A stretch of 63,096 nucleotides of DNA, filler included, from Reclinomonas americana ATCC 50394 (Eukaryota): assembly GCA_048213135.1 (NCBI GenBank). It is 8 parts of 8 records of this genome, joined end to end, with 100 filler letters (N's around TTAATTAATTAA, not from the genome) between each part and the next. Parts side by side here need not be neighbours in the genome. Positions count along the whole stretch, not along the records: positions 9,429 to 15,861 come from AFZH01020653.1; positions 15,962 to 23,987 come from AFZH01020654.1; positions 24,088 to 27,828 come from AFZH01020655.1; positions 27,929 to 56,726 come from AFZH01020656.1; positions 56,827 to 61,205 come from AFZH01020657.1; positions 61,306 to 63,096 come from AFZH01020664.1; 2 more parts are not named here. One strand, written 5' to 3'. The notes below the pieces were generated by a model, which saw only the letters and a program-made list of their open reading frames with translations, was not told the origin of the DNA and did no database searches. Made by a program: the position numbers and the translations under genes. The first letter of the stretch is position 1; each line of letters begins with the position of its first letter. This document shows positions 1-63,096 of this stretch, piece by piece.

Positions 1-3000
1 ACTGGCGGTCGGCAATCCAGCTCCGTTGACAGTAAAGGTGGCGGAGCCGGTGCTGGCCACCGAACCGTACGAGGAAACCGGCGCAATGTACGCCACCTGC
101 AGGGTGTCTAGACGCACTGGCGTCGCGCCCGCGGCGAATGTGGCACACAAGGCGTAGGCGCCAGCCGGGGCACCACGAGCATCGACGCTCAGCTGCAACA
201 ACTGGCCAGTGCTGGCCGGCAACGTGGAGATCGTGACCGGAGCAAATGCCGTGGCATCGTCGCACGCGCCGCTGGAGAGCACGTAGGTGGCACCGCTCGT
301 AGGCAGTGCGGCACCCGACACGCTGACAGTCGACGGCACGCTGCGGTCAATCGTGTCCGGCAGCACCGAGTTCACTTGCACCACCGTCACCGATCCAGCA
401 TCCACCGCGGCGCTGGTACCACTGACCGTGAAGCACAAGTGGTACACACCGCCGGCCACCTGGTTGGTACCAACGTCGAGTGCCGCGGAATCGCCACTGG
501 CGCTCGTGTTGACCGCCACAGTGGAATTCGGCACCGGGGTCGGTGACGAACATGCTGTCGACGACAACACTGCCGTGTTGCCGGTCGTCGGCAGACCGCG
601 ACCCGCCACCGTCAAGTGCTGCACCGTGTTCGACGCGACAATGACAGTCGATCCCTGGAGGCCGAGGACCTCCACCACATTCAGAGCGCCAATGTCGGCG
701 TACGTGGCCGCAGCCGACGCCTGGTAGCAGTAGCGGTAGTGACCACCATGCGTGACGCCATCCGTGGTCGCCACCGTGTAGGCAATCGACGTGGATGAAA
801 CCGCGCCCAGCGTGACACTGGTACCGGCCACCGGAACCGGCGTATTCGGCGGCGGGACTGTGCACGACACCGCGATAATCACGGAGCCGCTCACCAGGCC
901 ACTGCCGGTGATCTGACCCGAGGCACTCTGCCCGGCAGTCAGCATCGACACCGACACTTGCTGCACACGCAGAACCGCGAACGCCGGTCCCGTGGCGTAC
1001 TGTGAGTTGTTGCCAAAGCGGTAGCACAACACGCCAGTGGCACCGGCCGCAGTGGAGTCGGCGGCCACATTCAACATTTGCACGCTAGACGACGATCCCG
1101 CCGCCACAGGCGTGACAGTCACGCCCGGCATGCCGACAACAGTGGTGGCTGTGCCGCACGAAGTGCCGGCCACAACCACGTACGGTGCAGTCACGCCCGT
1201 CACATCGGTGAATTGCACGCCCGACGCCTGCACGAGCTGCTGGTTGCCAGTCACCACGGCATTCACGTTGAGCTGCGTCACCTGGCCGACATTGACAGTA
1301 CCAATCGGCACAAACGAATCGCCAGCCAAGTATTGCACGCACACAGTAAGTGTCGCGCCAGCCGGGCCGTTGTTGCCAAAGTCAATCGTGTACGAGCTCA
1401 AGTCCGCCGCACCACTGACCACCGACACATTGGTTCCGTCGCCACTGCCCGCCGCACCAGTGCTACATGTCGGCGACGCCGTGACAGCAGCCGCAAACGG
1501 CTTGACAAGGCCAGCGCCGGACACCGTAATGCGCGCAATCGTGTTGACCGCCACACTAGTCGGTGACACAGACGACGCCAGAGCCAGGTCGAGCTGTGCA
1601 GCCGGAGCATACCGACCACCCACCGACCACTGTGCGCACAGCGTGCGCGAGCCACCAGTGCTTGCGCTCGAGAATGAGACCGATAGATTGGCCGACGCAC
1701 CAGAAGCGTCCACTGACACCGCCGACACTGTAGTGGCTGCGTCGAGCGCATCAATGGGGTCGCACGAGCCGTCCGTCACCAGTTTCAAGGCATCCGGATT
1801 GGAGACAATGCTGGCCGGAATGCCGCTGCCCGCCAACACAGTGGTGTGCGACGTGCCCGGATCGACGGCCAACACCGACGGCGTAACGCCAGTTGTTTGC
1901 ACCACGGTCAAGGGTGCCACGTTGAACACGCCAGTAGTTGACGCCGGCTGCCAGCACAAGCGGTAGGAACCACCAGCGGCCGCCGAAGCGTCAATAGACA
2001 ATGCCGCATTGCTGCCGTCGGCGGCCACCGTCACTGTAATCTTGGACGATGGCACCACCGGCGTCCCGCTGCCGCACTGAGCAGCGATCGTGAAGGCCGA
2101 CGAGGTCGGGATGCTGCCGCCGGTAGCCACCAGTTGGCGGTTGGCCAGCGCCGCAATGGCACTGTCGTCCACACTCTGAATCAAGGCAATCGTCAGCGGC
2201 GAACCAATCGCTACCCAGTCGGCGCCAGTCGACCACTGCGCGCACAGCGACGCAGGGCCGCTGGGTGCCGCCGTGGCATCCACCGACAGCTGCAGCGAGG
2301 TGCTGGACGGCGTGCCGGTAACAGTAGCTGAAGCCACGGTGACCGGAGTCGGGTTGGCGCACGACACTGCCACCGTGAATGAGGCTGTGGCCTGCAACGA
2401 GGCGCCAGTGACGGCCACCGTCTGGACAAAGCCACTGGCGAGCACCGCTGGCGAGGTGGCCGACACGGAGACCAGTGTCAGCGAGCCGACGCTAAAGTAC
2501 GGATTGGAGGAAGAGAAGCGCAGGCACAGAGTGGCGGAGCCGGCAGAGGCACCATTGGCGGTCGTCACTTGCGCATTCAGCAGCGTCGGGTCGACCAGGG
2601 TAGTTGAAACCGTCACAGCGGCGACTGGAGTCGGCGAAGAGCAGCCGGTGCTAGAGAGCAACAGACCGCCCTGGAATGCCGCCGGATCCACCAAACCCGA
2701 GCCCGGCACGCGAATGGTCTGCGATCCAGCGCTGACAATGCCAATTGCCACAGGCGAGGTGGCGCCAACGCTGGCCACATTCAGCGCACCAGCAATCACC
2801 GGCTGCACCATTTGCGTCCATCGCACACACAAGTTGAACGGACCACCAGTCTGCGCCGAAGCGTCAGCAGTGACCGTCAACGACAGCGTGGTGCCGTCGG
2901 CCGACACGCTGTCCGCCGACACGCTCACACCGGACACAGCCACAGGCGTCTCGGTGGTGCAATCATTGGTCGACAGCACCACCGACGTGGGCAGCACGAG

Positions 3001-6000
3001 GCCAACTCCGGTGGCTTGCACTTGCGTGGCCGCGCTCACCGGCACCGCCGCCGTGCTCAAACTGGTGACGCCCGTGAAGGCGAGCGAGCCGACAGCCACC
3101 AACGGCTGGCCGTTCTCGAAGCGAGCGCATAGCGAGTACCGGCCAGCGGGAGTAACACCGCCGTCACTTGTCACGTCCAGTGAAATCAGCGACGACGACG
3201 ACGACGTCCACGCCAGCGTCACGCCAGCCAACGAGTCCCCGCCACAGGCCGCGGACGGCAGCTGCAGCGAGAACGCATTGGCGACACCATTGACGTTGGG
3301 CAGACCGGCGCCATTCACCAGCACCGAATTGTGCGTGCCAATCGGCAGCAGATCGGGCATCAGCGAAATCACTTGCACAATGTACACCGTGCCAATCTCC
3401 GTGTACTGGCTGGCCGAGCTGTTGGCCCAGCGCAAGCACACTGGGTACAGGCCGCCGGCCGCCGAAGTTTGCGTGGCAACGCGGAAAGCCATAAGTGTGG
3501 GATCGTGGTACAGCGTGGTAACTGTGACACCGGCCAGGGCCTCGGGCGACTCGCGCGACGGCGAGCTGCACGACACGCGACCAATCAGAATGCCATTGCT
3601 GACATTGTCAATGCTGGTCATGAATGTGCCGACAACGGAGATGCCGTCGCGTGTCTGACCGGCCACCACAGCCGCACCGTCGGGCGTCACTTGCGCCGTG
3701 GCCACCGTAATGGCCGGGCCCTGCGTCCACGGCTCAGTCGGCGACAGTTGCACGCAGAGGTAGTAGGCACCGGCGGCGCCAGCATTGACAGTAATCAGCG
3801 CACTGCTGCCAAATGTCGCAGTGACCGAGGCCGTGCCGGCCGATGCCGACATGGTGGCAAAGCCGGAGCTCGGCGACGAGCACGAGCTCGCAAGCTGGAA
3901 CGAGGCGGTAGAGAACGAGCTCGGTGTGAAACCGGAGCCACTCAGCTGCACAGTCTGCGACTGGTACGCCGTCACAGTCGACGGCACCACGGCCGTGACC
4001 GCCAGCACTTGCAAGGTCGACACGAACGAGTACGCCGACGAATCGTCAAAGCGAGCGCACAGCGAGTACGTGTCAGCGGCCGTCGACGGCGCAGTTACGC
4101 TAAGCACCACCTGCGTCGAAGCCAGCGAGGTAACCGACACACTGGAACCGGCGGCCGCAGCGCTGTCGCTGCAGGCTGTCGAGACGCGGAATTGCATGGG
4201 AGCCACAAAGCCAGCGCCCTCCACGGTCACTGCCACCACGGCGTTGATGAACATGGACTGCGGGCTCGTGGACACGGCAGCCGCCACATTAAAGGCGGAA
4301 ATCTGCACGTAAGCGCTGGTGCTCACGTAGCGAGCACACAGCACAAAGGCGCCGTGCGGAACAGCGCTCGTCGTGTCGATCTGGAACGAGGCCGACGACG
4401 AGGATGGAACCTGCACGTTAACAATCTGCACACCGCCAAGCATGGCTGCCGAGCAGTCGGTGGCGATCTTGAACGGTGCGTCAACATCCGTCGCAATCGC
4501 CGACACGAAGCCGGCACCGGAGAGCGCAATCGAGTTGCCAGTGGAGCCGGCCCACACTGCCTGAGGAGCCACAGCGGCGACCGAGACAATACCGAGCGGG
4601 CTCAACGCAGCGTACGCCGCGGATGCGTCGTAGCGGGCGCACAGCGAGTACGAACCGCCAGTCGCAGCGCCGGCGTCAATGCTGAGATTGAGCACGGTCT
4701 CCGACACAAACGTGGCCGACACGGACGACACTGCCGAAGTTGGGTTGGCACAATCGGCCGCCACCACAAACGACGGGAGCGTGTTGTTGAAACCGGCACC
4801 GGTAACAGCCACCTGCTGACCGCTGGCGGCCGGAATCAACGCCGGTACCACCGACGACACACCCGACACGGCATGAGCACCGACATCCACGTAGTCGGCG
4901 GCCGCCGACGGACGGAAGCACACGCGGTAGTTGTCGGGGGCGACGCCGTGCGCGTCAAACGACACGCTCAGCGAAGTGCTGGACACATAAGAGACTGGCA
5001 GCGTGGCGGTGATGGCGGGATCGTCGGGCGACGGCTTGGAGCAGTCGGCCGCCAAAATCCACGCCGAGTCGTCGGACGACGGCAAAAAGGCCACGCCGCT
5101 CACCACACCGGACACAGTCGTGCCAGCAAACTGCTGTGTCGGACTGACGCTCGACACTGTCGAGATGTTAATGGTGGACACGGCAACGTACGGCGACGTG
5201 TTCGTCCACCGCAAGCACACCGAGTACACGCCACCAGCGGCATTCGACGCATCGGCAGTCACAGACAACTGCGAGGGGTCGTCAAACGACAGCGAAATCG
5301 CCGACGCCGGGACCACCGGTGTCGACGAGCACGTGGTGGCGATAAACATGGGTGCGTCGACCGTGGAAAGGTCGACAAAACCGTCACCGTTCAGCGTGAA
5401 CAACTGGTTGGCCGCATTGGTAATGGCCATCGGTTGAGACGGCGCCACTCCGGCAATCACCACCGCACCACTGTCAGTGTACGGCGCAGACGGATCCCAG
5501 CGCACGCACAGACGCGCAGCACCGGCCGCCGCACCATCGGCATTCACCGTCAGCGTCATGGCCGTCGACGACGTGTACTGCGAGCTGACCGAAGCCACCA
5601 CCACCGGCGGCGAAACATCGCAGCTGCGAGCGACCACAAATGCGGCCGCGTCGCTAGACACATTCACCAGTCCAGCGCCCGTCACGCCCACCGTCTGTCC
5701 ATCCACTGGCGTCAACACCAGCGGCGACGACGGCAGCACCACGTGAGCAATGCTCAGAGAGCCGGCATCTGCGTACGCCGTCGTGTGCGACCAGCGGACG
5801 CACACGTGGTATGAGCCGGCCGCGCTGCTGGTGGCATCCACCAACAACGGCAGCACAGTCGGCGTCACTTGCTGCGATTCGATCGTGACTGGAGCCACCG
5901 ATGTCGGCGAACCGGCACACGAGGCCGCCACCACAATGCTGTCAATGTTGTCCACCAGCGTGTTGAGACCGTTGCCGAGGAGACTGACACGAGAGACAGC

Positions 6001-6491
6001 GCCACTGGGAACGGCCGCGGGTTGCACACCAGTAATCGCCACCACACTGAATGGCGTGCCAAAGGCCAGCGAGGGACTCTCGCTGTTGCCCCAGGCCACA
6101 CAAAGCGAGTACGCTCCCGGATCGACGCCGCGTGCGTCCACTGCGAGTTGCATGGAAGCCGAGGAGGTGAACGTGGCAACGACTGCACCGACAGCACCCG
6201 AGTATGGTGCGCACGTGACAGCCAGCGAGAACGCCGACGAACGATCAATAAAGCCAGCGCCACCCAATTGCACCGCATTGCCGGCCGATGGCGACAGCGT
6301 CAGCGGCGACACCGAGGTCACTTGCGCCAGGTTGAACGGCGAGATATTTTGCGGGGCCGAACCGACGCTCATGTAGAGAGCGTAGGCACCGGCCGGCGAG
6401 CTCGGCGCGACGGTCACCGCCACGTGGATCTCCGTGCTCGACACGACAGAGCCGACCAGAGTGACGTCGGGCACAGCGACCGACGGATCAG
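1..6491 (-). CDS. Giant surface protein, internal part: one uninterrupted exon of at least 2160 codons made of about 100-aa Ig-like (IPT/TIG-like) repeats; runs off the window start
   Basis: The same minus frame reads at both ends (6489: DPSVAVPDVTLVGSVVSSTEIHV...; near 1: ...SATFTVNGAGLPTAS). The ORF track lists no ORF terminating in this frame. The recurring unit is VxxVxP...GxG[LF]...vvaxxC...l.v.vda....G.Y.[LV]C.R[WF]....Y. Confidence 0.85.
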
Positions 6492-6591
6492 NNNNNNNNN
6501 NNNNNNNNNNNNNNNNNNNNNNNNNNNNNNNNNNNTTAATTAATTAANNNNNNNNNNNNNNNNNNNNNNNNNNNNNNNNNNNNNNNNNNNN
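6492..6591. other. Artificial contig spacer N44-TTAATTAATTAA-N44 (also 9329-9428, 15862-15961, 23988-24087, 27829-27928, 56727-56826, 61206-61305)
   Basis: Seven identical 100-nt units carrying a palindromic six-frame stop linker. Confidence 0.97.
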
Positions 6592-9238
6592 GCCACCAAT
6601 CGACACTGTGCCCGCTGGCACGAACGGCTCAATCGAGGCCCAGCGCACACACAGGTTCTTCTGGCCAGGCGTGGCCAACGCGGCACTGACAGACAAGTCA
6701 ATCTCCGAGGCGGCGACAAAAGTGCTTGGCAGTGCGCTGGCCGCCGCGGCTTGCGCGCAGGCCGCATCGGCAAACACAAAAACGCCGGGCTTGACCATGG
6801 CCGCGCCGAGGACGCGGACTGTGGACGGCACACCGGCGGGGATGTTGTTGGGGGACAGCGAGGTGACCGCCGCCAGCGACATGGACGACAGCGTCACGTA
6901 CGCCGCGCCGGTAGTCCAGCGCGCGCAGAGAGACACCACATCGCCCGACGCCACTCCAGTGGTGTCGAAGCGCAGCTGCACTTGCGTTGAACTCACAAAC
7001 GTGTTGGTGACCGCGGAACCGGCAACCACCACCGGCGAGGTGCCGGAGCAGCTGCGAGACAGCACGTACGCTCGGCTGTCAGCCGACGTGTTAGGCAAGC
7101 CGGCACCCGTCACTGGAATGTTGGGGATGACGGCTCGAATCGGCACGACGTTGACACCGACGGCCGTCACACCCGCAAAGGTGATGGGGCCGGCCGAGTA
7201 CCACCAGTGCGCCAGGGGAAGGCGAACGCACAGCTTGTAGTTGCCGGGCGCCGCCGAGGCGTTGGTAAACGAGATTCGCCACGCGCGGCACGAGATGTGT
7301 CGGGCGCACGTAATCTGCACGGACACGGTGGTGTGAGGGACAAGAGACACTGTTGGGAAGAGACAGATGGCAATACATACCGTAGCCACAGGGTTCGGAG
7401 CAAAGCCGCAGTTGCTGGCAATGACGAAGGGGTAGAAGAAGGCATGCGGTAGGCCGCGACCACGCAGCGTCAGTGTCTTGACTGTGGTGTCGATCGGGAA
7501 GGTGTTGGGAGTGATCTGGAACCGGCCAAAGCAGCGGAACGGAATGGCAGGCACATAGAAGGCACCGACCGACCAGCGGACGCACACGGTCCAGTCGCCG
7601 GCGACCACCGTCGTGGTGTCGAGAGACACGTTGAGCGACGTCGGGGTGACCGAGGTGACCGAGAAGCGCGCCGCAATCGTCGTAATGTCCACCGAAACGC
7701 AGCTCTGCGCCAGCACCACGGCATACTGGTCACCGCTGAGGTCCACAATGCCCGTGCCCGCCAGCGCGATCGGCACAATGCTCGGCACACCAGCTTCGGT
7801 GTAGAAGGTGGTGTCGTTGGCGTACACGGTATCCGGAGTGACACTGATGATCTTGGCAATCTGGGAGAAGCATGTCAACATAACATTACGTCAGCAACTG
7901 CGCATAGAGAAGCGCACACAAGTGGACACGAACCGTGAAACCGCCAGTCAGGTGCAACAGCGGCGCACCGACAAACGGCGACGCGCACACGTACAGTGTG
8001 GTGGCCGTCTGCTGCGTGGTGACGGTCAGCAGGCAGCGGGTGTGATCAATGTAGGTTGCCGAGGTGACTGAAGCAATCGTGACGCCGGTGCACACAGTCG
8101 GCGACGACGACAGGAACCAGTTGCCAATGGTGGGCGGCATTCCGGCGCCCACCACCGTGATCACGGTGCTGATACCGTGACCAACGGCCACTGGCGTCAG
8201 TGCCACCGTGCGAGTAACCACGTGGAAGGTGGAGAAGCTCTCGGCCACGGCGCACACGCCAGAGATGCAGCCGCAGAGCTGGAAGACGCCAGCCGTGTTC
8301 GAGGTGGTCACGGTGACGGAGATTTGGTTGCCTGCCGTCGACACCGCAACCTTGGTAACCTGGTGCACCAGACCCGTGGTCACAGTGCACGCCGTGGAGA
8401 CGAAGAACGAGGCCGCCGACGAGATGAAGCCCGATCCTGACGCCACGGGGTGAGCATCTGCTGAACGGGGAAAAGGGATAACAGTGACGACGCACCGAGC
8501 ACGGTCACGACAGCAGTGGACTGGACTGGAATAGCGGCAGGCACGACCTGAGTGACGGCGGCTGCACAGGCATGGTGTGAGGGGGAAGATGGTGGGAGGG
8601 GAGAAGAAAAGACGTGAATGTTACTATTGACTGTCAACACTCACCAATCTGCAGCAAGCCGGCGTCAATGTACGGGCCGCCGGCCACCCAGCGGAGGCAC
8701 AGACGGCGCGCGCCGACCACCAAGCCCGACGACTTGACGACTGTGACGCGGACCGACGACGAGTTGACGGCAGTAAAGGTGGAGCACGAAATGTTTGCCA
8801 CGGCCACCACACTAGCACCGCACGACGTGGCAATGACGCCGCCAATCGGTGCCAGCAGGCCATTGCCGTTGATGGTGATGAATGTGGATCCGACATACGA
8901 GGTCACAACAGCCGGCACGAGGCTGCTGACGCCGACAATCTGCAGAGCATTGGTGACGGCCACGTAGGCGGCGCCCGGCGACGGCAGCATGCACAGCCTG
9001 TAGTTGGCGGCCGGCAGCACCGACGTTGCCAGCGAGAACTGCAGGGTGGCGGCCGTGTCGAGACGCGACGTCACCGTCACCTGTACGCCGCTGACAGCCG
9101 CCGGCACGCCGACGGTGCAAGCCGCCGTCGAGACCACAAAGGTGGCCGACGGAGCCAGGAAACCGCGACCACTGACCACCACAGTCTGCACACCTCCCGA
9201 CAGCACCAGCAGGGCAGGGCTGATAGAGACCACGCGCA
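6592..9238 (-). CDS. Upstream exons of the same Ig-like repeat protein
   Basis: Same repeat (NYRLCMLP, RRLCLRW, DWTVCVRW, NYKLCVRL, KNLCVRW). Short GT-AG introns, e.g. 8644-~8565, ~7931-7861 and ~7380-7315. Confidence 0.8.
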
Positions 9239-9528
9239 CTGTTGACAGGGAGAATTAAATAAAAGAGAGTGAGGGGGGGGGGTGGGGGGGGGGGGGCAGG
9301 AAAGGAAGTGAATGGCTGGCTGGTGGAGNNNNNNNNNNNNNNNNNNNNNNNNNNNNNNNNNNNNNNNNNNNNTTAATTAATTAANNNNNNNNNNNNNNNN
9401 NNNNNNNNNNNNNNNNNNNNNNNNNNNNAAGGGGAAGAGAAGGGGAAGGGAAGGGGGAGAGAAGGGGGAGAGAGAGTGGATGAGCGATTTCTTCCGGAGA
9501 CAAGGAGACGAAGCAAGAGGCGACTCAC

Positions 9529-10939
9529 CAGACGGACTGTAGCGAATCACCTGGCGCCCAAGAGTATCCGGGCACAGCAGTGAGCCGTCGGTATCCACCG
9601 AGAAGCCAAAGTTGGAGCCATTGTACTTGATCGACGAGTGGAACAGAGTGGTCACGAGGCCTGAGAATGTCGGCACACACAAAGTAAGCAAATAAAATAG
9701 CAAGGGGGAGCGAAGAAAAAGGTCGCGCGCGCACCCGTGGCATAGGTGATGCGACGGAACACAATGTGGCTCGACTGGTAATTGTCGGCAATGTAGAGGT
9801 GTTGTCCACTGGGGTGATGGGCGAGGCCGACCACTCTGCACACACGCACACACACGCAGACGAACGAATGTGACCACCAATGACAAATGGCGTTTCAGCC
9901 AAGGAGTCGGCCGCAACTGTGAGAAAGTAGCCGAGGCGCACGGTCCATCCACCAAACCAGCTTTGCCCGCAACACCGGCAAACACTGTCGACGTAGTCAC
10001 TGTGGAGACACAAAAAAGTGAGAAAAGTGAAAAAACAGCGCAGTGCGAGAAGCAGCAATGCATGGGAGTGGGCCGCAACTCGTCGAATTCCACACACGCA
10101 CAGTCGTCGTCGACCCAAAGAACACACGCGGAGTCGATGGAGCCGGGAACACCGCCGGGTGCGTAGACACACACGAGACGGGCACCGGACTGACATGCGT
10201 GGCCACAAATGACCCTGGAGAGAATCCGCGTCAATATGCAAGGGGCACGCAAAACTAGACAAACACACTTTTCTCACGTACCCGACGTGTACAAGTGGAT
10301 CGCCCGCGTCTGCACAACACACACATCAACAACATGAGGGAAAATGCATGCCGGCGAAAACAACGCAAAGCACAAGGTGGAAAACACGGGAATTGCCTAG
10401 TTTGACTAAGCCAAAGTTGGACACGAACCGCACACACACAAAAAAGACACACACACGCGCACAAGCAGAGACACACAGACAACAACACGCACGAGAGAGA
10501 GAGAGCGTGCGTGCGTGTCAAGTGGCAGACATTTCCCGACGTCCCACGCACACGCACACGCGCACGCGCTCCGAACGAATGCGCGCATCCCCCATAAAGT
10601 CTCACACTCTCGCCACGCAACTGTGGTGTCGGCCACAAACACACTGCTGCTCGCCGCGCACACATGATGCGGAGTGACCAGCGCGGTGATTTTGATCGAC
10701 ACACGCCGGTCATGCTCCTCGACAGCTCTTGTCGCAAACAACCCGGCGGCGACCGCATCACCATCAAAGTCACTGCTAAGCGGAAGCACAAATGCCGGCG
10801 GTGTCGGCAGCGTGCTCACAGTCACCGACGACGAGGATGCGCATTGCTGCACTGTGTCACCGGCAACCGCAACAACAACAACAACGAGAAGGAGGAAAAG
10901 AGAGAGAAGAGCGAGGCTGCTTGTGCGTGCCATGGCCAT
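9529..10939 (-). CDS. Probable N-terminus of the giant protein: signal peptide plus NHL-like beta-propeller exons
   Basis: MAMARTSSLALLSLFLLLVVVVVAVAG signal peptide. Exons SVFVADTT, STVFAGVAGKAGLVDGPCASATFS, GLAHHPSGQHLYIADNY and VDTDGSLLCPDTLGRQVIRYSPSG resemble NHL repeats. Linkage to the repeats crosses a gap. Confidence 0.6.
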
Positions 10940-11146
10940 CACCCTTGCGAAAAAAGCAGACAGACGCTTTTTTTCCTCCACTCTGTGTTTTCTGTCTGCA
11001 CAGCGCGACTCACGCACGCGCAAGCAAGAAAAACGCAGAAAAAGGAAGAACACCGGCGATGGTGCGCGTCAAAAGAAGCAGGAAAAAAACAGGTGGACAG
11101 AAGCGCGACTCTGTCCGCGGCTCGCGGGGACAACCGTTACCGCGCA

Positions 11147-13208
11147 ATGTCGTTCAGAGAACTGAGAAGTTGCGGCGCTCCTCTCTCTGTGTGTGTGTGT
11201 TATGTTATGTGCTCATCTTGTGTGCGTGCGTGTATGTGTCAGACTTTGTGGAGAACTTGCGGGCGTTGGGGTACCCGCGGTCGGTGTCGATGGAGAGCTT
11301 TCGCTCGGCGAACTTTCGCATGATGGCTGAGATTGCCTCGTGGCTTGTGCACAAGTTGTGTCTGCTCTCTGTCTCTCTCTGAGAGGCCACTTTGGCGCTC
11401 ATTTTGAAGTCGTGGTGTTTGTTTGTCATTAGGTACGATCCGTCGTTGGATGTGCCGGTTGACATTGAGGACGAGGAGGAGCGTATTGCGTTTGTGCGCA
11501 ACGTGGCGCATGTGATGGTCAGTCTTGCTCTCACACACACACTCTTGCTCTTTGCGTCTTCTTACACGCTGGTTGAGCGCAGCTGACCAAGGCACACATC
11601 AAGCTCAACACAAAGAAGCTGTATGGCTCGGATGGATACGCAGTGAAGGAGCTGCTGAAGATCTCGTCGCTGCTGAAGCGCGCCATGGAGTCCAAGGATC
11701 AGCCGGTGCGTGGTCTCTCTCTCACACACACACACTCTTCAATCTCTCATGTGTCGCGAGAGCAGGATGTGACTCCGCAAGAGATGGAGCGCGGGGTGGT
11801 GGACACGAAGCAGACGCGCACGCTGGCCACGGAGCTCACCAAGCGCGGCGCCGACCTGTCGAAGCACCTGGAGCGCGAGGTCGAGCTGCGGGTGAGTTGT
11901 CATTATTTTGCGCGCGCGCCATGATTGCAGTGGTGTCCGATTTCGCGTGTCTCACGTGGGGCGTGTGTAACAGGAGGAGCGCCACAAGGCCAGCTCGCGT
12001 ACGATTGAGTTTGACGAGGTGGAGGCGTTTATTCGCGAGTTTCGTCGACTTGCTTGCACCACGCGGGGTGTTGTTGGGTGAGAGGGCCTCACTTCGTGCA
12101 TCGCAGGGACATTGAGAATGCACAGGAGGAGATGCGAAACCTGCGGGCGCGCATCGAGAACATGACGTCGGACTCGCGCAACTTGGAGCAGAAGATTGAG
12201 CGGAAACGTGGTGAGCTGGAGCGCGGCAAGAAGCGCCTCAAGTCGTACCAGAACATCCGGCCCGGGTTCATGGACGAGTACGAGAAGCTGGAGCGCGAGC
12301 TCAAGGGTCTCTTTGCGTTCTACGCCGACAAGTTCCGCACGCTGCAGTACTTGGAGAACGAGAAGCAAAAGTACGATACAGAGGAGGCGGCGCGGTTGGA
12401 GAAGGGCAAGAAGAAGCTGGAGGATTTGAAGGTCAGGGTATGAGTATTTAAGTAGGGTCAGAGCCCCATGGGAGCTGAACGTGCGCGCGTCTCTTCTCAG
12501 ACGCGACTGCGCGAGCAAGAACGCAAGCTGCTGGAGGGTGACACGCTGGGCGAGGACGAGCTGGACGAGGCCATGCGTTTCGTTTTTCTTACTGCATTTT
12601 CTCTCTTCCGAGAAGAAGTGCCCACTTTTTCTTGTCGCACACAGATGCCGTGTCAAGGCGTGCTGCGGGTGGTGCCGGTGGCGGTGGTGGTGGTCTGAAC
12701 AATGCTCACGGTGGTGGCGGCAGCGCAGGCGACTACCGGCAAGGACAGGGCGTCAGCGGCGTGCCTGGTCGGGGTGCAGCTGGTGGTGGTGGTGCGCCAG
12801 GCCGGGGCGGTGGTGGCGGCGGCGGCGGTAACGCAGGCATGGATGCATCGGGCGGTGCCGGCAGTGGCAAGAGAAGCAAGTCGCGCGCCATGAAGCGACC
12901 AGGCGCCGCGTCGTCACGACGCTCAAGAGGTTGGTTTTGTTGACAAGAGAAGCAGCAGGAAGCAGAGGGCGCAGCGAGTGTTCTGAACCCTTGTCTGTGC
13001 CGACACAGCACATGCCAACATGCAAGGCAACATGTTTGGCGGCAGCAGCGACGAGTCGGACGATGTCAGCGACATGGACTCGAGCGACGGCGAAGTCGAG
13101 ATTGCTGGCGGCGGCGATTCGGAAGATCTTTATGGCCTCGACGACGAGGGCGACGAGTCGGAGGAGGAAATTGATGACGACGAGGACGATGGCGATGTGG
13201 GCTTCTGA
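11147..13208 (+). CDS. CLUAP1: Clusterin-associated protein 1 / IFT38 (IFT-B), multi-exon
   Basis: Spliced product [32 protein letters not shown]...LTKAHIKLNTKKLYGSDGYAVKELLKI...KKRLKSYQNIRPGFMDEYEKLE, with an acidic tail ending DDGDVGF*. Confidence 0.95.
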
Positions 13209-13522
13209 GCAGCTCGGCTGCAGAATGTGTGTATGAATGAAAAAAAGCCGCTCCTTACGTAACATCATACCTTCGTCCTGCCCAGTCATCGTCCTGTCGT
13301 TCCCATCGCTTCTGACTGGCGTGCTTGGTGGTGAGTGAACTTCGCCCACTGTGTGCTTCCGTGTGTGCATGCGTCTGTGCTTGCATGCTTCTGTGTGGCT
13401 TCTGGCGGGGGCGGCATGTCGATCCGCACCATCAACTCTCTCTCACACACCCTCTCTCTCTCTCTCCTCCCCGTCTCCATCAGGTGTGTGTTAGTGAGTG
13501 TGAGTGTGCACAAGCCGCAAAC

Positions 13523-15802
13523 ATGCCACTTGGTTCCGACAATTGGTTCCGGTACGCACTCTGTGTGTTTATGTGTGTGTGTATTTTCGTGAATGAGGAT
13601 GCTAACATAGCACACACTCACACGCACACGTGCAGTCTGGGCACGGAGTCCAACTTTGTGTACTATCGGTGAGACAAGAGAGAGCGAGCAAGTGAGTGTG
13701 TGAGATGCAGGGGACTGAATGCAAGCGTGTGTGCGCGTTTGCAGCAAGCAAGAGATGTATGATTTGCCCTTCGAGACTCTCGGTCTCGACCTGTCCATGT
13801 TTATGGCTGCGGCGGCGCAGTTCGGTGGTCCTCTTGGTTGCGTATTCACTCCCTCTCTCTCACACACACACACACGCAATCGCTGACGCGTGGATGCAGC
13901 GCTCATTCGGCACCCGCGCAAGTTTGTCACGGGCGGTGTGGATATGAGCCCCAAGCTCCGCATCTTTACGTCGTCTGGCGAGCGGCTTGCCGAGATCCCT
14001 GTTGCGTTTTTCTTTGTCCTTCATCTCGTGTCACCGTTCCGCGCTCTCATCGCCACGCGCACAGTGGGAGAAGCGTGGCATTGTGGACATTGGGTGGTCA
14101 GATGAGGAGAATGCGGTGGTGGTGCTCGAGTTGCGTTTCCCTTTTTTCTTTACCGCCGTTCTCGGACGGGCACTGATCGTGCTGGTGGTCTCTCGTCAGG
14201 GACGGCTCGTGCATTCTGTTCAACTTGCACGGCGAGTTGTTGCACACGGTGTCGGTGACTCTGGTGTGTGCAGCAGTTTCAGTCTCCCGGTAATGGTGTC
14301 GATTGCACTCACTGCGGAGAGGCAATGTGGTGTGTACAGGGTGAAGATGATCGCGTGGTGGACTGCAAGTTCTGGCCGTCGGGTCTGGTGATGATGACCG
14401 ACAGTCTCAAGTTCTACGCCGTCACCAACTACTCGGAGCATCGTGTGCTCTCGCTGCCGGATCCCAGTTGCGACGCGGCGGTGTCATTGTTTATATCCAT
14501 GCAGTTATTCTCATTCGCGCTTCCCACCGCAGTGCTCATGGCTCGACCGCACTGCATGGCCGTCATCTCGCCGGCGTACACGCTGAGCGGTGGACCGGAG
14601 GTGCTCGTCGCGCCCAAGGCCATCTTCAGTGAGACGGGCGAACCGATTGGCGGCTCTGTTGTCATGATTGACATTGATCGCACGGAAGATCAGGTGAGGG
14701 TGTTGGTGGGAAGAGACGCAACCGACAACAAACGGTGCTTTGCCAACACGCACACCCGCAGGGTCTGGGTGGCGGTCCGTTCCTGGCCATGAGTGTGTCG
14801 CCGAGTGGGAGATACGTGGCGCTCTTTTGCAACAATGGCGTCATCAAGGTGACGGGTGCCGACTTTGCCAAGATTGTCACCGAGTTCGACACCAAGGGTG
14901 ATGTGCCGCCGACGCAAATGGTGTGGTGAGTGAGCCAAAGCGGCGAATCGACACGTGGGCATCTGCAGTGCGGCAGCGTGGTGTGCGTTCTCACCTGTCC
15001 TCCTTCCCGCAGGTGTGGCGAGGACACGGTGTGTTTGTACTGGGACCAGGAGGCCATGGAGTCCGACACCACGCTGGTGCTGATGGTGGGGCCGCACGGC
15101 TACTACGAGCGCTTCCTCTACGATTCATCCGTCCTGCTGGTGCCGGAGATTGATGGTGTGCGCATCTTTTCGAATTCGGTGTGCGAGTTCTTGGAGAAGG
15201 TGCCGCTGGGAACGGTGGAGATCTTCGAGGTCGGCTCCGTCTCGCCTCCTGCGCTGTTGTTCGACGCCTTCAAGGAGTTCAATGTTGCGTTCCCGTGGCC
15301 AAGGCGTGAGGGGGTGTTTTTTTCTCAACGATGCGGCGTGAGCAGGAGCGGAGTCCCAACGGCATCAAGCACATTCAGCACATTCGAGAGTCACTCGGGC
15401 CGGCCGTCGATGTGTGCATTGAGGCCGCCGGCAACGAACTGGACATCAGTGTGCAAATGGACTTGCTAAAGGTGAGCGAGAGAGAGAGAGAGGGAGGGAG
15501 AGGAAGGGTTAGAGCAGCACCTGATACATTGCGTGACACAGGCGGCGTCGTACGGCAAGGCATTTTGTGACTTTTACGATCTCGACAAGTTTGTGGACAT
15601 GTGCAAGTTCTTGCGTGTGTTGAACGCTTGCCGGCATCGCTCCGTGGGCATCGGCATCACCTACAAGCAGTTCGAGGCGTTGACTCTCCCCGTGCTCCTC
15701 GATCGCCTGGTGTACCGACACTTGCACTTGCTGGCGGTGAGGATATGCGACTACATGGACGTGCCACCGGACAAGGTCCTCGTGCACTGGGCATGTCGCA
15801 AG
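13523..15802 (+). CDS. VPS16: Vacuolar protein sorting 16 (HOPS/CORVET), 5' portion, truncated by the gap
   Basis: YYRKQEMY...AAAQFGGPLALIR...LRIFTSSGERLAEIPW...PPTQMVWCG...LVPEIDGVRIFS...LLKAASYGKAF...LRVLNACRHRSVGIGITYKQF...VLVHWACRK. Confidence 0.93.
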
Positions 15803-15961
15803 GTACGCGTCGTCGCTCACCGACCACGAATCTTTATCTGCTGCGCTGTGCTGAAATACCANNNNNNNNNNNNNNNNNNNNNNNNNNNNNNNNNNNNNNN
15901 NNNNNTTAATTAATTAANNNNNNNNNNNNNNNNNNNNNNNNNNNNNNNNNNNNNNNNNNNN

Positions 15962-16913
15962 ACCCACCAATGCCGACATTGTACGTGTACGACTCACCAG
16001 TGGCCGTCTCTGTGATGCGTGTGAATTCCACAACACACACAAGCACACACGAAGAGAGGGGTACGGGACGCACTGGTGATGCCCGCATCGGGGCCACTGA
16101 GCGCCTTGTACTGCACCACCGACTGCGCCGTATCCTCCATGGTGACCCACATGACCACCGCCTGCATGTCGTTTCGTGGTCAACATGCGCGACACCAAGA
16201 GCTCACTGCCTCCACAGAACACGCACCGAATCTGTGCCAGCGAGACCAGCAGAGCCCGTGCCCGACAACATGACATGGATCTGATCGGGGTGCTTGCCAA
16301 TGGCGAGCGACAGCCGCGGGAACGCCCTGCAGGTGTACAGCCATGAGGAACACTCGCCTGTCGTGTCCAGCACAATCGCCAGTCCACAGCACACCTCGCA
16401 AACTCGTCGAAACTCAGATACCCTGCGATCGAACAAACCAGCGACAACATGGAGGGGGTCAATGAATGACACCGAAGCGGGGCAACACGCACACACACAC
16501 ACCATCAGTGTCATGGTCGTATCTCTCCAGTGCCACACGCACTGCATGGCGCGACGGCATGCCGTCGTCCTCATCCATCAGTGAGAACGCGTATGCCCAC
16601 AAATCACTGCGCATGCGTGAAAACACGCGCTTACACACGCTCTTTTCCCGCACGCGCACTCTCACCCTTCGCCCACATGGCCGTCCATGTCCGCATCCAA
16701 GCGATCAAACAGCATGCGGAGTGCCCAGGTGTCTCGCTGCTGTGAGGTGATATCCCGCAGCGAGTCAGTGATCGCTGCGAGTCGAGTCCCTCTGTCACCA
16801 CAAAGCACCTCCTGTTGCTCGGCCCACGCAGAGAATGTCACACTGCTCAGTGCCACCACGCAGGCGACAGCGACCGCAATGGTCAGCAAGACTCGCTCGT
16901 CTCGCCTCGTCAT
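15962..16913 (-). CDS. Secreted or membrane-anchored protein with EF-hand-like loops followed by a purple-acid-phosphatase N-terminal (Fn3-like) domain; 3' end lost in the gap
   Basis: Hydrophobic N-terminus. EF-like loops FDRLDADMDGHVGE and YDHDTDGYLSFDEF. Then HPDQIHV...AVVMWVTMEDTAQSVVQY...ATGESYTYNV. Confidence 0.65.
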
Positions 16914-16968
16914 TGAAGGAAGGGTGTGGGACTCAATCAAAAGGACATCTTCCAAGTACACTGCACGC

Positions 16969-18331
16969 TCAGCGACGCTCTTCGCGCTCACGACGCCGCG
17001 ATCCTCCGCGACCAGAGGCGCGAGGCATGAGTTCCACGTCAATGGACTGCAATGGGCTGTTTCGGATGGCGCGCACAGACGTCACGCGTCCGCGCACAAA
17101 GGGAGGTCGCTTGACGCACATGTTGACGGCTTCGTCTGCGCGCTCCGCACGCAGCACATACTCGGACTTGCACGGCTTGTCGCTGGCGGCGTCGCGCTTC
17201 GCGTACAAGGCGTATGTTGGCGGCTCGAAGCAGCGGAACCACACTTCCTGACCTCTCAATCTGTGTTCACGCGATGAGTTTCCATGGACCGACTGCACAG
17301 TGGCCAGTGCTAGCAAAGCACGCAACTCTTCCGCTCGTCGCAAAGAGGACAAGTCTGTTACAGCACACTTGTGAGCCACCGCTGCGGCACGGGAAACGAC
17401 TCATCCAACCAAAAACTCGCTCACCAAACAAGACGGCTTCGGCATCGGAAAATGGCTCCTTCTCGTCGTCGTGTGCGGCCGCGCTTCCCGCGCGGGAAGG
17501 CGAAAAGGTACCCGACGCAGCGGCAGTGGTGGCAGTGGCACCTCCCAAGCCGGCCAACTCTCGCAGCTTGTCCGCTCCACGTCGCACATCGGCCTGCAGC
17601 CGCAACCACGGACTGGCGCGGTACAGCTCCTCCAGCTGCATCTCGAACTGCTCACGCGTAAACTGCACGTTCATCACAATGGTGGCCACCGCCCACATGT
17701 CGTCGACCGCCACACCCGCCTCCAGCATGACCTGAATGAGCAGGCTCATCTTTGGCGTGCCGTCGATCTTTGCCTGATTCGCCGCCAACACTCGCTGATA
17801 CTCCTCCGGCGACACGCGTCGATCAAACTCCAGCTCGCGCTGCGTCTTCAGCATGCTCTGCTTCTGGTCGCCGCTCTCTGCAAAGTGCCGCGCAAAGGCC
17901 GCCACAAAGAGACGATCAACCGACATGAGACCCGTCACCGCTTGCTCCGCCGATGGACCCGTCTGATAGCTCGGTCCCGCCGCCGCCGCAGCAGCAGCAG
18001 CAGCATTGTAGTGTCCGCCATGCGGAGGCGGTGACAGAGAATGCTGCGCGTGCGAGTCAGCAGACGCGACATTTCCACCAACGCTCACACACTCACTCAC
18101 TCATTCACTCACCGCTGCTGGTGGCGCCACTCCGCCTCCACCGACTCCTCCTCCCGCGCCTCCGTGTGCATAACCCCGCGCCGCCTCAAAGCCCGGCCCT
18201 GGCGGTCCATCGTTCACTCGCATGTGATGCATCCCATGCTGTGCCTGCTGGTAGTGCTGGCCGTAGTCACCGTGCCCACCTCCACCGCCACCACCGCCAA
18301 CACCACCGCCAACACCACCGCCGTAGCTCAT
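16969..18331 (-). CDS. Hypothetical protein with a Gly/His-rich low-complexity N-terminus
   Basis: ATG 18331 (MSYGGGVGGG...), a GTGAGT intron near 18110, and a long coding-like exon ~17280-18045. The 3' end is uncertain. Confidence 0.55.
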
Positions 18332-18475
18332 CGTTGCCGTTGTATGTGTTGCTGACAAAATCGTTGACAGGACGCGGTGGGTTCGACGAAATCCGGCATT
18401 GGTGTCCGCCACTCTCGTCTCTCTGTTGGCGTGAGCAGTGCACTGCCACTGCTCTTCCCCTCGCTCTCCTTTGCC

Positions 18476-21400
18476 ATGGCATTCACGCACGTCGCGTGTG
18501 TCATTCTCGACAGCAGCGCGTTCATCACACTCGGCTTCTTCTCGCCCGATGTCGCCCGCGCACAAGCCCCGCTGTCGGTCGCCACAGTGGACGAGCGCGG
18601 TGCGGTGTGGCGAGAGCGCGCCTCGCTGTTGTTTGAGCGGCGGCGCACGGAGGCGGCAGTGGAAGCCGCGCGCAATGGCCGTCCACCCGACGACCCTGAG
18701 ATTGAGCCGTCGGAGCTGAGTGTCATGGCGGCGGGAGACGTGGCGCGTGCGAGCTTTGCCCACTTTGAGTCGAGTGGTATGTGTGTGTGAGAGAGAGAGA
18801 GAGGAGTGTGTGAATAAAAAGTGCAAAATGTGTCTCAACTCTTTGTGCGCGCAGATCCGCTCGTCGACGTGTGTCTGTATGAGGACTTTGTCAGTCAGCT
18901 GTGGATAGCGCAGGATGAGGGTCATGCGATCGTGTCGACTGCGGGTGAAGAGGTGCACTCATTTTTCCGTTCTCAAACGTTGTTGTTGCGCACCCTCTCT
19001 CTCTCTCACACACACACACACTCCATGATTGCAGGCCATGCCTGTGGCGACGTTGGTTGGTCTCACGGTGTATCAGCTGCTGCCGAGTGTGATTCAACGC
19101 ATGTGTGACACGTTTGGAGAGATTAGACCCACTGACATTCGGTACGTGTTTGGAACACTGCTTCGTGTATGTGTGTGCGTGTGCACCGCCTGACAATTTG
19201 TGCACGCGCTGCAGTTGGGTGATTGGCGTGCCTCGTGAGCGGTCGCCGGTGGCTGTGCGATTGTTGGATGAGGTCATTAGCTCGGCCGACTTCATTCCGG
19301 GTACGGTGGTGGTGGCCGATGCGATCCATTGTGCGGCCGTTGCGTGCGCTTCGGGGGATCCAGAGCCACAGCAGGACATGTATCGCGTCATGTATACCGC
19401 GGGCGCGCTGCTCGGTTGGTCAAAAGAGACGTATGCCGCCTGCATGTGTCTCTGTCGCTCTGACACTTTTTTTGTGCGATCGGTGCACAGAGAGTGCAGT
19501 GTTCAGCGTGCAACTCGGTCAGCCACTGACGTGCGCCATCAGTGAATGGCCGAGCCCGCTGTCGACGCGACACAACACTGACGCTTTCCATGCTTTGCTG
19601 TCGCTGCTGCTGGAGAGCTTTGAGCAGTCGCCGGCTGCGTTCTGGAAGCATGCCGACTGCCTGACGACTCTGGACGCGCTGGAGACCGCGTTCCACCACG
19701 GTGTCTCCAGTCGGCCAGTGAGCATCACGCAAGCCAGCATTCGTGCCATCAGCTGCACCGGTCGCAACAAGTCCGTGCCTGGCGTTCGTCATCAGCAGGG
19801 GCGCGTTCTCATCTCGGTCCGCGATTTTGAGACGTACATTTTGATGCCGGTTGCCAACGCTCTGCTGGAGCCGGCGCACCAACAGGAGGTGGCACACGGT
19901 GAAGAGTTGTATGCCTATTTGACGGGTCCAGAGACTGGTACGCTGACCAGCACTGCCGGCCGCATGTTCGGCTCGCTGCAGCCGATCGACCGACCGGACA
20001 CCATGGCTGCCACTGGTGCTCTCCTCTTTGGCGCCAACCAACTGCAGCACGCAGATGCGGGCATGGCGCCGGCACCTGCCGGGCCGCCGGGTGCTGGTTT
20101 CGAGCGTCTGCCCGTTGCCGTGGATCCCGCACCTGCAGCACCAGCACGAGCACCGGCACCGGCACCAGCACCAGCACCAGCACCAGCACCAGCGCCAGCG
20201 TCAGCACCCGCACCCGCACCCGCACCCGCACCGGTGGCAGTGTCTTCGCCGCCGCCGCGGCAGCCAAGTCTCGTGGCCAACGATGATCCGTTTGGTGGGA
20301 ACCTCGCCTCCCCGTCCATGGTTGTGGGACGTGCTGCTGGTGGCGCACCTCAGCAACAACCACAGCAACAGCACCGCCAACAGCAAGAGCAAGAGCAAGA
20401 GCAACAGCGGCAGAGGCAGCAGCAGCAGCAGCGCCCAGTATCTGCTCTCATTGACCCCCGAGCCGCAGCTGCTTCGTCGCCTCCCAAGTCAGTATCGTTT
20501 GCGGTCGACGATGGCTCCGGACAAGCGTCTGTGCCTGCGCAGCCCAGTATGGATTCGCTGATTCAGAGCGCCATTGCGGTACGCTCAGAGTGCTTGGCAC
20601 GTGCACATTGCCTGTCCTCCTCTTGACTGTGTATTTGCATTGTTGCGCGCAGTACGTGACTGACCGCCTGTCCGAGCTCGGCTTCTCCCCTCCCAACCGC
20701 AACGTGATGATGAATTACATCAACAAGTACAGGGCCGACCTCGACAAACCAGAGAGAGTCGACACCTGCTTCCGGGAGATTTTGCACAAGGAGATGTTGG
20801 GCGCCGATTTTCCTGATCCTGCCCCCGCCGCTCCCGCACCAGCCGCCGCACCCGCCCGCGCCCCCGCTCCTGCTCCTGCTCCTGCTCCCGCACCTGCTCC
20901 CGCTCCCGCACCAGCCGATGGTGACAGTCTTCGTCGCTTGCTGATGGACCTCCCACCAGCCAGTCGCCGTGTGGCCGATGTGCGTCGTTGTGTTGCAGTA
21001 GATGAGAGGAGGATGCGACAATTGACTGATGGCACCATACCTTGCGCAGAAATTCATGAGCAACTGTTACGGGGGCATTCTGTTCCGGTTGCCCCCCTCG
21101 GGCGAGGAACAGGTGATTGAGCGGACGCTCCGGAAACACCAGAACAACTTTGTCGCTTTGCAGGCTGGTCGCATGACGGAGCGTGAGCTGCTGTATGCCA
21201 TGGCCGAGGACGCCATGCAGTTGTCACAGGAGTGGGAGGAGCCTCCGGCACCTGCACCGGCACCTGTGGCTCCGCCTGTACGCCATGAACAACCTGCACG
21301 ACCTATTCCCAGCGAGGTTTCCGCCGAATATCAGCCGCGAGCACGTCCACCGTCTCTGCCAGCTGGAGGCTCATCGTCTTCCTCGTCGTCGTCGTCCTCC

Positions 21401-23806
21401 TCTTCCTCCTCGTCCGCCGCGGGTCCATCGGGTTCATCATCACACCCGCCGGCAATAAGGCAGTCCTCGGCTGCCTCACTTGCACCTCCGGGCGACGGAC
21501 GTAATCGCCGCAATTCGGTGGATGAAGGCAGTGGTGCACCGCGTGTGCGCGCCCCTGCGTCGTCGGCCACCGCACCAATTGATGTGAGTATGTGGAGACC
21601 TGTGACTTCCACTTTCTGTCCATATTGTCACTGAACGAATGACACATGTGGCAGCCAAAAATCGGGTTCTCCGAAGCGCTGCAGTTGCGCCGACCAGACG
21701 CACAGTTCCAGGCAGAAATGTTACTGTTCGACGACGCCCGGCAACCGGCTCCTGCGGTGCAGCCGGCCATGCATCAAGTGGACCGAGCGAGTATCGAATC
21801 AGTTGTTGGCGACGACGACTACATTGCGCGACTCGAGCAGGAAGTGCAAGGCCAAGCGCAAGAGGAGTACGCACCAGAGGCATGGGAGCTCCATCCGTCG
21901 GCGGCCACTCCCACTGGAGGATGCACACCCGGTGGGCCCGACGCCGGTGTGTTTCGTTTCTCGACAATGCCACGTTTCAATTGCTATGCTAGGTTGGCTG
22001 ACTCGCGCTCTCAAATGTGCAGACTTCGAGGTCATTGGTCGCTACGTCGAGCAAGCCGAAAAGCTGTTCCGTATGTTCCGCGACCTGCAAAGTGACGCAC
22101 AGGCACGCAGAACAACAATCGACAATTTGGGTTCCAGCCTCGTGGCGAACAGGGTCTGTCGCTGCGCGCCGATTTTTTCCGTATTCATGTTGTAGCTGAC
22201 GGCAAGCCTTTATATTTCCTTGCAATACAGGATTGGCTCGAGTGCCTGAGGATCTTTTGTGACGGCCTCTCGGACTCGAACCGGTCGGAGAGTGCAGCCA
22301 AGGCGGAAATGATGGAATATTTGCAGCTCGCTGAGGACTGTGCGCGAGAAGTCGAGGACAGTTTGGAACTGTGGCGACGCAGCAATCAGAGTGCCATGAT
22401 GACTCACTCGGCCAGTGAGCTGGAGGAGTCTGTGATGCTGGACGTACGAAGTGGTCCGGCAGATCATCAAGTGCAGCTGTTCCGCGTGGACGGTGAAAGT
22501 GGCGTGTACGGCAGGAACGCTCCGTCTGCGGCGGCAGCAGCAGCAGCAGCAGCAGTGCAGCCGGTGCCAGCAGTCGACCCGCTGCAGCTGCCATTCGACA
22601 GCAGCCTCGGGCCCCCGTTCACCGCCGACACGCGCCTGCGAGTCTACGAAACGCGCTACCAACAGGACCTCTTTGCATCCATGTCGCTGTGGCTCAGCCG
22701 GCGCGCAGATCCCGAGTGGGCACGGTATAGTCCTCTGTGTCTTCGTCTTGGCGATGGCAAAGCCAACTTAATCGCGTTTTTTTTTGTTTGCACCACAGAT
22801 TGTGTGTGCCTCCTTCACAGTCACCCGACGTCGACTTGTCGTTTGCCAGATACCTGCGGCGAATGATGAATGGTGGCAGACCTGCAATTGTGTACCCCGT
22901 TGTCGACCCGCTTCCCCCTGTTCTGTTGCGTATGACTCGCTTTGTTCTCCGACCCTACTCGGTTCTCATGTTTCGTCCACGTAGCCCTATTCCGCCGCTG
23001 CCAGTTGTTCAAGAAGGTATGTCAGCAGAATTTACGTACTGTTCCAACCAGTTCCTCACTCTGCACAACTTGCGCGCGCAGTTCGTCAGCTGCGACTGGG
23101 CCAGGTCGGTGCCGCGCCTCGTGGCGTTTGTGGACACTGCGTCATAGTGTTTCTGAGTGTGTCTATTTTTCCGCCTTGCAGATCCGACCGTTCACGCACA
23201 TTAGCATCGACATTCCCGTCCCCGTTGCCGGCCGGGACGACGACCGTGCCAGCATCAAAATTCACATTGTCGTCGGCGATCCGCGCTGCGTACAGTGCAA
23301 CATTTTGTGCCTGCCCACGAATTCGGTGCGTCTCCCCGGCGCGCCCCGTTCGCAGCACGGCGGCTGACGGACTTGTTTCGCTTTTTCTCTCCCCCTCCCT
23401 CTTCAGCCGTACTTGCTCGATCTGCAAAACAATGGACCGGAGAGCCTCGGCAATGTGATTGAGGTCGAGGTGCAAGCAGCCAACCAAATGGCGGCAGATC
23501 AAACTGGTAAGCATTCTATTTTTCCGCTCGTGTGTGTTGAAGCTCACCACGCGCGGCAATGCACAGCCGATGCGCCAATCAAGGCCGCTGTGAAATTGAT
23601 TCCGCTCAACGGTGGCGTGTCGGCCATGACACACGTGGAGATGTTGGCGTTGATGGGTCGTCGTCGGTTGCAACCGGAGACCATGTCGGTGGATGTGATG
23701 CAAGTCCGCGAGTGCGTTCGGCGTTGCGTACTGAAGCAGTTTGATGCCAATTGTGCCGCACCGACATCACCAGTCGGCGTGGTGGCTTTTGGCGATTTTG
23801 CAAGCC
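18476..23806 (+). CDS. Large multi-exon protein: possible PIN-like N-terminus, Pro-Ala/Gln/Ser-rich linkers, macrodomain-like C-terminal region; probably continues into the PARP exons
   Basis: Continuous exon chain with short introns. VILDSSAFI at the N-terminus, (PA)n tracts, and IKIHIVVGDPRCVQCNILCLPTNS resembling the macrodomain GD..D.IVN.TNS segment. Confidence 0.55.
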
Positions 23807-23829
23807 GGTTTGTGTGTGTTGAGGCACTG

Positions 23830-23832
<3 letters not shown>

Positions 23833-23882
<50 letters not shown>

Positions 23883-24103
23883 GGAGGAGAGAGAGTGTGT
23901 TACGTACTACCTACTACGACGACGACGACGACGAACGACGACCGACCGTCCGTCCGTCGTCGTCGTCGTCGGTCGGTTCGTTTAGTTNNNNNNNNNNNNN
24001 NNNNNNNNNNNNNNNNNNNNNNNNNNNNNNNTTAATTAATTAANNNNNNNNNNNNNNNNNNNNNNNNNNNNNNNNNNNNNNNNNNNNGTAGTAGTAGTAG
24101 TAC

Positions 24104-24142
<39 letters not shown>

Positions 24143-24190
24143 TAGAGTAGTAGAGAGAGAAGAGAAGAGAGTGATGGGAGAGAGAGAGAA
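23833..24190. repeat. (GA)n, (ACG)n and (GTA)n microsatellites flanking a gap
   Basis: Direct reading of the sequence. Confidence 0.85.
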
Positions 24191-24267
24191 CAAGTAGAGT
24201 TGGCGGGGAGGAGTGGGATCAGCCGCTGTCCCTAGCTGACGCACGCTTCAACGCACGCCCAACAGAG

Positions 24268-25336
24268 CGTCAACATTATCGAGATCCGCAAGGTGTCGAA
24301 TCCGAAGCTTGAAGAGCTCTTCCTGCGACGTCAGGCGGCCCTCGCTGCCGAGCTTGGCTATCCTGTGGAGCCGATTGAGCTGTACCACGGCACCGTGGAA
24401 GACGCCTTGCAGTTCATTCTGAAGCACAGGTGTGCTCATCCGGAGCTTCTCTCTCTCTCCCTCTCTCTCCCTCTCACTGCTCTGTTTACACAGCATGTTG
24501 CCGCCTGCCGATTTCAACGTCAATCAGAACTGCGACAATGCGCGCCGACTGTACGGTGCGCTTTGGCTGCCACTCATTTATGTGCGTCAGCTTCGTCGCT
24601 TATCTACTTTGTGTGTGTCTGTGTGTATGCGCAGGCGAGCAAAGGTCCAATCCGCTGTGCGATGTGGCGTGCCAGCATTGCGCCAGGGACCCGTCGCGAC
24701 ATCAGCGAAGCACACGGACACCGTGTCATATGTTTGGGTGCGTACGTTTGTGCATTGGCCACCACAATGTCGATGATTTTTCCACTGATGGGTGAAACGC
24801 GCAGACTCGGAGTGTACTTTGCGAGGCAGCTCGCGTTGCGTAAACGTTTTTTTGGCTTTGCGCTCTATTCCAAGAAAGCCACTCACTGTTTGTGTGTGTG
24901 TGTGTTCGTTGTGCAGGAAATCGCACCGGTACACTCATGGACCTCGTCGAGTAATATTGCGGTGCAGGGTGCTGCTCGGACGCCCCGAAGAGGTGCAGAA
25001 GCTGAATTCGGAGGCTGAGCGACATGACGATGTCGCTCCTGCGCCCGGCTATCACTCCGTGAAGGGCATCGGTCACGGCAAGAACGCGCCACGCGATCAC
25101 CTGCACCTGGTCAACGACGAATGTTGCGTGTGTGATTTGTCTATCCCTGTCTGTCTGTGTCGCGACTCACCCTTATTCTTCTGTCTCGCAGACATGTTGC
25201 GTCGAGACGGCGAACATCTTGTTGTCTTCTGTGTATGTGTGTGTCCGCGACTGACCTCTTCGTTCTCGTCTCGCGCAGTATCTTCCACCCGTACCAGCTG
25301 CTGCCGGAGCTCGTCATCATCTACAACGCCAAGTAA
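24268..25336 (+). CDS. PARP/ARTD catalytic domain, tankyrase-like, H-Y-E triad (3' exons)
   Basis: Spliced: IRKVSNPKLEELF...LYHGT...CHMFGLGVYFARQLAKSHRYTHGPRRVILRCRVLLG...GYHSVKG...NDEYIIFHPYQLLPELVIIYNAK*. Confidence 0.88.
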
Positions 25337-25449
25337 AAATCCGGAGCATGTAGATGTGTGTGTTTATCAATTAGGATCATCGTTATCAAATTCATTAAAC
25401 AAGGGACAGCTGCAGGGTGGCTCGAAAAAAAAAAGAGAAGAGCAACACA

Positions 25450-26646
25450 TCATCGAGGTCTTTGCACTCGGCTTGGCACGGGCGCCATCGATTTGGCGGC
25501 GTCCCGATGCATCATGGCCCACACCGGTGCTCCCGGCTCCAATGCCGCCATTCCGTCGTCCTCGGTGCTGCCAAACGGTAGCACCGCGTTCACTCGCGCT
25601 CCACCAACGGCGCCCACAGCTTGCCTCGTGACAAGCACCGGCTCACCCATGGGCGCCACGCTTGGTCTCCTCATCTCTACGGCAGCGACCGATCGCCGGT
25701 CATTCCGAGGAACCACGGCCGAGGCGACGATGCGCGCCCTCGAATCTACCACCACGCTCGCTGCTCGTGGTCTGCTCCCACCATGTCCGTCCGCATCCGC
25801 CTCATTGATGACATGCAGCGCAAGTGCTGGCGTCCCTGCCAGTGCCCGCTGAGACAATGGCGGTGCAGGTGGCGGCTGGCTATAACCATGGTGCACGTGA
25901 CGACGGGGTGGGTGGCCGCGAAGTGGCGTCGCGTGTGCTGGAGCAGCACTGGCGATTGCATCTGCATCTCTTCTCGGCCGCGGCGGGGTGTTGGTATCCA
26001 TCCGCTTCGACGACGACGACGACGGAGACTGCGGTAATGTGCCCTGTAACCGAGATCGCGATGCCTCCTCCCCTCGTGCCTCCTCCTCCAGTTTTCGCAG
26101 CGATGTCATTGTGGCCGCCACACGCTTGCGTTCCAACTCGGTCTGCTCCTCGCGTTGTCGTGAGCGGATGCTGTATTGTCGGATGCGATGAGTGTGATGA
26201 TGAGACGGATGACAACTCGTATCGGTCCAGCAGCAACGCAACGTGCTGGCGATTGCGCACTCACAGCACCACACGCACGGGCACAGCGTGACGCAGCACA
26301 GGTTGGCCATACATCCACCGCACGTCTGCGAAACTGAGACGTGAGCGAAACCGTTAACTCGCAACCGATATACAGCGAGTGTGCTTTCGTCAACGAGCTC
26401 AGCGCCAGAAGTGGCTCAGACTCTTGTGCCTTGTACTCTGCACTTCCGCTGCGCTATGCTACTGTGTACCTCTCTGTGTCTCTTGCAAAGCGCGTGCGTG
26501 TGTGCCTACAGTAGATTGGTCAAACGGGCGCGTGTGTCTCACGCAACACAGCAATCACTCCGAAAGAAGCCGAGGCAACAGAAGTGCTCAGAGAACCATG
26601 CGGGCGAGACGCTCGCCGACATGTCGGTGCCCAGGTCGATGGCCAT
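25450..26646 (-). CDS. Hypothetical multi-exon protein
   Basis: Long terminal exon ~25450-26185 with a coiled-coil-like QREEQTELERKR stretch. The upstream small exons and the start are tentative. Confidence 0.45.
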
Positions 26647-27528
26647 GTGTTGCTTCAACACTGCCCACCAGGCTGTTTTTTTTCCACCACTACTCTTTTC
26701 TCTCTCGCCACTCAAATTGAAGAAAACTGGCACTCGACGAAAAAATCGGCCGCGACGCGAAATGCCGCAAGTGGGAAACTGAACGGGGTGTGCGGAAAGG
26801 CGCTTCACCAAGGAGAGCTCAGGAAGGCAGAGCGAGGGCGACCAATCGTCGGCGGGTAATGGTGCATGTGTGTTCGAAATGATATAAAATGTATCCGATT
26901 TTGGACATCTCAGCACTGCGAGGTGACGGACCGGCAGCATCTGCCCTTGGTGGGAAACTATGGAGAGGATCATGTTGTGCATCAACACCAAGAAATTTGG
27001 GGGCCGATCGGTGCCTTTCCCTCAAGATAACGGGAAAGTTGTTTTCGTCGTGACCGGATGGAGTTTTGCGTGAAATCGACGGTGGCGATCGTTACAATAC
27101 GGTGTACTCTCTGCCTTTTTGCTATGCGCGTTGACGACTGCACCTCGTCTCTGGTCGCGTTGCACATTCGATGTTTCCAGGTGCGACAACGGCAGCGTAA
27201 ATTCGGGATTCCTTCCTGCAGCTGCCCGAATTCGAAGTCTGGAGAGGCAGCATCGCACGTACCTGTGCTGTTGAAGTCGACCAACATCGCAACACCTTTG
27301 GCAAGACCACTGCGGTTGCTCCGTCAAGAATCGATATCGCGACGTCGCGATCGACGACGACGTCGTAACCTCGGCTCGTAAAGTCTCTCATCACATGCGC
27401 GAGTCTCGTCACCTTCACTAGTGCATAAGTTGCTGATGATGAGCGGACGTCGCGAGAGTTGTCCGCCTTCAAATTCTCCCTATCCTTCCGTCACCGTCGG
27501 TCGCGCTCTCCTCCACCCCACCCCTCTC

Positions 27529-28597
27529 ATGCACGCACACAAGCGAGTCATCCCCGTCGAGAGCGGCGACGATTCCCCGCTCTCCGGTGTTTCTGTCGGC
27601 GACGAAGGCGTCGGCTCCAGCAGCCATGCGGTGGGACGCAAGGGCGTGTCGGCGCCGGCGGCGGCACGAGCGCCTTCGCCAGCCACAGTGGTGAAGCGCA
27701 TGATGTGGGACGGGCAGCACTCGGCAGCCGCCAAGAGCATCTTCTGGTTCGGCTGCTATCTGTGGGTCATCGGCCCGCTGATGTTCTTCATGCCACGTCT
27801 AGCGGTCGTCACCTCGTTCCCGGATCTTNNNNNNNNNNNNNNNNNNNNNNNNNNNNNNNNNNNNNNNNNNNNTTAATTAATTAANNNNNNNNNNNNNNNN
27901 NNNNNNNNNNNNNNNNNNNNNNNNNNNNGTCGCGCGGCTGCCGTACGAGACGTGGCTGATTGTGGAGCCCATGGCGCGCGTGACGGGCTTCATTGTTGCG
28001 TGTGCGTGTGTGGGAGAATCTCCTGGATGTGTTTGCGAGATGTCTTTGCCAGAGTGAGAGAATTTCTTCTCTCTCTCTTTCTGCGTGCGACTCACGTGCA
28101 CTCACACCGGTGGTATACCACCAGGTGTGCGTCTTTGCGTACTACTACGTGCGGACATCGATGCGCGAAATGACTGACTTTTTCCGCTTCACCGTGCACG
28201 TTGCGTGTGCATCGTCTGCCTTTTGTTTGCTTGCTTGCTTCCCGAGACTCTTACGCGACGTCGGCGTTTCGTGTGTGTGCTCGCAGACCCGCATGTTGCG
28301 TCATGATGGAAACATTCTTTTTGGGATCGCTCCGATCTCCCCCTCTCGCTGCGGTATCGATTCTTACCTCCCTGGCATGCAGGTTGGTTCCCTTCTTGTT
28401 CGCCGCTCTGTACTTGGCCGGAGTTTTGCCACTGTTGCGCGTGTGTTATCCCCTTCGGCCCCCCAGTTCCCACCCACCCACCCACCCACCCCCTCGTCGT
28501 GCGCAGGAGTCAAGTGCTGGCTGGCGTCGGCGACGGCCTCGGCGCGCTGTGGACGGCTTTGGCCCTCAAAAAGGACGGCCACAAGGTATTCGTGTGA
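27529..28597 (+). CDS. Small membrane protein (about 4 TM), resembles an uncharacterised bacterial membrane protein family; spans a gap
   Basis: SAAAKSIFWFGCYLWVIG...MARVTGFIVCVFAYYYVRTSMREMTDFFRFTVHTRMLVPFLFAALYLAGVLPLSQVLAGVGDGLGALWTALALKK. Four introns restore the frame. Confidence 0.75.
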
Positions 28598-28670
28598 CGC
28601 ATCTGTGTCACTCACTCCTCCCCCGTCTCCTGGACAGAGTTGTTGTCATAAACAATTCATTATATCTCTA

Positions 28671-31600
28671 TTATCGTGGCAAGAGTGGCTCCTGTAGTGG
28701 TGCTCCTCCTGCCTGCTCCACTTGCTGTTGTGGGAGTGGTGGTCTCGATTGGCGCCTGAAGCTGTCGTCGATTGGGAGCATCCGAATCGACGTGCGGCTG
28801 CGCCACTCGTCATCCCTGGCGGTGTCGTTGATTCCTTTTTCGTTGTCCTCCCCATCATCGTCATCGTCATCGTCGACATCACCCCCGACACCATTGAGAC
28901 GCGGAGTCGTGCTCGCATCGGTGGTGCCGTCGTCGAGTACCAACTTGCGGCCGCGAATGGAGGAGCGCACTCGCGTAAGCAAGTCGCGCGCCCGCTGCCA
29001 CATTTGCAGCACGATTGGGATGGCCAGCACGGCACATGTGACCGACACCAGGACGAGACCGGCCACTGTCTGGAAGCCCGTGTCCGTGCGCGAAGCAAAC
29101 ACACTGGAGATGACCACCATCGACGCCAAGGACACATTCTCCAGCATGTTGTTAACCGGACTAATGTACGCCGGCCACACGATCTGTACCACAAAGAACG
29201 ATACGCAGGCCGTGAACAGAGCCATGGGCAGCGGACCCAAGGCGTCGTTTCTGGCCAGGGGGAAGAAAATGGCCAGCAGAATAACGCGGCGCAACAGCTG
29301 CAGCGCCTCCCAGTAGATCATGTTTGGTCGGTAGTTGAGATACAGTGGCTCTGTGACACGCATATGCATGAGAGCACATTTTTCTCACTCACTCTTGCGC
29401 GTGCACACGTACCGTAGCGAACGCGGTTTTTCCGCGAGAACGACGAGGCACCGCCGTGGCGCTGCACGTACCACATGACACCGAAGAGGACAACGGGGAA
29501 AGCCAACAGCACGCCCAGAAAGAAGCCAAAGAAGACTCGCAGGCCGGCGAACACGCTGGACGGGTGGGGGTTGCACTGCACGCTCGGCTGCAGCAACACA
29601 TACGACGCGGCACCGACAGACTTGCACGCAAACACGCCGATACACCTGTTCCTCACACAGTGTCAGGGTCGATAAAGTCTCTGCATGGGCGACAAGACGC
29701 AACGTCTCCAACAGGCCCTGGTATGCACCTACAGCAGCTTGCACCAGTGAGTTCACATGCCACACTACCGTTGCCATCGTTTGAACGCACGCACCAATCG
29801 CAAACACAACCGAGCTGCGAATGTATCGCGATACCGAGGCCGTGGATGAGATGAATTGTCGCACTCGCATGAGCTTGTCTGACGCAAGGGCATCCGCAGG
29901 CGGTCGCAGCCACATGCGTAGCAATCGATGGATGGCAAAAATGCACCACAGCGCAACAAAGTTCGCCAGCGGCAGTAGCACTGCATGATGCGTCAGCAGG
30001 TGGAGAGAAAGCACCTTTACCACCTATACTGACCTTGCGTCAGGAGCTCGCCGACACCGTCGACAAAGAACGGGCACGATTCGCCGACGGGAATCCAAAA
30101 CTTGACCAGGCGTGCCACATTGAGCACGGTGATATTCGGGTACCTGCGACCGCCGAGCATGAATAGTCAAGTTAGTTCAGCATTATATGAAGCTGTGCTG
30201 CGTCACACACAAAACTCACCAGAGCAGGCACATGGACTGGAGAAAGAAGAAAATCATCTGTACCACGGCGCATTCAGTCACGATGGAAAGCGAGAGTGCA
30301 TCCATATGCGGCGGGTTCGCGCACCTTGGTGGCTGCCACAGCTCCGCCTTGCGAGACCACGTGTTGCAGCAGTGCAATGAGGAACACTTTCAGGATCAGC
30401 CATGCCAGCGGCCAGGCGCTATTGTCGGTGCATTTGACACAGGAGGCATCCCATGATGCGTACCCGGGCTGCGCGTGTGTGCACGCGCGCAAGTGAGTTG
30501 CTAGTGCACAAAGTCGACTCGTGTGCGTGCACTTGCTTACCAGGCACTCGCCACACAGGACAGAGGTCTCCTGCCGGTTGGAACCCGGTTCGCACAGCGA
30601 TCCCCACGTTCCTGTGTGGAGGCTACTGTCAGACGCTCACGCATACGGGAACAAGGCAATCGGTGCAAACTCGGCGCACGAAACTTGCACCATCAGGTGA
30701 ATTGCACCACGTGTACGGACACAACCATGTATCGACAAGTGCCGACGAGTTCGTCTGATTGTATGCTGCCAGTGGCCACGTCCAGTAGTTGCTCTCGATC
30801 AGCAGATTAGAGCCTGTTGCACCCGCTCACAAATCAGTCACACGAGGCATTGACGAACGGAGTGCGTGCGTAACCTCCAGGACACAGTAGGTGTGGGTTG
30901 TCTGTACATGGATCACTGCCGCCGGTGGAGCACGAACACTTGACACACTGCTGATTGGAGACTAGGGTGCCGAGATTGTACGAGTCGTAGGGGCACGTCT
31001 GCAGAGTCGCTCATGAGAAGACAATACGCATTCTTTGTCTTCCGGCTGCGAACGCACCAGGCAACCGCGGTCATCTGCATACTCTTCGCCGACATCGCAG
31101 GGCGACAGGGGGATCTGAACATCCAACTGGTTCTGGAGTGGCACACTCAGAGCAGCGATTCGTATCTCCAACATCAGCGGGCCACGACGGTCCGAGGCGT
31201 ACGGCACAACGATAATGCCGTCGTCCGACGAAACGAGGCGTTGCTGCGGCCAGTTCAATCAGTCACAGTGGTGGTGGTGGTTCGCCCACGCACAACACAC
31301 AGCGACGACATGAAGCTCACCGCTGTTCGACACGCCGTGCAGTTCACTTGCACAATGAACTGCGCACACGGCACACGTGTGAGCACCGAAAACCAACGAG
31401 TATGCACTTGCAGATCCACCACGCAACGCCGTCCAGTGTGCGTGTGCGGTATCCACTGACGTCAACCAACTCCACTGTGACATTATACTCGGTTCCAGAA
31501 AACACAGGCACCACATCCGACAGCAGGCGCATCATGATCGGGGCTGTGCGAAGTGCGATGTGCTTCATGAGCACGACGACGGAAACACTGGCAAGAAAGA

Positions 31601-34600
31601 CACTGCCCGCTGCACGAAACTCGAGCCCATGTTGTTGCCGTACTCGGCACTGTTTGGACCAAACAGGCAGTTCGACAGAGTGCTTTGCGAGATTTGCGGC
31701 AGCGAGCGCAACACCGTGACCAATGATGCTAGTGCCACACAACCATGAGTCCGACAAAAGAACGCTGTCCATGCTTCTAAGGGACTCTACATGCTTACCA
31801 GAGAAGAACAGTGCTCCACCTCCACCACTTCCAGCAATATCTCCGCGAGCTCCGGCGCTGATATGCGGCGCGGATTAGCACTACTACCCACAGTCCACGA
31901 GAGAGACAGAAAGGGCAGAATGGATGCTACGCACGAGAAAATGGCCGCGTTTCCACTAAAGATACTTGAGGAGATCGTCACGGCCGGAGAAGAGTACGTC
32001 AGCTGCCGTCGCAGCCCGAGAAACCCCGTTGAGTGAGCTCACGCACACGGGAGAGCGAAAAAGAAGCAAACACAAGCAACCAACGCAACAGCAATGGAGA
32101 TGGCACCGCCGAGACTGGCCGAGTTGCTGGCGAACTCGGTGGCGCTCACGCGACAGGTGGCATAATCATCATCCACAATGTTCGGCTGCGCGTTACCGCA
32201 CCATGTACGTGTGAGACCCAACGGAAAATGATGCAGGAAAAATGCGCCCCAAATATGTTGTAATACCGGTTGCAAGAATGCCATGGCGCCACCAGAGCCT
32301 GCAGCACGCGCTGTACGGTAAGTAGCCTTGCACTGTACACGATGTGGCTGTTGTTGCTCACCTTGTGCCGAGTTGCCAACAAACTGATTTCCAATGACAG
32401 TGACAACGGCATCCGAGTCAACGTACATCGCACCGCCATCGACGGCCGCCTTGTTGCTAAGAAATGTGCTACCGCTAATAAGCAGAGCCGACAGATTGGT
32501 TCGCGCTGCTATCGCACCGCCACTCCAGGCGGCGGTGTTGACAGAAAAGTAACACGACACGCATTGATACTGCGCCCCGTTCACCTGTGCATTATTGGAG
32601 AGGTGGTGAGAGCGAGCGTGCATCCACAAAATCTGATTGCGCGCAGACTACGATGACGCACCAACACGGCGCCTCCATATCCCGCATCGGAGATTGCCGT
32701 GTTGTTGGTGAACACCGAGTTGATGGAGGTGCAGTTGGCGAGGAATGCGGCAGCAAGCATGCTGTGCGAAAAACAGTGAGCTAGATACAAATGCAACATG
32801 CGTGAGTGAACAACAACACGCAACAGCGCTCCTCCTCCTTCTTGTGTAGCGGTGTTCTGGCTGTACGACGCCCTGTAGTCCAGCCATGCTGCCAGGTCCA
32901 GAACCTAGCGAAAGAGCAGAGAGAGAGAGAGGGTGAGCTCGCGTTGTATTGTCGCGCGGGGCGCGGGTGACCAGACATGTGCACGCAACAGCAACTGAGG
33001 CAGAGGATATTGAGAGAGTGGCGTACGAGTATTGACAATCACGAGTAAGTTCGAGCACGATCACACACGATGCTGCAGCACGAGATGCACCTGCTCCACC
33101 ACCGGAGGCACCGTTGCCGGAGAAGATGCAATTGCTGCACGACGCGCTCGATTGCTGCACACCGGCATTAGATGCGTTCGTTGGTGGCAAACGAACATCG
33201 AGGAGGAACTCACCTGATCGACACAAATGGCACCACCGCGAGTCATGGCGATATTGTTGGAAAAGTACGTAGATGAAACGGTGATGCTTGACAGCCCTGT
33301 GTGCAGGTCACGGTTACACGACGACGAAAAATCGATTGCGGCAGAGTCACGAGCACGCAACCAGAGGCATAGATCGCTCTGCGTCACACATTCACACACA
33401 AGCACATACGAGCCATTGAGAGAGCAGAGAAAGGTGACGTGAACCACAAGTTGTGACCAACCCGCCAAAAGCACCCTGCGCCGAATTGCCGACAATGCTG
33501 CACCCGGAGATCGACGCTGTCGAGTCCTCTGTTATGAAAGCCGTGTCAGTTGATATGACGCTTTGGCAGCATTTCATGGAATGCAATGTCGCAAGCGCAC
33601 CGAACGTCGTAATGACCCCACCAAAGTTAGCGGCGTTGCCATACTGCGGGATAGATAGAGTACATCGTTTCAGAAGAGTTGCAGGAACAACCTCACAACA
33701 ATCCTCCCTATGCACACCGCACCACAGTACAGTTCAGCAGTGTTACTGCGCTGTTGGCAATAGCGTGAATGACGCCGCCGAACAGAGCTAGATTTGAATA
33801 TAGCGACGAAGAGACGATGTAGAGTTGCTGTGCGAACGGCAAGTGAGTGCCACGAAAGAGTCCGTCCGACGATCACTCGTTCGTGTGAACCCTCACCGCA
33901 TTGCTGGCAGCATAAAAAGCACCGCCTGCATGTGAACATGGGGAAGGCTGAGTCGCCAGTCAGCAGCAATGCTTTTCAACACACACACCTTGGCCGGTGT
34001 CTACGGCCGAGTTGCCTTGCACGGTTGTATTTTGCAACAAGAGCACAGACACCGTTTCCGACACCGCCGCACCTCCTCCCTACAAAGACGTCGTCAAGGT
34101 ATGAACGAGTTATCTCAATCTCCCACAAACACATACACACAGAAGTACCAGAGTGGCGGTGTTGAAGCTCAACACAGAATCGGTCAGCGCAATGTGACTT
34201 GACCTGGTACGAGTGAAGCAATCAGCGACCGTAATGGCAGGAGATACCCATCAACCACGCTCACGCACGTGAGGCAAACGATTCCGCCGCCGAGGTGTAT
34301 GGCTGTGCACAGCAGGGAGACGGCAGTTGGCGACTGTCATGTCAGAGTTGAGCAAGAGCAGATGTGGCGCGCACCAGAGTTGTAGGTGATGGTGGACCGC
34401 GAGACATCCAGCAACTGATTGTTAACCGCATCCGAAAACCCTACCACACTCAAGAATGAGCATCACGTTCACGAAAGGTTACTCACATGCACACACTCAT
34501 ACCGGCGAGACCAGCGCCATCGTACGCAGAGTTGTATGACAGAGTAATGTTGACGAAAGATGCGGGGAGTGAGGCATAAATACCGCCACCAAAGAAGGCG

Positions 34601-37600
34601 TAGTTGCTGAAGAACTGTGAGTCGGTAATGTTGCCACCTGCAAAGAAAGGTCAAGAGAGACAAGCGAAACGAGAAAGCGTGCGCAACAAAGGCAGTAACA
34701 AACCGCGCAGTAGGACGACAGCACCACCATATCCGGGTTGCTGCACCAGTGCCTCGGTGACAGAATTGCTGACGAACAATGACCGGCTCATTTTTCTGTC
34801 ACGGATCGTATCAGGGACTGCACGGAGAACATAAACAACTCGGAGCACATCATCAATACGAAACACCACGTCGCTCAAGAGATACGCAGCACCTCCTGTT
34901 TGGCTTGTTAGAATGCAGAGACGATACGGGATGGACAGAACGAAGGAGAGCACTCTTTCGTCTCACCTCCCGAGTACGTATCCGAAGGCGGAAACACAAG
35001 GTACCCATCTTGTGAGAGACCAGGAGCGGTGCAGTTGGCCACCGAGCAGCTGGAGAAGGTCACCTGGTCCACGGTGGCACCGTCGGAGGCAAACACAAAG
35101 ATACCACCGCCGCCAATGTTGGAGGATCTGAGTGAATTAGTGGACTGCGTGAGAAAAGCTAGCCACAGCGACATGTCATCATGCAAATGCACGCAACGGA
35201 ATGTTGCTGCCACCGGCCGACGGGGCGTTATTTTGCCCACCAGCACCCGAGTTGACCACAGAGCAGTTGGTAAATTGCGTTTGCGAGATTGTGCCACCAG
35301 CCCTGTGCCGTCGTGGAAATGCGTGAGCAGGTGCGCTCGCTTGGCAAGCGTGCAAACAATGGCTACATACCAGCCAGCAATGTACAGTGCACCACCTGCG
35401 TAGAGAGTGAGTAACGTGCGCGCACAAAGCACAGCGATCGTGCTCTGCCTCACCGCCTGTATACGAGCCTCCAGTGCCGGCACTCATCAGCGCCCCCACC
35501 TGCACCGACACGATGTTAGAATCGACTGCCAACACACAAAAGAAAAAAAGGTGAGCACACAACGTTATCTGCACAGTGCATTCACAAGTACAGTAGCAGT
35601 GAGTCAGTTAGCGTCAGGGAGAGGCACAAGTGAGGAACAAAAAAGTCAGCGCAACTGGATCCGCCAGAGGACACGCGTGCAAGCTGCATCGGCCGAGTGA
35701 GAGCGCCGTAAGCGACAGCATCGAGATGGCAAACGACACAAACCATGTTGGATTGAAACCGCGATCGTGAAAGAGTCATGGTGCCGCCTGTGAGGAACAT
35801 TCCACCACCGCCGAGAAAGCTCGCACCAAAGCCAGCCGTGTAGGAGGTGCCAGCGCAGTACGACCCACCAAGGCCGCTGTGCGGTGCGGCACGCAGCAGT
35901 CAGGATGAGGAGCGCGTTTGTGAACGAGTTCAACACCCAAGACAAACCTGTCGGTCATGGAACAGTTGGTCAAGTAGAGCTGGTCGGCTGTCACGAGACC
36001 TCCGACGAGGATGCACCCGCCGCCAACAAAGATACCGGCCGAAGCGCACGTCCCTTGCGCTGTGGTGCGGCAATGAGATTAAAGGCGGGGAACATGCCGG
36101 TGACACAACGCGGAAAAACTACTTGCCGCTGCTTGTGTTATTCCTGCCGCCGTTGGAGACGTGGACGACCTGCAGCGAAAATTTACACAGCCTCGTTGTG
36201 TCATACTGCTGGCCGCACGAAGGGAGCGCGCAGTCAGTCAGCAAACCTGGCTGTTGCTGAAATGGAGATTTTGGAGCACCATGGGTGCGTTCGGCGAGCG
36301 TGCAAAGATCGTTCCTGGACACCCAAATCACGTGGGCCTGCTGTTTATGCACCCACGGGGAACAAACGTTCACTCACCACCACCAATGTACGGACCGCCG
36401 CCACCAGGTGCACTGGTCGCCGACAGAACCACGTTGTTGTTTCCACCTGCAACTCAACCGAGTCGGCGACAGCACAAAAATGGAGCTCATCGTCTATGTA
36501 TGCAAATCTCACCGTTTCCGCTTGACGACACTGTGGAGTTGGTGAATTGGGACGAAGTTACGTTGAGCGCACTGTTGCTGTAGATACAACCGCCTGTCCA
36601 GTGCAACCGACGATCAGCGACGCGCGCACACAACTAGGCTCGCCTAACACGCATTTTTCAACTCGCCTCCGCACAACCCAACACTGTAGCCGACGGAGGA
36701 AGAGGCTGACGAATGCGAGCCGGCGTTGCAGATTTCGCTCACAGAGCAATACAAAAACTGGCTGTTGGTCACCGTCAGCGGACTCGCGGTGAAAATGGCG
36801 CCTGGGATAGAGAGAAAGAGCAATGAGTTTCCACCACTTGATATCGAGATACAAGCAAACGACGCACCGCCACCAGACTCGGATCCACCAAGCGCGGCCG
36901 ATGTTTGAGCCAGCAAGTGGTAACTAATCAGTAGATACGCGGTGAGTGAGCGTCACAGAGAAAGAACTGCAATGCGTGTGCACCTGCCACCATTGGCTGA
37001 GTTGGTGACACGAGAATTCTCAAACAAGCAATTCGACACCACAGCCAGCGTGGAACCACTCGAGACAAACATCGCACCGCCGCCGCACAGCGGTCCACCG
37101 CTCCCTGCCGCACCTGGCGAGTCACGAGAAGTAAGGCCCGGCCCACACGGAGTACGCACTCGCACGCACACATACACACACACATGCGCAGTACCTGCGA
37201 CCGATGAGGAGTTACCACCGTTGCACAAGGTGGAGACGGTGGAATTCGTCATTGTTGAGTTCAGCAAAGCGAAATTGCCGCCATTCACAAACAAGGCTGC
37301 AAGCACAAAATGAGCGTGCACGGCGCAGACGCAATCTACGATGAAGGGTGGCGCACCACCACCACCGGAATTGGAACCAGCACTGGCCACGGTAGAGGTA
37401 CCGACGCCGCCACTGCCACCATTGTTGGCGTTGATAAAGGTCGAGTTGACAAATGTTAAACCTGAAAGAATGGCAGACTGAGGGTCGACAGCAGTGAAGA
37501 ATACGGCGCCGCCTCCGCAGGCTGTGCGTGGGCAGGAGAGAGACGTAAGTGACTTGCGGGTGCATATCGAGGCACAGTGAAGGTGTGTGATCGGCAGACA

Positions 37601-40600
37601 CGGAACTTGAGCCACCGCCCACCGCAGCACCCTGTCCGAACACTATGGCCGTTATCCCACTGTTGCACACGTCCTGCGCGCAATCACGAAGGTGAGCAGG
37701 AGGGAATCACACAAGCCAAAAATAGTGCACTCAACTTGGACCATGTTATCGATAAACGTGCAGTTGACGATTGCAGTCGAGACGCCTTGCATCTGCAAAT
37801 AGAGAGCACCGCCACCGCTGTAGTCACCCCCTGCAAGAAAATCGTAAAGTTGATCGATAAGCACTGTGGTCAGTTGCACGGAGGAAATGACGACAAGGAT
37901 TCGAACCGACGCCCGCAAGGCCGTAGCCAGTTGTACCGACGCCACCATTGGCCGAGTGTAACACCCTGCACCACGACCGAGGCAACGTGAGGTCACACAA
38001 CCACCACCATCGCGCACTCACGATGCTCCTCTTCCACGTCACCTGTTGCCGGTGAATGTGGTGCGAGAGATTGTCGCATTTTGTACCGTTGACATTCCGC
38101 AGAACACGGCACCACCGCCCACATAGTCACCACCAGTCGAAACCTCAGACACTGGGGTCGACGGCGCGTTGCGATTTTGCACCCCACCAACGCCAGTGTT
38201 GATTACCCTGAGAGCTCCCACGTCAACAACAACAAATACCACCAACAGACTCCACGAGCATGGACTGATTGAACGCACAGGTTGTCGCTGAAGTAAGAGT
38301 CACTGATCAGAAGACCGGTAACTGGACTGGCACCAGGCAGCGCAGGAAAGAAAATAGCACCTGCAAGCGCATGCCACGTGAGCACGCATGTATACTTACT
38401 TGCACAACGCTTCCAGAAGCGCATGCAAGTACCTCCACCGCAGGATTGCTGGCATCCACCGCCCACGTTTGACGTTTGGGTACTGGTGCCACTCAACAGG
38501 CCCTGTGAATAGCTGCCACCATTCGCGCTCCCCGCGACCATGTTGCCGGTGAAAGTGGAGTTGGTGACAAGAAGCTGGCCTCCACGTGCCATAATTGCGC
38601 CACCTGCACAAGAAGATCAGGATAGTATTGTCTTCCTTCTGAGACGCACGCACTCCACACGTACCACCGACAAAACTCCCAGCTTGGGCAATCGGATTGG
38701 TGGAGGTAATCTGCGATGAGCATGTGAGTGGAGAGTGGCAGCGATCAGCAGAAGCAAGGTAGCTGTTTACGCAGACCGCCCAGTTGGTGCCACCGTTGCC
38801 GGTGGTGACGACTGAGTTATTGAACGCCGTGACACCTGTTACAATGGTGGCGCCAAACGCGAGTAGGGCACCACCTACACCCAGGAGCGCACTGGTGGGC
38901 CACAAAAACACCTCAGTGCAGCACAAACAATAAAAAACGAACCTCCACAGTTTACGCATCCTTGTGCGACGACAAAGGTCAGCGGTGTCTGAAGTTGCTC
39001 CACCTGCTCGCTGTTTCCGGCGCTGCCGCTGTTCACAACTACGTGCGATACAGAAGAAACATGAGACCACAATACATCTTCCCTGACTCTGAGGGAGAAT
39101 GACAAACCGAAATTGCCGATCATTTGCACATCGACCAAAGTCACCGCGAGCGTGAACAGCGCACCGCCACCGATTCCGGTGCCGCCTGTGGCAAGCGATC
39201 CACTGACGACTACGAGCACCGACCCGGAATTGCCGGTGTTTTGCACCGAGTTCCCCACAAACGTCGATGACGTAACATTTGTGAGAAGAGTCCCCGTAGG
39301 CAATGGACTCACACTCAGAATGGCACCGCCGCCTACAAGCAACAAGGGATAGTGAGCAGTTTCACACGAGACTGCAATTCGCACGACCGGCCTCACCACA
39401 CGTATTTCCTCCGACAGCCTGCGGTAGCTGTTGCTGCGGAATGTTGTTGACGTTAATGACGCTGCTGAGCAGGCTCCCAGTGCAAGAATTCAGCACTGCG
39501 TTGGCGGTGAAGCTGGAGTGCGAGATGGTCACGTTGGACATGGCAAAGATAGCGCCGCTGGTACAACACAGAGGTGTAAGACAGGAGGGCGAAGCACAGC
39601 GGTCACACTCAAAAGACGATCGCCTCACCCGCCGACGGCGTTACCGCCAGAGTTTGCCGGAGTTTGCATGTTCAGGAGAGTTAATTGAAGATTGGACGCA
39701 AACAGGGAGTTGGCGGTGTTGTTGACATAGTTGTTGGTGAACACAGACGTGTCGATGGAGGTCACAGCTGTGCGGAATGCGCGACCACAGACGCGTAAGA
39801 ATGAACGAAACTATGAGGCACACACATCGCGTTCGACTCCACGCGTACCGTTGGCGAAGACAGCACCGCCTCCAATAAAGGAACCGCCAGAGTTCAAGCT
39901 TCCGCCACTGTTGCCGCAATTGTTGACTTGATTGCCTGCAGTTGCGAGACAACAGTAAGAGCGGGTGCGCACGCACACACGACCATCATCACACGTTACA
40001 AACCAACAAACGTGGTGTTGGCAAAGGAGAGAGTGGTGGCCACCACCGCCAGCGCACCACCACCACTCCCGTAGCTGGCAACCACATTGCTCACAGAGTT
40101 TTGGTAGAACTGGCTGCTTTGCACGGACACCGAGGAGACCTGGTAGGCGGCTGCGGCACCGCCGAGTCCCACATTCGTACTGACGCTCGGCGTCTGCAAA
40201 TTTCCGACGACGGTGCAGTTGGAGAAGCGCGAGTTGCTGATCGTCAGCGCAGTAGTCTGCAACGTCGGTGCCACCAACAGCGCACCGCCCATCGAGTTGC
40301 CGGCACACGCAATGTTGGAAAACGTGCACGACTCCACTTGCACTGCAGCCACAGCGGCCGTGATCAGCACTGCGCCACCGCACTGCCAAGAAAACTGCGG
40401 CTGCGTCGACGCGTTGGCAAAACTCGAACGCAGTACTTGCACACTGCCTGTTCCACCACCACCACCACCACCACCCACAGTCAGACCACGCGCGCCAGTT
40501 ACTTGGCAGTCGGCGACCACCACTGACGGCTGCGCTGCTCCGAGGACGGCGGAGACGAACGCGCTCTGCTGCTCTGCGGCACTCAATGTGGTCGAGGGAG

Positions 40601-41106
40601 ACACTGAGAACTGCAGTCCTTGCAGCACCAGCGACGCACTCGACGAGGTGAACGCCGGTAGCGAGGTGGCCACCAGGTGCACGCCGCCGACCGTGGTGCT
40701 ATTCAGCAACACTCGCGACTGACCGAGTCCATCCAGCGTCAGCGACGAAGTCCCCAACGTGTACACTCCGTCGGTGAGAAGCAGCGTGTAGTCGCCAGTG
40801 CACGATGCAAACGTCATGGAGGTGAGCGCCGTACCCAGCGAGCAGGCCGTCGCAACATCCGCACCACAAGGTGCGTTCGTCAATCCCATCGGCGACACAT
40901 TGACTGCGGCCGCGGGGGAAGGTGAGAACGAAGATGCTCTCACGCCAGCAAGTGCATATGTGTGCGTGCACGCAACTCAGACACGATGTCGCGGCGTCCA
41001 CTGCCACAAACGTCAGCGTAATGCTCAGCAGCAACGCGGCTATTAGACATGGGGGTCGACGACGCGCATGACGACCGCCGAGAGGAGGTGGCATCACCAC
41101 TCGCAT
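28671..41106 (-). CDS. Giant intron-rich membrane protein: signal peptide, PMP/POMP-like beta-helix repeats, Cys-rich region, multi-pass TM C-terminus
   Basis: Hydrophobic N-terminus (LIAALLLSITLTFVAVDAA). Many FxxN...GGA[ILVM] motifs (STFLSNKAAVDGGAMYV, YFSNNIAMTRGGAI). CxxC motifs near 30400-30650. PLYLNYRPNMIYWEALQLLRRVILL in the TM domain. Stop at 28671. Confidence 0.82.
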
Positions 41107-41258
41107 TCCGGTGACCGGAATCCCAAAGCGTGACACACACTCACTCTACGCGCACCCGACTTGACTCCCACCCTTCCTTTGTCCCACCACCTCATGATCT
41201 GCAACTTCGCACCATGTGCAACTTCATTGTCGACGACGTCAAACTGATTCACCACCAG

Positions 41259-43446
41259 TCACAGCGACGACGACGACGACGGCGACGACGGTGGCTGGGT
41301 TACGCTGCTGCTGCTGCCATGTAATCTCTCATTCTCGCGGCGCAGACGTTCGATTTCGCGCTGCAGCGTTCGAATCTTCTCCAACGACTGACCCAGACCC
41401 GTGGTCATCTGTGCCTTCAGCGAGGCCACTGTGTCGGACAGCACACGGTTGAAGTCGGCCTCCTTCTCGTCGTGCACACGACGGAGGGCGGATATCGACT
41501 GCTGGAATCGTTCCGTGTCTTGCGCCGCCTGCAGTTTGAAAGCAAATGTTGTGACGGATTGGTCGGGGCTGGCTGGCCGCTATTGTGCGCGCACACACTG
41601 ACCTGCTGGGCCATAATCTCACTGGAGAAGCGCAGTGCAGCGTTCTCTTCAGTCAGCCGTTCCACAGTTTCCTCCAGCGAAGCACAACTGTGCACGCAGA
41701 TGAAAAACAAGAAATGTGAATACCCCCTCGCACATGAATGTCATGCTGCAGACACAAACAGACCGCTGCTCCAGCGCCGGAAGCGACAGTGCATCACATC
41801 CCATGTCGACCGTGTGCGGCGACTCGCAGTGCGGATCACATGCAGCGTCGCGCATCGGTACAGAAGCCTGCAATGACGTGCGACGATGACTGCGACGACG
41901 CATTCGCTGCTCCTCGCGCTGCGCCTCCTCGGCTGCTTCCTCTCTCCGCTGGACAGCAGCCGCAGCTGCTGCTGCATCGCGCGTCTGAAATTCCTCTTCC
42001 ATGCTGTGCAGCTGTCGTCGAAGGGTGGCGGTGGGATTTTGGTCAACGAGAACTCTGTCTCGCATGTCACGCGCACCTTGTGCAACAGCGACAACTCAAT
42101 GGCGTGACTCTCCATGGTCAGCGCCTGTTCTGCCACTGCAGCTGGCGTCTCGTCGCACGCATCCAGCAGCTAGAGTCACGTGAACTGAGTTCAGAGGACT
42201 AGGAAAGGCAGGGCTTGTTGGGGACGCCACGAAACTGCGTTGTAAGTGCGAATGACAGTGCCCAGCAGCGGCATCGGGTGCATCAGGTCGCTGTCGGACT
42301 GTGCGCAACAATCAACGGGTCAGCGGGGTGGGAAAAACACCTCCGCGGTGACGAAATCTCTCACCACGCCAAACATGGCCAGCATGCTGCTCGCCGCCGT
42401 AGGTGGCGACTGTGTGGCCGCCTTGTGTTCTGGTGACACCCGGGCGGCCTTTTGCGGCGGCGGGGACACCTTGTGTACAAGAACAAGTGTCAACACACAC
42501 AGAGCACGGGTCGAGGGCGCAGATCGATCTCACCTGCTGAGCATCACTACCCGTCGCCATATCCTGCGCACCCACCCGCACGTCAATCAACAACAGTAGA
42601 CGCGGCCGCAGAGCAAAACACACACGCACACACACACCTGCATGCGCGGCGGGCTTCCCGCAGCAGCATCCTTCTCAACAACAACAAAAGAGACAACACG
42701 TCAGGAATCGTACTCACAGGCCGGCCACATGTCCACGAGTCTCACCTGCACTCGCGCCGGCGACACCATCGTTGCTGCGTCCTACACATCACCAAACACA
42801 GTTCAGTACCTACGCCTGTACTACACCACGCGACAGCGCCACTCACCGCCATGGTGGCGTCTTCGGCAGTCTACATTACAAGAGCATGAGTAGAATGCGA
42901 GCTCACACACACACACTGTGACATCCACGCAGCCGCACCTGTGGCTCATCGGCGGCCACCACAGGCACGCCTCTGTGTGAGCGATCGCGAGGAGGCGCCT
43001 GACGAGCAGCCGGCTGCCGATGTTTCGCGAGTAAACAACACAGACAAAGAAAGAGAAAGAGGAACAAGAGAACGCAACACGAGGCGCACGCTTGGCCATC
43101 GCCACCACACCACTCGTCTGCGCATGAACAACAACAGCGTCATGTAACGTTTTCCCCCATTTCGCGCGCTTTTTTTGTTGCTGACCTTGACTGTGTTCTT
43201 CACCGACACTGGCTGTTGTGGCTGTTGTGGCTGTTGTGGAGGAGGTTTCTTACTCTGCTGCAGACGCTGCTGTCGCCACTTCTCCAACTGCTGTCGCCGA
43301 GGATCACCCGCAGTCGCGTTGACACTGAGTGTGCCCAGTGGAGCGCGCGACGAGGAGGACGACAAAGGCGCGTGGTGCACGTCATCATCATCATCGCCAC
43401 CACCACCGCCACTCTCGCGGCGACGAGCAGCGGCGCGAGTCTCCAT
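41259..43446 (-). CDS. Coiled-coil protein, multi-exon
   Basis: METRAAARRR...RAPLGTLSVN...RRQQLEKWRQQR. The final exon is coiled-coil: SLEKIRTLQREIERLRRENERL. Confidence 0.6.
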
Positions 43447-43492
43447 TTGCGATGCAAAAGGCGCGTGTGACAGTCGTGAGTCATTGCCGGGA

Positions 43493-45991
43493 ATGGACTG
43501 GAACCCGGCATTGCGCTTCCTGTCAACACTCACAGTACATCGCACACACACGCAGAGACAGAGACATGGGCATTTCGGGCTCAAGTGGAAGGCAACTGGT
43601 GCTGGAGGTGCGGGCAATGCGTTTTCTCCACAGATGCACACTCGGGGGGTTTTTGTCCGACGCCACTCTCTCTCTTTCTCTCTCTCTCTGTATGTGTGTG
43701 TGCAGGTGGTGGAGCGCGACATTGAGGACACACACGAGGAGGTCATGGTGCTCACGTATGACACGGATATCCGTGAAGCACCGGGTGCGTGGCACATCAT
43801 TTTGTTGTTATGTATGTCTCTCTTTGTTTCCTCCTCACTCATTTTTCTGCAGCTCATTGGCGTGCTGCGCTTGGTGATCGTGCTCTGGAAGCGCTGCTTC
43901 AACGTTGCGTGACACAGAGACCTTTCATTCACTCTCATTGACATTGATTATTTTCTCCTGTCTCTCTCGCACACAGAACCCGCTCGTGGCGTTGCGTCTC
44001 TCAGTCTCACACACACACAGACACAGACACACACACTCATGTCTTCAATTATCGTCGTCGCACACAGATCCGCTGGTGTGATGTGAGAGAGGGTGAGCCA
44101 CTGGCTCCGCGTGTCAAGTTTGTGGTGCTGGTTTCGCTGCAGGAGGAAGGCCATGAGTCTGGAGAAGAGGTCAATTCACATCCCGGCTCCTCGCGCAGTG
44201 GTGGAACGACGATGACTGACTTTATTTGTGTGCTGGGGCGTGCAGGCCAAGGCGCGGATTTCGCGAGACTTGCGACAGGTGCACCATTTTGTGGCCAGCC
44301 AGCGTGTGCGGTCGCTGTCGTTGCCGCTCTTCGTGTACACTGTGTTGCCGCCGAGGGAGTTGTGTAGTGTGATGTGCTGGCATGTGTGGGGGAATTGCAG
44401 GCTGACGTGTGCACGCCGCAGAGTCGTCGAGGTGTTTGCGTCGGAATTTCATAGGGCATTCGAGTACATTGGCACCGGCGCCGCCGATGCGGCAACTCAA
44501 CTGACCCGTGTTGTGGTGTGCGTCAAAGGTGGCGGCAAAATACGGCAGGTGAGTGTTGGAAGCTGTCTCGGGAGAGCGAGTGCACTGCTATGTCGCTGAA
44601 TCTGCATTGCCTCGTCCAGCTGTTCAGCCAGTACATTGCGAGCATGTTCCCGCAAGAGGCCGCTCCTCCCGTGTGGGAGCTGTTCTTCTCCGATCGCCAG
44701 TGGTACTCGCTGAAGCAAGAGGTATCCGACTACATCGAGAGTGCGACTGGTGACCTTGTTCCGCTGCGCATCTGCCCGGCGCCCGACAATCACGAGTGTC
44801 TGCGCGTCCTTGTTTGCCGCTCGCGAGATGAGGTGTGCACACACGCACACGTATTCCGTGCACTCATCAGGTTGACTGACTGTATTCCCTCTCCTCCTTT
44901 GTGGTTGTATCGCAAGGTGGTGGACTTTACAGCCAATCAACGGTATGCGATCCGGCGACGCGAACCCGCGGTGCCGGTGCGATCACAATCTTCGCCTCCG
45001 ACTTCGTCTTCGACACCAGCTGCCGTGGCAGGATCTCAATCGGCGGCACCACCGAATCCTCCCGCGGCAGCAGCAGCACTGACATATGTATCGTCCCCCT
45101 CGCCACAGTCACCGCCACGGCCAGCACCTGCAGCCGCCGCCGCCGCCGCAGCAGCAGCAGCAGCTCCGCCTCCTGCGTCCCCTGCGCAACAAGCGCCTGC
45201 ATCGCAAGCAATGTTCGATACTGTACCAGAGGTGAACGTCTGTAGGCTTTTCTGGTAATGCGCACGTGAAGCTCTAACAACCTGTCTGTTGTTGCGATGA
45301 CAGGTGTTTTCGCGGCACAGTGCGGCGGAGCTGCATCCAGTGCACCTGACGTGGATGAAACCTGGAGGTGCTTTTGTCAAGGGCGTCTTTGTGCGCGGTT
45401 CTTGGGATAGGTATCAGCAGGCGCTTCGTCTTCGTGCCGTGGGGCACGATCGCTACGAGGTGACACTTCGAGTGCCGGCTGGGTTCTACTTCTACAAGGT
45501 CAGAACACACAATGTGTACTGTGCTCTTGAAGCCACGCTAACGGAAGTCTGGTGCAGTTCACGGATGACCAGTCTGCCACGCTGGCGAGCGAGCGTATCA
45601 AAGTGGTCAAGGAGCAAGGGACCCTGCTTCCCTTCCACCCACTGCATGTGCCTGTGACGTTCAGTGTGGCTCGACAGCACGAGCGACAGCACACCGTGCT
45701 GGAGTTCTCAGCCTCTAATGGTTACTTTCTGTGCGCATTCTTTCCGAAGACCGATGAAGGCGAGGCACTGGCGCGAGCTATCCAGGAGAAGAGCAGGTTG
45801 CGAGCGTGTTTTTCGTCTTTTTCTTTCTTACCGAGTGTTGAGCAGACTTGTCCATGCACAGCCAAGTACCACCCGATCCTGTCGTCTTCTTCACTGGCCG
45901 TTGGCATGGAATCGAACTGAAGACGGAACCATCGCAACTACCGGACCCACAGTGGTGCGCGGCAGCACTGGACCGAGTGTCGGCGCTTTAA
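43493..45991 (+). CDS. Protein with a C-terminal CBM48/AMPK-beta-type glycogen-binding module
   Basis: HPVHLTWMKPGGAFVKGVFVRGSWDRYQQALRL...YEVTLRVPAGFYFYK|F matches the CBM48 pattern. It is preceded by a Pro/Ala linker. The start is tentative. Confidence 0.6.
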
Positions 45992-46428
45992 ATGCTGTAG
46001 TCACGGAGGGAACTTTGATGCTACCAAGTAAAGGTGCTTCCGACGTTCTAGTAACATGCGCGTTCTCCTCTAGCAGACGCGCTATCAGGTGGGAAGCATG
46101 TGCTGGGAGAAGACGGATCACTGCAATGCATCCCATCACGCCGACCCATCACCTGCGCTGCCTTCCCATCAACCTCACCGCAACGACGCAAACCAAGTGC
46201 AGCAACACAAGAGACGAGCCATGTTCGATCCAAACAGTTTACGAGTGCTTGCGACCGATACCACTGCCACAACGCGACGCCAAACCACCACCAATCCTCT
46301 TCCACAAGCCCCCCAGTTCGACTGGAAAGAGAGGGGCATGGAAGAGCAGCAGCAGCAGACAACCACGTTGTGAACCAGAGCACCGGCAACACGCACGCCG
46401 CGCACACCACAGGCGATGCTCAAATTTT

Positions 46429-47131
46429 TTACACGTCCTGCATGATCTTGCGCTCAATGCACAGGCGGTTCACGGCGTTGTCGGATTGGCCCTACAAGTG
46501 CAAGGACAACGACGAAGCGGATGAGTAACACAGGGGCATTGATACGAGAGAGAAAGGCACAGACAAACCTTGGCGCGGATGAAGCCGCAGAGTGCGATCG
46601 TGTCGCTTGAGCCAGTGTACACACCATCGGCGTTGATCTGGCCAATGTTGAACTGCACCGACGCGTGATCCGTCGCAGTGATCAGGCGGTTCGTTGCCGA
46701 GCTGCGTGACAAAGGAGAGAGGAGAGAGAGAAGAGGAGGGGACGATGAGTTGCCATGTCGTGCGCTCCTCCTTCCCACTCTCACACGCCTCTCAATCTCT
46801 CTTTCTCTCTCTCACACACACACACTCACGATGAGCACTGTCGCATGCACACACAAAGACGGAGAGCTTGTGGCATGCGAGTGCCGACTGACACTATAAA
46901 CAGCCTTCTCTTCCACTCCTCTCGTCTCTTTGTTGATCGACACATCGACACATGGTTGCACGTAAGCGACTGCGTGCTCCGTGCGTGCTGCAGGGGGGCC
47001 AGTCCTCCGCCATGACATGCACATGACATGCACCCCACCCTCTCTCTCACCCCCCTCCTCTCTGCGCCCTCGGATACTCACCACTTGCGGGGAATGTACA
47101 GATCGACCTTCTTGCCCTCGTCGTTGATCAT
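46429..47131 (-). CDS. RPS21: 40S ribosomal protein eS21 (3 exons)
   Basis: [37 protein letters not shown]...[19 protein letters not shown]... Confidence 0.97.
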
Positions 47132-47571
47132 GATGAACTGTGTGTGTGGATGTGCACTCGTGTGGGATCGAGTTGATTGTGTGTGTGATGGGACAGTCGA
47201 TTGCAATTGTCACTGCGAGCACGCGATCACTTTTGCACGGCAGGCACACACAACGCAATGGTAAATCCCTCATCAGCAGAACGAGAAGCGGGTTCCACAC
47301 ACGAGGGAGAGAGAGCGAGTCACACACAAGGGGAGGGAGAGAGAGATGCGCGTGTGTGTGCGCGTGGGGAAGTTTGTGGCGCGTGAGTACGATGCGCATG
47401 TGCATGGCGCTGACATGCGCCCCCTTGTTCCCTTCCGCCTCCTCTCTTTGCGCGTGCGCTGCATGGTGCATGTGGTGTGGTGCTGTGTGCGCGACAGATC
47501 AGCGAAGAGAGACGCGTGAGAGTTGATGAGGGGGAGAAGTGTGTGTGTGCAGAAGTAGTGTGTGACTGGCC

Positions 47572-48497
47572 ATGGTCGGTCACCTCTTTGTGTGAGTGAC
47601 AGCACGTCAGGAGTATGCACGCATCACTGTGTGAGCGAGGGGGCTGTGATTATTCACGTGTCATGACGGGTGTGGTGTTGACTCGCTCGTTGCTTCCATC
47701 CAGGCGGAGAAGAAGAGCAAGTCAGAGAACCCGATGCGCGAGCTCCAGGTGGGCAAGCTCGTGCTCAACATCTCGGTCGGCGAGTCGGGCGATCCGCTCA
47801 CCAAGGCGGCCAAGGTGCTCGAGCAGCTGAGCGGCCAGGAGCCCGTCCTGTCCAAGGGTCCGTTTTTTGTCAGTCTGCATGCATGCCATCCTCCTCCTTC
47901 TCGTGTCATGACACTCTTTCCTCCCCTCCCCACAGCTCGCCTCACCATTCGCCAGTTCGGTGTGCGCCGTAACGAAAAGATTGCGTGCCACGTGACTGTG
48001 CGCGGTGAGAAGGCCAAGGAGCTCCTGCAGCGCGGCCTCCGCGTCAAGGAGTTCGAGCTCAAGAAGGAGAACTTCTCAGCCACTGGCAACTTTGGCTTTG
48101 GTGCGTGCGCCCACATGCACGCACACAACAGTGCTGGATAGCAGGGGGCTGACTCGTGCGCGCGCGTTTGTGCAGGCATTGATGAGCACATTGATCTCGG
48201 CATCAAGTACGACCCGTCGACTGGTATCTACGGCATGGACTTCTACGTGGTGATGGAGCGCCCTGGTTTCCGCGTGGCGCGCCGCAGGCGCGCGAACTCG
48301 CGCATTGGCACCAGCCACCGCATCACGCCACAGGAGACGATGGAGTGGTTCAAGAAGGTGTGTGTGTGTTCTTTTTTTGGCATCATCATCACGAAAGCAG
48401 CAGGGGATAGCAGGGAGAGGCGAGAATGGTTGGTTGGCAGTGGCTCACGCGAGTGATTTTTTTGTGCATGCAGACCTACACTGGCTTCCTCGTCTAA
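47572..48497 (+). CDS. RPL11: 60S ribosomal protein uL5 (first coding exon is ATG only; 4 introns)
   Basis: [37 protein letters not shown]...[17 protein letters not shown]...[26 protein letters not shown]. Confidence 0.97.
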
Positions 48498-48719
48498 ACT
48501 ATGGCTCGCTGCTTGGAACGCTTCCAGTGACTCCCTGTTCACCACTCTCCCGCCACTCCGATCCAGCCATTGCTTGTCGTATTATCTCTGCCGCAGAGGG
48601 GGTCCCTTTGAAGCACCGTAAAACACACAAACAACAGAAAAACAATAGTCACGGGGGAGGGGGAGGGGGAGGGTAGGAACCATTCCATCATTCGTGGGTC
48701 GGAAGATCAATTCACGCAA

Positions 48720-50410
48720 ATGAGGTGGTTGTCGAGCCAAGCCACTCGGGCTCCTGCCGCGTTTTTCGATGTGTGCATTGCCGGTGGCGGGTTGGCCGGC
48801 TGTGCATTCGCCGTGGCTCTTCGTTGCGCGTTCTGTCTCTCCCACTCTCTCACTCCTCCTCCTTGCACAATCTCAAGTTTAGATGATTCGCAGAGGCGCA
48901 TCCCATGACACGGCATCTGCGCGTGGCCATCGTGGATCCCGCTCCCTCATCACCTCCGCCCACCAGCACCGCAGACAGCAGCACACGAGTGCATTCGATT
49001 CGCACCAGTGCACTCACTCCATCGTCGAGACGATTCTTTGAGCGTTGCGTTGTCCACACACCAGTCTCTCTCTCAGTCTCACGTTCTCTCTCACATGCAT
49101 GTGGCCCGGGGAGCAGAGAGTGGTGTGTGGCCACGCATGGAGGAGCTCGGTGCCTCGCCATTCCATCACATGCGCGTGTGGGACGAGGTCGGTGGCGGCA
49201 CAATTGGTTTCGACAACTCCAAGTCGCCGCTGGCACACATGGCGGAGAATGACCGCCTGCAGGAGGCGCTGAATGAGCGACTGGGCGACGACGCGGTGAC
49301 GTGGTTCCGCGGGCTCGGAGTGAAGAATGTGAGCGGAGTGTTTCAGCATGCCAGTCCGGCGGCCACTGTGCACTTGACGAACGGGACCACCATTGATGCC
49401 TCCTTGCTGGTGTGCGCTTGCCATGATGATAGTGATGTAGCTGGTTTGCTGATGGGTGGGGCATGCAGGTGGCCGCCGACGGTGCTGCGTCGCGAGTGCG
49501 GCAGTGTGTCGGCATTGCGTCCACGTCGCGGGCGTATGGGCAAAAGGCGGCGGTGGCGAGTGTGGTGCATGAGCCGGTGGCGCAGCGTACTGCGTATCAG
49601 CGATTCCTCACCACCGGTCCACTGGCGTTGCTGCCGCTCACCGACACCGTGAGCAATGTGGTGTGGTCGACGACGGTGGACGAGGCCGACGAGCTGGTGG
49701 CGTGTGCGCCCGAGGAATTCGTGCGCCGCGTGAACGATGCCTTCACGCGGCCCACCGCCGCACCACCAGTGTCGGGTGTGTCGGCTGTGCTGTCGGCCAT
49801 CTTCCCTCGACCCGAAATGATTGCCGGCGCTCCGTTGCCGCGACCACCACAAATATTGCAGTTGGAGCACCCGCAGCGTGGCGCGTTCCCACTGCAGCTG
49901 ATGCACGCACAGCGATATGTCACTCATCGGTGTGCGCTGATTGGGTGAGTTGTTGGTGACTCGGGGGGAAGAGTGCATGCCCGTGTTGTGACTCTTGCGC
50001 ACTGGTGCACAGCGATGCATGCCACGTGGTGCACCCGTTGGCCGGCCAGGGCCTCAATCTCGGCCTCGGCGATGCCGAATCGTTGGCCCGCGTAATCGCA
50101 CGCACGGTGGAGACCGGTGGCGACATTGGTGCAGTGACGGCGTTGGAGGACTACGAAAGCGATCGGCGACCCACCAACAGCATGATGACCCTCGGCATGC
50201 ACCTTATCAAGGGCACCTTTGAGACGAATCAACCGGCGCCGTTCGCCATGGCTCGCAGCCTCGGCATGTCGCTGCTGAACAATCTCGATTTCGCCAAGGT
50301 ATACTTGTTGTCGAGATTGTGTGTGGGGGGACGCGATTGGTGACTCTCATCTGGGTGCGCAGCGTCTGATCATGCAACAAGCGTCGGGCGAGAGCGCGCT
50401 GCGAAGATGA
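48720..50410 (+). CDS. COQ6: Ubiquinone biosynthesis FAD monooxygenase (UbiH/COQ6 family)
   Basis: DVCIAGGGLAG, VAADGAASRVR, AYQRFLTTGPLALLPL, FPLQLMHAQRYV, DACHVVHPLAGQGLNLGLGD; short mitochondrial-like presequence. Confidence 0.9.
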
Positions 50411-50585
50411 TGAACGGTGCACAATAATAGAACACCAGAAGCTCAACGGCGCCAGGGGGCAAGGGGGAGAAGGGATTGCACATTCGTTGCAAGTTTGACC
50501 TCTCTCGACACTCGAACTATTCTTGTCCAATATCCGTGCATGACAGCTTTCAATTTTCTGTTATACGTGAGAGAGAGAGAGAAAC

Positions 50586-53018
50586 ATGAGCGCAGCCGAC
50601 GACGCCGCACTTGACAAGGTGACACCAACAACAAAAACGCACTTCCGAACTCACTCACTCACTCTCTGCCATGCAGTATCTGGGCCAAGCAGTGCCCGAG
50701 CAGGCCTTTGAGGTTGCACCAAAGGAGGGTACGTGCATTCACAGCAACAGCGCACTCCACACTGCTCGCAACTCACGCACACGCGCGCGCAGACTGCCCA
50801 CACGTGTTTGATCACGTGGTGTACCCTGCGCGAGAGCGTTACGAGGAGGTCTTTGATGGTTTGTGAGCCTCTGTACATGTGCGTGTGTGACAAGGCACAG
50901 TTGTCTCAGTGCTGATCGCTCCTCTCATTCAGTGCATCGACCATGCGGCACGTGCGGTCACGTGGGCGAGAACTGGTGATCATGAGTCGACATGCGATGC
51001 GATGATCTTGCTTGCTTGCGCGACTGGCACTCACGCGGCAGTGTGTGCAGGTTGAACTTGCAGTCGCACGCAGTGCAGTGCTCTCGGTTACGTGCTTCCC
51101 TTCACGCGCGGACAGTGGATCGCTTGGCACTCACGTACACAGTGTTCTGTTGTTCGTGACAGGTACATTCAGGGTCACATGGTGGACCACTATGCGGCCA
51201 CGCGTGGCGAGTCGGGCGAGACCAACTGCATCGCCTGCAGCTTCACGGATCTCAGTGTCGTTGCGTGCCTGCTGCTGTTGCTGCGTGTTTGGTTCCGATT
51301 TTTCCGACGCACTCACTCCATTCTCGTGTACTGCAGTGGTGCTACAAGGTTCCTGCTTTTGATGCTTGTCACTCACACACACCACACTTGCCTTTCGCTC
51401 GTTGTCTCACTCGTCGCTGCATCGCCCTTGGCAGTGTGATTCGTACATCAAGCATCCGCGCCTGACTGCGGCTCTGTCGCAACTGCACTTGTCCAAGTTT
51501 GGGCACTTGCCTGCGGGAGGTTCGAGTGATCCTGATGAGAGCTGAAACGTGCGGCTGTGGCCATCAATGTACCAACCTCTTCGTTTTGCCATCTGTTTCT
51601 TTTTTCCTTCCTTGTTTTTTTCGTGTTGGCAGTGGCCGCGGTGGAGGACGTGGACGACGCAGAGGAGGGTGGACCGCCGCCGACCGTCGAGCAGGTTGCC
51701 GAGGGCATCAAGCGAGGCGATTGTTGCGTGCGTGTACGTGGTGCGCAGTTGCGCCTTGTGCTGACTTCGCCGTCTGCAGATCGGCGCATCGTGGTGTTGA
51801 CTGGTGCCGGCATCAGCACGGCGGCTGGCATTCCCGACTTCCGCACACCCGGCACGGGCCTGTACGACAACCTCGCGCAGTACGATTTGCCGCGTCCGAC
51901 GGCCGTCTTTGAGTTGGAGTTGCGCACCAGTCCGCGTATGCTCTATGCCTACATCGCAGCTGATCGTCTCTGTCAGGTTCTTCCTGGCCAACCCACGACC
52001 ATTCTACAAGCTCGCCAAGAGTCTGTTCCCGGGCGAATACAAGGTGTGCAGTGGAGCTCTCGCGTCATATAGACTGCTTGCTCGCGAGCTCGGGCTGACT
52101 CCGTGGTGCTTGTTGTAGCCGACTCGTGCACACTGCTTCATCCGGTTGCTGAATGATCGCGGCCTCCTCTCCCGCAACTACACTCAGTTCCGTGCACCGG
52201 TGGCATGAATATCGATCGCAGAGCGACAACTGACAATGCGTGCGCGCGTGTGCAGGAACATTGACTGCCTGGAGCGGTCGGCCGGTGTGCCTCCCAACCG
52301 CGTGGTCGAGTGCCACGGCTCCTTCGCGTCGGCCTCGTGCACCCGATGCCGCAAGGAATACCCGCCAGCGGTCGTCAAGGGTACGCGTTCTCCCGTGTGG
52401 CGTGAGTACTGGTTGTCGACGCTCACCGACCATCTCGTGCAGCGGCCATTACTGCCGAGGAGATTTTGCACTGCTCCGAGTGCGAGGGTCTGGTGAAGCC
52501 CGACATTGTGTTTTTCGGCGAGTCACTGCCGGAGCGCTTCGAGCAGGCGCGGCTCGACTTGCCGCAGGCAGACCTGTTGATCGTCATGTTCGTCACTATC
52601 GTTCTCTCTCTCTTTCATCGTCATCGCTGCGTACGCTCACAGTCGCACCTGTGACAGGGGCACTTCGCTGCGCGTGGCGCCCGTCTCGCACCTGCCGTCG
52701 CTGGTCGGCCGCCGCGTGCACCGCTTGTTCCTCAACCGTGAGCCACTGGCAGGTAACGTGGCGCTCCACTCAGCACCCTTGCCTCTCATCGCCGTCATCC
52801 TTACCGCCCTTTCTTCTCTCTTTTTGCCGTCAACAGCTCGGTTCCAGCGTGATGCCGCTAACAGCACCGATGTGGAGATGCTGGGCGACATTGAGGATTC
52901 AGTGACGCAGCTGGCCGATCTGCTGGGGTGGCGCGAGGACCTGGACGCGGTGCATGCCGGCCTGCACGCTGCTGCAGGCGACGAGGCGGCGGGTGCCAGT
53001 GGCAGCGGTTCCGACTGA
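50586..53018 (+). CDS. zf-UBP (BUZ) domain fused to a class I sirtuin (SIRT2/3-like)
   Basis: DCPH...[11 protein letters not shown]...[12 protein letters not shown]...SFTDLSVWCYKCDSYI...HLSKFG, then [49 protein letters not shown]. Confidence 0.88.
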
Positions 53019-53294
53019 CGGAAAAACAAGGGAAGACGCAACTGCAGTGCAATCATGAATCATACATTGAAGCCACTGAGCTGGTGATAATGACACTGGC
53101 AGGCGGTCCGTGACAGTCGATTGGTATCGTTCAGGGCCGAGACAGGCGGTCAAGTGTGTGTGCCAGGCACACACTCGACACAAAAAAAAGAGAGGTTTCG
53201 CACTGTCGCCCGTCATCCGATCACAGACCGCACCGCCATTCGTCGTCGCCGGCTCATCGGCACCACCTCCCACGCACACCCACACGCAGGCCTG

Positions 53295-54003
53295 TTACTT
53301 GCCCACTTGCGCCACCACCAGATCCACCACCTCGGAGGGCGACTCGGGGAACTTGAGCTTGCGCGGTGGTCCCTTCTTGACACCACTCCACACCAACGAA
53401 TCGTTGACTGCAGGGCGCAGCAACGAAGAGTAAGGCGAACAGCGAAGAACAATAGCTGCAGAAGGGTAAAGGGAGGCGTACCGGTCACCTCAAAGCTGCC
53501 TCGCCTGCAGAGAAAAGGAGTCAGTCGATGATAATCATGAATGCATGCATGCACGTAATGCATATGATCGCTCTCTCGTCTCACCGCGGCTTGTCAGTGT
53601 TCAACGCGACCGTGAGGTCCGGGAAGCGGTCCTGCAACGCCGCCACGACGGCGTTTGCATGCCGCTTGTACACGGATCAGCTCTTGCTGTGGTAATGCAC
53701 GTCAGCGCCTGACACACTCTACAGAGGAGAGAGAGAGAGATCGCACCAAAACTCAATGGCCACACGCATGCCCGACGCTCCTGCCGTCGACGACGAAGCG
53801 GCGGGTGTAGTCGCAGTCGCAGTCTCCTCCTTGGCGGTGGCGGCCTTGGGGGCGCGCTTGCCTCGCTTGGTGGGCGGAGCTCCCTCGGCCTCTGCCGACT
53901 CTGCTTTCACGTCCTGCTCCTCCTCTGCATCCTCTGCCACCTCTTCCTTCTTCACCGCGGGCGCCTCGGAGGCGGCGATCTTCGACGCACTTCGCTTGCG
54001 CAT
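53295..54003 (-). CDS. SELENOH: Selenoprotein H-like (Rdx family) with in-frame UGA at 53679-53677
   Basis: Spliced ...RVAIEF-C-K-S-U-SVYKRHA...NTDKPRRGSFEVTVNDSLVWSGVKKGPPRKLKFPE...; basic N-terminal extension. Confidence 0.92.
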
Positions 54004-54074
54004 GGGAGGAGAAAATGCAAACACGAAAACTCCGACCGGAGAGTTCGCTGAAAAAACCTCCGCCTGCGCTGCTT

Positions 54075-55496
54075 TTATGCATGCTTCTTGTCCTCTGCAT
54101 CGTTGCGCACCTTTGCCGCCATGCCCCCGAGAATCGAAATCGCCAGTCTCTCGCTCAGCCATCTGCCGGGTCGTCGTGAGAGAGAGACGCGAGCGATTGC
54201 ACGATTGCAGCAACAAAACACGCAACGTCGGCACCAGAGTCAAGGCCATCAATTGCACCTGGTGCGCCCAGTACGGCATGAAGCTGTTGGAGCCTCGGGC
54301 GACGCAAGCAATGGCCGAGCGCGCAAAGGTGCGGGCCGAGCACTCGAAGGTGGTCTCCTTGGTGACGTGCTTGCTACTGAGCGGCGTCACCACGGTCGCC
54401 GGCAACACCGAGGCCACTCGGACCAGCGGACCGTACGGTCGGCATTCAAGCGACAGGGCACGAGAGAAGAAGTCCACAAACGCCTTGGTGCCGCAGTAGA
54501 TCGACAGGTAGGGGCTCGGCATGAGACCGACCATCGACGACAGGTTGAGAATGAGCCCGAGCCGGCGTTCGCGCATGCGCGGCAGCACCACGTGCGTCAT
54601 GCGCAGCAGTGACTGATTATTGAGGCGCAGCGTGCGGCACGAGGCCTCCACATCCGTATCGGCCACCTCTGCGCACCACCACCACGCACATCAGCACCTC
54701 GAGCAAACCAACCAGCCGCGAGTGCACCACACCTCGCATGTCGGCCTCGTTGCCGCCGACATTGTTGACCAGCAGCGTCACATCCAACGGCGCCAGGAAC
54801 TGCTCCACCGCAGCGTAGGTGCCGTCGAGATCAGGCGAGCTAAAGTCGACCGACAGCACACGACTCTCCACGCCGTGATCTTGCAAGTGTGGAGGTGAGA
54901 AGCGCGCGACAACTCAACGAAGAAAGGTTATACTGTACTCACCACGTCGAATGTCGGCAGCAATGGCCTCCATCTTGACGAGTGTGCGACTGATGATGGC
55001 CACGTTGAAGCCGAGAGCGGCCAGCTCCAGCACAAACGCCTTGCCCTGCGCGTGTGAGAAGAGAGAGACAGGTCATCGCCAATGACACATTCACACAGCA
55101 CAGGATGCAAGAGTCGCAACAATGCCGTCGGAGCCACCAGTCACTGCATGCAACATGAGACACACACACGAGAGGCATACAGCACAGGAGAGGCACAAGA
55201 CTCACCGACCGCCCACACGCCCTGCAAGAGTGCACACAATGCAATCATCAGTCACACATTTCTCCGCATTCTCTCTCTCACACACACACACACTCGCGCA
55301 CTCTGTCTCCTCTCTCACGCCCACGTGTGTGCACCTTGCGAGGCATCCACGGAGCCAGTGCCTTGCGCAGATTCTCATCCTTCATCGGTCCGAGCACCGA
55401 GAAGCGCACCCATTGCACAGTGACCCACACCCACTTGGCCACAATCAGCGCGCCCACCACGCCAAACACCCAACACAAGCCGCACGTGACTGACAT
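54075..55496 (-). CDS. SDR, very-long-chain 3-oxoacyl-CoA reductase type (HSD17B12/IFA38-like)
   Basis: N-terminal TM, WAVVTGGSDGIGKAF, LLVNNVG, YCGTKAFVDFFSRAL, and a C-terminal KKHA* ER-retrieval (KKxx) motif. Confidence 0.88.
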
Positions 55497-55547
55497 TCGT
55501 GTTGTGATGACAACAGAGAGAGGACTTTACGAGCGCGTAGGACGCAA

Positions 55548-56522
55548 TCACAAACGGTGAATGGTGTGGTGATCGGTGACGGCCGACAAGTTGTCGAGTG
55601 AGTCCCAGATGCGATACAAGAACTGCTCCTGGATCTTGAAGAACCAGGGTGAGAGCAGCACATCGTGGCGATCGGCGTCGCGAATGAAGTGCTGCATCTC
55701 CTGCTTGGTAAAGTATCGCGTCTCCTTGATCTCGTTCGGGTTGGCCTCGTGCGACACGTTCTTGCGCACCACCAAGATGTGATCGACTGCATAAAGGAGG
55801 AGTGTGACTACATGAAAGGCAGTTGCTTGGTTGGTCGTTCACGCGCGCAACTCTCGTGCTCGCCCCACACGCCATCCGACGGCGCCATGTAATGCAACCG
55901 CGTAATGTACGTCATGTCGTCGGTGCTCACATCGGTGATGCTGAGCTCCTGCTCCAGCTTGCGCACTGCTGCTCTCTTCACGCCCATGTTCTGCGGCAGC
56001 TCGCTGTCCATCTCCTCCGGGTAGAATAGCGGGTGTGAGCAGCACGTGTTGGTCCAGTAGCCGGGGAAGGTGATCTTGGAGTCGGCGCGCTGGTGCATCA
56101 GCAGCCGGTTGTGCGAGTCGAAGATGAACACGGAGAAGGCGCGATGCAGCATGCCCTGGCTGATGTTGCTCATCAAGTGGCCTGCCCAGCATTCAGCACA
56201 TTGTGCATGCAACATGCAGAGGGAATCGATGCACGCAACAGGTCTGCTTGGTCGCACTGCCAATGGGACTATCGTCGATATCAACCAGAATGCACTCCTC
56301 CTTCATCAGTGCCACCTGCACGGCATCAAAGCCCTCCAGCTCCGGGTCGACGGGCTCCAGCGGTCCTTCGGTCAGCGCGCTCATGCTCTTCCTGCGTGTT
56401 CCTAATGGCGATGCGACGCTTGTCAGAGTGCGTCTCCACAGGCCACGACTACTACTACTGATGGCGAGAGGAGAGCGAGTGCGAGCGAGGAGAGAGAGGA
56501 GGCTGCGCGACATGTGCGCCAT
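55548..56522 (-). CDS. IDI1: Isopentenyl-diphosphate delta-isomerase type 1
   Basis: EECILVD...CHLM...LHRAFSVFIFD...QRADSKITFPGYWTNTCCSHPL...WGEHEIDHIL...SPWF...TIHRL*. Confidence 0.96.
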
Positions 56523-56945
56523 GAGAATGAGAAGTTTTTTTGCGAAAAATGAGAATTTTCGAAAAACGAAGCGACCTTCTCCGCCTCTCCTCCTTTCCCC
56601 AGACAGGGACGACAGCGAAAGAGAAGAGGCGTGGAGATCATTGGATGCTCACTGGGGGTGTGCGAGCGCGCACCTTTTTTTCGCACAAATCGATTCGATT
56701 TCCACTGGATGGCCGACGGACAGACCNNNNNNNNNNNNNNNNNNNNNNNNNNNNNNNNNNNNNNNNNNNNTTAATTAATTAANNNNNNNNNNNNNNNNNN
56801 NNNNNNNNNNNNNNNNNNNNNNNNNNGAGAGTGCGCTGTGTGACAAGTGTGCACGCTGTCATGCGGTTGTAGTAGTAGTGGCTAAGGGGAGGCACTTGTG
56901 GTCAACGGTGGTGCGTGTGTGTGTGTGTGTGTGTCTTACGCGGCC

Positions 56946-57380
56946 ATGCGCATCTTTGTTGTCACAGGCTGCCCCGCTCCTCGCCTGATCTTTGCCGGTC
57001 ACTGCATGGACGACTGCGCATCACTGGCGGCGTCGGGTGTGACCCGCGATGCTCTGCTGCACGCGACTGCCGACCTGCGCGGCGGTGCCAAGAAGCGCAA
57101 GAAGAAGGTGTACACCAAGCCCAAGAAGGTGCCGCACAAGCACAAGTCGGTGCGCCTGCAGGTGCTCAAGTACTACAACGTGAACCGCGATGGCGAGCTG
57201 CAGAAGATCCACAAGGAGTGCCCTCATGAGGAGTGCGGTGAGTCGACGACGACGACAACAGTAGAAGATGATGGTTTATCGATGCTGATTGTGTGTTTGG
57301 TAGGCCCGGGCATCTTCTTCGCGAAGCACGCCAACCGCCTCTACTGCGGCAAGTGCCACATGACTGCCGACAACGCGTAA
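56946..57380 (+). CDS. RPS27A: Degenerate ubiquitin-like domain fused to ribosomal protein eS31
   Basis: ...RLIFAG...LRGG|AKKRKKKVYTKPKK...LQVLKYY...KECPHEEC|GPGIFFAKHANRLYCGKCHMT. The 5' start is ambiguous. Confidence 0.92.
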   Translation: MRIFVVTGCPAPRLIFAGHCMDDCASLAASGVTRDALLHATADLRGGAKKRKKKVYTKPKKVPHKHKSVRLQVLKYYNVNRDGELQKIHKECPHEECGESTTTTTVEDDGLSMLIVCLVGPGIFFAKHANRLYCGKCHMTADNA

Positions 57381-57594
57381 CCAGCTCGTGCCAGCGATCG
57401 AATTAGCGTGTTGTTTGAGTGCGTCGTTTGGTGTACTGCGTTTGGTCTCTTGGTCATGCATGGTGTGTCGGGTGGCGCTTGTCAAGTGAGTGGGTTGATA
57501 CATTATGCGTTACACTTGTCCACCCCCGTGCACTGCGTGTGAAGAGGCGGGAGGGGAAGGGGTAAAAGAATGCGATGGTTGGGTGACTGACGGA

Positions 57595-60500
57595 TCAGGT
57601 GCGAAGTTGGGCGCCCGGTGACGCGGGCGTCACTACTTGTCGTGCCTTGCCCGCCGAACCGTACTTGAGTGCCGAAAACGCTCCCTGAGAGCGCTTCAAG
57701 CGTGCAAAGGGCGACCCTCCGTTGGTGGCGTCGCTCTCGGCCGCTGCCGCTCGCTCCCGGGCCTCCTGTTCTTGCAGTCGAGTGGCCTCGAGAGCCACGA
57801 GCATGGCCGCATGTCGCTGTGTTTCACACACACGTCAGCACAGCAGAGAAAGAGGCGGATGAAGATACAATATGCACACTGAAGAAAAATCACCATTTCC
57901 TTGGTCTCCGGATCGGCATCGGTGGGATCGGTTGAGTCGAGCGAATCCTCCGACACTGTCGAAGCTCGCGAGGGTGCAGTGGGAAGCGGCTGCGGCGTGC
58001 GGCCAAGAGAGCACTCCTTGGCACACGCCAGTTCATTGTACAGCGCCGCCACGGCGTGGTCCATGGTTTGCATCTGCCAAACACATGAGAATTTCACCAG
58101 CCAGTTTCGCCCCATCAAAAAAACAAACAAACCTTGCAAGTGAGGAACTCGTGCAAATGTACCATGTCGTTCAGTTCCTCCTCGCTGGCCTCGTCAGTCG
58201 GGATCTGCAACAGCTTCTGGAACGAGTGCAATTCGCTCGTCGTGTCGTGAAGTGTTCTCGACAAGACGGCGCGGAAAATCTGTCACGACGGCGTCAGCCA
58301 CTCGCCCGACCTGCGCAGCCGCTGCATTCGCCACACCGACTCACCTTGGCCTGCGTGAGATGCTTAAACGCCATGGCCACGTCAAACTCGGCATCAAACT
58401 GCTTCATCGACGCCGCGACTTGCAACGGTGCCGCGGCAGCCTCGGACGACACAATGCCAACCGCCGCTCGAATGGAGGCGCGCTGCAACTCCTTCCGCAA
58501 CACCGTGTTCTCTGCCGACGCTTGTGCCAACTACAAAACACACCGAGTCAGTCAATAATTGAATCACAAAGGGAAGTCTCTGCATCTCGTCACGCAACTT
58601 GGTGCTGCGTAAACTCGAGTTCCACATTGAGAATGTGCTTGTCGGCCTCCAGCATGTTCAGGCGCAACTTGAGCTCACGAGTGAGGTCGGCCAGTCGTCG
58701 CGAATCGTCGTCTTCCTCGTCGCCACCCTCTGCACTTTGCTTGCCAGCCGCTGCGCCAGGGCTGTCGCCACTGGCCGTCGCCGACTCCTCCGCAGCCAGG
58801 GCACTGGTGGCCTCGTTGCCGGGGGCCGGTGGGGGAGACGACTGCAATGCTCCAGCCGCCGCCGCAGCAGCAGCAGTGGCGATTCGAGTGCGTGGCGTCA
58901 GTAGTATGGGCGACCACTTGTTCTCCATCTGTCTTCTGTACTCGAGCTCGATCAGATCGTCGGGACTCGGTTCCGTTTGCTCACCTGCGGGTGGCGTCAG
59001 TCAGCGCCTTCTTCACACAAATCACAACCAACCACACGGCACTGTGCACGCACGTTTCAGTTGCTGCACGACATCTGTCATGTGTTTCAGCTCGTCGCGC
59101 AGCTCCGACTGTGCACGATCGGTGCTCGCTCGGTGCTGCTCGAAAGCCGATCCCGCAGCACTCATGGCCTCGGATCTGCAAACGGTCCCACAGTCATCAT
59201 GGCTGTCATTGGGTAGCAGATCCTCTCCCCTCCCTCACCTTGCCGGCGATCCGCTGACTGTGGTGTGCATCAGCAACACGTCGGCACGCAAGCGCTTCGT
59301 CTCCTCTCGCAGTTGATCGATTTCGCCGTTCTTCAGCTGCAGGATCTTGATCCACTCTGAACAACACACCTCACATAAGTGCACAGACCCTCACACAGTC
59401 GCGGCGGCGGCGAGGCAATGCGCACACACCAGCAGTGAACGGATCAGCGTGCATCGCGTCCGACACATCGGCATCTCCTAATCTGTCGACCGCAGACGGA
59501 GCGACCTTGGGCGGTGCACTGGTCAACGAGTGCATCTCCTTTAGCTGCATCTCCAGCGACATGACCTGCGGAGCGAGGTAACTCTTTTGAGCATCACCAC
59601 GAAAAGAAGAATTGAGACACTGCTGCAAACCTTGCGCTCCAGCGACATGGTCTTCGTGTCGTGCTCCAGCTTCATCTGATCGCGGGCAATTTCGGCGTCG
59701 GCCAATTGCTGTGCCAAGTGCCGCGACTCCTCGCGTGCGTACTCCAGCTGCGAGGATGCGTGCAGAGTCAGATGGCATGTCAATCAGCCTGGCACACAAG
59801 CGCATCGCACCTGCAAGTTTGCCTGCTCCAGCTTTCGGGTGACCTTCCACTTGGCCACCTCCAGCAAACTCGCCTCATCCCTCCACCTCTTCTCGTTCTC
59901 CTCGTGCTCCCGACGCAGCTGTTGGTAGCCTCTCACCACGTGAGCACACAAGATTGCCGACTATATCACTCTGCCTCTATTGCCTCCCACTCTCTTTCCT
60001 TATCTCTCACACCTTCCCATGTTGCCTCTCACTCTCCTTCTCCTGTTTCTCATTCTCCCTCCCTTGCCTCTCACTCTCCTCCTCTTGTTTCTCACTGTCC
60101 TTTCCTCATCTCCCACACCCGTATTTGCTCACCTGCTGCTGCTTCAGAAACAGCTTGGCCACCTCGCCCTTCCATCGCAGCAAGTGACCCTCGGCTTCGG
60201 CGTACTTTTCCTGCAGCTCTGCGACCTCCTCGCGCAACTGGATCACCCACCACCCGCACAATGTGAGACCACACAACCAGTTTCACCATCGCGACGCCAC
60301 GACGCACATTCTCCGCATCCATCGCCGCCTCGGCCGACTGCAACACCGAGGCACGAATGCGCTCCGCCTCGGCCTGCTCCAGCTGCCGAACGCGAAACTC
60401 CTTGGCCTTGACCTGCGTCCCACAACGAGAGTGAGCACACATCCTCCCTCTCTCCACACACATGCCACTCACCTCCTGCTTCAGCTCCTCCACCTCCACG

Positions 60501-60850
60501 CGCAGCCTCTCATTCTGCACCTGCGCGTCGGCCGCCAGCTGATGATTGGACTGCTGCATCTCCAGCAGCCGCTCCCGCAGCGTGACAATCTCTCGCTCCT
60601 TCACCATCAACACCTCCTCGTTCTCCAAGTTCTTGGCGCGCGATCGCGCCGACGGAAGGTCACTGGCATTCGACCGTGGCGACACACCCTGCTCTCCGCC
60701 CACCTCCAGCGCGCCTCCGCTGCTATCCTCGGGCGGACGCAACAGCTGCGCGTCACTCTGCGGCAGTGCCAGTGTCGGTACTGTCACCTCGGCCTCTGTC
60801 TCTGCCGCCGCCGCCGCCGCTGCCACTGCTGCTGCGTGCTCCTCGCTCAT
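57595..60850 (-). CDS. Long coiled-coil protein, multi-exon
   Basis: MSEEHAAAV...KEREIVTLRERLLEMQQSN...RLADLTRELKLRLNMLE...; heptad-rich exons on the minus strand. Confidence 0.65.
59985..60120. repeat. Degenerate CT-rich minisatellite (unit about 21 nt, ...tctcactctcc...) inside an intron
   Basis: Repeated gcctctcactctcc / gtttctcattctcc units. Confidence 0.6.
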
Positions 60851-61313
60851 CTGAGCCGCCGCAGACGGAGTCAGCGTGGACGTCGGCGAACGACCTCCCC
60901 GGCCTGTATTCTCACGCGCGCGCGCACATGAGGGAGAGAGAGAGAACGAGCATGTTGAGCGCGAGGACACCAACCTGCGCGAGAGGCCTTGGGGAGTCGC
61001 GACCCCACCGGGCCGCCTCCGAGTCCACCCGGCCCGCCCACTGCACCGAGTGCAGCCGCGCTCACCAGAGAAGGAGACCGTTCACGCCCTCCTCCTCCTC
61101 CTCCTGCACCACCACCGCGCCCTCCACTGTCAGTCGCATGCGGCGAGTCACTGAGCTCCTCTTGCATGTTGATGAATGACTACAAGGGGAGGTGAGAGTC
61201 GCTCGNNNNNNNNNNNNNNNNNNNNNNNNNNNNNNNNNNNNNNNNNNNNTTAATTAATTAANNNNNNNNNNNNNNNNNNNNNNNNNNNNNNNNNNNNNNN
61301 NNNNNCTCGTCTC

Positions 61314-61362
<49 letters not shown>

Positions 61363-61695
61363 TTCTGGTCTTTCTCTCTCTCACACACACAACCAAACAA
61401 ACAAACTCTCTTTTCCACTCTTTTCCCCTCTCTGCCTCTCTCTTGTCTCTCAGTCACAATTACACCCTCTCTCTCTCTCACACGCACTGCCCCTCCTTCG
61501 CTTCCCGGATCCCACTGCTCTCCTTCTTGTTCTGTATTTCTCGACGATGATATGTATTTCTCTTGCACTCGCTCCCCTTTTCCTTCTCCCTTTCACATAA
61601 TCAACTCCAGTGCATACTGCCTCTTCCCGTTGCCTTCCCCTCTTCCTCCCCCTGTCTTCTCTCCCTTCCCCTCTTCCCCTTCCCCTCTTACTCAC

Positions 61696-62442
61696 ATCCA
61701 TCTGCGCCCATATACATGGATCCTCCTTGAGCTGCCGCACCCACATGCACTGCGGCTGGAAGAAGCGCGCTCGAATCAATCCCTGCATGTCCGGATCGAT
61801 GCGGATCCAGTGAATGTTCGAGTCGTTTCTGTTGGGGAAAAACGAGTCAGCAGAGGACAGCATTCGGTGCTCGAAAAACAGCAGTCCCATCGCAACTGTT
61901 CGTCGAGTTGCGGCTCAAAGTCCTCACCAGCCTTCAGATACTTTTTCGGCTTGGAGGCGCACTCGTAGCGCTGCAGAATGTACTTGCGATTGACGTTGAC
62001 GAGGCATGTGTATCGGCGCGTCTTTTCTTCCACGGCAATGTTGAGAGGGATCTGCGTCGAGACCAAAGTGTAAGAGCAATGTGGCGCACATACACACACA
62101 CATGCACATCACTGCATGTGGACGCACCGAGGCCTTGGAGTCGGCAAAAATGTGCGCATTCAACACATGAATGCCGAATGTGATGACGTTGAGACGGTGA
62201 TCGTAGCGGAAGCTGATCTCCATCTCGGGACACCCCTTTCCGTACACCCACAAAGCAAAGAATTCGGTGAAGACGGGATCGATGCGCGACAGGGCCTTCT
62301 GCAGCTCCTTAGTCCCTAGCCGCCGATGTGCCACTCGCTCGGCGTTCTGGGCGCAGGCTTGCAGCGTCTGGCTGATCATCTGCACGTGGAGAAAGAGGCC
62401 ACCATCAACACAACAGGCAGAGCCTTTCCCTCTCTTCTCTCT

Positions 62443-62476
<34 letters not shown>

Positions 62477-62677
62477 TTTGTGCGGGTGTTCTCTTTCTCT
62501 TCCTCGCCGAAGACATACCCTCTTGAATGGGTGATCGGTCGCCTTTTCCATCAACCGGAACACGGCGGCTGACTTTTGCGTCACCACCTCCGAGACAAGT
62601 TCGGCGGGGTGCGCAAAGTCGTCGGTGGTGCACAGCGGTTGCACGCCAATGTCGTGGTCGCACACCCATTCGTGGCG
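61696..62677 (-). CDS. TAF2: TFIID subunit 2, internal exons
   Basis: FFALWVYGKGCP...F.Y and NDSNIHWIRIDPDMQGL...QPQCMWVRQLKEDPCIWAQ match the TAF2 WIRIDPD...Q..MW..QL...AQ signature. Confidence 0.85.
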
Positions 62678-62761
62678 CTGTGGTGGTGGGGGAGAAGAGG
62701 AGGGAGAAAGTGAGAAGGGTAAGAGATTAAAGGGAGAAGGTGGGAGAGGCACAAAGTGTGC

Positions 62762-63016
62762 GTGTGTGTGTGAGAGAGAGACAGAGGAGAAAAGAATGAG
62801 TGAGAGAAACTGACAAACAGAGACAGACGGCAGAGATATGTTCAACGAGAGAGAATGAATGTGATGTGAGAGAGGGAGAGAGAGAGAAGGAGAGAGAGAG
62901 TGAGAGGGGGGAGGCACAGCGTGTGTGTGTGAGAGAGGAGAAAAGAATGAGTGAGAGAAACTGACAAACAGAGAGACACAGACGGCAGAGATATGTTCAA
63001 CGAGAGAGAATGAATG
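62762..63016. repeat. Direct duplication of about 95 nt in GA-rich intronic DNA
   Basis: aagaatgagtgagagaaactgacaaacagaga...gacggcagagatatgttcaacgagagagaatgaatg occurs twice, about 150 nt apart. Confidence 0.8.
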
Positions 63017-63033
63017 CGAGAGAGGGAGAGAGA

Positions 63034-63078
<45 letters not shown>

Positions 63079-63096
63079 AGAAGAGAAGAAGAACGG

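Follow-up and report, generated by a model that had tools for sequence, protein, structure and literature searches.

Human 5′ splice sites that pair with U1 snRNA in a shifted register number a few dozen; U12-type introns carry the donor /RTATCCTT and the branch site TCCTTAAC; and introner elements, mobile introns present in many copies in some algae and protists, can suddenly make a particular donor motif common. The human register, in which all pairs between the 5′ splice site and U1 are moved by one position, is known from sites of Roca and Krainer 2009 as described by Tan et al. 2016 (PMC4856993), where the test oligo was ACA|GUCAAGUAUA, with A at -1. U1 registers with a bulged nucleotide, from Roca et al. 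2012, are described in PMC9311317 and PMC4856993. In Archamoebae, U1 5′ ends can change to suit atypical donors: as reported by Roy and Bowser (bioRxiv 10.1101/2022.06.08.495308), GUUUGU donors occur with U1 ACAAAC in Entamoeba, and GUGCGC donors with U1 ACGUAC in Mastigamoeba.

A 63-kb window of the Reclinomonas americana ATCC 50394 genome was analyzed, the window being the whole stretch of 63,096 nucleotides, filler included. About one quarter of the introns seen begin with GTTGCG(T), the usual starts being GTGCGT and GTGAGT. The GTTGCG(T) donors are real and form a separate class, referred to below as shifted, and their flanking bases suggest that the splicing machinery reads GTTGCG starts one base out of step. 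Our preferred reading, to which we give an even chance, is that these are ordinary short major-spliceosome GT..AG introns whose 5′ end is read by U1 with a shift of one nucleotide; donor statistics would point to U1, perhaps with U6, as the reader.

Placement of the cited donors

The sequence-only reading had listed 28 donors with a GTTGCG-type motif, which is present at all 28 coordinates. It had also taken the intron positions there as fixed; 22 of the 28 have some support and six remain candidates only (27995, 28200, 28295, 28434, 45797 and 51260). Spliced protein-to-genome alignment was donor-blind, the sole requirement for an intron being GT..AG, and recovered 12 of the 28 (VPS16, 5; sirtuin, 3; CLUAP1, 4). 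With IDI1 55851 included, homology places 13 donors with no recourse to the motif, and CAG lies 57-87 nt downstream of all 13. Ab initio parse alone backs five more (25123, 25196, 54226, 56239 and 61896), and junction-spanning motifs back four (55120, 24835, 48823 and 49044). By homology, GTT[GTC]CG introns made up 5/10 in VPS16, 3/6 in the sirtuin and 3/8 in CLUAP1. At three of four informative junctions the GT..AG cut yields the conserved residue (A, W, N), and a cut one base later alters it.

In VPS16 (plus strand), donor-blind alignment placed introns at 13837..13899 (GTTGCGT, phase 1), 14001..14064 (GTTGCGT, phase 0), 14130..14199 (GTTGCGT, phase 2), 14467..14532 (GTTGCGA, phase 1) and 15284..15345 (GTTGCGT, phase 0). 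The junction codon at 13837 encodes A, the residue found in 31/32 homologs at that column, a conserved W is the first codon past the intron at 14001, and the Pfam Vps16_N match stops at the last residue upstream of donor 15284. The spliced product of 482 aa is stop-free and can be aligned with homologs over its full length, with ~40% identity.

In CLUAP1 (plus strand), intron 1 (11169..11242, GTTGCGG, phase 1) was placed by donor-blind alignment to P0276, and its junction codon gives N, matching the homolog. The intron at 11355..11432, with the variant donor GTTGTGT (T at +5), was found in the P0276 run and with a four-sequence profile, while the ab initio parse preferred an in-frame alternative at 11358. 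The intron at 12039..12106 (GTTTCGT) was recovered by the ab initio parse and in one of three homology runs, that with P0276. For 12577..12644 (GTTTCGT), the donor was placed by homology and the acceptor by ab initio parse, giving 68 nt, compared with 152 or 167 nt in the homology runs.

Sirtuin introns (plus strand) were placed by donor-blind alignment at 51723..51779 (GTTGCGT, phase 1), 51919..51976 (GTTGCGC, phase 2) and 52187..52255 (GTTCCGT, phase 2). At 52187 the junction codon encodes Q, which 44/45 homologs share; the codon at 51723 gives Y, where 24/45 homologs have C and a cut one base later would give C. The cited GTTGCGT site at 51260..51336, a candidate upstream of the conserved core, lies outside the homology alignment, which begins at 51683, and was parsed as exon. 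In IDI1 (minus strand), the phase 1 intron at 56182..56239 (GTTGCGT) was found by donor-blind and ab initio parses, and the exon that follows it matches human IDI1 starting with the exon's own first residue (chain residue 46). The phase 1 intron at 55787..55851 (GTTGCGC) was placed by residue continuity, the flanking exons corresponding to human IDI1 residues 46-154 and 156-230.

In the PARP-like gene (plus strand), the intron at 24835..24916 (GTTGCGT) is placed by the junction motif GVYFARQL^AKSHRY, support that is at motif level alone, PDB and Pfam matches being weak. Ab initio parse gives a candidate in-frame 69-nt intron at 25123..25191 and an intron at 25196..25278 (both GTTGCGT), which together would leave a 4-nt exon (25192-25195). 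In the COQ6-like gene (plus strand), frame restoration and a COQ6-like N-terminus place phase 1 introns at 48823..48893 (GTTGCGC) and 49044..49116 (GTTGCGT); the exon upstream of 48823 contains GGGLAGCAFAVAL, and the acceptor at 49117 was also chosen by ab initio parse. On the minus strand, the short-chain dehydrogenase intron at 55046..55120 (GTTGCGA, phase 0) is placed by the junction motif TGGSDGI^GKA, the first residue of the exon being where the Pfam adh_short match begins, and that at 54163..54226 (GTTGCGT) by ab initio parse. The minus-strand TAF2-like intron at 61829..61896 (GTTGCGA) was called in more than one ab initio parse, the first donor-blind parse among them. The cited GTTGCG sites in the membrane-protein gene (27995, 28200, 28295 and 28434, within 27995..28506, plus strand) are candidates in a gene for which no Pfam match was found and coding scores are weak, and use of both 28200 and 28295 would leave an 8-nt exon. 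The CBM48 site (45797..45861, plus strand, GTTGCGA) has G at -1 and a frame-compatible candidate intron of 65 nt.

Beyond the cited donors, further minus-strand introns with GTTGCGT were found at 58531..58598 (donor-blind and ab initio parses) and, by ab initio parse, at 40904..40976, 32003..32089 (in a gene with Chlam_PMP repeats), 31360..31427, 29646..29703 and 17261..17326, with one GTTTCGT intron at 31544..31620 (ab initio parse, minus strand).

Misplaced junctions, with the motif lying in exon coding sequence or inside introns close to the real donors, might be suspected from the six candidate sites, from the two pairs of sites that imply 4-nt and 8-nt exons, and from the high G+C, which keeps many frames open, so that open frames alone are weak proof. 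We regard such an artefact as extremely improbable, since homology fixed 13 cited donors independently of the motif, each with its CAG at the distance given above, and since conserved residues are restored at junction codons.

Two donor classes in one window

Counted simply as a word, GTTGCG shows no enrichment in the window against a first-order Markov model (33 copies on the plus strand and 50 on the minus strand; 33.5 and 39 expected). The signal is the position of the word, not its frequency: GTTGCG is the commonest donor hexamer, with 14/96 introns in the donor-blind high-confidence parse and 20/95 in the curated set, compared with 83/8714 of all GT sites in the window (0.95%; binomial p = 6e-13 and 3e-21, respectively). 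Sense exons hold 10 copies against 6.1 expected from codon shuffles, showing no depletion. The ordinary donor words are scarce there (GTGAGT, 1 against 6.0; GTGCGT, 3 against 7.1), and the only GTTGCG form rare in exons is the heptamer with T at +7 (3 copies).

The shifted class comprises 19/96 (donor-blind) to 24/95 (curated) introns of this single 63-kb window, with about three quarters of all introns taken from ab initio parse, the accuracy of which was gauged on the VPS16 introns only (10/10). The description of these donors as mainstream stands at ~20-25% of introns in the window; a share of ~45% is confined to VPS16, the sirtuin and CLUAP1, the genes with homolog sets, which were selected through the citations of the sequence-only reading.

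Two donor modes, with G at +5 or at +6, had been predicted and were found: among the 95 curated donors, 56 have G at +5 only, 28 at +6 only, 5 at both and 6 at neither, and G at +5 occurs in 8/34 donors with T at +3 vs 53/61 others (p = 8e-10). A two-component mixture described the donor-blind set better than a single matrix (BIC 2241 vs 2331), with class consensuses AAG|GTGTGTGT and CGA|GTTGCGTG; the difference in BIC favoring two classes is ~90 for that set and 163 for the curated one. These values bear on whether any special register is needed, as a single permissive donor rule (GT and, around +5 or +6, a G), recognized chiefly by U6, U5 or proteins, would accommodate both the diverse other donors recovered by homology (GTCAGT, GTCAGG, GTACGC, GTTCGT, GTGTGC) and the failure of exons to avoid GTTGCG. 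We consider it very doubtful, given how much worse the single matrix performs, the joint variation of positions -1, +5, +6 and +7, and the share of GTTGCG, which is 15-21% among donors and 0.95% among GT sites.

The proposal that the motif equals the ordinary donor plus one T holds in that the second mode has the pattern of the first displaced by one base, but C at +5 is nearly fixed (20/21 in GTTG[N]G, never A, vs 14/40 in ordinary GTG[N]G), so that the shifted class does not simply mirror the ordinary one. The class also has T at +7 in 19/24 and A at -1 in 12/24. In their introns the two classes are alike, with median lengths of 68 (shifted) and 70 nt (ordinary), CAG acceptors in 23/24 and 58/62, and a CTGAC-like branch motif in 9/24 and 16/62; comparison of intron bodies found no similarity beyond simple repeats.

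On the exon side the classes differ, a contrast that the earlier reading had not considered. G at -1 is present in 1/24 shifted vs 47/62 ordinary donors of the curated set (p = 6e-10), in 0/19 vs 44/67 of the donor-blind set (p = 8e-8) and in 1/11 vs 11/11 of the homology-only set (p = 3e-5). Base composition at shifted -1 resembles that at ordinary -2 (p = 0.32) and not that at ordinary -1 (p = 6e-9), and shifted +8 resembles ordinary +7 (p = 0.95), which favors a shifted U1 register rather than a bulged one. In the bulged arrangement, U1 would pair normally with G+1 and U+2, the U at +3 would bulge, and G+4 to U+7 would pair as +3 to +6. This fits the intron-side motif as well as a shift does, and bulges at +3 (or +2) are described at human sites in PMC4856993 and PMC9311317. 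A bulge, however, leaves exon position -1 facing its usual U1 base, so that G should stay favored there, and its near absence makes this arrangement improbable in our judgment. G at -1 is even below the coding background: the final codons at phase 0 shifted donors are CCT, AAT, CAA, GCT and GGC, four of the five being rare A/T-ending codons in a window where third codon positions are 80% G+C.

How U1 could read the shifted donors

In the one-nucleotide shift that we prefer, the cut would fall at the G of GTT, intron G+1 would occupy the place of the ordinary exon G-1, and U+2 would face the U1 base normally paired with G+1, a mismatch unless U1 differs there. U+3 G+4 C+5 G+6 U+7 would stand in for ordinary U+2 G+3 C+4 G+5 U+6, and the cut site would be set later by GU together with U6, U5 and Prp8, in line with what has been proposed for the rare shifted sites in humans. 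With standard U1, a C at +5 would add a second mismatch, and A should fit better (GTTGAGT; compare human GUUAAGU), so that C in 20/21 and never A obliges a plain shift to make an extra assumption. The near-fixed C leads to the prediction of a U1 with G opposite ordinary +4, that is, an ACGUAC-type 5′ end as in Mastigamoeba; with such a U1, C would be held because the shifted helix, already carrying one mismatch, could not afford a second. Also at odds with the shift are the undepleted GTTGCG in exons and the 51723 junction, which agrees better with a cut one base further on.

A second, variant U1 snRNA dedicated to the class would keep the helix geometrically shifted and is unlikely, though worth keeping in view. 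An A replacing the C opposite G+1 would give perfect pairing with A|GUUGCGU, while ordinary U1 would serve G|GUGCGU. The tightness of the class at +5, +7 and -1 is the pattern of a fully complementary guide, co-evolved U1 5′ ends are described for Entamoeba and Mastigamoeba (bioRxiv 10.1101/2022.06.08.495308), and human variant U1 genes have been reported in the literature; the donor statistics are, however, equally compatible with one U1 able to accommodate a single mismatch. A search for snRNAs, including U1, U6, U11 and U12, gave no match within the 63-kb window, a result that carries little weight.

Comparison with described systems

As with U12-type introns, a second donor consensus stands beside the main one within the same genes. 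Neither /RTATCCTT nor TCCTTAAC was seen. In further contrast to U12-type introns, the shifted introns match the ordinary ones in length, in the CAG acceptor and in the CTGAC-like branch motif. In contrast to introner elements, when the 96 intron bodies were each compared with all others, 23 pairs reached E <= 0.001, and the matches among the best 20 of these are only simple repeats, duplicates or overlaps: one is the same intron taken twice (11355/11358), one is an overlap predicted on opposite strands (16365/16403), and the others are matches of 14-25 nt read as CA/TC-type simple repeats.

The human shifted sites, as described in PMC4856993, share with the donors here GU at the cut followed by a consensus moved one base downstream, and a -1 base other than G. 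They differ in having A rather than C at +5, and are described there as atypical, whereas the class here takes in the 19/96 to 24/95 introns given above. The bulged registers described in PMC9311317 and PMC4856993 likewise involve one extra nucleotide between GU and the downstream G, and the major spliceosome, but their exon-side signature differs, as a +3 bulge does not predict the near absence of G at -1.

What is seen here in part of the donors is the norm in the two lineages of Archamoebae, with T at +3 in Entamoeba and C at +4 in Mastigamoeba (bioRxiv 10.1101/2022.06.08.495308). The organism studied is not Mastigamoeba: its introns are more closely spaced, the first 482 VPS16 codons alone having at least 10, against 3.4 per gene given for Mastigamoeba in PMC8136499, and protein searches recovered nothing close to identical. 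As those Archamoebae are described, one transformed consensus is read in register, whereas the window has two consensuses side by side, displaced from each other by one base.

Placement of the donors

The window is eukaryotic nuclear DNA with 58% G+C, rising to ~80% at third codon positions of confirmed exons. Its seven filler blocks (6492–6591, 9329–9428, 15862–15961, 23988–24087, 27829–27928, 56727–56826 and 61206–61305) each read 44 N, TTAATTAATTAA, 44 N, and the stretch therefore consists of eight contigs joined by six-frame-stop spacers. Genes are truncated at contig ends and adjacent contigs are possibly not adjacent in the genome; VPS16 stops at 15808, with no C-terminal half downstream. 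Positions 1–10500 were unlike the remainder, with G+C of 61–64%, an AT skew of +0.2 to +0.25 and long overlapping ORFs on either strand, the longest plus-strand one having 876 aa; a TIG/IPT domain was matched by Pfam at 8637–9254 on the minus strand. Because of this odd composition, the first 10.5 kb was excluded from intron counts, and because the 1–10 kb region dominated gene-finder self-training, training was limited to positions >10.5 kb.

The sequence-only reading had listed 28 positions as 5′ splice sites of a second class, which begin GTT[G/T/C]CG, mainly GTTGCG(T), and are here called shifted. GTT[G/T/C]CG or GTTGTG was present at all 28. As a plain word GTTGCG was not in excess of composition (33 and 50 copies on the two strands, versus 33.5 and 39 predicted), and stop-free frames alone are insufficient to place introns in this G+C-rich DNA. 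Since neither word counts nor open frames were informative, introns were placed by two approaches whose only knowledge of the donor was GT.

For the first, a spliced aligner was written, because tblastn runs through stop-free introns; it aligns a protein profile to the genome and admits any GT..AG pair of 30–600 nt at a single fixed penalty. With a 40-homolog profile, VPS16 (~40% identical to its homologs over 482 aa) was resolved into 10 introns of 62–87 nt, every acceptor being CAG. Five begin GTTGCG and are precisely the five listed for this gene; the remaining donors are GTGAGA, GTGTGT, GTGAGG, GTGAGT and GTGAGC. The sirtuin gene (45 homologs) gave six introns, including those with donors at 51723 and 51919 (GTTGCG), 52187 (GTTCCG) and 52588 (GTTCGT). 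Alignment of CLUAP1 to its sole full-length homolog, from Diphylleia rotans (P0276), placed donors at 11169 (GTTGCG), 11355 (GTTGTG), and 12039 and 12577 (both GTTTCG); models from a weaker homolog and from a four-sequence profile differed in part, for example with 12027 replacing 12039. In IDI1, the exon just before donor 55851 corresponds to human IDI1 residues 46–154 and the next exon to residues 156–230, so that one codon split at 55851 accounts for residue 155. Homology thus placed 13 of the listed donors, and GTTGCG-type donors are real, as had been claimed.

The second approach was a Viterbi exon-intron parse scored by codon log-odds. Run without a donor model, it returned GTTGCG as the top donor hexamer at each intron penalty (22/358, 14/141 and 12/84). 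It recovered 7 of the 28 listed donors without a learnt donor table and 16 of 28, together with 10/10 VPS16 introns, with a learnt hexamer table. Additional GTT-class donors were called on the minus strand at 58598, 40976, 32089, 31427, 29703 and 17326.

Junction motifs support four more of the listed donors: TGGSDGI^GKA in the short-chain dehydrogenase gene (donor 55120), where the Pfam match begins at the exon's first residue; GVYFARQL^AKSHRY in the PARP-like gene (24835); and junction-spanning motifs at the N-terminus of the COQ6-like gene (48823, 49044). The list did not stand in full: 27995, 28200, 28295, 28434, 45797 and 51260 are candidates only, and two pairs of sites would require exons of 4 and 8 nt. 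These pairs would be tandem GTTGCGT introns with a tiny exon between them, at 25123–25278 (exon 25192–25195) and 28200–28382 (exon 28287–28294), and could represent micro-exons, alternative donors or stepwise excision of one long intron. The 69-nt intron of the 25123–25278 pair preserves the reading frame, and its simple retention is possible.

Pfam was searched with all 270 six-frame ORFs of at least 70 aa in 1–34 kb and matched only Cluap1, Vps16_N, TIG and Chlam_PMP, the Cluap1 ORF having additional sub-cut-off matches to DUF7491 and Lebercilin; in place of the other 258 ORFs of that size, 120 ORFs of at least 28 aa around the genes with listed donors were scanned. A multi-exon gene with Chlam_PMP (Chlamydia polymorphic-membrane-protein) repeats lies at 28671–32761 on the minus strand (PF02415 in ORFs 32042–32647 and 32584–32904); its 15 predicted introns include four with GTTGCG and one with GTTTCG. 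The COQ6-like gene is closely preceded by the gene for ribosomal protein uL5 (Ribosomal_L5_C; 47704–48497, plus strand), in which three introns were predicted, beginning GTCTGC, GTGCGT and GTGTGT. The best named homologs of VPS16, CLUAP1 and the sirtuin were scattered over protists (Stygiella, Guillardia, Diphylleia, Cavostelium, Gefionella, Phalansterium, Entosiphon and Anaeramoeba). A VPS16 exon used as query in a word-indexed protein search gave no match, and a PDB search gave none for the IDI1 upstream exon or one PARP exon; for the PARP-like gene the best PDB match was PARP10, at an E value of about 0.1 only. When 10 kb of the window was searched against sequencing runs, no RNA dataset was among those listed.

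Size and separateness of the class

Introns were counted as high-confidence if they were 45–110 nt long, had a C/T-AG acceptor and lay beyond 10.5 kb in a gene with a score of 40 or more. GTTGCG began 14 of 96 introns in the donor-blind set, called with GT as the only requirement, and 20 of 95 in the curated set (GTT[GTC]CG, 24/95), which combines the donor-informed and homology introns minus one duplicate (11358 versus 11355). As GTTGCG occupies 83 of the 8714 GT sites, the binomial p values are 6e-13 (donor-blind) and 3e-21 (curated). Two donor modes, with G at +5 or at +6, had been expected and were found: of the curated 95 donors, 56 have G at +5 alone, 28 at +6 alone, 5 at both positions and 6 at neither. 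An unsupervised mixture model over positions -3 to -1 and +3 to +8 favored two components over a single matrix (BIC 2241 versus 2331, donor-blind; 2096 versus 2259, curated), three components being poorer than two, so the donors of the window do not form the single degenerate class that would have counted against the proposal. The two consensuses are AAG/GTGCGTGT (or GTGTGTGT) and CGA/GTTGCGTG, and all GTT[GTC]CG donors were assigned to the latter. In the three homology genes the shifted share is 46% (11/24), a figure inflated by the choice of these genes, which had been picked because they were cited; 20–25% of introns in the window is a fairer estimate.

Of 22 sense-strand GTTGCGT copies in modelled genes, 15 are called donors, two are supported by junction motifs (24835, 49044), two lie in long doubtful introns and three lie in exons, including the listed site 51260. 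Compared with codon shuffles, sense exons are depleted in GTGAGT (1 versus 6.0) and GTGCGT (3 versus 7.1), the pattern that avoidance of cryptic donors would produce. GTTGCG showed no such depletion (10 versus 6.1), which weakens the case for the hexamer by itself as a strong signal; most of the exonic copies lack T at +7.

Shifted introns otherwise resemble those of the ordinary class, whose GTGCGT/GTGAGT-like donors have G at +5. Median lengths are 68 nt (shifted) and 70 nt (ordinary), with the same acceptor and G+C, and CTGAC-like motifs occur in both classes. CTRAY, a branch-site-like motif, occurs 10–40 nt before the acceptor in 9/24 shifted and 16/62 ordinary introns, at distances of 18 and 21 nt, and is a loose motif in both. 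U12-type introns have the donor /RTATCCTT and the branch sequence TCCTTAAC. The donors here read GTTGCGT, the intron 3′ parts listed show CTGAC/CTGAT-like motifs rather than TCCTTAAC, and intron bodies, which introner elements would make alike over their full length in many copies, are alike only in simple repeats. The likeness in length, acceptor and G+C, together with the dissimilar bodies, gives no sign of either U12-type introns or introners.

Cut site, flanking bases and register

Normal-register binding of U1 combined with a cut after the G would give TT..AGN introns. The two readings differ at five junctions, of which three yield a conserved residue only under GT..AG (A, present in 31/32 homologs, W and N) and one is uninformative; cutting after the G is thus disfavored at three of four informative junctions. 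The sole junction opposing GT..AG is in the sirtuin gene (51723–51779, plus strand), where it gives TAT (Y) while a cut one base later gives TGT (C), the residue in 24/45 homologs. The shifted-class acceptor is CAG in 23/24 introns, which also argues for GT..AG. Removal, as GT..AG introns, of the shifted introns placed by homology restored frame and homology, as for the major spliceosome.

The exon side separates the classes. G at -1 was found in 1/24 shifted versus 47/62 ordinary donors of the curated set (Fisher p = 6e-10; flanks counted on 96 introns, with duplicate 11358 still included), in 0/19 versus 44/67 of the donor-blind set (p = 8e-8) and in 1/11 versus 11/11 of the homology-only set (p = 3e-5). 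At -1 the shifted donors have A in 12/24 and T in 7/24, similar to ordinary -2 (p = 0.32), and phase-0 shifted donors follow the last codons CCT, AAT, CAA, GCT and GGC, though A/T-ending codons are rare here. On the intron side, shifted +7 resembles ordinary +6 (p = 0.18) and shifted +8 resembles ordinary +7 (p = 0.95). From +2 onward the shifted motif equals the local consensus from +1 (GTTGCGTG versus G/GTGCGTG), except at +5. The resemblances at -1 and +8 indicate that the second class is the first displaced by one base from -1 to +8, as a U1 helix moved by one position would predict. Were U at +3 instead looped out of a helix in which G+1 and U+2 pair normally, exon -1 should retain its G; that G is nearly absent from the shifted class, contrary to the prediction of a bulged helix.

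Ten other donors with T at +3 (GTTGGT, GTTCGT, GTTTGT and others) behave as ordinary donors, with G at +5 in 8/10 and at -1 in 5/10. Homology also fixed donors with C at +3 (GTCAGT, GTCAGG; 11518 and 12432, plus strand) and a GTACGC donor (52381, plus strand), and the ordinary class thus tolerates variation at +3 and +4 but retains G at +5.

The motif had been described as the ordinary donor with one extra T. The one-base offset holds, but the equivalence fails at +5: in the 21 shifted donors of the form GTTG[N]G, this base is C in 20 and T in 1, whereas the +4 base of the 40 ordinary GTG[N]G donors is C in 14, A in 15 and T in 11 (p = 6e-6). C at this place mismatches a standard U1 5′ end, with which A should pair better. 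The U1 base opposite ordinary +4 may instead be G, as in the Mastigamoeba U1 5′ end, given as ACGUAC in the excerpt of a preprint (bioRxiv 10.1101/2022.06.08.495308). In a helix displaced by one position, intron G+1 would occupy the usual pairing place of exon G-1, and such a helix, with one mismatch already at U+2, could then not tolerate a second. G at ordinary +4 is scarce (1/62), which is weakly compatible with a G in U1.

A shifted register had been proposed as a mainstream splice code. The class and its offset are observed; the offset reader would be U1, U6 or a variant snRNA. We place even confidence in two 5′ splice-site codes operating in the same genes, about three-quarters of introns using the usual U1 register and about one-quarter lying one nucleotide off, through the same U1 tolerating U opposite its G+1-pairing base or through a second U1 altered at that base. 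The second U1 would pair perfectly with A/GUUGCGU and is equally possible; the donor statistics fit it and a single mismatch-tolerant U1 alike. An Rfam search of the window for snRNAs gave no match at gathering score; at E ≤ 1 there were three weak miRNA/snoRNA matches, taken as chance. Beside a contig end, 23908–23977 (minus strand) matched two miRNA precursor families at 28 bits, versus gathering scores of 69 and 90, and we take this match, in repeat-rich sequence, to be chance as well.

Comparison with known splice codes

If the two-code reading is true, a rare mammalian oddity would be a routine, selected part of one lineage's splice code, and the mark it leaves on the exon side, where the base before the cut is A or T and hardly ever G, would constrain codon choice at exon ends. 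If it extends genome-wide, U1 binding and cut-site choice would be uncoupled at thousands of introns in a natural system, and native substrates, in place of a handful of human sites, could serve to study how the cut site is fixed after U1 departure and how much slack U6 pairing has. Gene finders trained on one donor matrix would miss or misplace about one-quarter of the introns of this genome. A motif-based literature search found no such donor class described among the matches listed, although the genome paper or its supplements may contain one.

Excerpts of PMC4856993, where the test oligonucleotide has A at -1, and of a review (PMC9311317) describe the shifted register for atypical human sites. 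The preprint excerpt (bioRxiv 10.1101/2022.06.08.495308) describes co-evolution of U1 and donors, in register, in Entamoeba and Mastigamoeba; the present findings bear on such co-evolution of snRNA 5′ ends and donors, whose support, as far as that excerpt goes, comes from two related lineages only. The nearest known cases are the rare shifted and bulged registers of human donors and this in-register co-evolution; in this window the shifted class makes up one-fifth to one-quarter of introns. Donors in Entamoeba and Mastigamoeba are read in register, whereas here two registers coexist in the same genes and, unlike in these nearest known systems, the shifted class carries an exon-side signature of its own.

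Follow-up and report, generated by a model that had tools for sequence, protein, structure and literature searches.

The GT-AG introns of this stretch raise the question of why donors of two classes, one base apart, should follow different exon ends. The normal class (GTGAGT/GTGCGT) carries its G at +5 and the shifted class (mostly GTTGCGT) at +6. Introns were predicted from sequence in one 63 kb window (the whole stretch of DNA analysed) by a gene model covering both strands, with posteriors from the forward-backward algorithm, built independently of the junction list in the first-pass annotation; the donor term of this model covered intron bases +1 to +9 only, and exon bases were never scored. 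Following removal of two donors within (GT)n runs, 111 introns had a posterior of at least 0.9, about two thirds of them normal and about one third (35) shifted. With a caret at the cut (and exon bases of individual sites in lower case below), the normal motif was A-G^G-T-G-(A/C)-G-T and the shifted consensus ^G-T-T-G-C-G-T-G, the sharpness of the latter being partly self-reinforced through model training. G was the last exon base in 62 of 73 normal, 3 of 35 shifted and 2 of 3 other donors (Fisher p=8.9e-15, odds ratio 60). For the predicted junctions of this stretch, the contingency table of the -1 base against G at +5 or +6 thus confirmed the first-pass claim that donor class covaries with the last exon base.

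The contrast in -1 G (normal vs shifted) was retained at posteriors of at least 0.8 (64/80 vs 3/39) and at least 0.5 (77/104 vs 3/46), within positions 11169-56239 at a posterior of at least 0.8 (51/64 vs 3/36), when (GT)n donors were kept (63/75 vs 3/35), after hand corrections (69/84 vs 4/41), and when split by intron phase (29/34 vs 0/13, 23/31 vs 2/13 and 12/14 vs 1/13). A model without any donor motif gave 50/74 vs 6/39 (p=1.2e-7), and an unsupervised two-component mixture, using intron bases alone, recovered both donor classes. GTTGCGT was counted 37 times, compared to 17.4 ± 4.6 in dinucleotide-preserving shuffles (37 or more in 0 of 100 shuffles). Bare k-mer counts without gene models showed no enrichment of G before the normal cores (21/70 for GTGAGT, 20/105 for GTGCGT), because most copies of these are non-donors.

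The individual sites agreed with the first-pass description that normal donors nearly all follow G. This was seen in both introns of RPS21 (47081 gtg^GTGAGT, 46568 aag^GTTTGT), in all four of RPL11 (47575 atg^GTCGGT, 47858 agg^GTCCGT, 48101 ttg^GTGCGT, 48358 aag^GTGTGT), in VPS16 (13552 g^GTACGC, 13669 g^GTGAGA), and in the three introns of the SelH gene (53408..53746, minus strand; donors 53746 ttg^GTGCGA, 53584 gcg^GTGAGA and 53481 ccg^GTACGC), a gene read by eye in which an in-frame TGA at 53677-53679 lies in a CKSU motif. Exceptions with a normal donor after T were the TAF2 donor gat^GTGAGT at 61695, as already described, which a TAF2 domain adjoins, and the SIR2 donor cat^GTTCGT (52588..52657, plus strand, posterior 0.99), the junction of which reads LLIV-M-GTSL, presumably consistent with sirtuins. 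Conversely, both shifted donors named earlier as following G did so, namely 13837 in VPS16 (ttg^GTTGCGT, 13837..13899, plus strand, posterior 1.00) and 45797 (cag^GTTGCGA, 45797..45861, plus strand), a probable shifted intron read by eye with a gene-model posterior of 0; tcg^GTTACGT (51087..51162, plus strand, posterior 0.98) also followed G.

Normal and shifted donors share one motif at a one-base offset, exon profile included. Scored with the columns of normal donors, shifted donors gave +92 bits when moved by one base and -294 bits when unmoved. Their -1 column (A15 C9 G3 T12) differed strongly from its normal counterpart (p=5e-13) and matched the normal -2 column (A27 C21 G8 T23; difference p=0.93), so the whole motif has moved by one base; their -2 column was likewise indistinguishable from the normal -3 column (p=0.95). 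Relative to a frame-aware coding expectation, A was enriched (15 vs 5.5, p=2e-4) and G depleted (3 vs 11.6, p=1.4e-3) at -1 of shifted donors, and the normal -2 column deviated in the same directions. The earlier claim that exon ends are freed of constraint was therefore borne out in so far as the information at -1 dropped from 1.1 bit in normal to 0.1 bit in shifted donors, and went too far in view of the enriched A and depleted G.

We consider it somewhat probable (about 0.55) that this nuclear genome has two GT-AG donor classes formed by one recognition motif that lies at two positions, differing by one base, with respect to the cut and is read by U1 in two registers. In normal donors, the exonic -1 G would belong to the motif; in shifted donors, the intron's own +1 G would serve as its first G, the next motif base being T rather than G, and the remaining motif, including a weak exon-side preference for A, would lie one base further 3'. 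With +1 G as first motif base, the exon end would need no G. The presumed reader of the motif is U1 snRNA, which would bind through its 5' end in either register; later steps (U6/U5) would set the cut at the first GU. A single internal mismatch in shifted donors may be tolerated only if all other positions pair, which would explain their near-invariant TGCGT. A point against two-register reading is that U6 would still have to accommodate the extra U after GU.

A bulged U in shifted donors is less likely, and on balance we regard it as improbable. Here +1 G would pair with C8, the extra U at +2/+3 would be looped out, and the strong intron side TGCGTG would make the exonic G dispensable by ordinary compensation, leaving -1 to drift to neutral. 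Bulge +2/+3 registers have been validated in human cells (PMC4856993, in the excerpted text), bulged and shifted registers are close in predicted energy, and G before GTTGCGT (3/37) was not significantly depleted relative to the plain genomic GTT context (16.4%, p=0.12). Ordinary compensation was also detected within the normal class, where -1 G was present in 19 of 28 donors with a perfect intron side and in 45 of 51 others (p=0.037). Yet these perfect-intron-side donors mostly keep -1 G, compared to 3 of 39 shifted donors (p=4e-7), so that general compensation alone is insufficient for the class contrast. Moreover, the shifted -1 column is not neutral against the frame-aware expectation, its copying of the normal -2 column is not predicted by a bulge, and -1 G, which would contribute 3.6 to 4.6 kcal/mol to the bulged duplex, is rare at these sites. 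Exon-intron compensation, reportedly a dependence between -1 G and +5 G described by Burge and Karlin in 1997 and Carmel et al. in 2004, resembles the greater need for -1 G with a weaker intron side within the normal class; the shifted class differs in falling below neutral G and gaining A, as in a register change rather than a trade-off of strength.

Two-register reading by U1 was examined through predicted duplex energies. With the standard U1 5' end (AUACUUACCUG, as given in the PMC4856993 excerpt), normal donors had a mean of -6.5 kcal/mol, whereas shifted donors paired in no register (about -1 kcal/mol), with means of -0.28, -0.79 and -0.76 kcal/mol in the canonical, shifted and bulged registers, respectively, and -1.4 kcal/mol when the register was unconstrained. 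Of the first-pass proposal that +1 G stands in for -1 G, the one-base slide is upheld, and pairing with standard U1 is not. With a U1 carrying G5,U6 or G5,C6, shifted donors were best paired in the shifted register (-4.6 vs -3.7 and -6.0 vs -5.1 kcal/mol, respectively, for shifted vs bulged), and a single U1 form with G5 raised the predicted pairing of both classes together. As standard U1 does not pair with GUUGCGU and a G5 U1 would, we infer that the partner of shifted donors is a U1 with a 5' end other than the standard ACUUAC, to which G at position 5 would fit. No Rfam match to a U1 gene was found anywhere in the window, and an altered U1 5' end in this genome therefore stays a guess. A is the commonest +4 base of normal donors (41%, with C at 32%), favouring the standard U at U1 position 5 over G; two lineages in which C is preferred at +4 are also reported to have standard U1 (bioRxiv 10.1101/2022.06.08.495308, excerpt). 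In favour of G5, the U1 candidate reported there for Mastigamoeba balamuthi has the sequence ACGUAC. In the shifted register, -1 G is predicted from pairing energy to be tolerated as a G-U wobble, so the depletion of G matches the normal -2 column empirically only.

The unpairability of the shifted consensus with standard U1, the presence of C at +5 in 95% of shifted donors vs 32% at the corresponding +4 of normal donors, and the coexistence of standard and modified U1 variants in Physarum (same bioRxiv excerpt) would also suit a distinct second reader, either a variant U1 complementary to GUUGCGU or a protein, with the likeness to a slid motif being incidental. We hold this to be more doubtful still, given that the exon-side slide and the common downstream TGCGTG core fit a single reader, that the 3' signals are all common to both classes, which occur in the same genes, and that one G5 U1 improves the predicted pairing of both.

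A shifted (+1) U1 register is known from atypical human 5' splice sites (Roca and Krainer 2009, via the PMC4856993 excerpt). As in those, GU stands at the cut, G and U lie at +6 and +7 instead of +5 and +6, and +1 G would replace -1 G opposite U1 C9. The human sites are rare exceptions, with validated non-canonical registers of all kinds together amounting to 1.5% of sites, whereas here the shifted class makes up about a third of introns (35/111) and the slide of the exon profile is statistically visible; the human example oligo GUCAAGU in that excerpt is complementary to standard U1, and the consensus GUUGCGU is not. Bulge +2/+3 and the other bulged or asymmetric-loop registers of the same source share with these donors the extra U after GU and a downstream pairing block moved by one base, but there -1 stays opposite C9, whereas the present donors rarely have -1 G and their exon profile is displaced as well. 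Co-evolution of U1 and donor is reported in Entamoeba (ACAAAC with GUUUGU) and M. balamuthi (ACGUAC with GUGCGC) in the bioRxiv excerpt. Like these co-evolved cases, the present donors are GC-rich with C facing U1 base 5, and a U1 with G there would explain the shifted class; unlike Entamoeba and M. balamuthi, as described there with one donor class and one register, two donor classes are present here. The window probably comes from an organism other than M. balamuthi, its best IDI match in a collection covering EukProt being 76%.

It is very improbable that shifted donors or their -1 bases are miscalled junctions, for although all junctions are predictions and the gene model is known to err (one intron with posterior 1.00 was false, and at least seven were missed or misplaced; the errors include a false call at 55555 and miscalled RPL11 donors), nine shifted junctions were placed at the exact residue through Pfam spacing or aligned homologues, exon bases were invisible to the donor term, false calls would dilute the contrast rather than create one, and the independent first-pass calls agree with the rebuilt set. 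Among all 18 junctions tested by Pfam spacing or homologue alignment, -1 G was present in 9 of 9 normal and 0 of 9 shifted (p=4e-5).

In Cluap1 (plus strand), intron 1 (gaa^GTTGCGG, 11169..11242) was read by eye, the gene model having preferred the (GT)n donor at 11193; splicing it out gave a 19-residue stretch that we take to match the Cluap1 N-terminus. Pfam Cluap1 positions 11-30 and then 33-60, separated by a single residue plus a split codon, flank the shifted intron caa^GTTGTGT (11355..11432, posterior 0.96), positions 60 to 61/62 are continuous over the normal intron atg^GTCAGT (11518..11582), and the spacing from 150 to 173 over the shifted intron cga^GTTTCGT (12039..12106, posterior 1.00) is exactly filled by a 21-residue exon and a split codon. 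Pfam Vps16_N in VPS16 (plus strand) runs from 266 to 268 over the normal intron gtg^GTGAGT (14926..15012), with a split codon between, and continuously from 348/349 to 350/351 over the shifted intron aat^GTTGCGT (15284..15345, posterior 1.00); cct^GTTGCGT (14001..14064, posterior 0.99) and cga^GTTGCGT (14130..14199, posterior 1.00) are further shifted introns of this gene. The normal RPL11 intron ttg^GTGCGT (48101..48175, plus strand) separates Ribosomal_L5_C positions 47 and 49, with a split codon between. In a UbiH/COQ6-like gene (plus strand), the shifted introns ttc^GTTGCGC (48823..48893, six homologues) and agc^GTTGCGT (49044..49116), both with posterior 0.98, and the normal intron tgg^GTGAGT (49945..50012, CALIG^DACHVVHPLAGQG) had gapless junctions in homologue alignments. 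The gap between Pfam SIR2 positions 38 and 85 is exactly filled by a pair of 22-residue exons together with two split codons, and Pfam SIR2 spacing supports the shifted introns gga^GTTGCGC (51919..51976, posterior 0.98) and tca^GTTCCGT (52187..52255, posterior 1.00) and the normal intron aag^GTGTGC (52044..52118), all on the plus strand. On the minus strand, the exon after att^GTTGCGA (55046..55120, posterior 0.96) in a short-chain dehydrogenase gene begins at adh_short position 13, and the IDI gene has shifted introns aga^GTTGCGC (55787..55851; WGEHE^IDHILVV gapless against 9 of 10 homologues, with an insertion there in the tenth) and cct^GTTGCGT (56182..56239; KQT^CHLMSNI gapless against homologues), both with posterior 1.00.

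Both classes are likely processed by the same splicing machinery. The median intron length was 70 in each, the branch motif CTCAC/CTGAC and CAG acceptor were common to both, no significant difference between classes was found in length, branch motif or acceptor, and the classes are mixed within genes (for example, five normal and four shifted in VPS16). The highly uniform first 8 bases of shifted introns might suggest a separate family with a 5' end common by descent, either introner-like elements of recent spread or introns of the minor spliceosome, but this is hardly credible, as the interiors of 118 introns showed no similarity beyond low-complexity runs (eight short matches, both classes mixed), length, branch motif and acceptor are as in normal introns, and the consensus is unlike that of U12-type donors.

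Further shifted introns on the plus strand were tgc^GTTTCGT (12577..12644) and aat^GTTGCGT (25123..25191), both with posterior 0.99, and aac^GTTGCGT (43904..43976, posterior 0.96). On the minus strand, posteriors of 1.00 were obtained for gac^GTTGCGT (29646..29703), caa^GTTTCGT (30612..30684), ggc^GTTGCGT (31360..31427), cga^GTTTCGT (31544..31620), gct^GTTGCGT (32762..32824 and 32905..32989), tcc^GTTGCGT (35128..35197), caa^GTTCCGT (37522..37606), tga^GTTGCGT (40904..40976), gca^GTTTCGT (42170..42235) and caa^GTTGCGT (58531..58598), and 0.99 for caa^GTTGAGT (37674..37735). One small gene (27995..28506, plus strand), read by eye and by the gene model, has four successive shifted GTTGCG donors, at 27995 (att^), 28200 (cac^), 28295 (cat^) and 28434 (act^), with posteriors of 0.89, 0.68, 1.00 and 0.99, respectively. 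The shifted intron cat^GTTGCGT (25196..25278, plus strand, posterior 0.99) is preceded by a 4-base exon, and an 8-base exon (28287-28294) lies among the shifted introns of the small gene.

Introns in the window, which is gene-dense eukaryotic nuclear DNA of 54-64% G+C with short introns, were called with a generalised hidden Markov gene model in which the two strands compete in one graph. The model combines codon-usage log-odds for exons and GT..AG introns with phase bookkeeping; its intron terms are a two-component mixture matrix (+1 to +9), matrices for the acceptor and for the branch site with its distance, and length, and each intron received a posterior by the forward-backward procedure. 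Exon bases do not enter the donor score, and the last exon base (-1) therefore cannot steer the intron calls. Donors with G at +5 were classed as normal, those with no +5 G but G at +6 as shifted, and the rest as other; the two-component mixture found both classes unsupervised, even when the first set was still noisy (72% GTG[AC]GT-like, 28% GTTGCGT-like). Intron signals alone were dropped as an unreliable caller (at the same thresholds, 63 introns in real against 14-23 in shuffled sequence, and 116 against 44 in reversed sequence), and coding context was therefore added to the model; single-strand models, which drifted onto shadow frames and called too many introns, were rejected for the joint two-strand model. 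Five seed introns were added by hand at an early stage, two of them with an acceptor that the model later moved, and later training sets were re-derived from the posteriors; self-training sharpens the class matrices, which probably inflates the information content given below for the shifted class. Several donors (48358, 55289, 42500, 11193 and others) have (GT)n microsatellites at or just past them, which makes the donor position ambiguous for the model, and donors within (GT)n runs were removed from the counts (two at a posterior of at least 0.9, three at at least 0.8). Homologue alignment exposed one false intron (55555, posterior 1.00) that fused the isopentenyl-diphosphate isomerase (IDI) gene to the next gene; introns 11169, 13552, 47575, 47858, 48358 and 53584 were missed or misplaced, and 45797 was not called.

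As the first-pass annotation had claimed, the -1 base was associated with donor class. At a posterior of at least 0.9, an exonic G preceded 62 of the 73 normal donors against 3 of the 35 shifted ones, and 2 of the 3 others (p = 8.9e-15, odds ratio 60). The corresponding counts were 52/63 and 3/34 at 0.95, 64/80 and 3/39 at 0.8, and 77/104 and 3/46 at 0.5; they were 63/75 and 3/35 with the (GT)n donors retained, and 51/64 and 3/36 at 0.8 within the range covered by the first-pass annotation (11169-56239). The association was present in each phase (29/34 normal versus 0/13 shifted, p = 6e-8; 23/31 versus 2/13, p = 6e-4; 12/14 versus 1/13, p = 7e-5), and also under an earlier model that had no donor matrix and admitted any GT (50/74 versus 6/39, p = 1.2e-7), many of whose 182 introns were false. 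Eighteen junctions were fixed by other tools, and here G preceded all nine normal donors and none of the nine shifted ones (p = 4e-5). These junctions were fixed by continuous Pfam profile positions across exons in Cluap1 (11.1-12.7 kb, + strand), VPS16 (13.5-15.9 kb, +), RPL11 (47.6-48.5 kb, +), RPS21 (46.4-47.1 kb, -) and the sirtuin gene SIR2 (51.6-53.0 kb, +), and by gap-free homologue alignment in IDI (55.6-56.4 kb, -) and a UbiH/COQ6-like hydroxylase gene (48.7-50.3 kb; 48737-50322, +), genes being named throughout by Pfam matches of single exons or ORFs. Introns 13837, 14001 and 14130 of VPS16 are predictions of the gene model; word-based search returned no VPS16 homologues, and exon 14340-14693, used as the query of a full HMMER search, yielded six weak fragments. 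After hand corrections (one false intron out, five normal and two shifted in), the table read 69/84 for normal and 4/41 for shifted donors. The shifted donors that follow G are 13837, 38112 and 51087, together with 45797, which had been listed in the first-pass annotation and is absent from the model calls; all sites quoted individually in that annotation are in the sequence as stated. The motif GTTGCGT occurs 37 times in the window, against 17.4 +/- 4.6 in shuffles, and is preceded by G in 3 of these 37 copies. Bare k-mer counts were unusable for the normal class: most copies of its cores do not serve as donors, so that no excess of preceding G appears. The covariation of the -1 base with donor class is real and strong, all results being for this one window.

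The anatomy of the two classes was compared at a posterior of at least 0.8, on the 79 normal and 39 shifted donors left once the false intron 55555 had been taken out. In normal donors, A stood at -2 in 34% and G at -1 in 81%, followed by GT, +3 G (71%), A, C or T at +4 (41, 32 and 24%), the defining +5 G, +6 T (63%) and +7 G (42%), with 1.1 bit of exon information. A is nearly missing at +3 (6%), which is unusual for donors read by a standard U1, whose position 6 is U. In shifted donors, -1 was A, T, C or G in 38, 31, 23 and 8%, and GT was followed by +3 T (92%), +4 G (77%), +5 C (95%), the defining +6 G, +7 T (85%) and +8 G (56%), with 0.1 bit of exon information. The conserved G and U thus lie at +6/+7, not +5/+6, and the +1 G lies where the -1 G stood. 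Shifted donors made up 35 of 111 introns at a posterior of at least 0.9. They were spread evenly over the phases (13/13/13) whereas normal donors were few in phase 2 (34/31/14; phase 2 share 13/39 versus 14/79, p = 0.066).

In register, G/GTGCGT and /GTTGCGT (the slash marking the exon end) differ by one base. Either recognition has moved by one base, with the +1 G in place of the -1 G, or the extra T bulges out, leaving the -1 base simply dispensable; the exon side decides between the two. The -1 column of shifted donors resembled the -2 column of normal donors (A/C/G/T 15/9/3/12 versus 27/21/8/23, p = 0.93), the shifted -2 column resembled the normal -3 column (p = 0.95), and the normal columns scored the shifted donors at +92 bits when offset by one base and at -294 bits when left unmoved. 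Relative to the expectation from codon position and following bases, shifted donors had G at -1 in 3 cases (11.6 expected, p = 0.0014) and A in 15 (5.5 expected, p = 0.0002), and the normal -2 position deviated likewise (A 21 versus 10.6, G 7 versus 13.8; chi-square p = 0.003), although against the plain genomic GTT context the depletion of G before GTTGCGT was not significant (3/37 versus 16.4%, p = 0.12). A looped-out T would keep the -1 base opposite U1 C9, where G should be an advantage or, at the least, no drawback. There G would be worth 3.6 to 4.6 kcal/mol to the bulged duplex, but no base is rarer at -1 (3/39 against the 11.6 expected). Compensation does occur within the normal class, where -1 G was found in 19 of the 28 donors with a perfect intron side and in 45 of the 51 others (p = 0.037), but even these 19/28 lie far above the 3/39 of the shifted class (p = 4e-7), a contrast that such compensation alone does not explain. 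From the exon-side columns, the offset scores and the rarity of -1 G, a one-base move of recognition is therefore the better reading. The earlier proposal that the intron +1 G takes the role of the missing -1 G is accordingly supported as to register by the sequence statistics, while the partner with which it would pair is one that we infer.

Apart from their donors the two classes were alike, with no difference in length (median 70 in both), branch motif (CTCAC/CTGAC, about 20-23 bases from a CAG acceptor), branch distance or acceptor. Splicing from a 5' GT to a 3' AG restored frame and homologue colinearity at the 18 tool-fixed junctions of both classes. Normal and shifted introns were mixed within genes (5+4 in VPS16, 3+3 in Cluap1, 3+2 in SIR2, and 21+11 among the approximately 33 predicted introns of a giant Chlamydia-PMP-repeat gene at 28.7-41 kb; 28671-41106, -), and when 118 intron interiors were compared with one another by blastn, all against all, there were 8 short low-complexity hits and no family resemblance. 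The shared 3' signals, the mixing and the lack of family resemblance therefore make both classes look like substrates of one spliceosome, with no separate intron family, and an introner-like family was rejected on the same comparison of interiors. U12-type introns have an extended RTATCCTT-type donor and a branch motif of their own; the minor spliceosome was rejected here, given the donor consensus GTTGCGTG and a branch motif shared with normal introns. The downstream GT (GTTGC/GT) was likewise rejected as the true donor: the reading frame would then move by 5 bases, contrary to homologue alignment and Pfam spacing.

The evaluation used for duplex energies reproduces the three predictions given in PMC4856993 (-15.2, -6.5 and -8.5). 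A standard U1 paired with normal donors at a mean of -6.5 kcal/mol in the canonical register, but negligibly with shifted donors (means of -0.28 canonical, -0.79 shifted, -0.76 bulged and -1.4 kcal/mol unconstrained), so that this comparison, which the first-pass annotation had proposed, does not support pairing of shifted donors with a standard U1 in any register. A standard U1 therefore leaves GUUGCGU unexplained, in particular the 95% C at +5, where it would want A. When all 16 base combinations at U1 positions 5 and 6 were evaluated, G5-C6 and G5-U6 were best for both classes at once. These hypothetical ends gave -8.2 and -7.15 kcal/mol with normal donors, and with shifted donors -6.0 and -4.6 in the shifted register against -5.1 and -3.7 bulged and -0.52 and -0.35 canonical. 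With G5, a single mismatch (U opposite C8) would be offset by perfect pairing elsewhere, which would explain the rigid TGCGT; the fact that normal donors most often have A at +4 speaks against such a U1, as does the absence of any Rfam match to a U1 gene within the window. Judging from sequence and computed energies, we put at roughly one in three the probability that U1 is non-standard here (G5, perhaps C6), or that a second U1 variant exists, and that it docks one base off the cut on a third of introns.

Among known mechanisms, the shifted U1 register used at rare human sites comes closest, and bulged registers are related to it; in human, all validated non-canonical U1 registers together account for 1.5% of sites (PMC4856993). 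The slid class described here makes up about a third of introns, has a rigid consensus of its own and shows an exon profile that has visibly slid. Altered U1 ends have precedent, since 10.1101/2022.06.08.495308 reports ACAAAC as the U1 5' end of Entamoeba and ACGUAC as that of a candidate in Mastigamoeba balamuthi, with GUGCGC donors; according to the same preprint, Thecamonas and Micromonas have a standard U1 though C is preferred at +4. The window probably does not derive from M. balamuthi, for which 60.7% G+C, an average intron length of 137 bp and 3.4 introns per gene are reported (PMC8136499); the best IDI match, noted below, is only 76% identical. Among the papers listed by searches of open-access text, none describes a GTTGCGT-type donor class or a lineage in which shifted donors form a major class. 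If true, the proposed docking would mean that, naturally and across the genome, the register in which U1 binds is separated from the choice of cleavage site; introns could then follow any exon base, and phase 2, where G is costly, may be favoured. Non-canonical U1 registers are so far known from a small fraction of human splice sites, each proven singly. A genome with about a third of its introns in a slid register, intermixed with normal ones within single genes, would offer a natural setting for asking what sets the cut with U1 one base away, how far splicing really constrains exon sequence, and whether U1 evolves together with its donor sites. In such a genome, gene finders or splice-site scorers built on a single donor matrix with an exonic G will mis-score a third of the introns.

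The best match to IDI in a collection including EukProt was 76% identical, and the nearest named relatives were early fungi and choanoflagellates (at most 67%). One homologue (P0004, 72% identical) has an insertion of 27 residues precisely where the second IDI intron lies (55787-55851), probably an intron that a relative retains in that position. Five metagenome IDI loci (45-72% identity) contained GTTGCGT once in all five together, and the closest of them had ordinary donors in the portion examined; these loci are too distant to inform on donor classes. The UbiH/COQ6-like hydroxylase had bacterial-type 2-octaprenylphenol hydroxylases of about 400 residues as its top matches by word-based search, relative to which it has an insertion of about 30 residues. 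SelH (53.3-53.8 kb; 53295-53770, -; three introns) has an in-frame TGA at 53677-53679 (-) within a CKSU motif, and Rfam at its threshold found no SECIS and no other RNA family in the whole window. Other genes named from Pfam were a short-chain dehydrogenase (54-55.3 kb, -), ubiquitin-S27a (about 57 kb, +) and TAF2 (from 61.7 kb, -); a very large repeat-rich gene (1-10939, -) has an ORF of more than 2100 residues, for which Pfam gave no match. Seven 100-base blocks, each of 44 N, 12 bases and 44 N (6492-6591, 9329-9428, 15862-15961, 23988-24087, 27829-27928, 56727-56826 and 61206-61305), interrupt genes, the C-terminal part of VPS16 being lost at 15862. A predicted 4-base exon (25192-25195, +) is flanked by the putative shifted introns 25123-25191 and 25196-25278. 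A small gene at 27995-28638 (+) has very short exons, one of 8 bases (28287-28294), and four shifted donors in succession, followed by a junction at which exonic aag meets GTATTCGTG.

Follow-up and report, generated by a model that had tools for sequence, protein, structure and literature searches.

A putative 4-nt internal exon directly after the catalytic glutamate codon of a PARP-type gene, flanked by two short introns with complete splice signals

At recursive splice sites and in stwintrons, splicing takes out one long interval in two steps. In plants, internal exons of 1-15 nt (microexons) are documented, with stronger flanking splice signals and a proposed sequential removal of the adjoining introns (PMC8831610). 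Examples include the 1-nt exons of APC11 and VPS55, and a rice gene in which exons of 5 nt and 12 nt are adjacent (PMC8831610, PMC4674806). Plant microexons are reported to be often misannotated, and 4-nt exons to be missed by standard aligners (PMC8831610). Here we describe a candidate exon of comparable size, ACAT (25192-25195, + strand), in a PARP-type gene located in the window, that is, the whole 63,096-nt stretch of DNA that was analyzed. We consider it likely that ACAT is a real internal exon of 4 nt in this gene, probably included constitutively; if present in the mRNA, it would be one more exon of the already documented 1-15 nt type.

The window consists of separate contigs joined by 7 linkers of the form N44-TTAATTAATTAA-N44, an all-frame stop spacer (6492-6591, 9329-9428, 15862-15961, 23988-24087, 27829-27928, 56727-56826 and 61206-61305), so that neighborhood across a linker is no evidence of linkage. 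Because the linkers join contigs, the sequence before 24088 need not adjoin the PARP gene in the genome, and because the contig that carries this gene spans 24088-27828, the gene is represented by its 3' part alone, namely, the last 218 codons, downstream of the linker. We rebuilt this part by hand as 7 exons that join in one open frame. The introns between them are all of the GT-AG type and measure 64, 79, 67, 82, 69 and 83 nt, with GTTGCGT as the donor in 3 of the 6. The features of the locus, in order, are:

23988-24087 (no strand): contig-joining linker N44-TTAATTAATTAA-N44, beyond which the 5' portion of the PARP gene is missing
24236-24429, + strand: exon encoding LYHGT, the His block of the PARP catalytic domain; matched by Pfam PARP; true 5' end uncertain
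24430-24493, + strand: intron, 64 nt, donor GTGTGC
24494-24555, + strand: exon, 62 nt
24556-24634, + strand: intron, 79 nt, donor GTGCGC
24635-24737, + strand: exon, 103 nt, Cys/His-rich insertion, with MFG at its end
24738-24804, + strand: intron, 67 nt, donor GTGCGT; gapless profile alignment across the junction
24805-24834, + strand: exon, 30 nt, Tyr block (GVYFA), aligned without gaps to the GiyFA block across both junctions
24835-24916, + strand: intron, 82 nt, donor GTTGCGT; junction within the gapless alignment
24917-25122, + strand: exon ending with the catalytic Glu codon GAA (25119-25121) and a T, the first base of the Tyr codon
25123-25191, + strand: intron I1, 69 nt, GTTGCGT...CTCGCAG, branch-like CTCAC (A at 25169), acceptor CGCAG
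25192-25195, + strand: putative 4-nt exon ACAT, providing bases 2-3 of TAC (Tyr) and bases 1-2 of ATT (Ile)
25196-25278, + strand: intron I2, 83 nt, GTTGCGT...CGCGCAG, branch-like CTGAC (A at 25254), acceptor CGCAG
25279-25336, + strand: last coding exon, T plus 18 codons, starting T ATC TTC CAC, with the stop codon TAA at 25334-25336

A first-pass annotation of this DNA had already placed a 4-nt exon here, and its positions, from GAC GAA T (25116-25122) through I1, ACAT and I2 to T ATC, proved accurate to the base. Its reading of the frame also holds: inclusion of ACAT yields GAA TAC ATT ATC, whereas removal of 25123-25278 as one 156-nt intron results in a frameshift. The branch-like motifs that it listed are indeed present, with the A of CTCAC located 22 nt, and the A of CTGAC 24 nt, from the respective acceptor. 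The structural interpretation itself, a 4-nt exon immediately following the catalytic Glu, is backed by the splice signals, by the enumeration of alternative models and by comparison with 117-118 PARP relatives.

These relatives trace back to a search of prokaryote genomes with the back-translated motif GKGIYFAD, which lies far from the Glu region; 34 loci were detected, 11 of them with complete WGR-PARP genes. One of the 11 WGR-PARPs, with a query region that took in the C-terminus, retrieved 120 proteins annotated as PF00644, and 118 of these make up the PARP profile, P0061 and P0069 having been left out for their aberrant C-termini; the profile is drawn from a single clade, the WGR-PARPs, mostly bacterial. 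Against this profile, the spliced product scored 33.4 bits (E 1.6e-12, single sequence), and its His block, G-x-YFA block, GYHSV block and Glu strand all aligned. In the triad blocks, LYHGT corresponds to LFHGS, GVYFA to GiyFA, and N-D-E pairs its Glu with that of h-n-E. These blocks supply the His, Tyr and Glu that constitute the catalytic triad of the PARP (ARTD) domain. Judging by the profile match and the alignment of the triad, the gene encodes a putative PARP-type ADP-ribosyltransferase (PF00644).

Taken one by one, the exons at 24236-24429 and 24917-25122 scored 19.2 bits (E 9.1e-4) and 11.5 bits, respectively, with Pfam PARP, both under the gathering score of 26.7. In hhalign comparisons with the PARP alignment, the exon at 24917-25122 matched with E 1.2e-4, aligned only as far as the GYHSV block, and the last exon alone paired its ELVIIYN with NEFIIYK of the family, a very weak match (E 0.2, probability 0.3%). 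Single-exon queries found no homologous proteins in large protein collections and no match at E up to 10 in the PDB sequence search. One match obtained with a single-exon query among protein representatives (P0002) is a zinc-finger repeat protein and was discarded as irrelevant. A metagenome scan for relatives produced one locus (L056), a chance match inside a bacterial multicopper-oxidase gene, and in viral contigs, the back-translated motif KGIYFAD hit 21 loci, none of which encodes a PARP.

The closest described proteins, the WGR-PARPs of Armatimonadota and relatives (L022, L026, L029 and others; P0003-P0122), have the catalytic blocks HG[ST], G-x-YFA, GYHSV-x-G and N-x-E-aromatic-I-I in common with the protein in the window, and the spacing from Glu to Gln and from Glu to the C-terminus is equal. 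Unlike the WGR-PARPs, the protein in the window contains a Cys/His-rich insertion, a longer loop before the Glu, and Phe in place of Tyr at +4. The insertion, of about 35-40 residues, is located between the His and Tyr blocks (24494-24737, + strand) and is missing in the 118 relatives; it might bind metal.

We compared 966 splice models of the locus, comprising all single and double GT/GC-AG introns of at least 40 nt with an inner exon of at most 40 nt, along with 5 named forms. Splice signals were regarded as credible if they included a donor of the strong classes seen in the window, a YAG acceptor and a branch-like motif. All three are combined in 5 of the 966 models: the microexon model (33.4 bits), retention of I1 (25.9 bits), a donor at 25233 (25.5 bits), retention of I2 (25.2 bits) and skipping of ACAT (24.5 bits). 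Among these, the microexon model leads the other four by at least 7.5 bits. A further model, with an in-frame alternative donor at 25130, scored 26.5 bits. The alignment runs through the Glu strand (profile 136-223) with the microexon model only, and ends at 205 with the skip, alternative-donor and I1-retained models. The microexon model is also the only one of the 966 that contains E-[YF]-[IVL]-[IVL]-[FY]. By protein score alone, the microexon model ranks 17th, with 16 of the 966 models scoring more, up to 39.6 bits. In these 16 models, the loop before the Glu is deleted and ELVIIY of the last exon mimics the Glu motif; all of them depend on one or more donors that do not belong to the strong classes (GTCACGG in 14, GC in 2), and 15 of the 16 rely on a GAG acceptor.

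The positions following the catalytic Glu were read in 117 of the 120 relatives, those left out being P0061, P0069 and P0071, the last of which contains no H[ND]E anchor. Across the 117 proteins, position +1 is occupied by F (106), Y (10) or S (1), position +2 by I (115) or V (2), and position +3 by I (87), V (29) or L (1); Tyr is found at +4 in all 117, and position +8 holds Q in 116 and A in 1. The microexon model places Y, I, I and F at +1 to +4, and Gln at +8. The Phe at +4 speaks against this model, Tyr being present there in 117 of 117 relatives. For the alternative-donor model, with C, C and V at +1 to +3 and Y at +8, the same residues are found in 0, 0, 29 and 0 of the 117 relatives, respectively. 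The microexon model leaves 20 residues after the Glu, and the printed tails of the relatives, assessed by eye, comprise about 19-23. From the genetic code, it can be calculated that four random bases placed in T-NNNN-T would encode an aromatic residue followed by Ile or Val in 1 of 32 cases.

The donor shared by I1, I2 and the 82-nt intron is overrepresented in the window, where GTTGCGT occurs 37 times compared with 12.6 on average for its permutations (examples are at 24835, 25123, 25196, 51260 and 51723 on the + strand and at 56239 on the - strand). A branch-like motif plus YAG follows within 43-150 nt in 26 of these 37 cases, and in 591 of 1745 cases (34%) for the 139 other permutations. 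The gapless alignment across both junctions of the 30-nt exon independently confirms the GTTGCGT donor at 24835. Overall, GTTGCGT appears to represent a major class of donors in which intron position +3 is U, and it can be read as GTGCGT with an extra T. Literature searches for GTTGCGT as a donor, with the heptamer written as DNA or as RNA, turned up only primers and unrelated RNAs. There are 3 instances of YAG-N4-GTTGCGT in the window, more than the 0.65 expected by chance; the other two are located, by eye, inside ordinary exons. ACAT is bordered on both sides by complete spliceosomal intron signals, and it is needed for the frame and for the conserved residues.

The pyrimidine fractions of I1 (0.83) and I2 (0.80) are the highest among the 6 introns of the gene, the others ranging from 0.25 to 0.69. 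The T fraction of I1 is 0.42, compared with 0.17-0.21 in the exons. On a crude coding-versus-intron measure, I1 read in frame gives -1.07 bits per codon; by the same measure, the five other introns, in three frames, give -0.02 to -1.43, and four exons of the gene -0.24 to +0.19. In composition, I1 looks like an intron rather than like coding sequence. A permissive intron finder based on open frames was rejected as too noisy, having returned 1047 and 1324 candidates.

What weighs against the microexon is that the frame is open without it as well: I1 is stop-free in frame and 69 nt long, a multiple of three, so that an exon extended to 25195 would also be open and would continue in the same downstream frame. 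The first-pass annotation overlooked this option, an alternative that keeps the frame and is more natural than skipping. In this main, in-frame rival to the microexon model, the exon runs on through 25123-25195 and only 25196-25278 is spliced, either as the sole form or as a retained-intron isoform, which adds a net 23 Cys-rich residues (the Tyr gives way to 24 new ones) between the catalytic Glu and the strand that comes next. Just one ordinary, well-signaled intron would then be required, another Cys/His-rich insertion already exists in the gene, and introns beside microexons are reported to be commonly retained in plants (PMC8831610); an annotation pipeline would probably choose this model. 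We nevertheless regard it as unlikely. It scores 25.9 compared with 33.4 bits, with an alignment that ends before the Glu strand, and it treats as coding a segment that is equipped with all the signals of an intron (the heptamer donor, a branch-like motif at -22, a pyrimidine fraction of 0.83, and CGCAG) and is intron-like in composition, with T at 0.42 and a codon measure of -1.07 bits that falls inside the range of the other five introns. Moreover, a stop-free in-frame stretch of 23 codons is not rare by chance, with a roughly estimated probability of about 0.15. Very improbable, in our assessment, is a single 149-nt intron that extends from the GT at 25130 to the acceptor at 25278, leaving ACAT unused and placing Cys-Cys-Val after the Glu. 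Such an intron would preserve the frame and the stop codon, and the first intron of the gene likewise has a donor of the GTGTG type. However, the resulting protein scores 26.5 bits and its alignment, too, stops short of the Glu strand; Cys at +1 and +2 is found in 0 of the 117 relatives, and the Gln is moved to +9, where 1 of the 117 has Gln. Of 77 instances of GTGTGA in the window, 34 precede intron signals, near the 34% background, compared with 26 of 37 for GTTGCGT. In addition, the intron would be about twice as long as the others of the gene, and the inner branch site, the pyrimidine tract, the acceptor and a perfect second donor would all have to be coincidences.

The first-pass annotation had also suggested that skipping of the microexon could act as an activity switch, an idea that found no support: skipping would swap the last 20 residues for an unrelated read-through tail, which looks like a dead product rather than a regulated form. 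In the broader version of this proposal, ACAT is an alternative exon, and either skipping or retention of a flanking intron switches the enzyme off. Skipping would use the same strong outer donor and acceptor, and both alternative products would be devoid of the normal active-site strand. Still, skipping would yield a protein ending in about 117 frameshifted read-through residues, as is typical of error products, and the signals flanking ACAT are the strongest in the gene, which favors efficient constitutive use over a switch; we find regulated use decidedly unlikely. There is, finally, very little to recommend the view that the locus is a gene fragment or a decaying copy, with an apparent microexon that is functionless. 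The contig linker leaves no more than the last 218 codons of the gene, and single-exon queries revealed no close relatives in large protein collections; yet seven exons join in one open frame, the His, Tyr and Glu blocks are kept, the C-terminal length is usual for the family, and the truncation is an assembly boundary rather than a lesion.

If ACAT is a microexon, as we favor, each flanking intron would be recognized as its own unit (intron definition), through the GTTGCGT donor, the CTSAC branch site 22-24 nt from the acceptor, the strong pyrimidine tract and the CGCAG acceptor; recognition as a unit is probable because the introns are short and their signals complete. As 4 nt are too short to accommodate the factors of both neighboring splice sites at once, stepwise intron removal is most likely. 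Whichever intron goes first, ACAT would end up at the edge of a long exon, with the other splice site unchanged. The mature mRNA would then read GAA TAC ATT ATC, so that Tyr and Ile follow the catalytic Glu immediately. The last 18 codons, which encode the final two strands of the ADP-ribosyltransferase fold, would thereby return to frame. Should the outer donor be joined to the outer acceptor instead, ACAT would be skipped, giving rise to the frameshifted read-through tail. We infer the inclusion of ACAT in the mRNA, its constitutive use and the order of intron removal from what was observed directly: the sequence, the splice signals, the frame and the fit to the family.

If the exon is real, gene models without ACAT yield a PARP whose active-site strand is wrecked, either by a frameshift of the tail or by 23 residues inserted behind the catalytic Glu, and the enzyme would then be misjudged as inactive or odd. 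The expectation of the first-pass annotation that automated annotation would miss this exon appears plausible in light of the plant literature (PMC8831610). It would further follow that protist genes with very short introns contain exons only a few bases long, and that family profiles are able to recover such exons where RNA is lacking.

The two introns that flank ACAT might be related to each other. In a comparison of the 118 intron-like segments in the window, which form 6859 non-overlapping pairs, I1 found its best match in I2 and vice versa, with a local score of 26 after exclusion of donor and acceptor, compared with a mean of 8.0 (SD 2.1). Both contain the block CGCGACT-S-ACC, which surrounds the branch site, and share TCTCGC ahead of the acceptor. 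The next best intron pair reaches a score of 25 and is purely microsatellite, and part of the I1-I2 score comes from TG/TC-rich sequence; the kinship is therefore suggestive but unproven. It is conceivable, although we lean toward the opposite view, that I1 and I2 are siblings, one having been copied precisely 4 nt from the other, which would have created the microexon. No exon bases would have been duplicated or lost in the process, and intron transposition accounts for so precise an insertion better than a tandem DNA duplication, from which duplicated exon bases would be expected; a possible route would be, for example, reverse splicing into a neighboring site within the same transcript, with subsequent reverse transcription and recombination. 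Further copies of I1 or I2 were not detected in the window, where the shared block has 5 matches with at most 2 mismatches, none of them convincing, compared with 2.6 expected. A family of introner-like elements was considered and rejected: within the window, the only strong match of I1 among the 118 segments is I2. If the two introns are indeed siblings, they would represent a rare and fairly fresh footprint of local intron gain and of the birth of ultra-short exons; the apparent kinship offers a small, testable case for the origin of such exons and of new introns.

Elsewhere in the window, we observed further candidate tiny exons between strong intron-like intervals, for which no homology backing was found: one of 14 nt at 43977-43990 (within 43904-44067, + strand) and one of 12 nt at 23005-23016 (within 22925-23081, + strand). 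There are 8 such tandem arrangements in the window, one of which is an artefact of the 30-nt exon, compared with a mean of 0.42 in 200 shuffles. At 28200-28390 (+ strand), two GTTGCGT intervals are 8 nt apart (ACCCGCAT, about 28287-28294), and the inner junction, CGCAG-AC...CAT-GTTGCGTC, is similar to the junction around ACAT; the coding strand is ambiguous here because a membrane-protein-like ORF is present on the minus strand at 28671-29384. An isopentenyl-diphosphate isomerase gene is located at 56051-56384 (- strand), with a match of the downstream exon to TIGR02150 (E 4.9e-15), and a 58-nt GTTGCGT intron appears, by eye, to split a Cys codon just before this exon; the NCBIfam match covers the downstream exon only, the junction itself having been read by eye. 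An exon with a sirtuin-type motif, likewise identified by eye, directly follows a GTTGCGT intron at 51780-51850 (+ strand). In contrast to the intron-dense PARP gene, an intron-free ORF of more than 2100 codons, which runs off the window, occupies 1-6543 and 6544-7890 (both - strand); this long ORF contains repeats of about 95 residues with a weak match to IPT/TIG (E 3.7e-4). A short-chain dehydrogenase ORF lies at 53719-54690 (- strand; PF00106, E 2.6e-18). Rfam and tRNA scans of the window gave no match.

Compared with known systems of stepwise intron removal, the ACAT locus shares with recursive splice sites and stwintrons the predicted removal of the interval in two steps, the difference being that, at the ACAT locus, 4 nt would stay in the mRNA. 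A stwintron or another nested intron was rejected as an interpretation, since I1 and I2 lie side by side, each is complete, and neither interrupts a splice signal of the other. A recursive splice site, equivalent to a zero-length exon, was rejected as well: 4 bases separate the AG (25190-25191) from the GT (25196-25197), and the frame needs them. Unlike the plant cases, ACAT is supported by sequence and family comparison, and it is found in an intron-rich eukaryote, in a gene with introns of 64-83 nt and with the GTTGCGT class of donors. Like the ultra-short microexons of plants, it is an apparent internal exon of a few bases, located between two spliceosomal introns with strong flanking signals and needed for the frame and for conserved residues, and in both cases, stepwise removal of the introns is the proposed mode of splicing.
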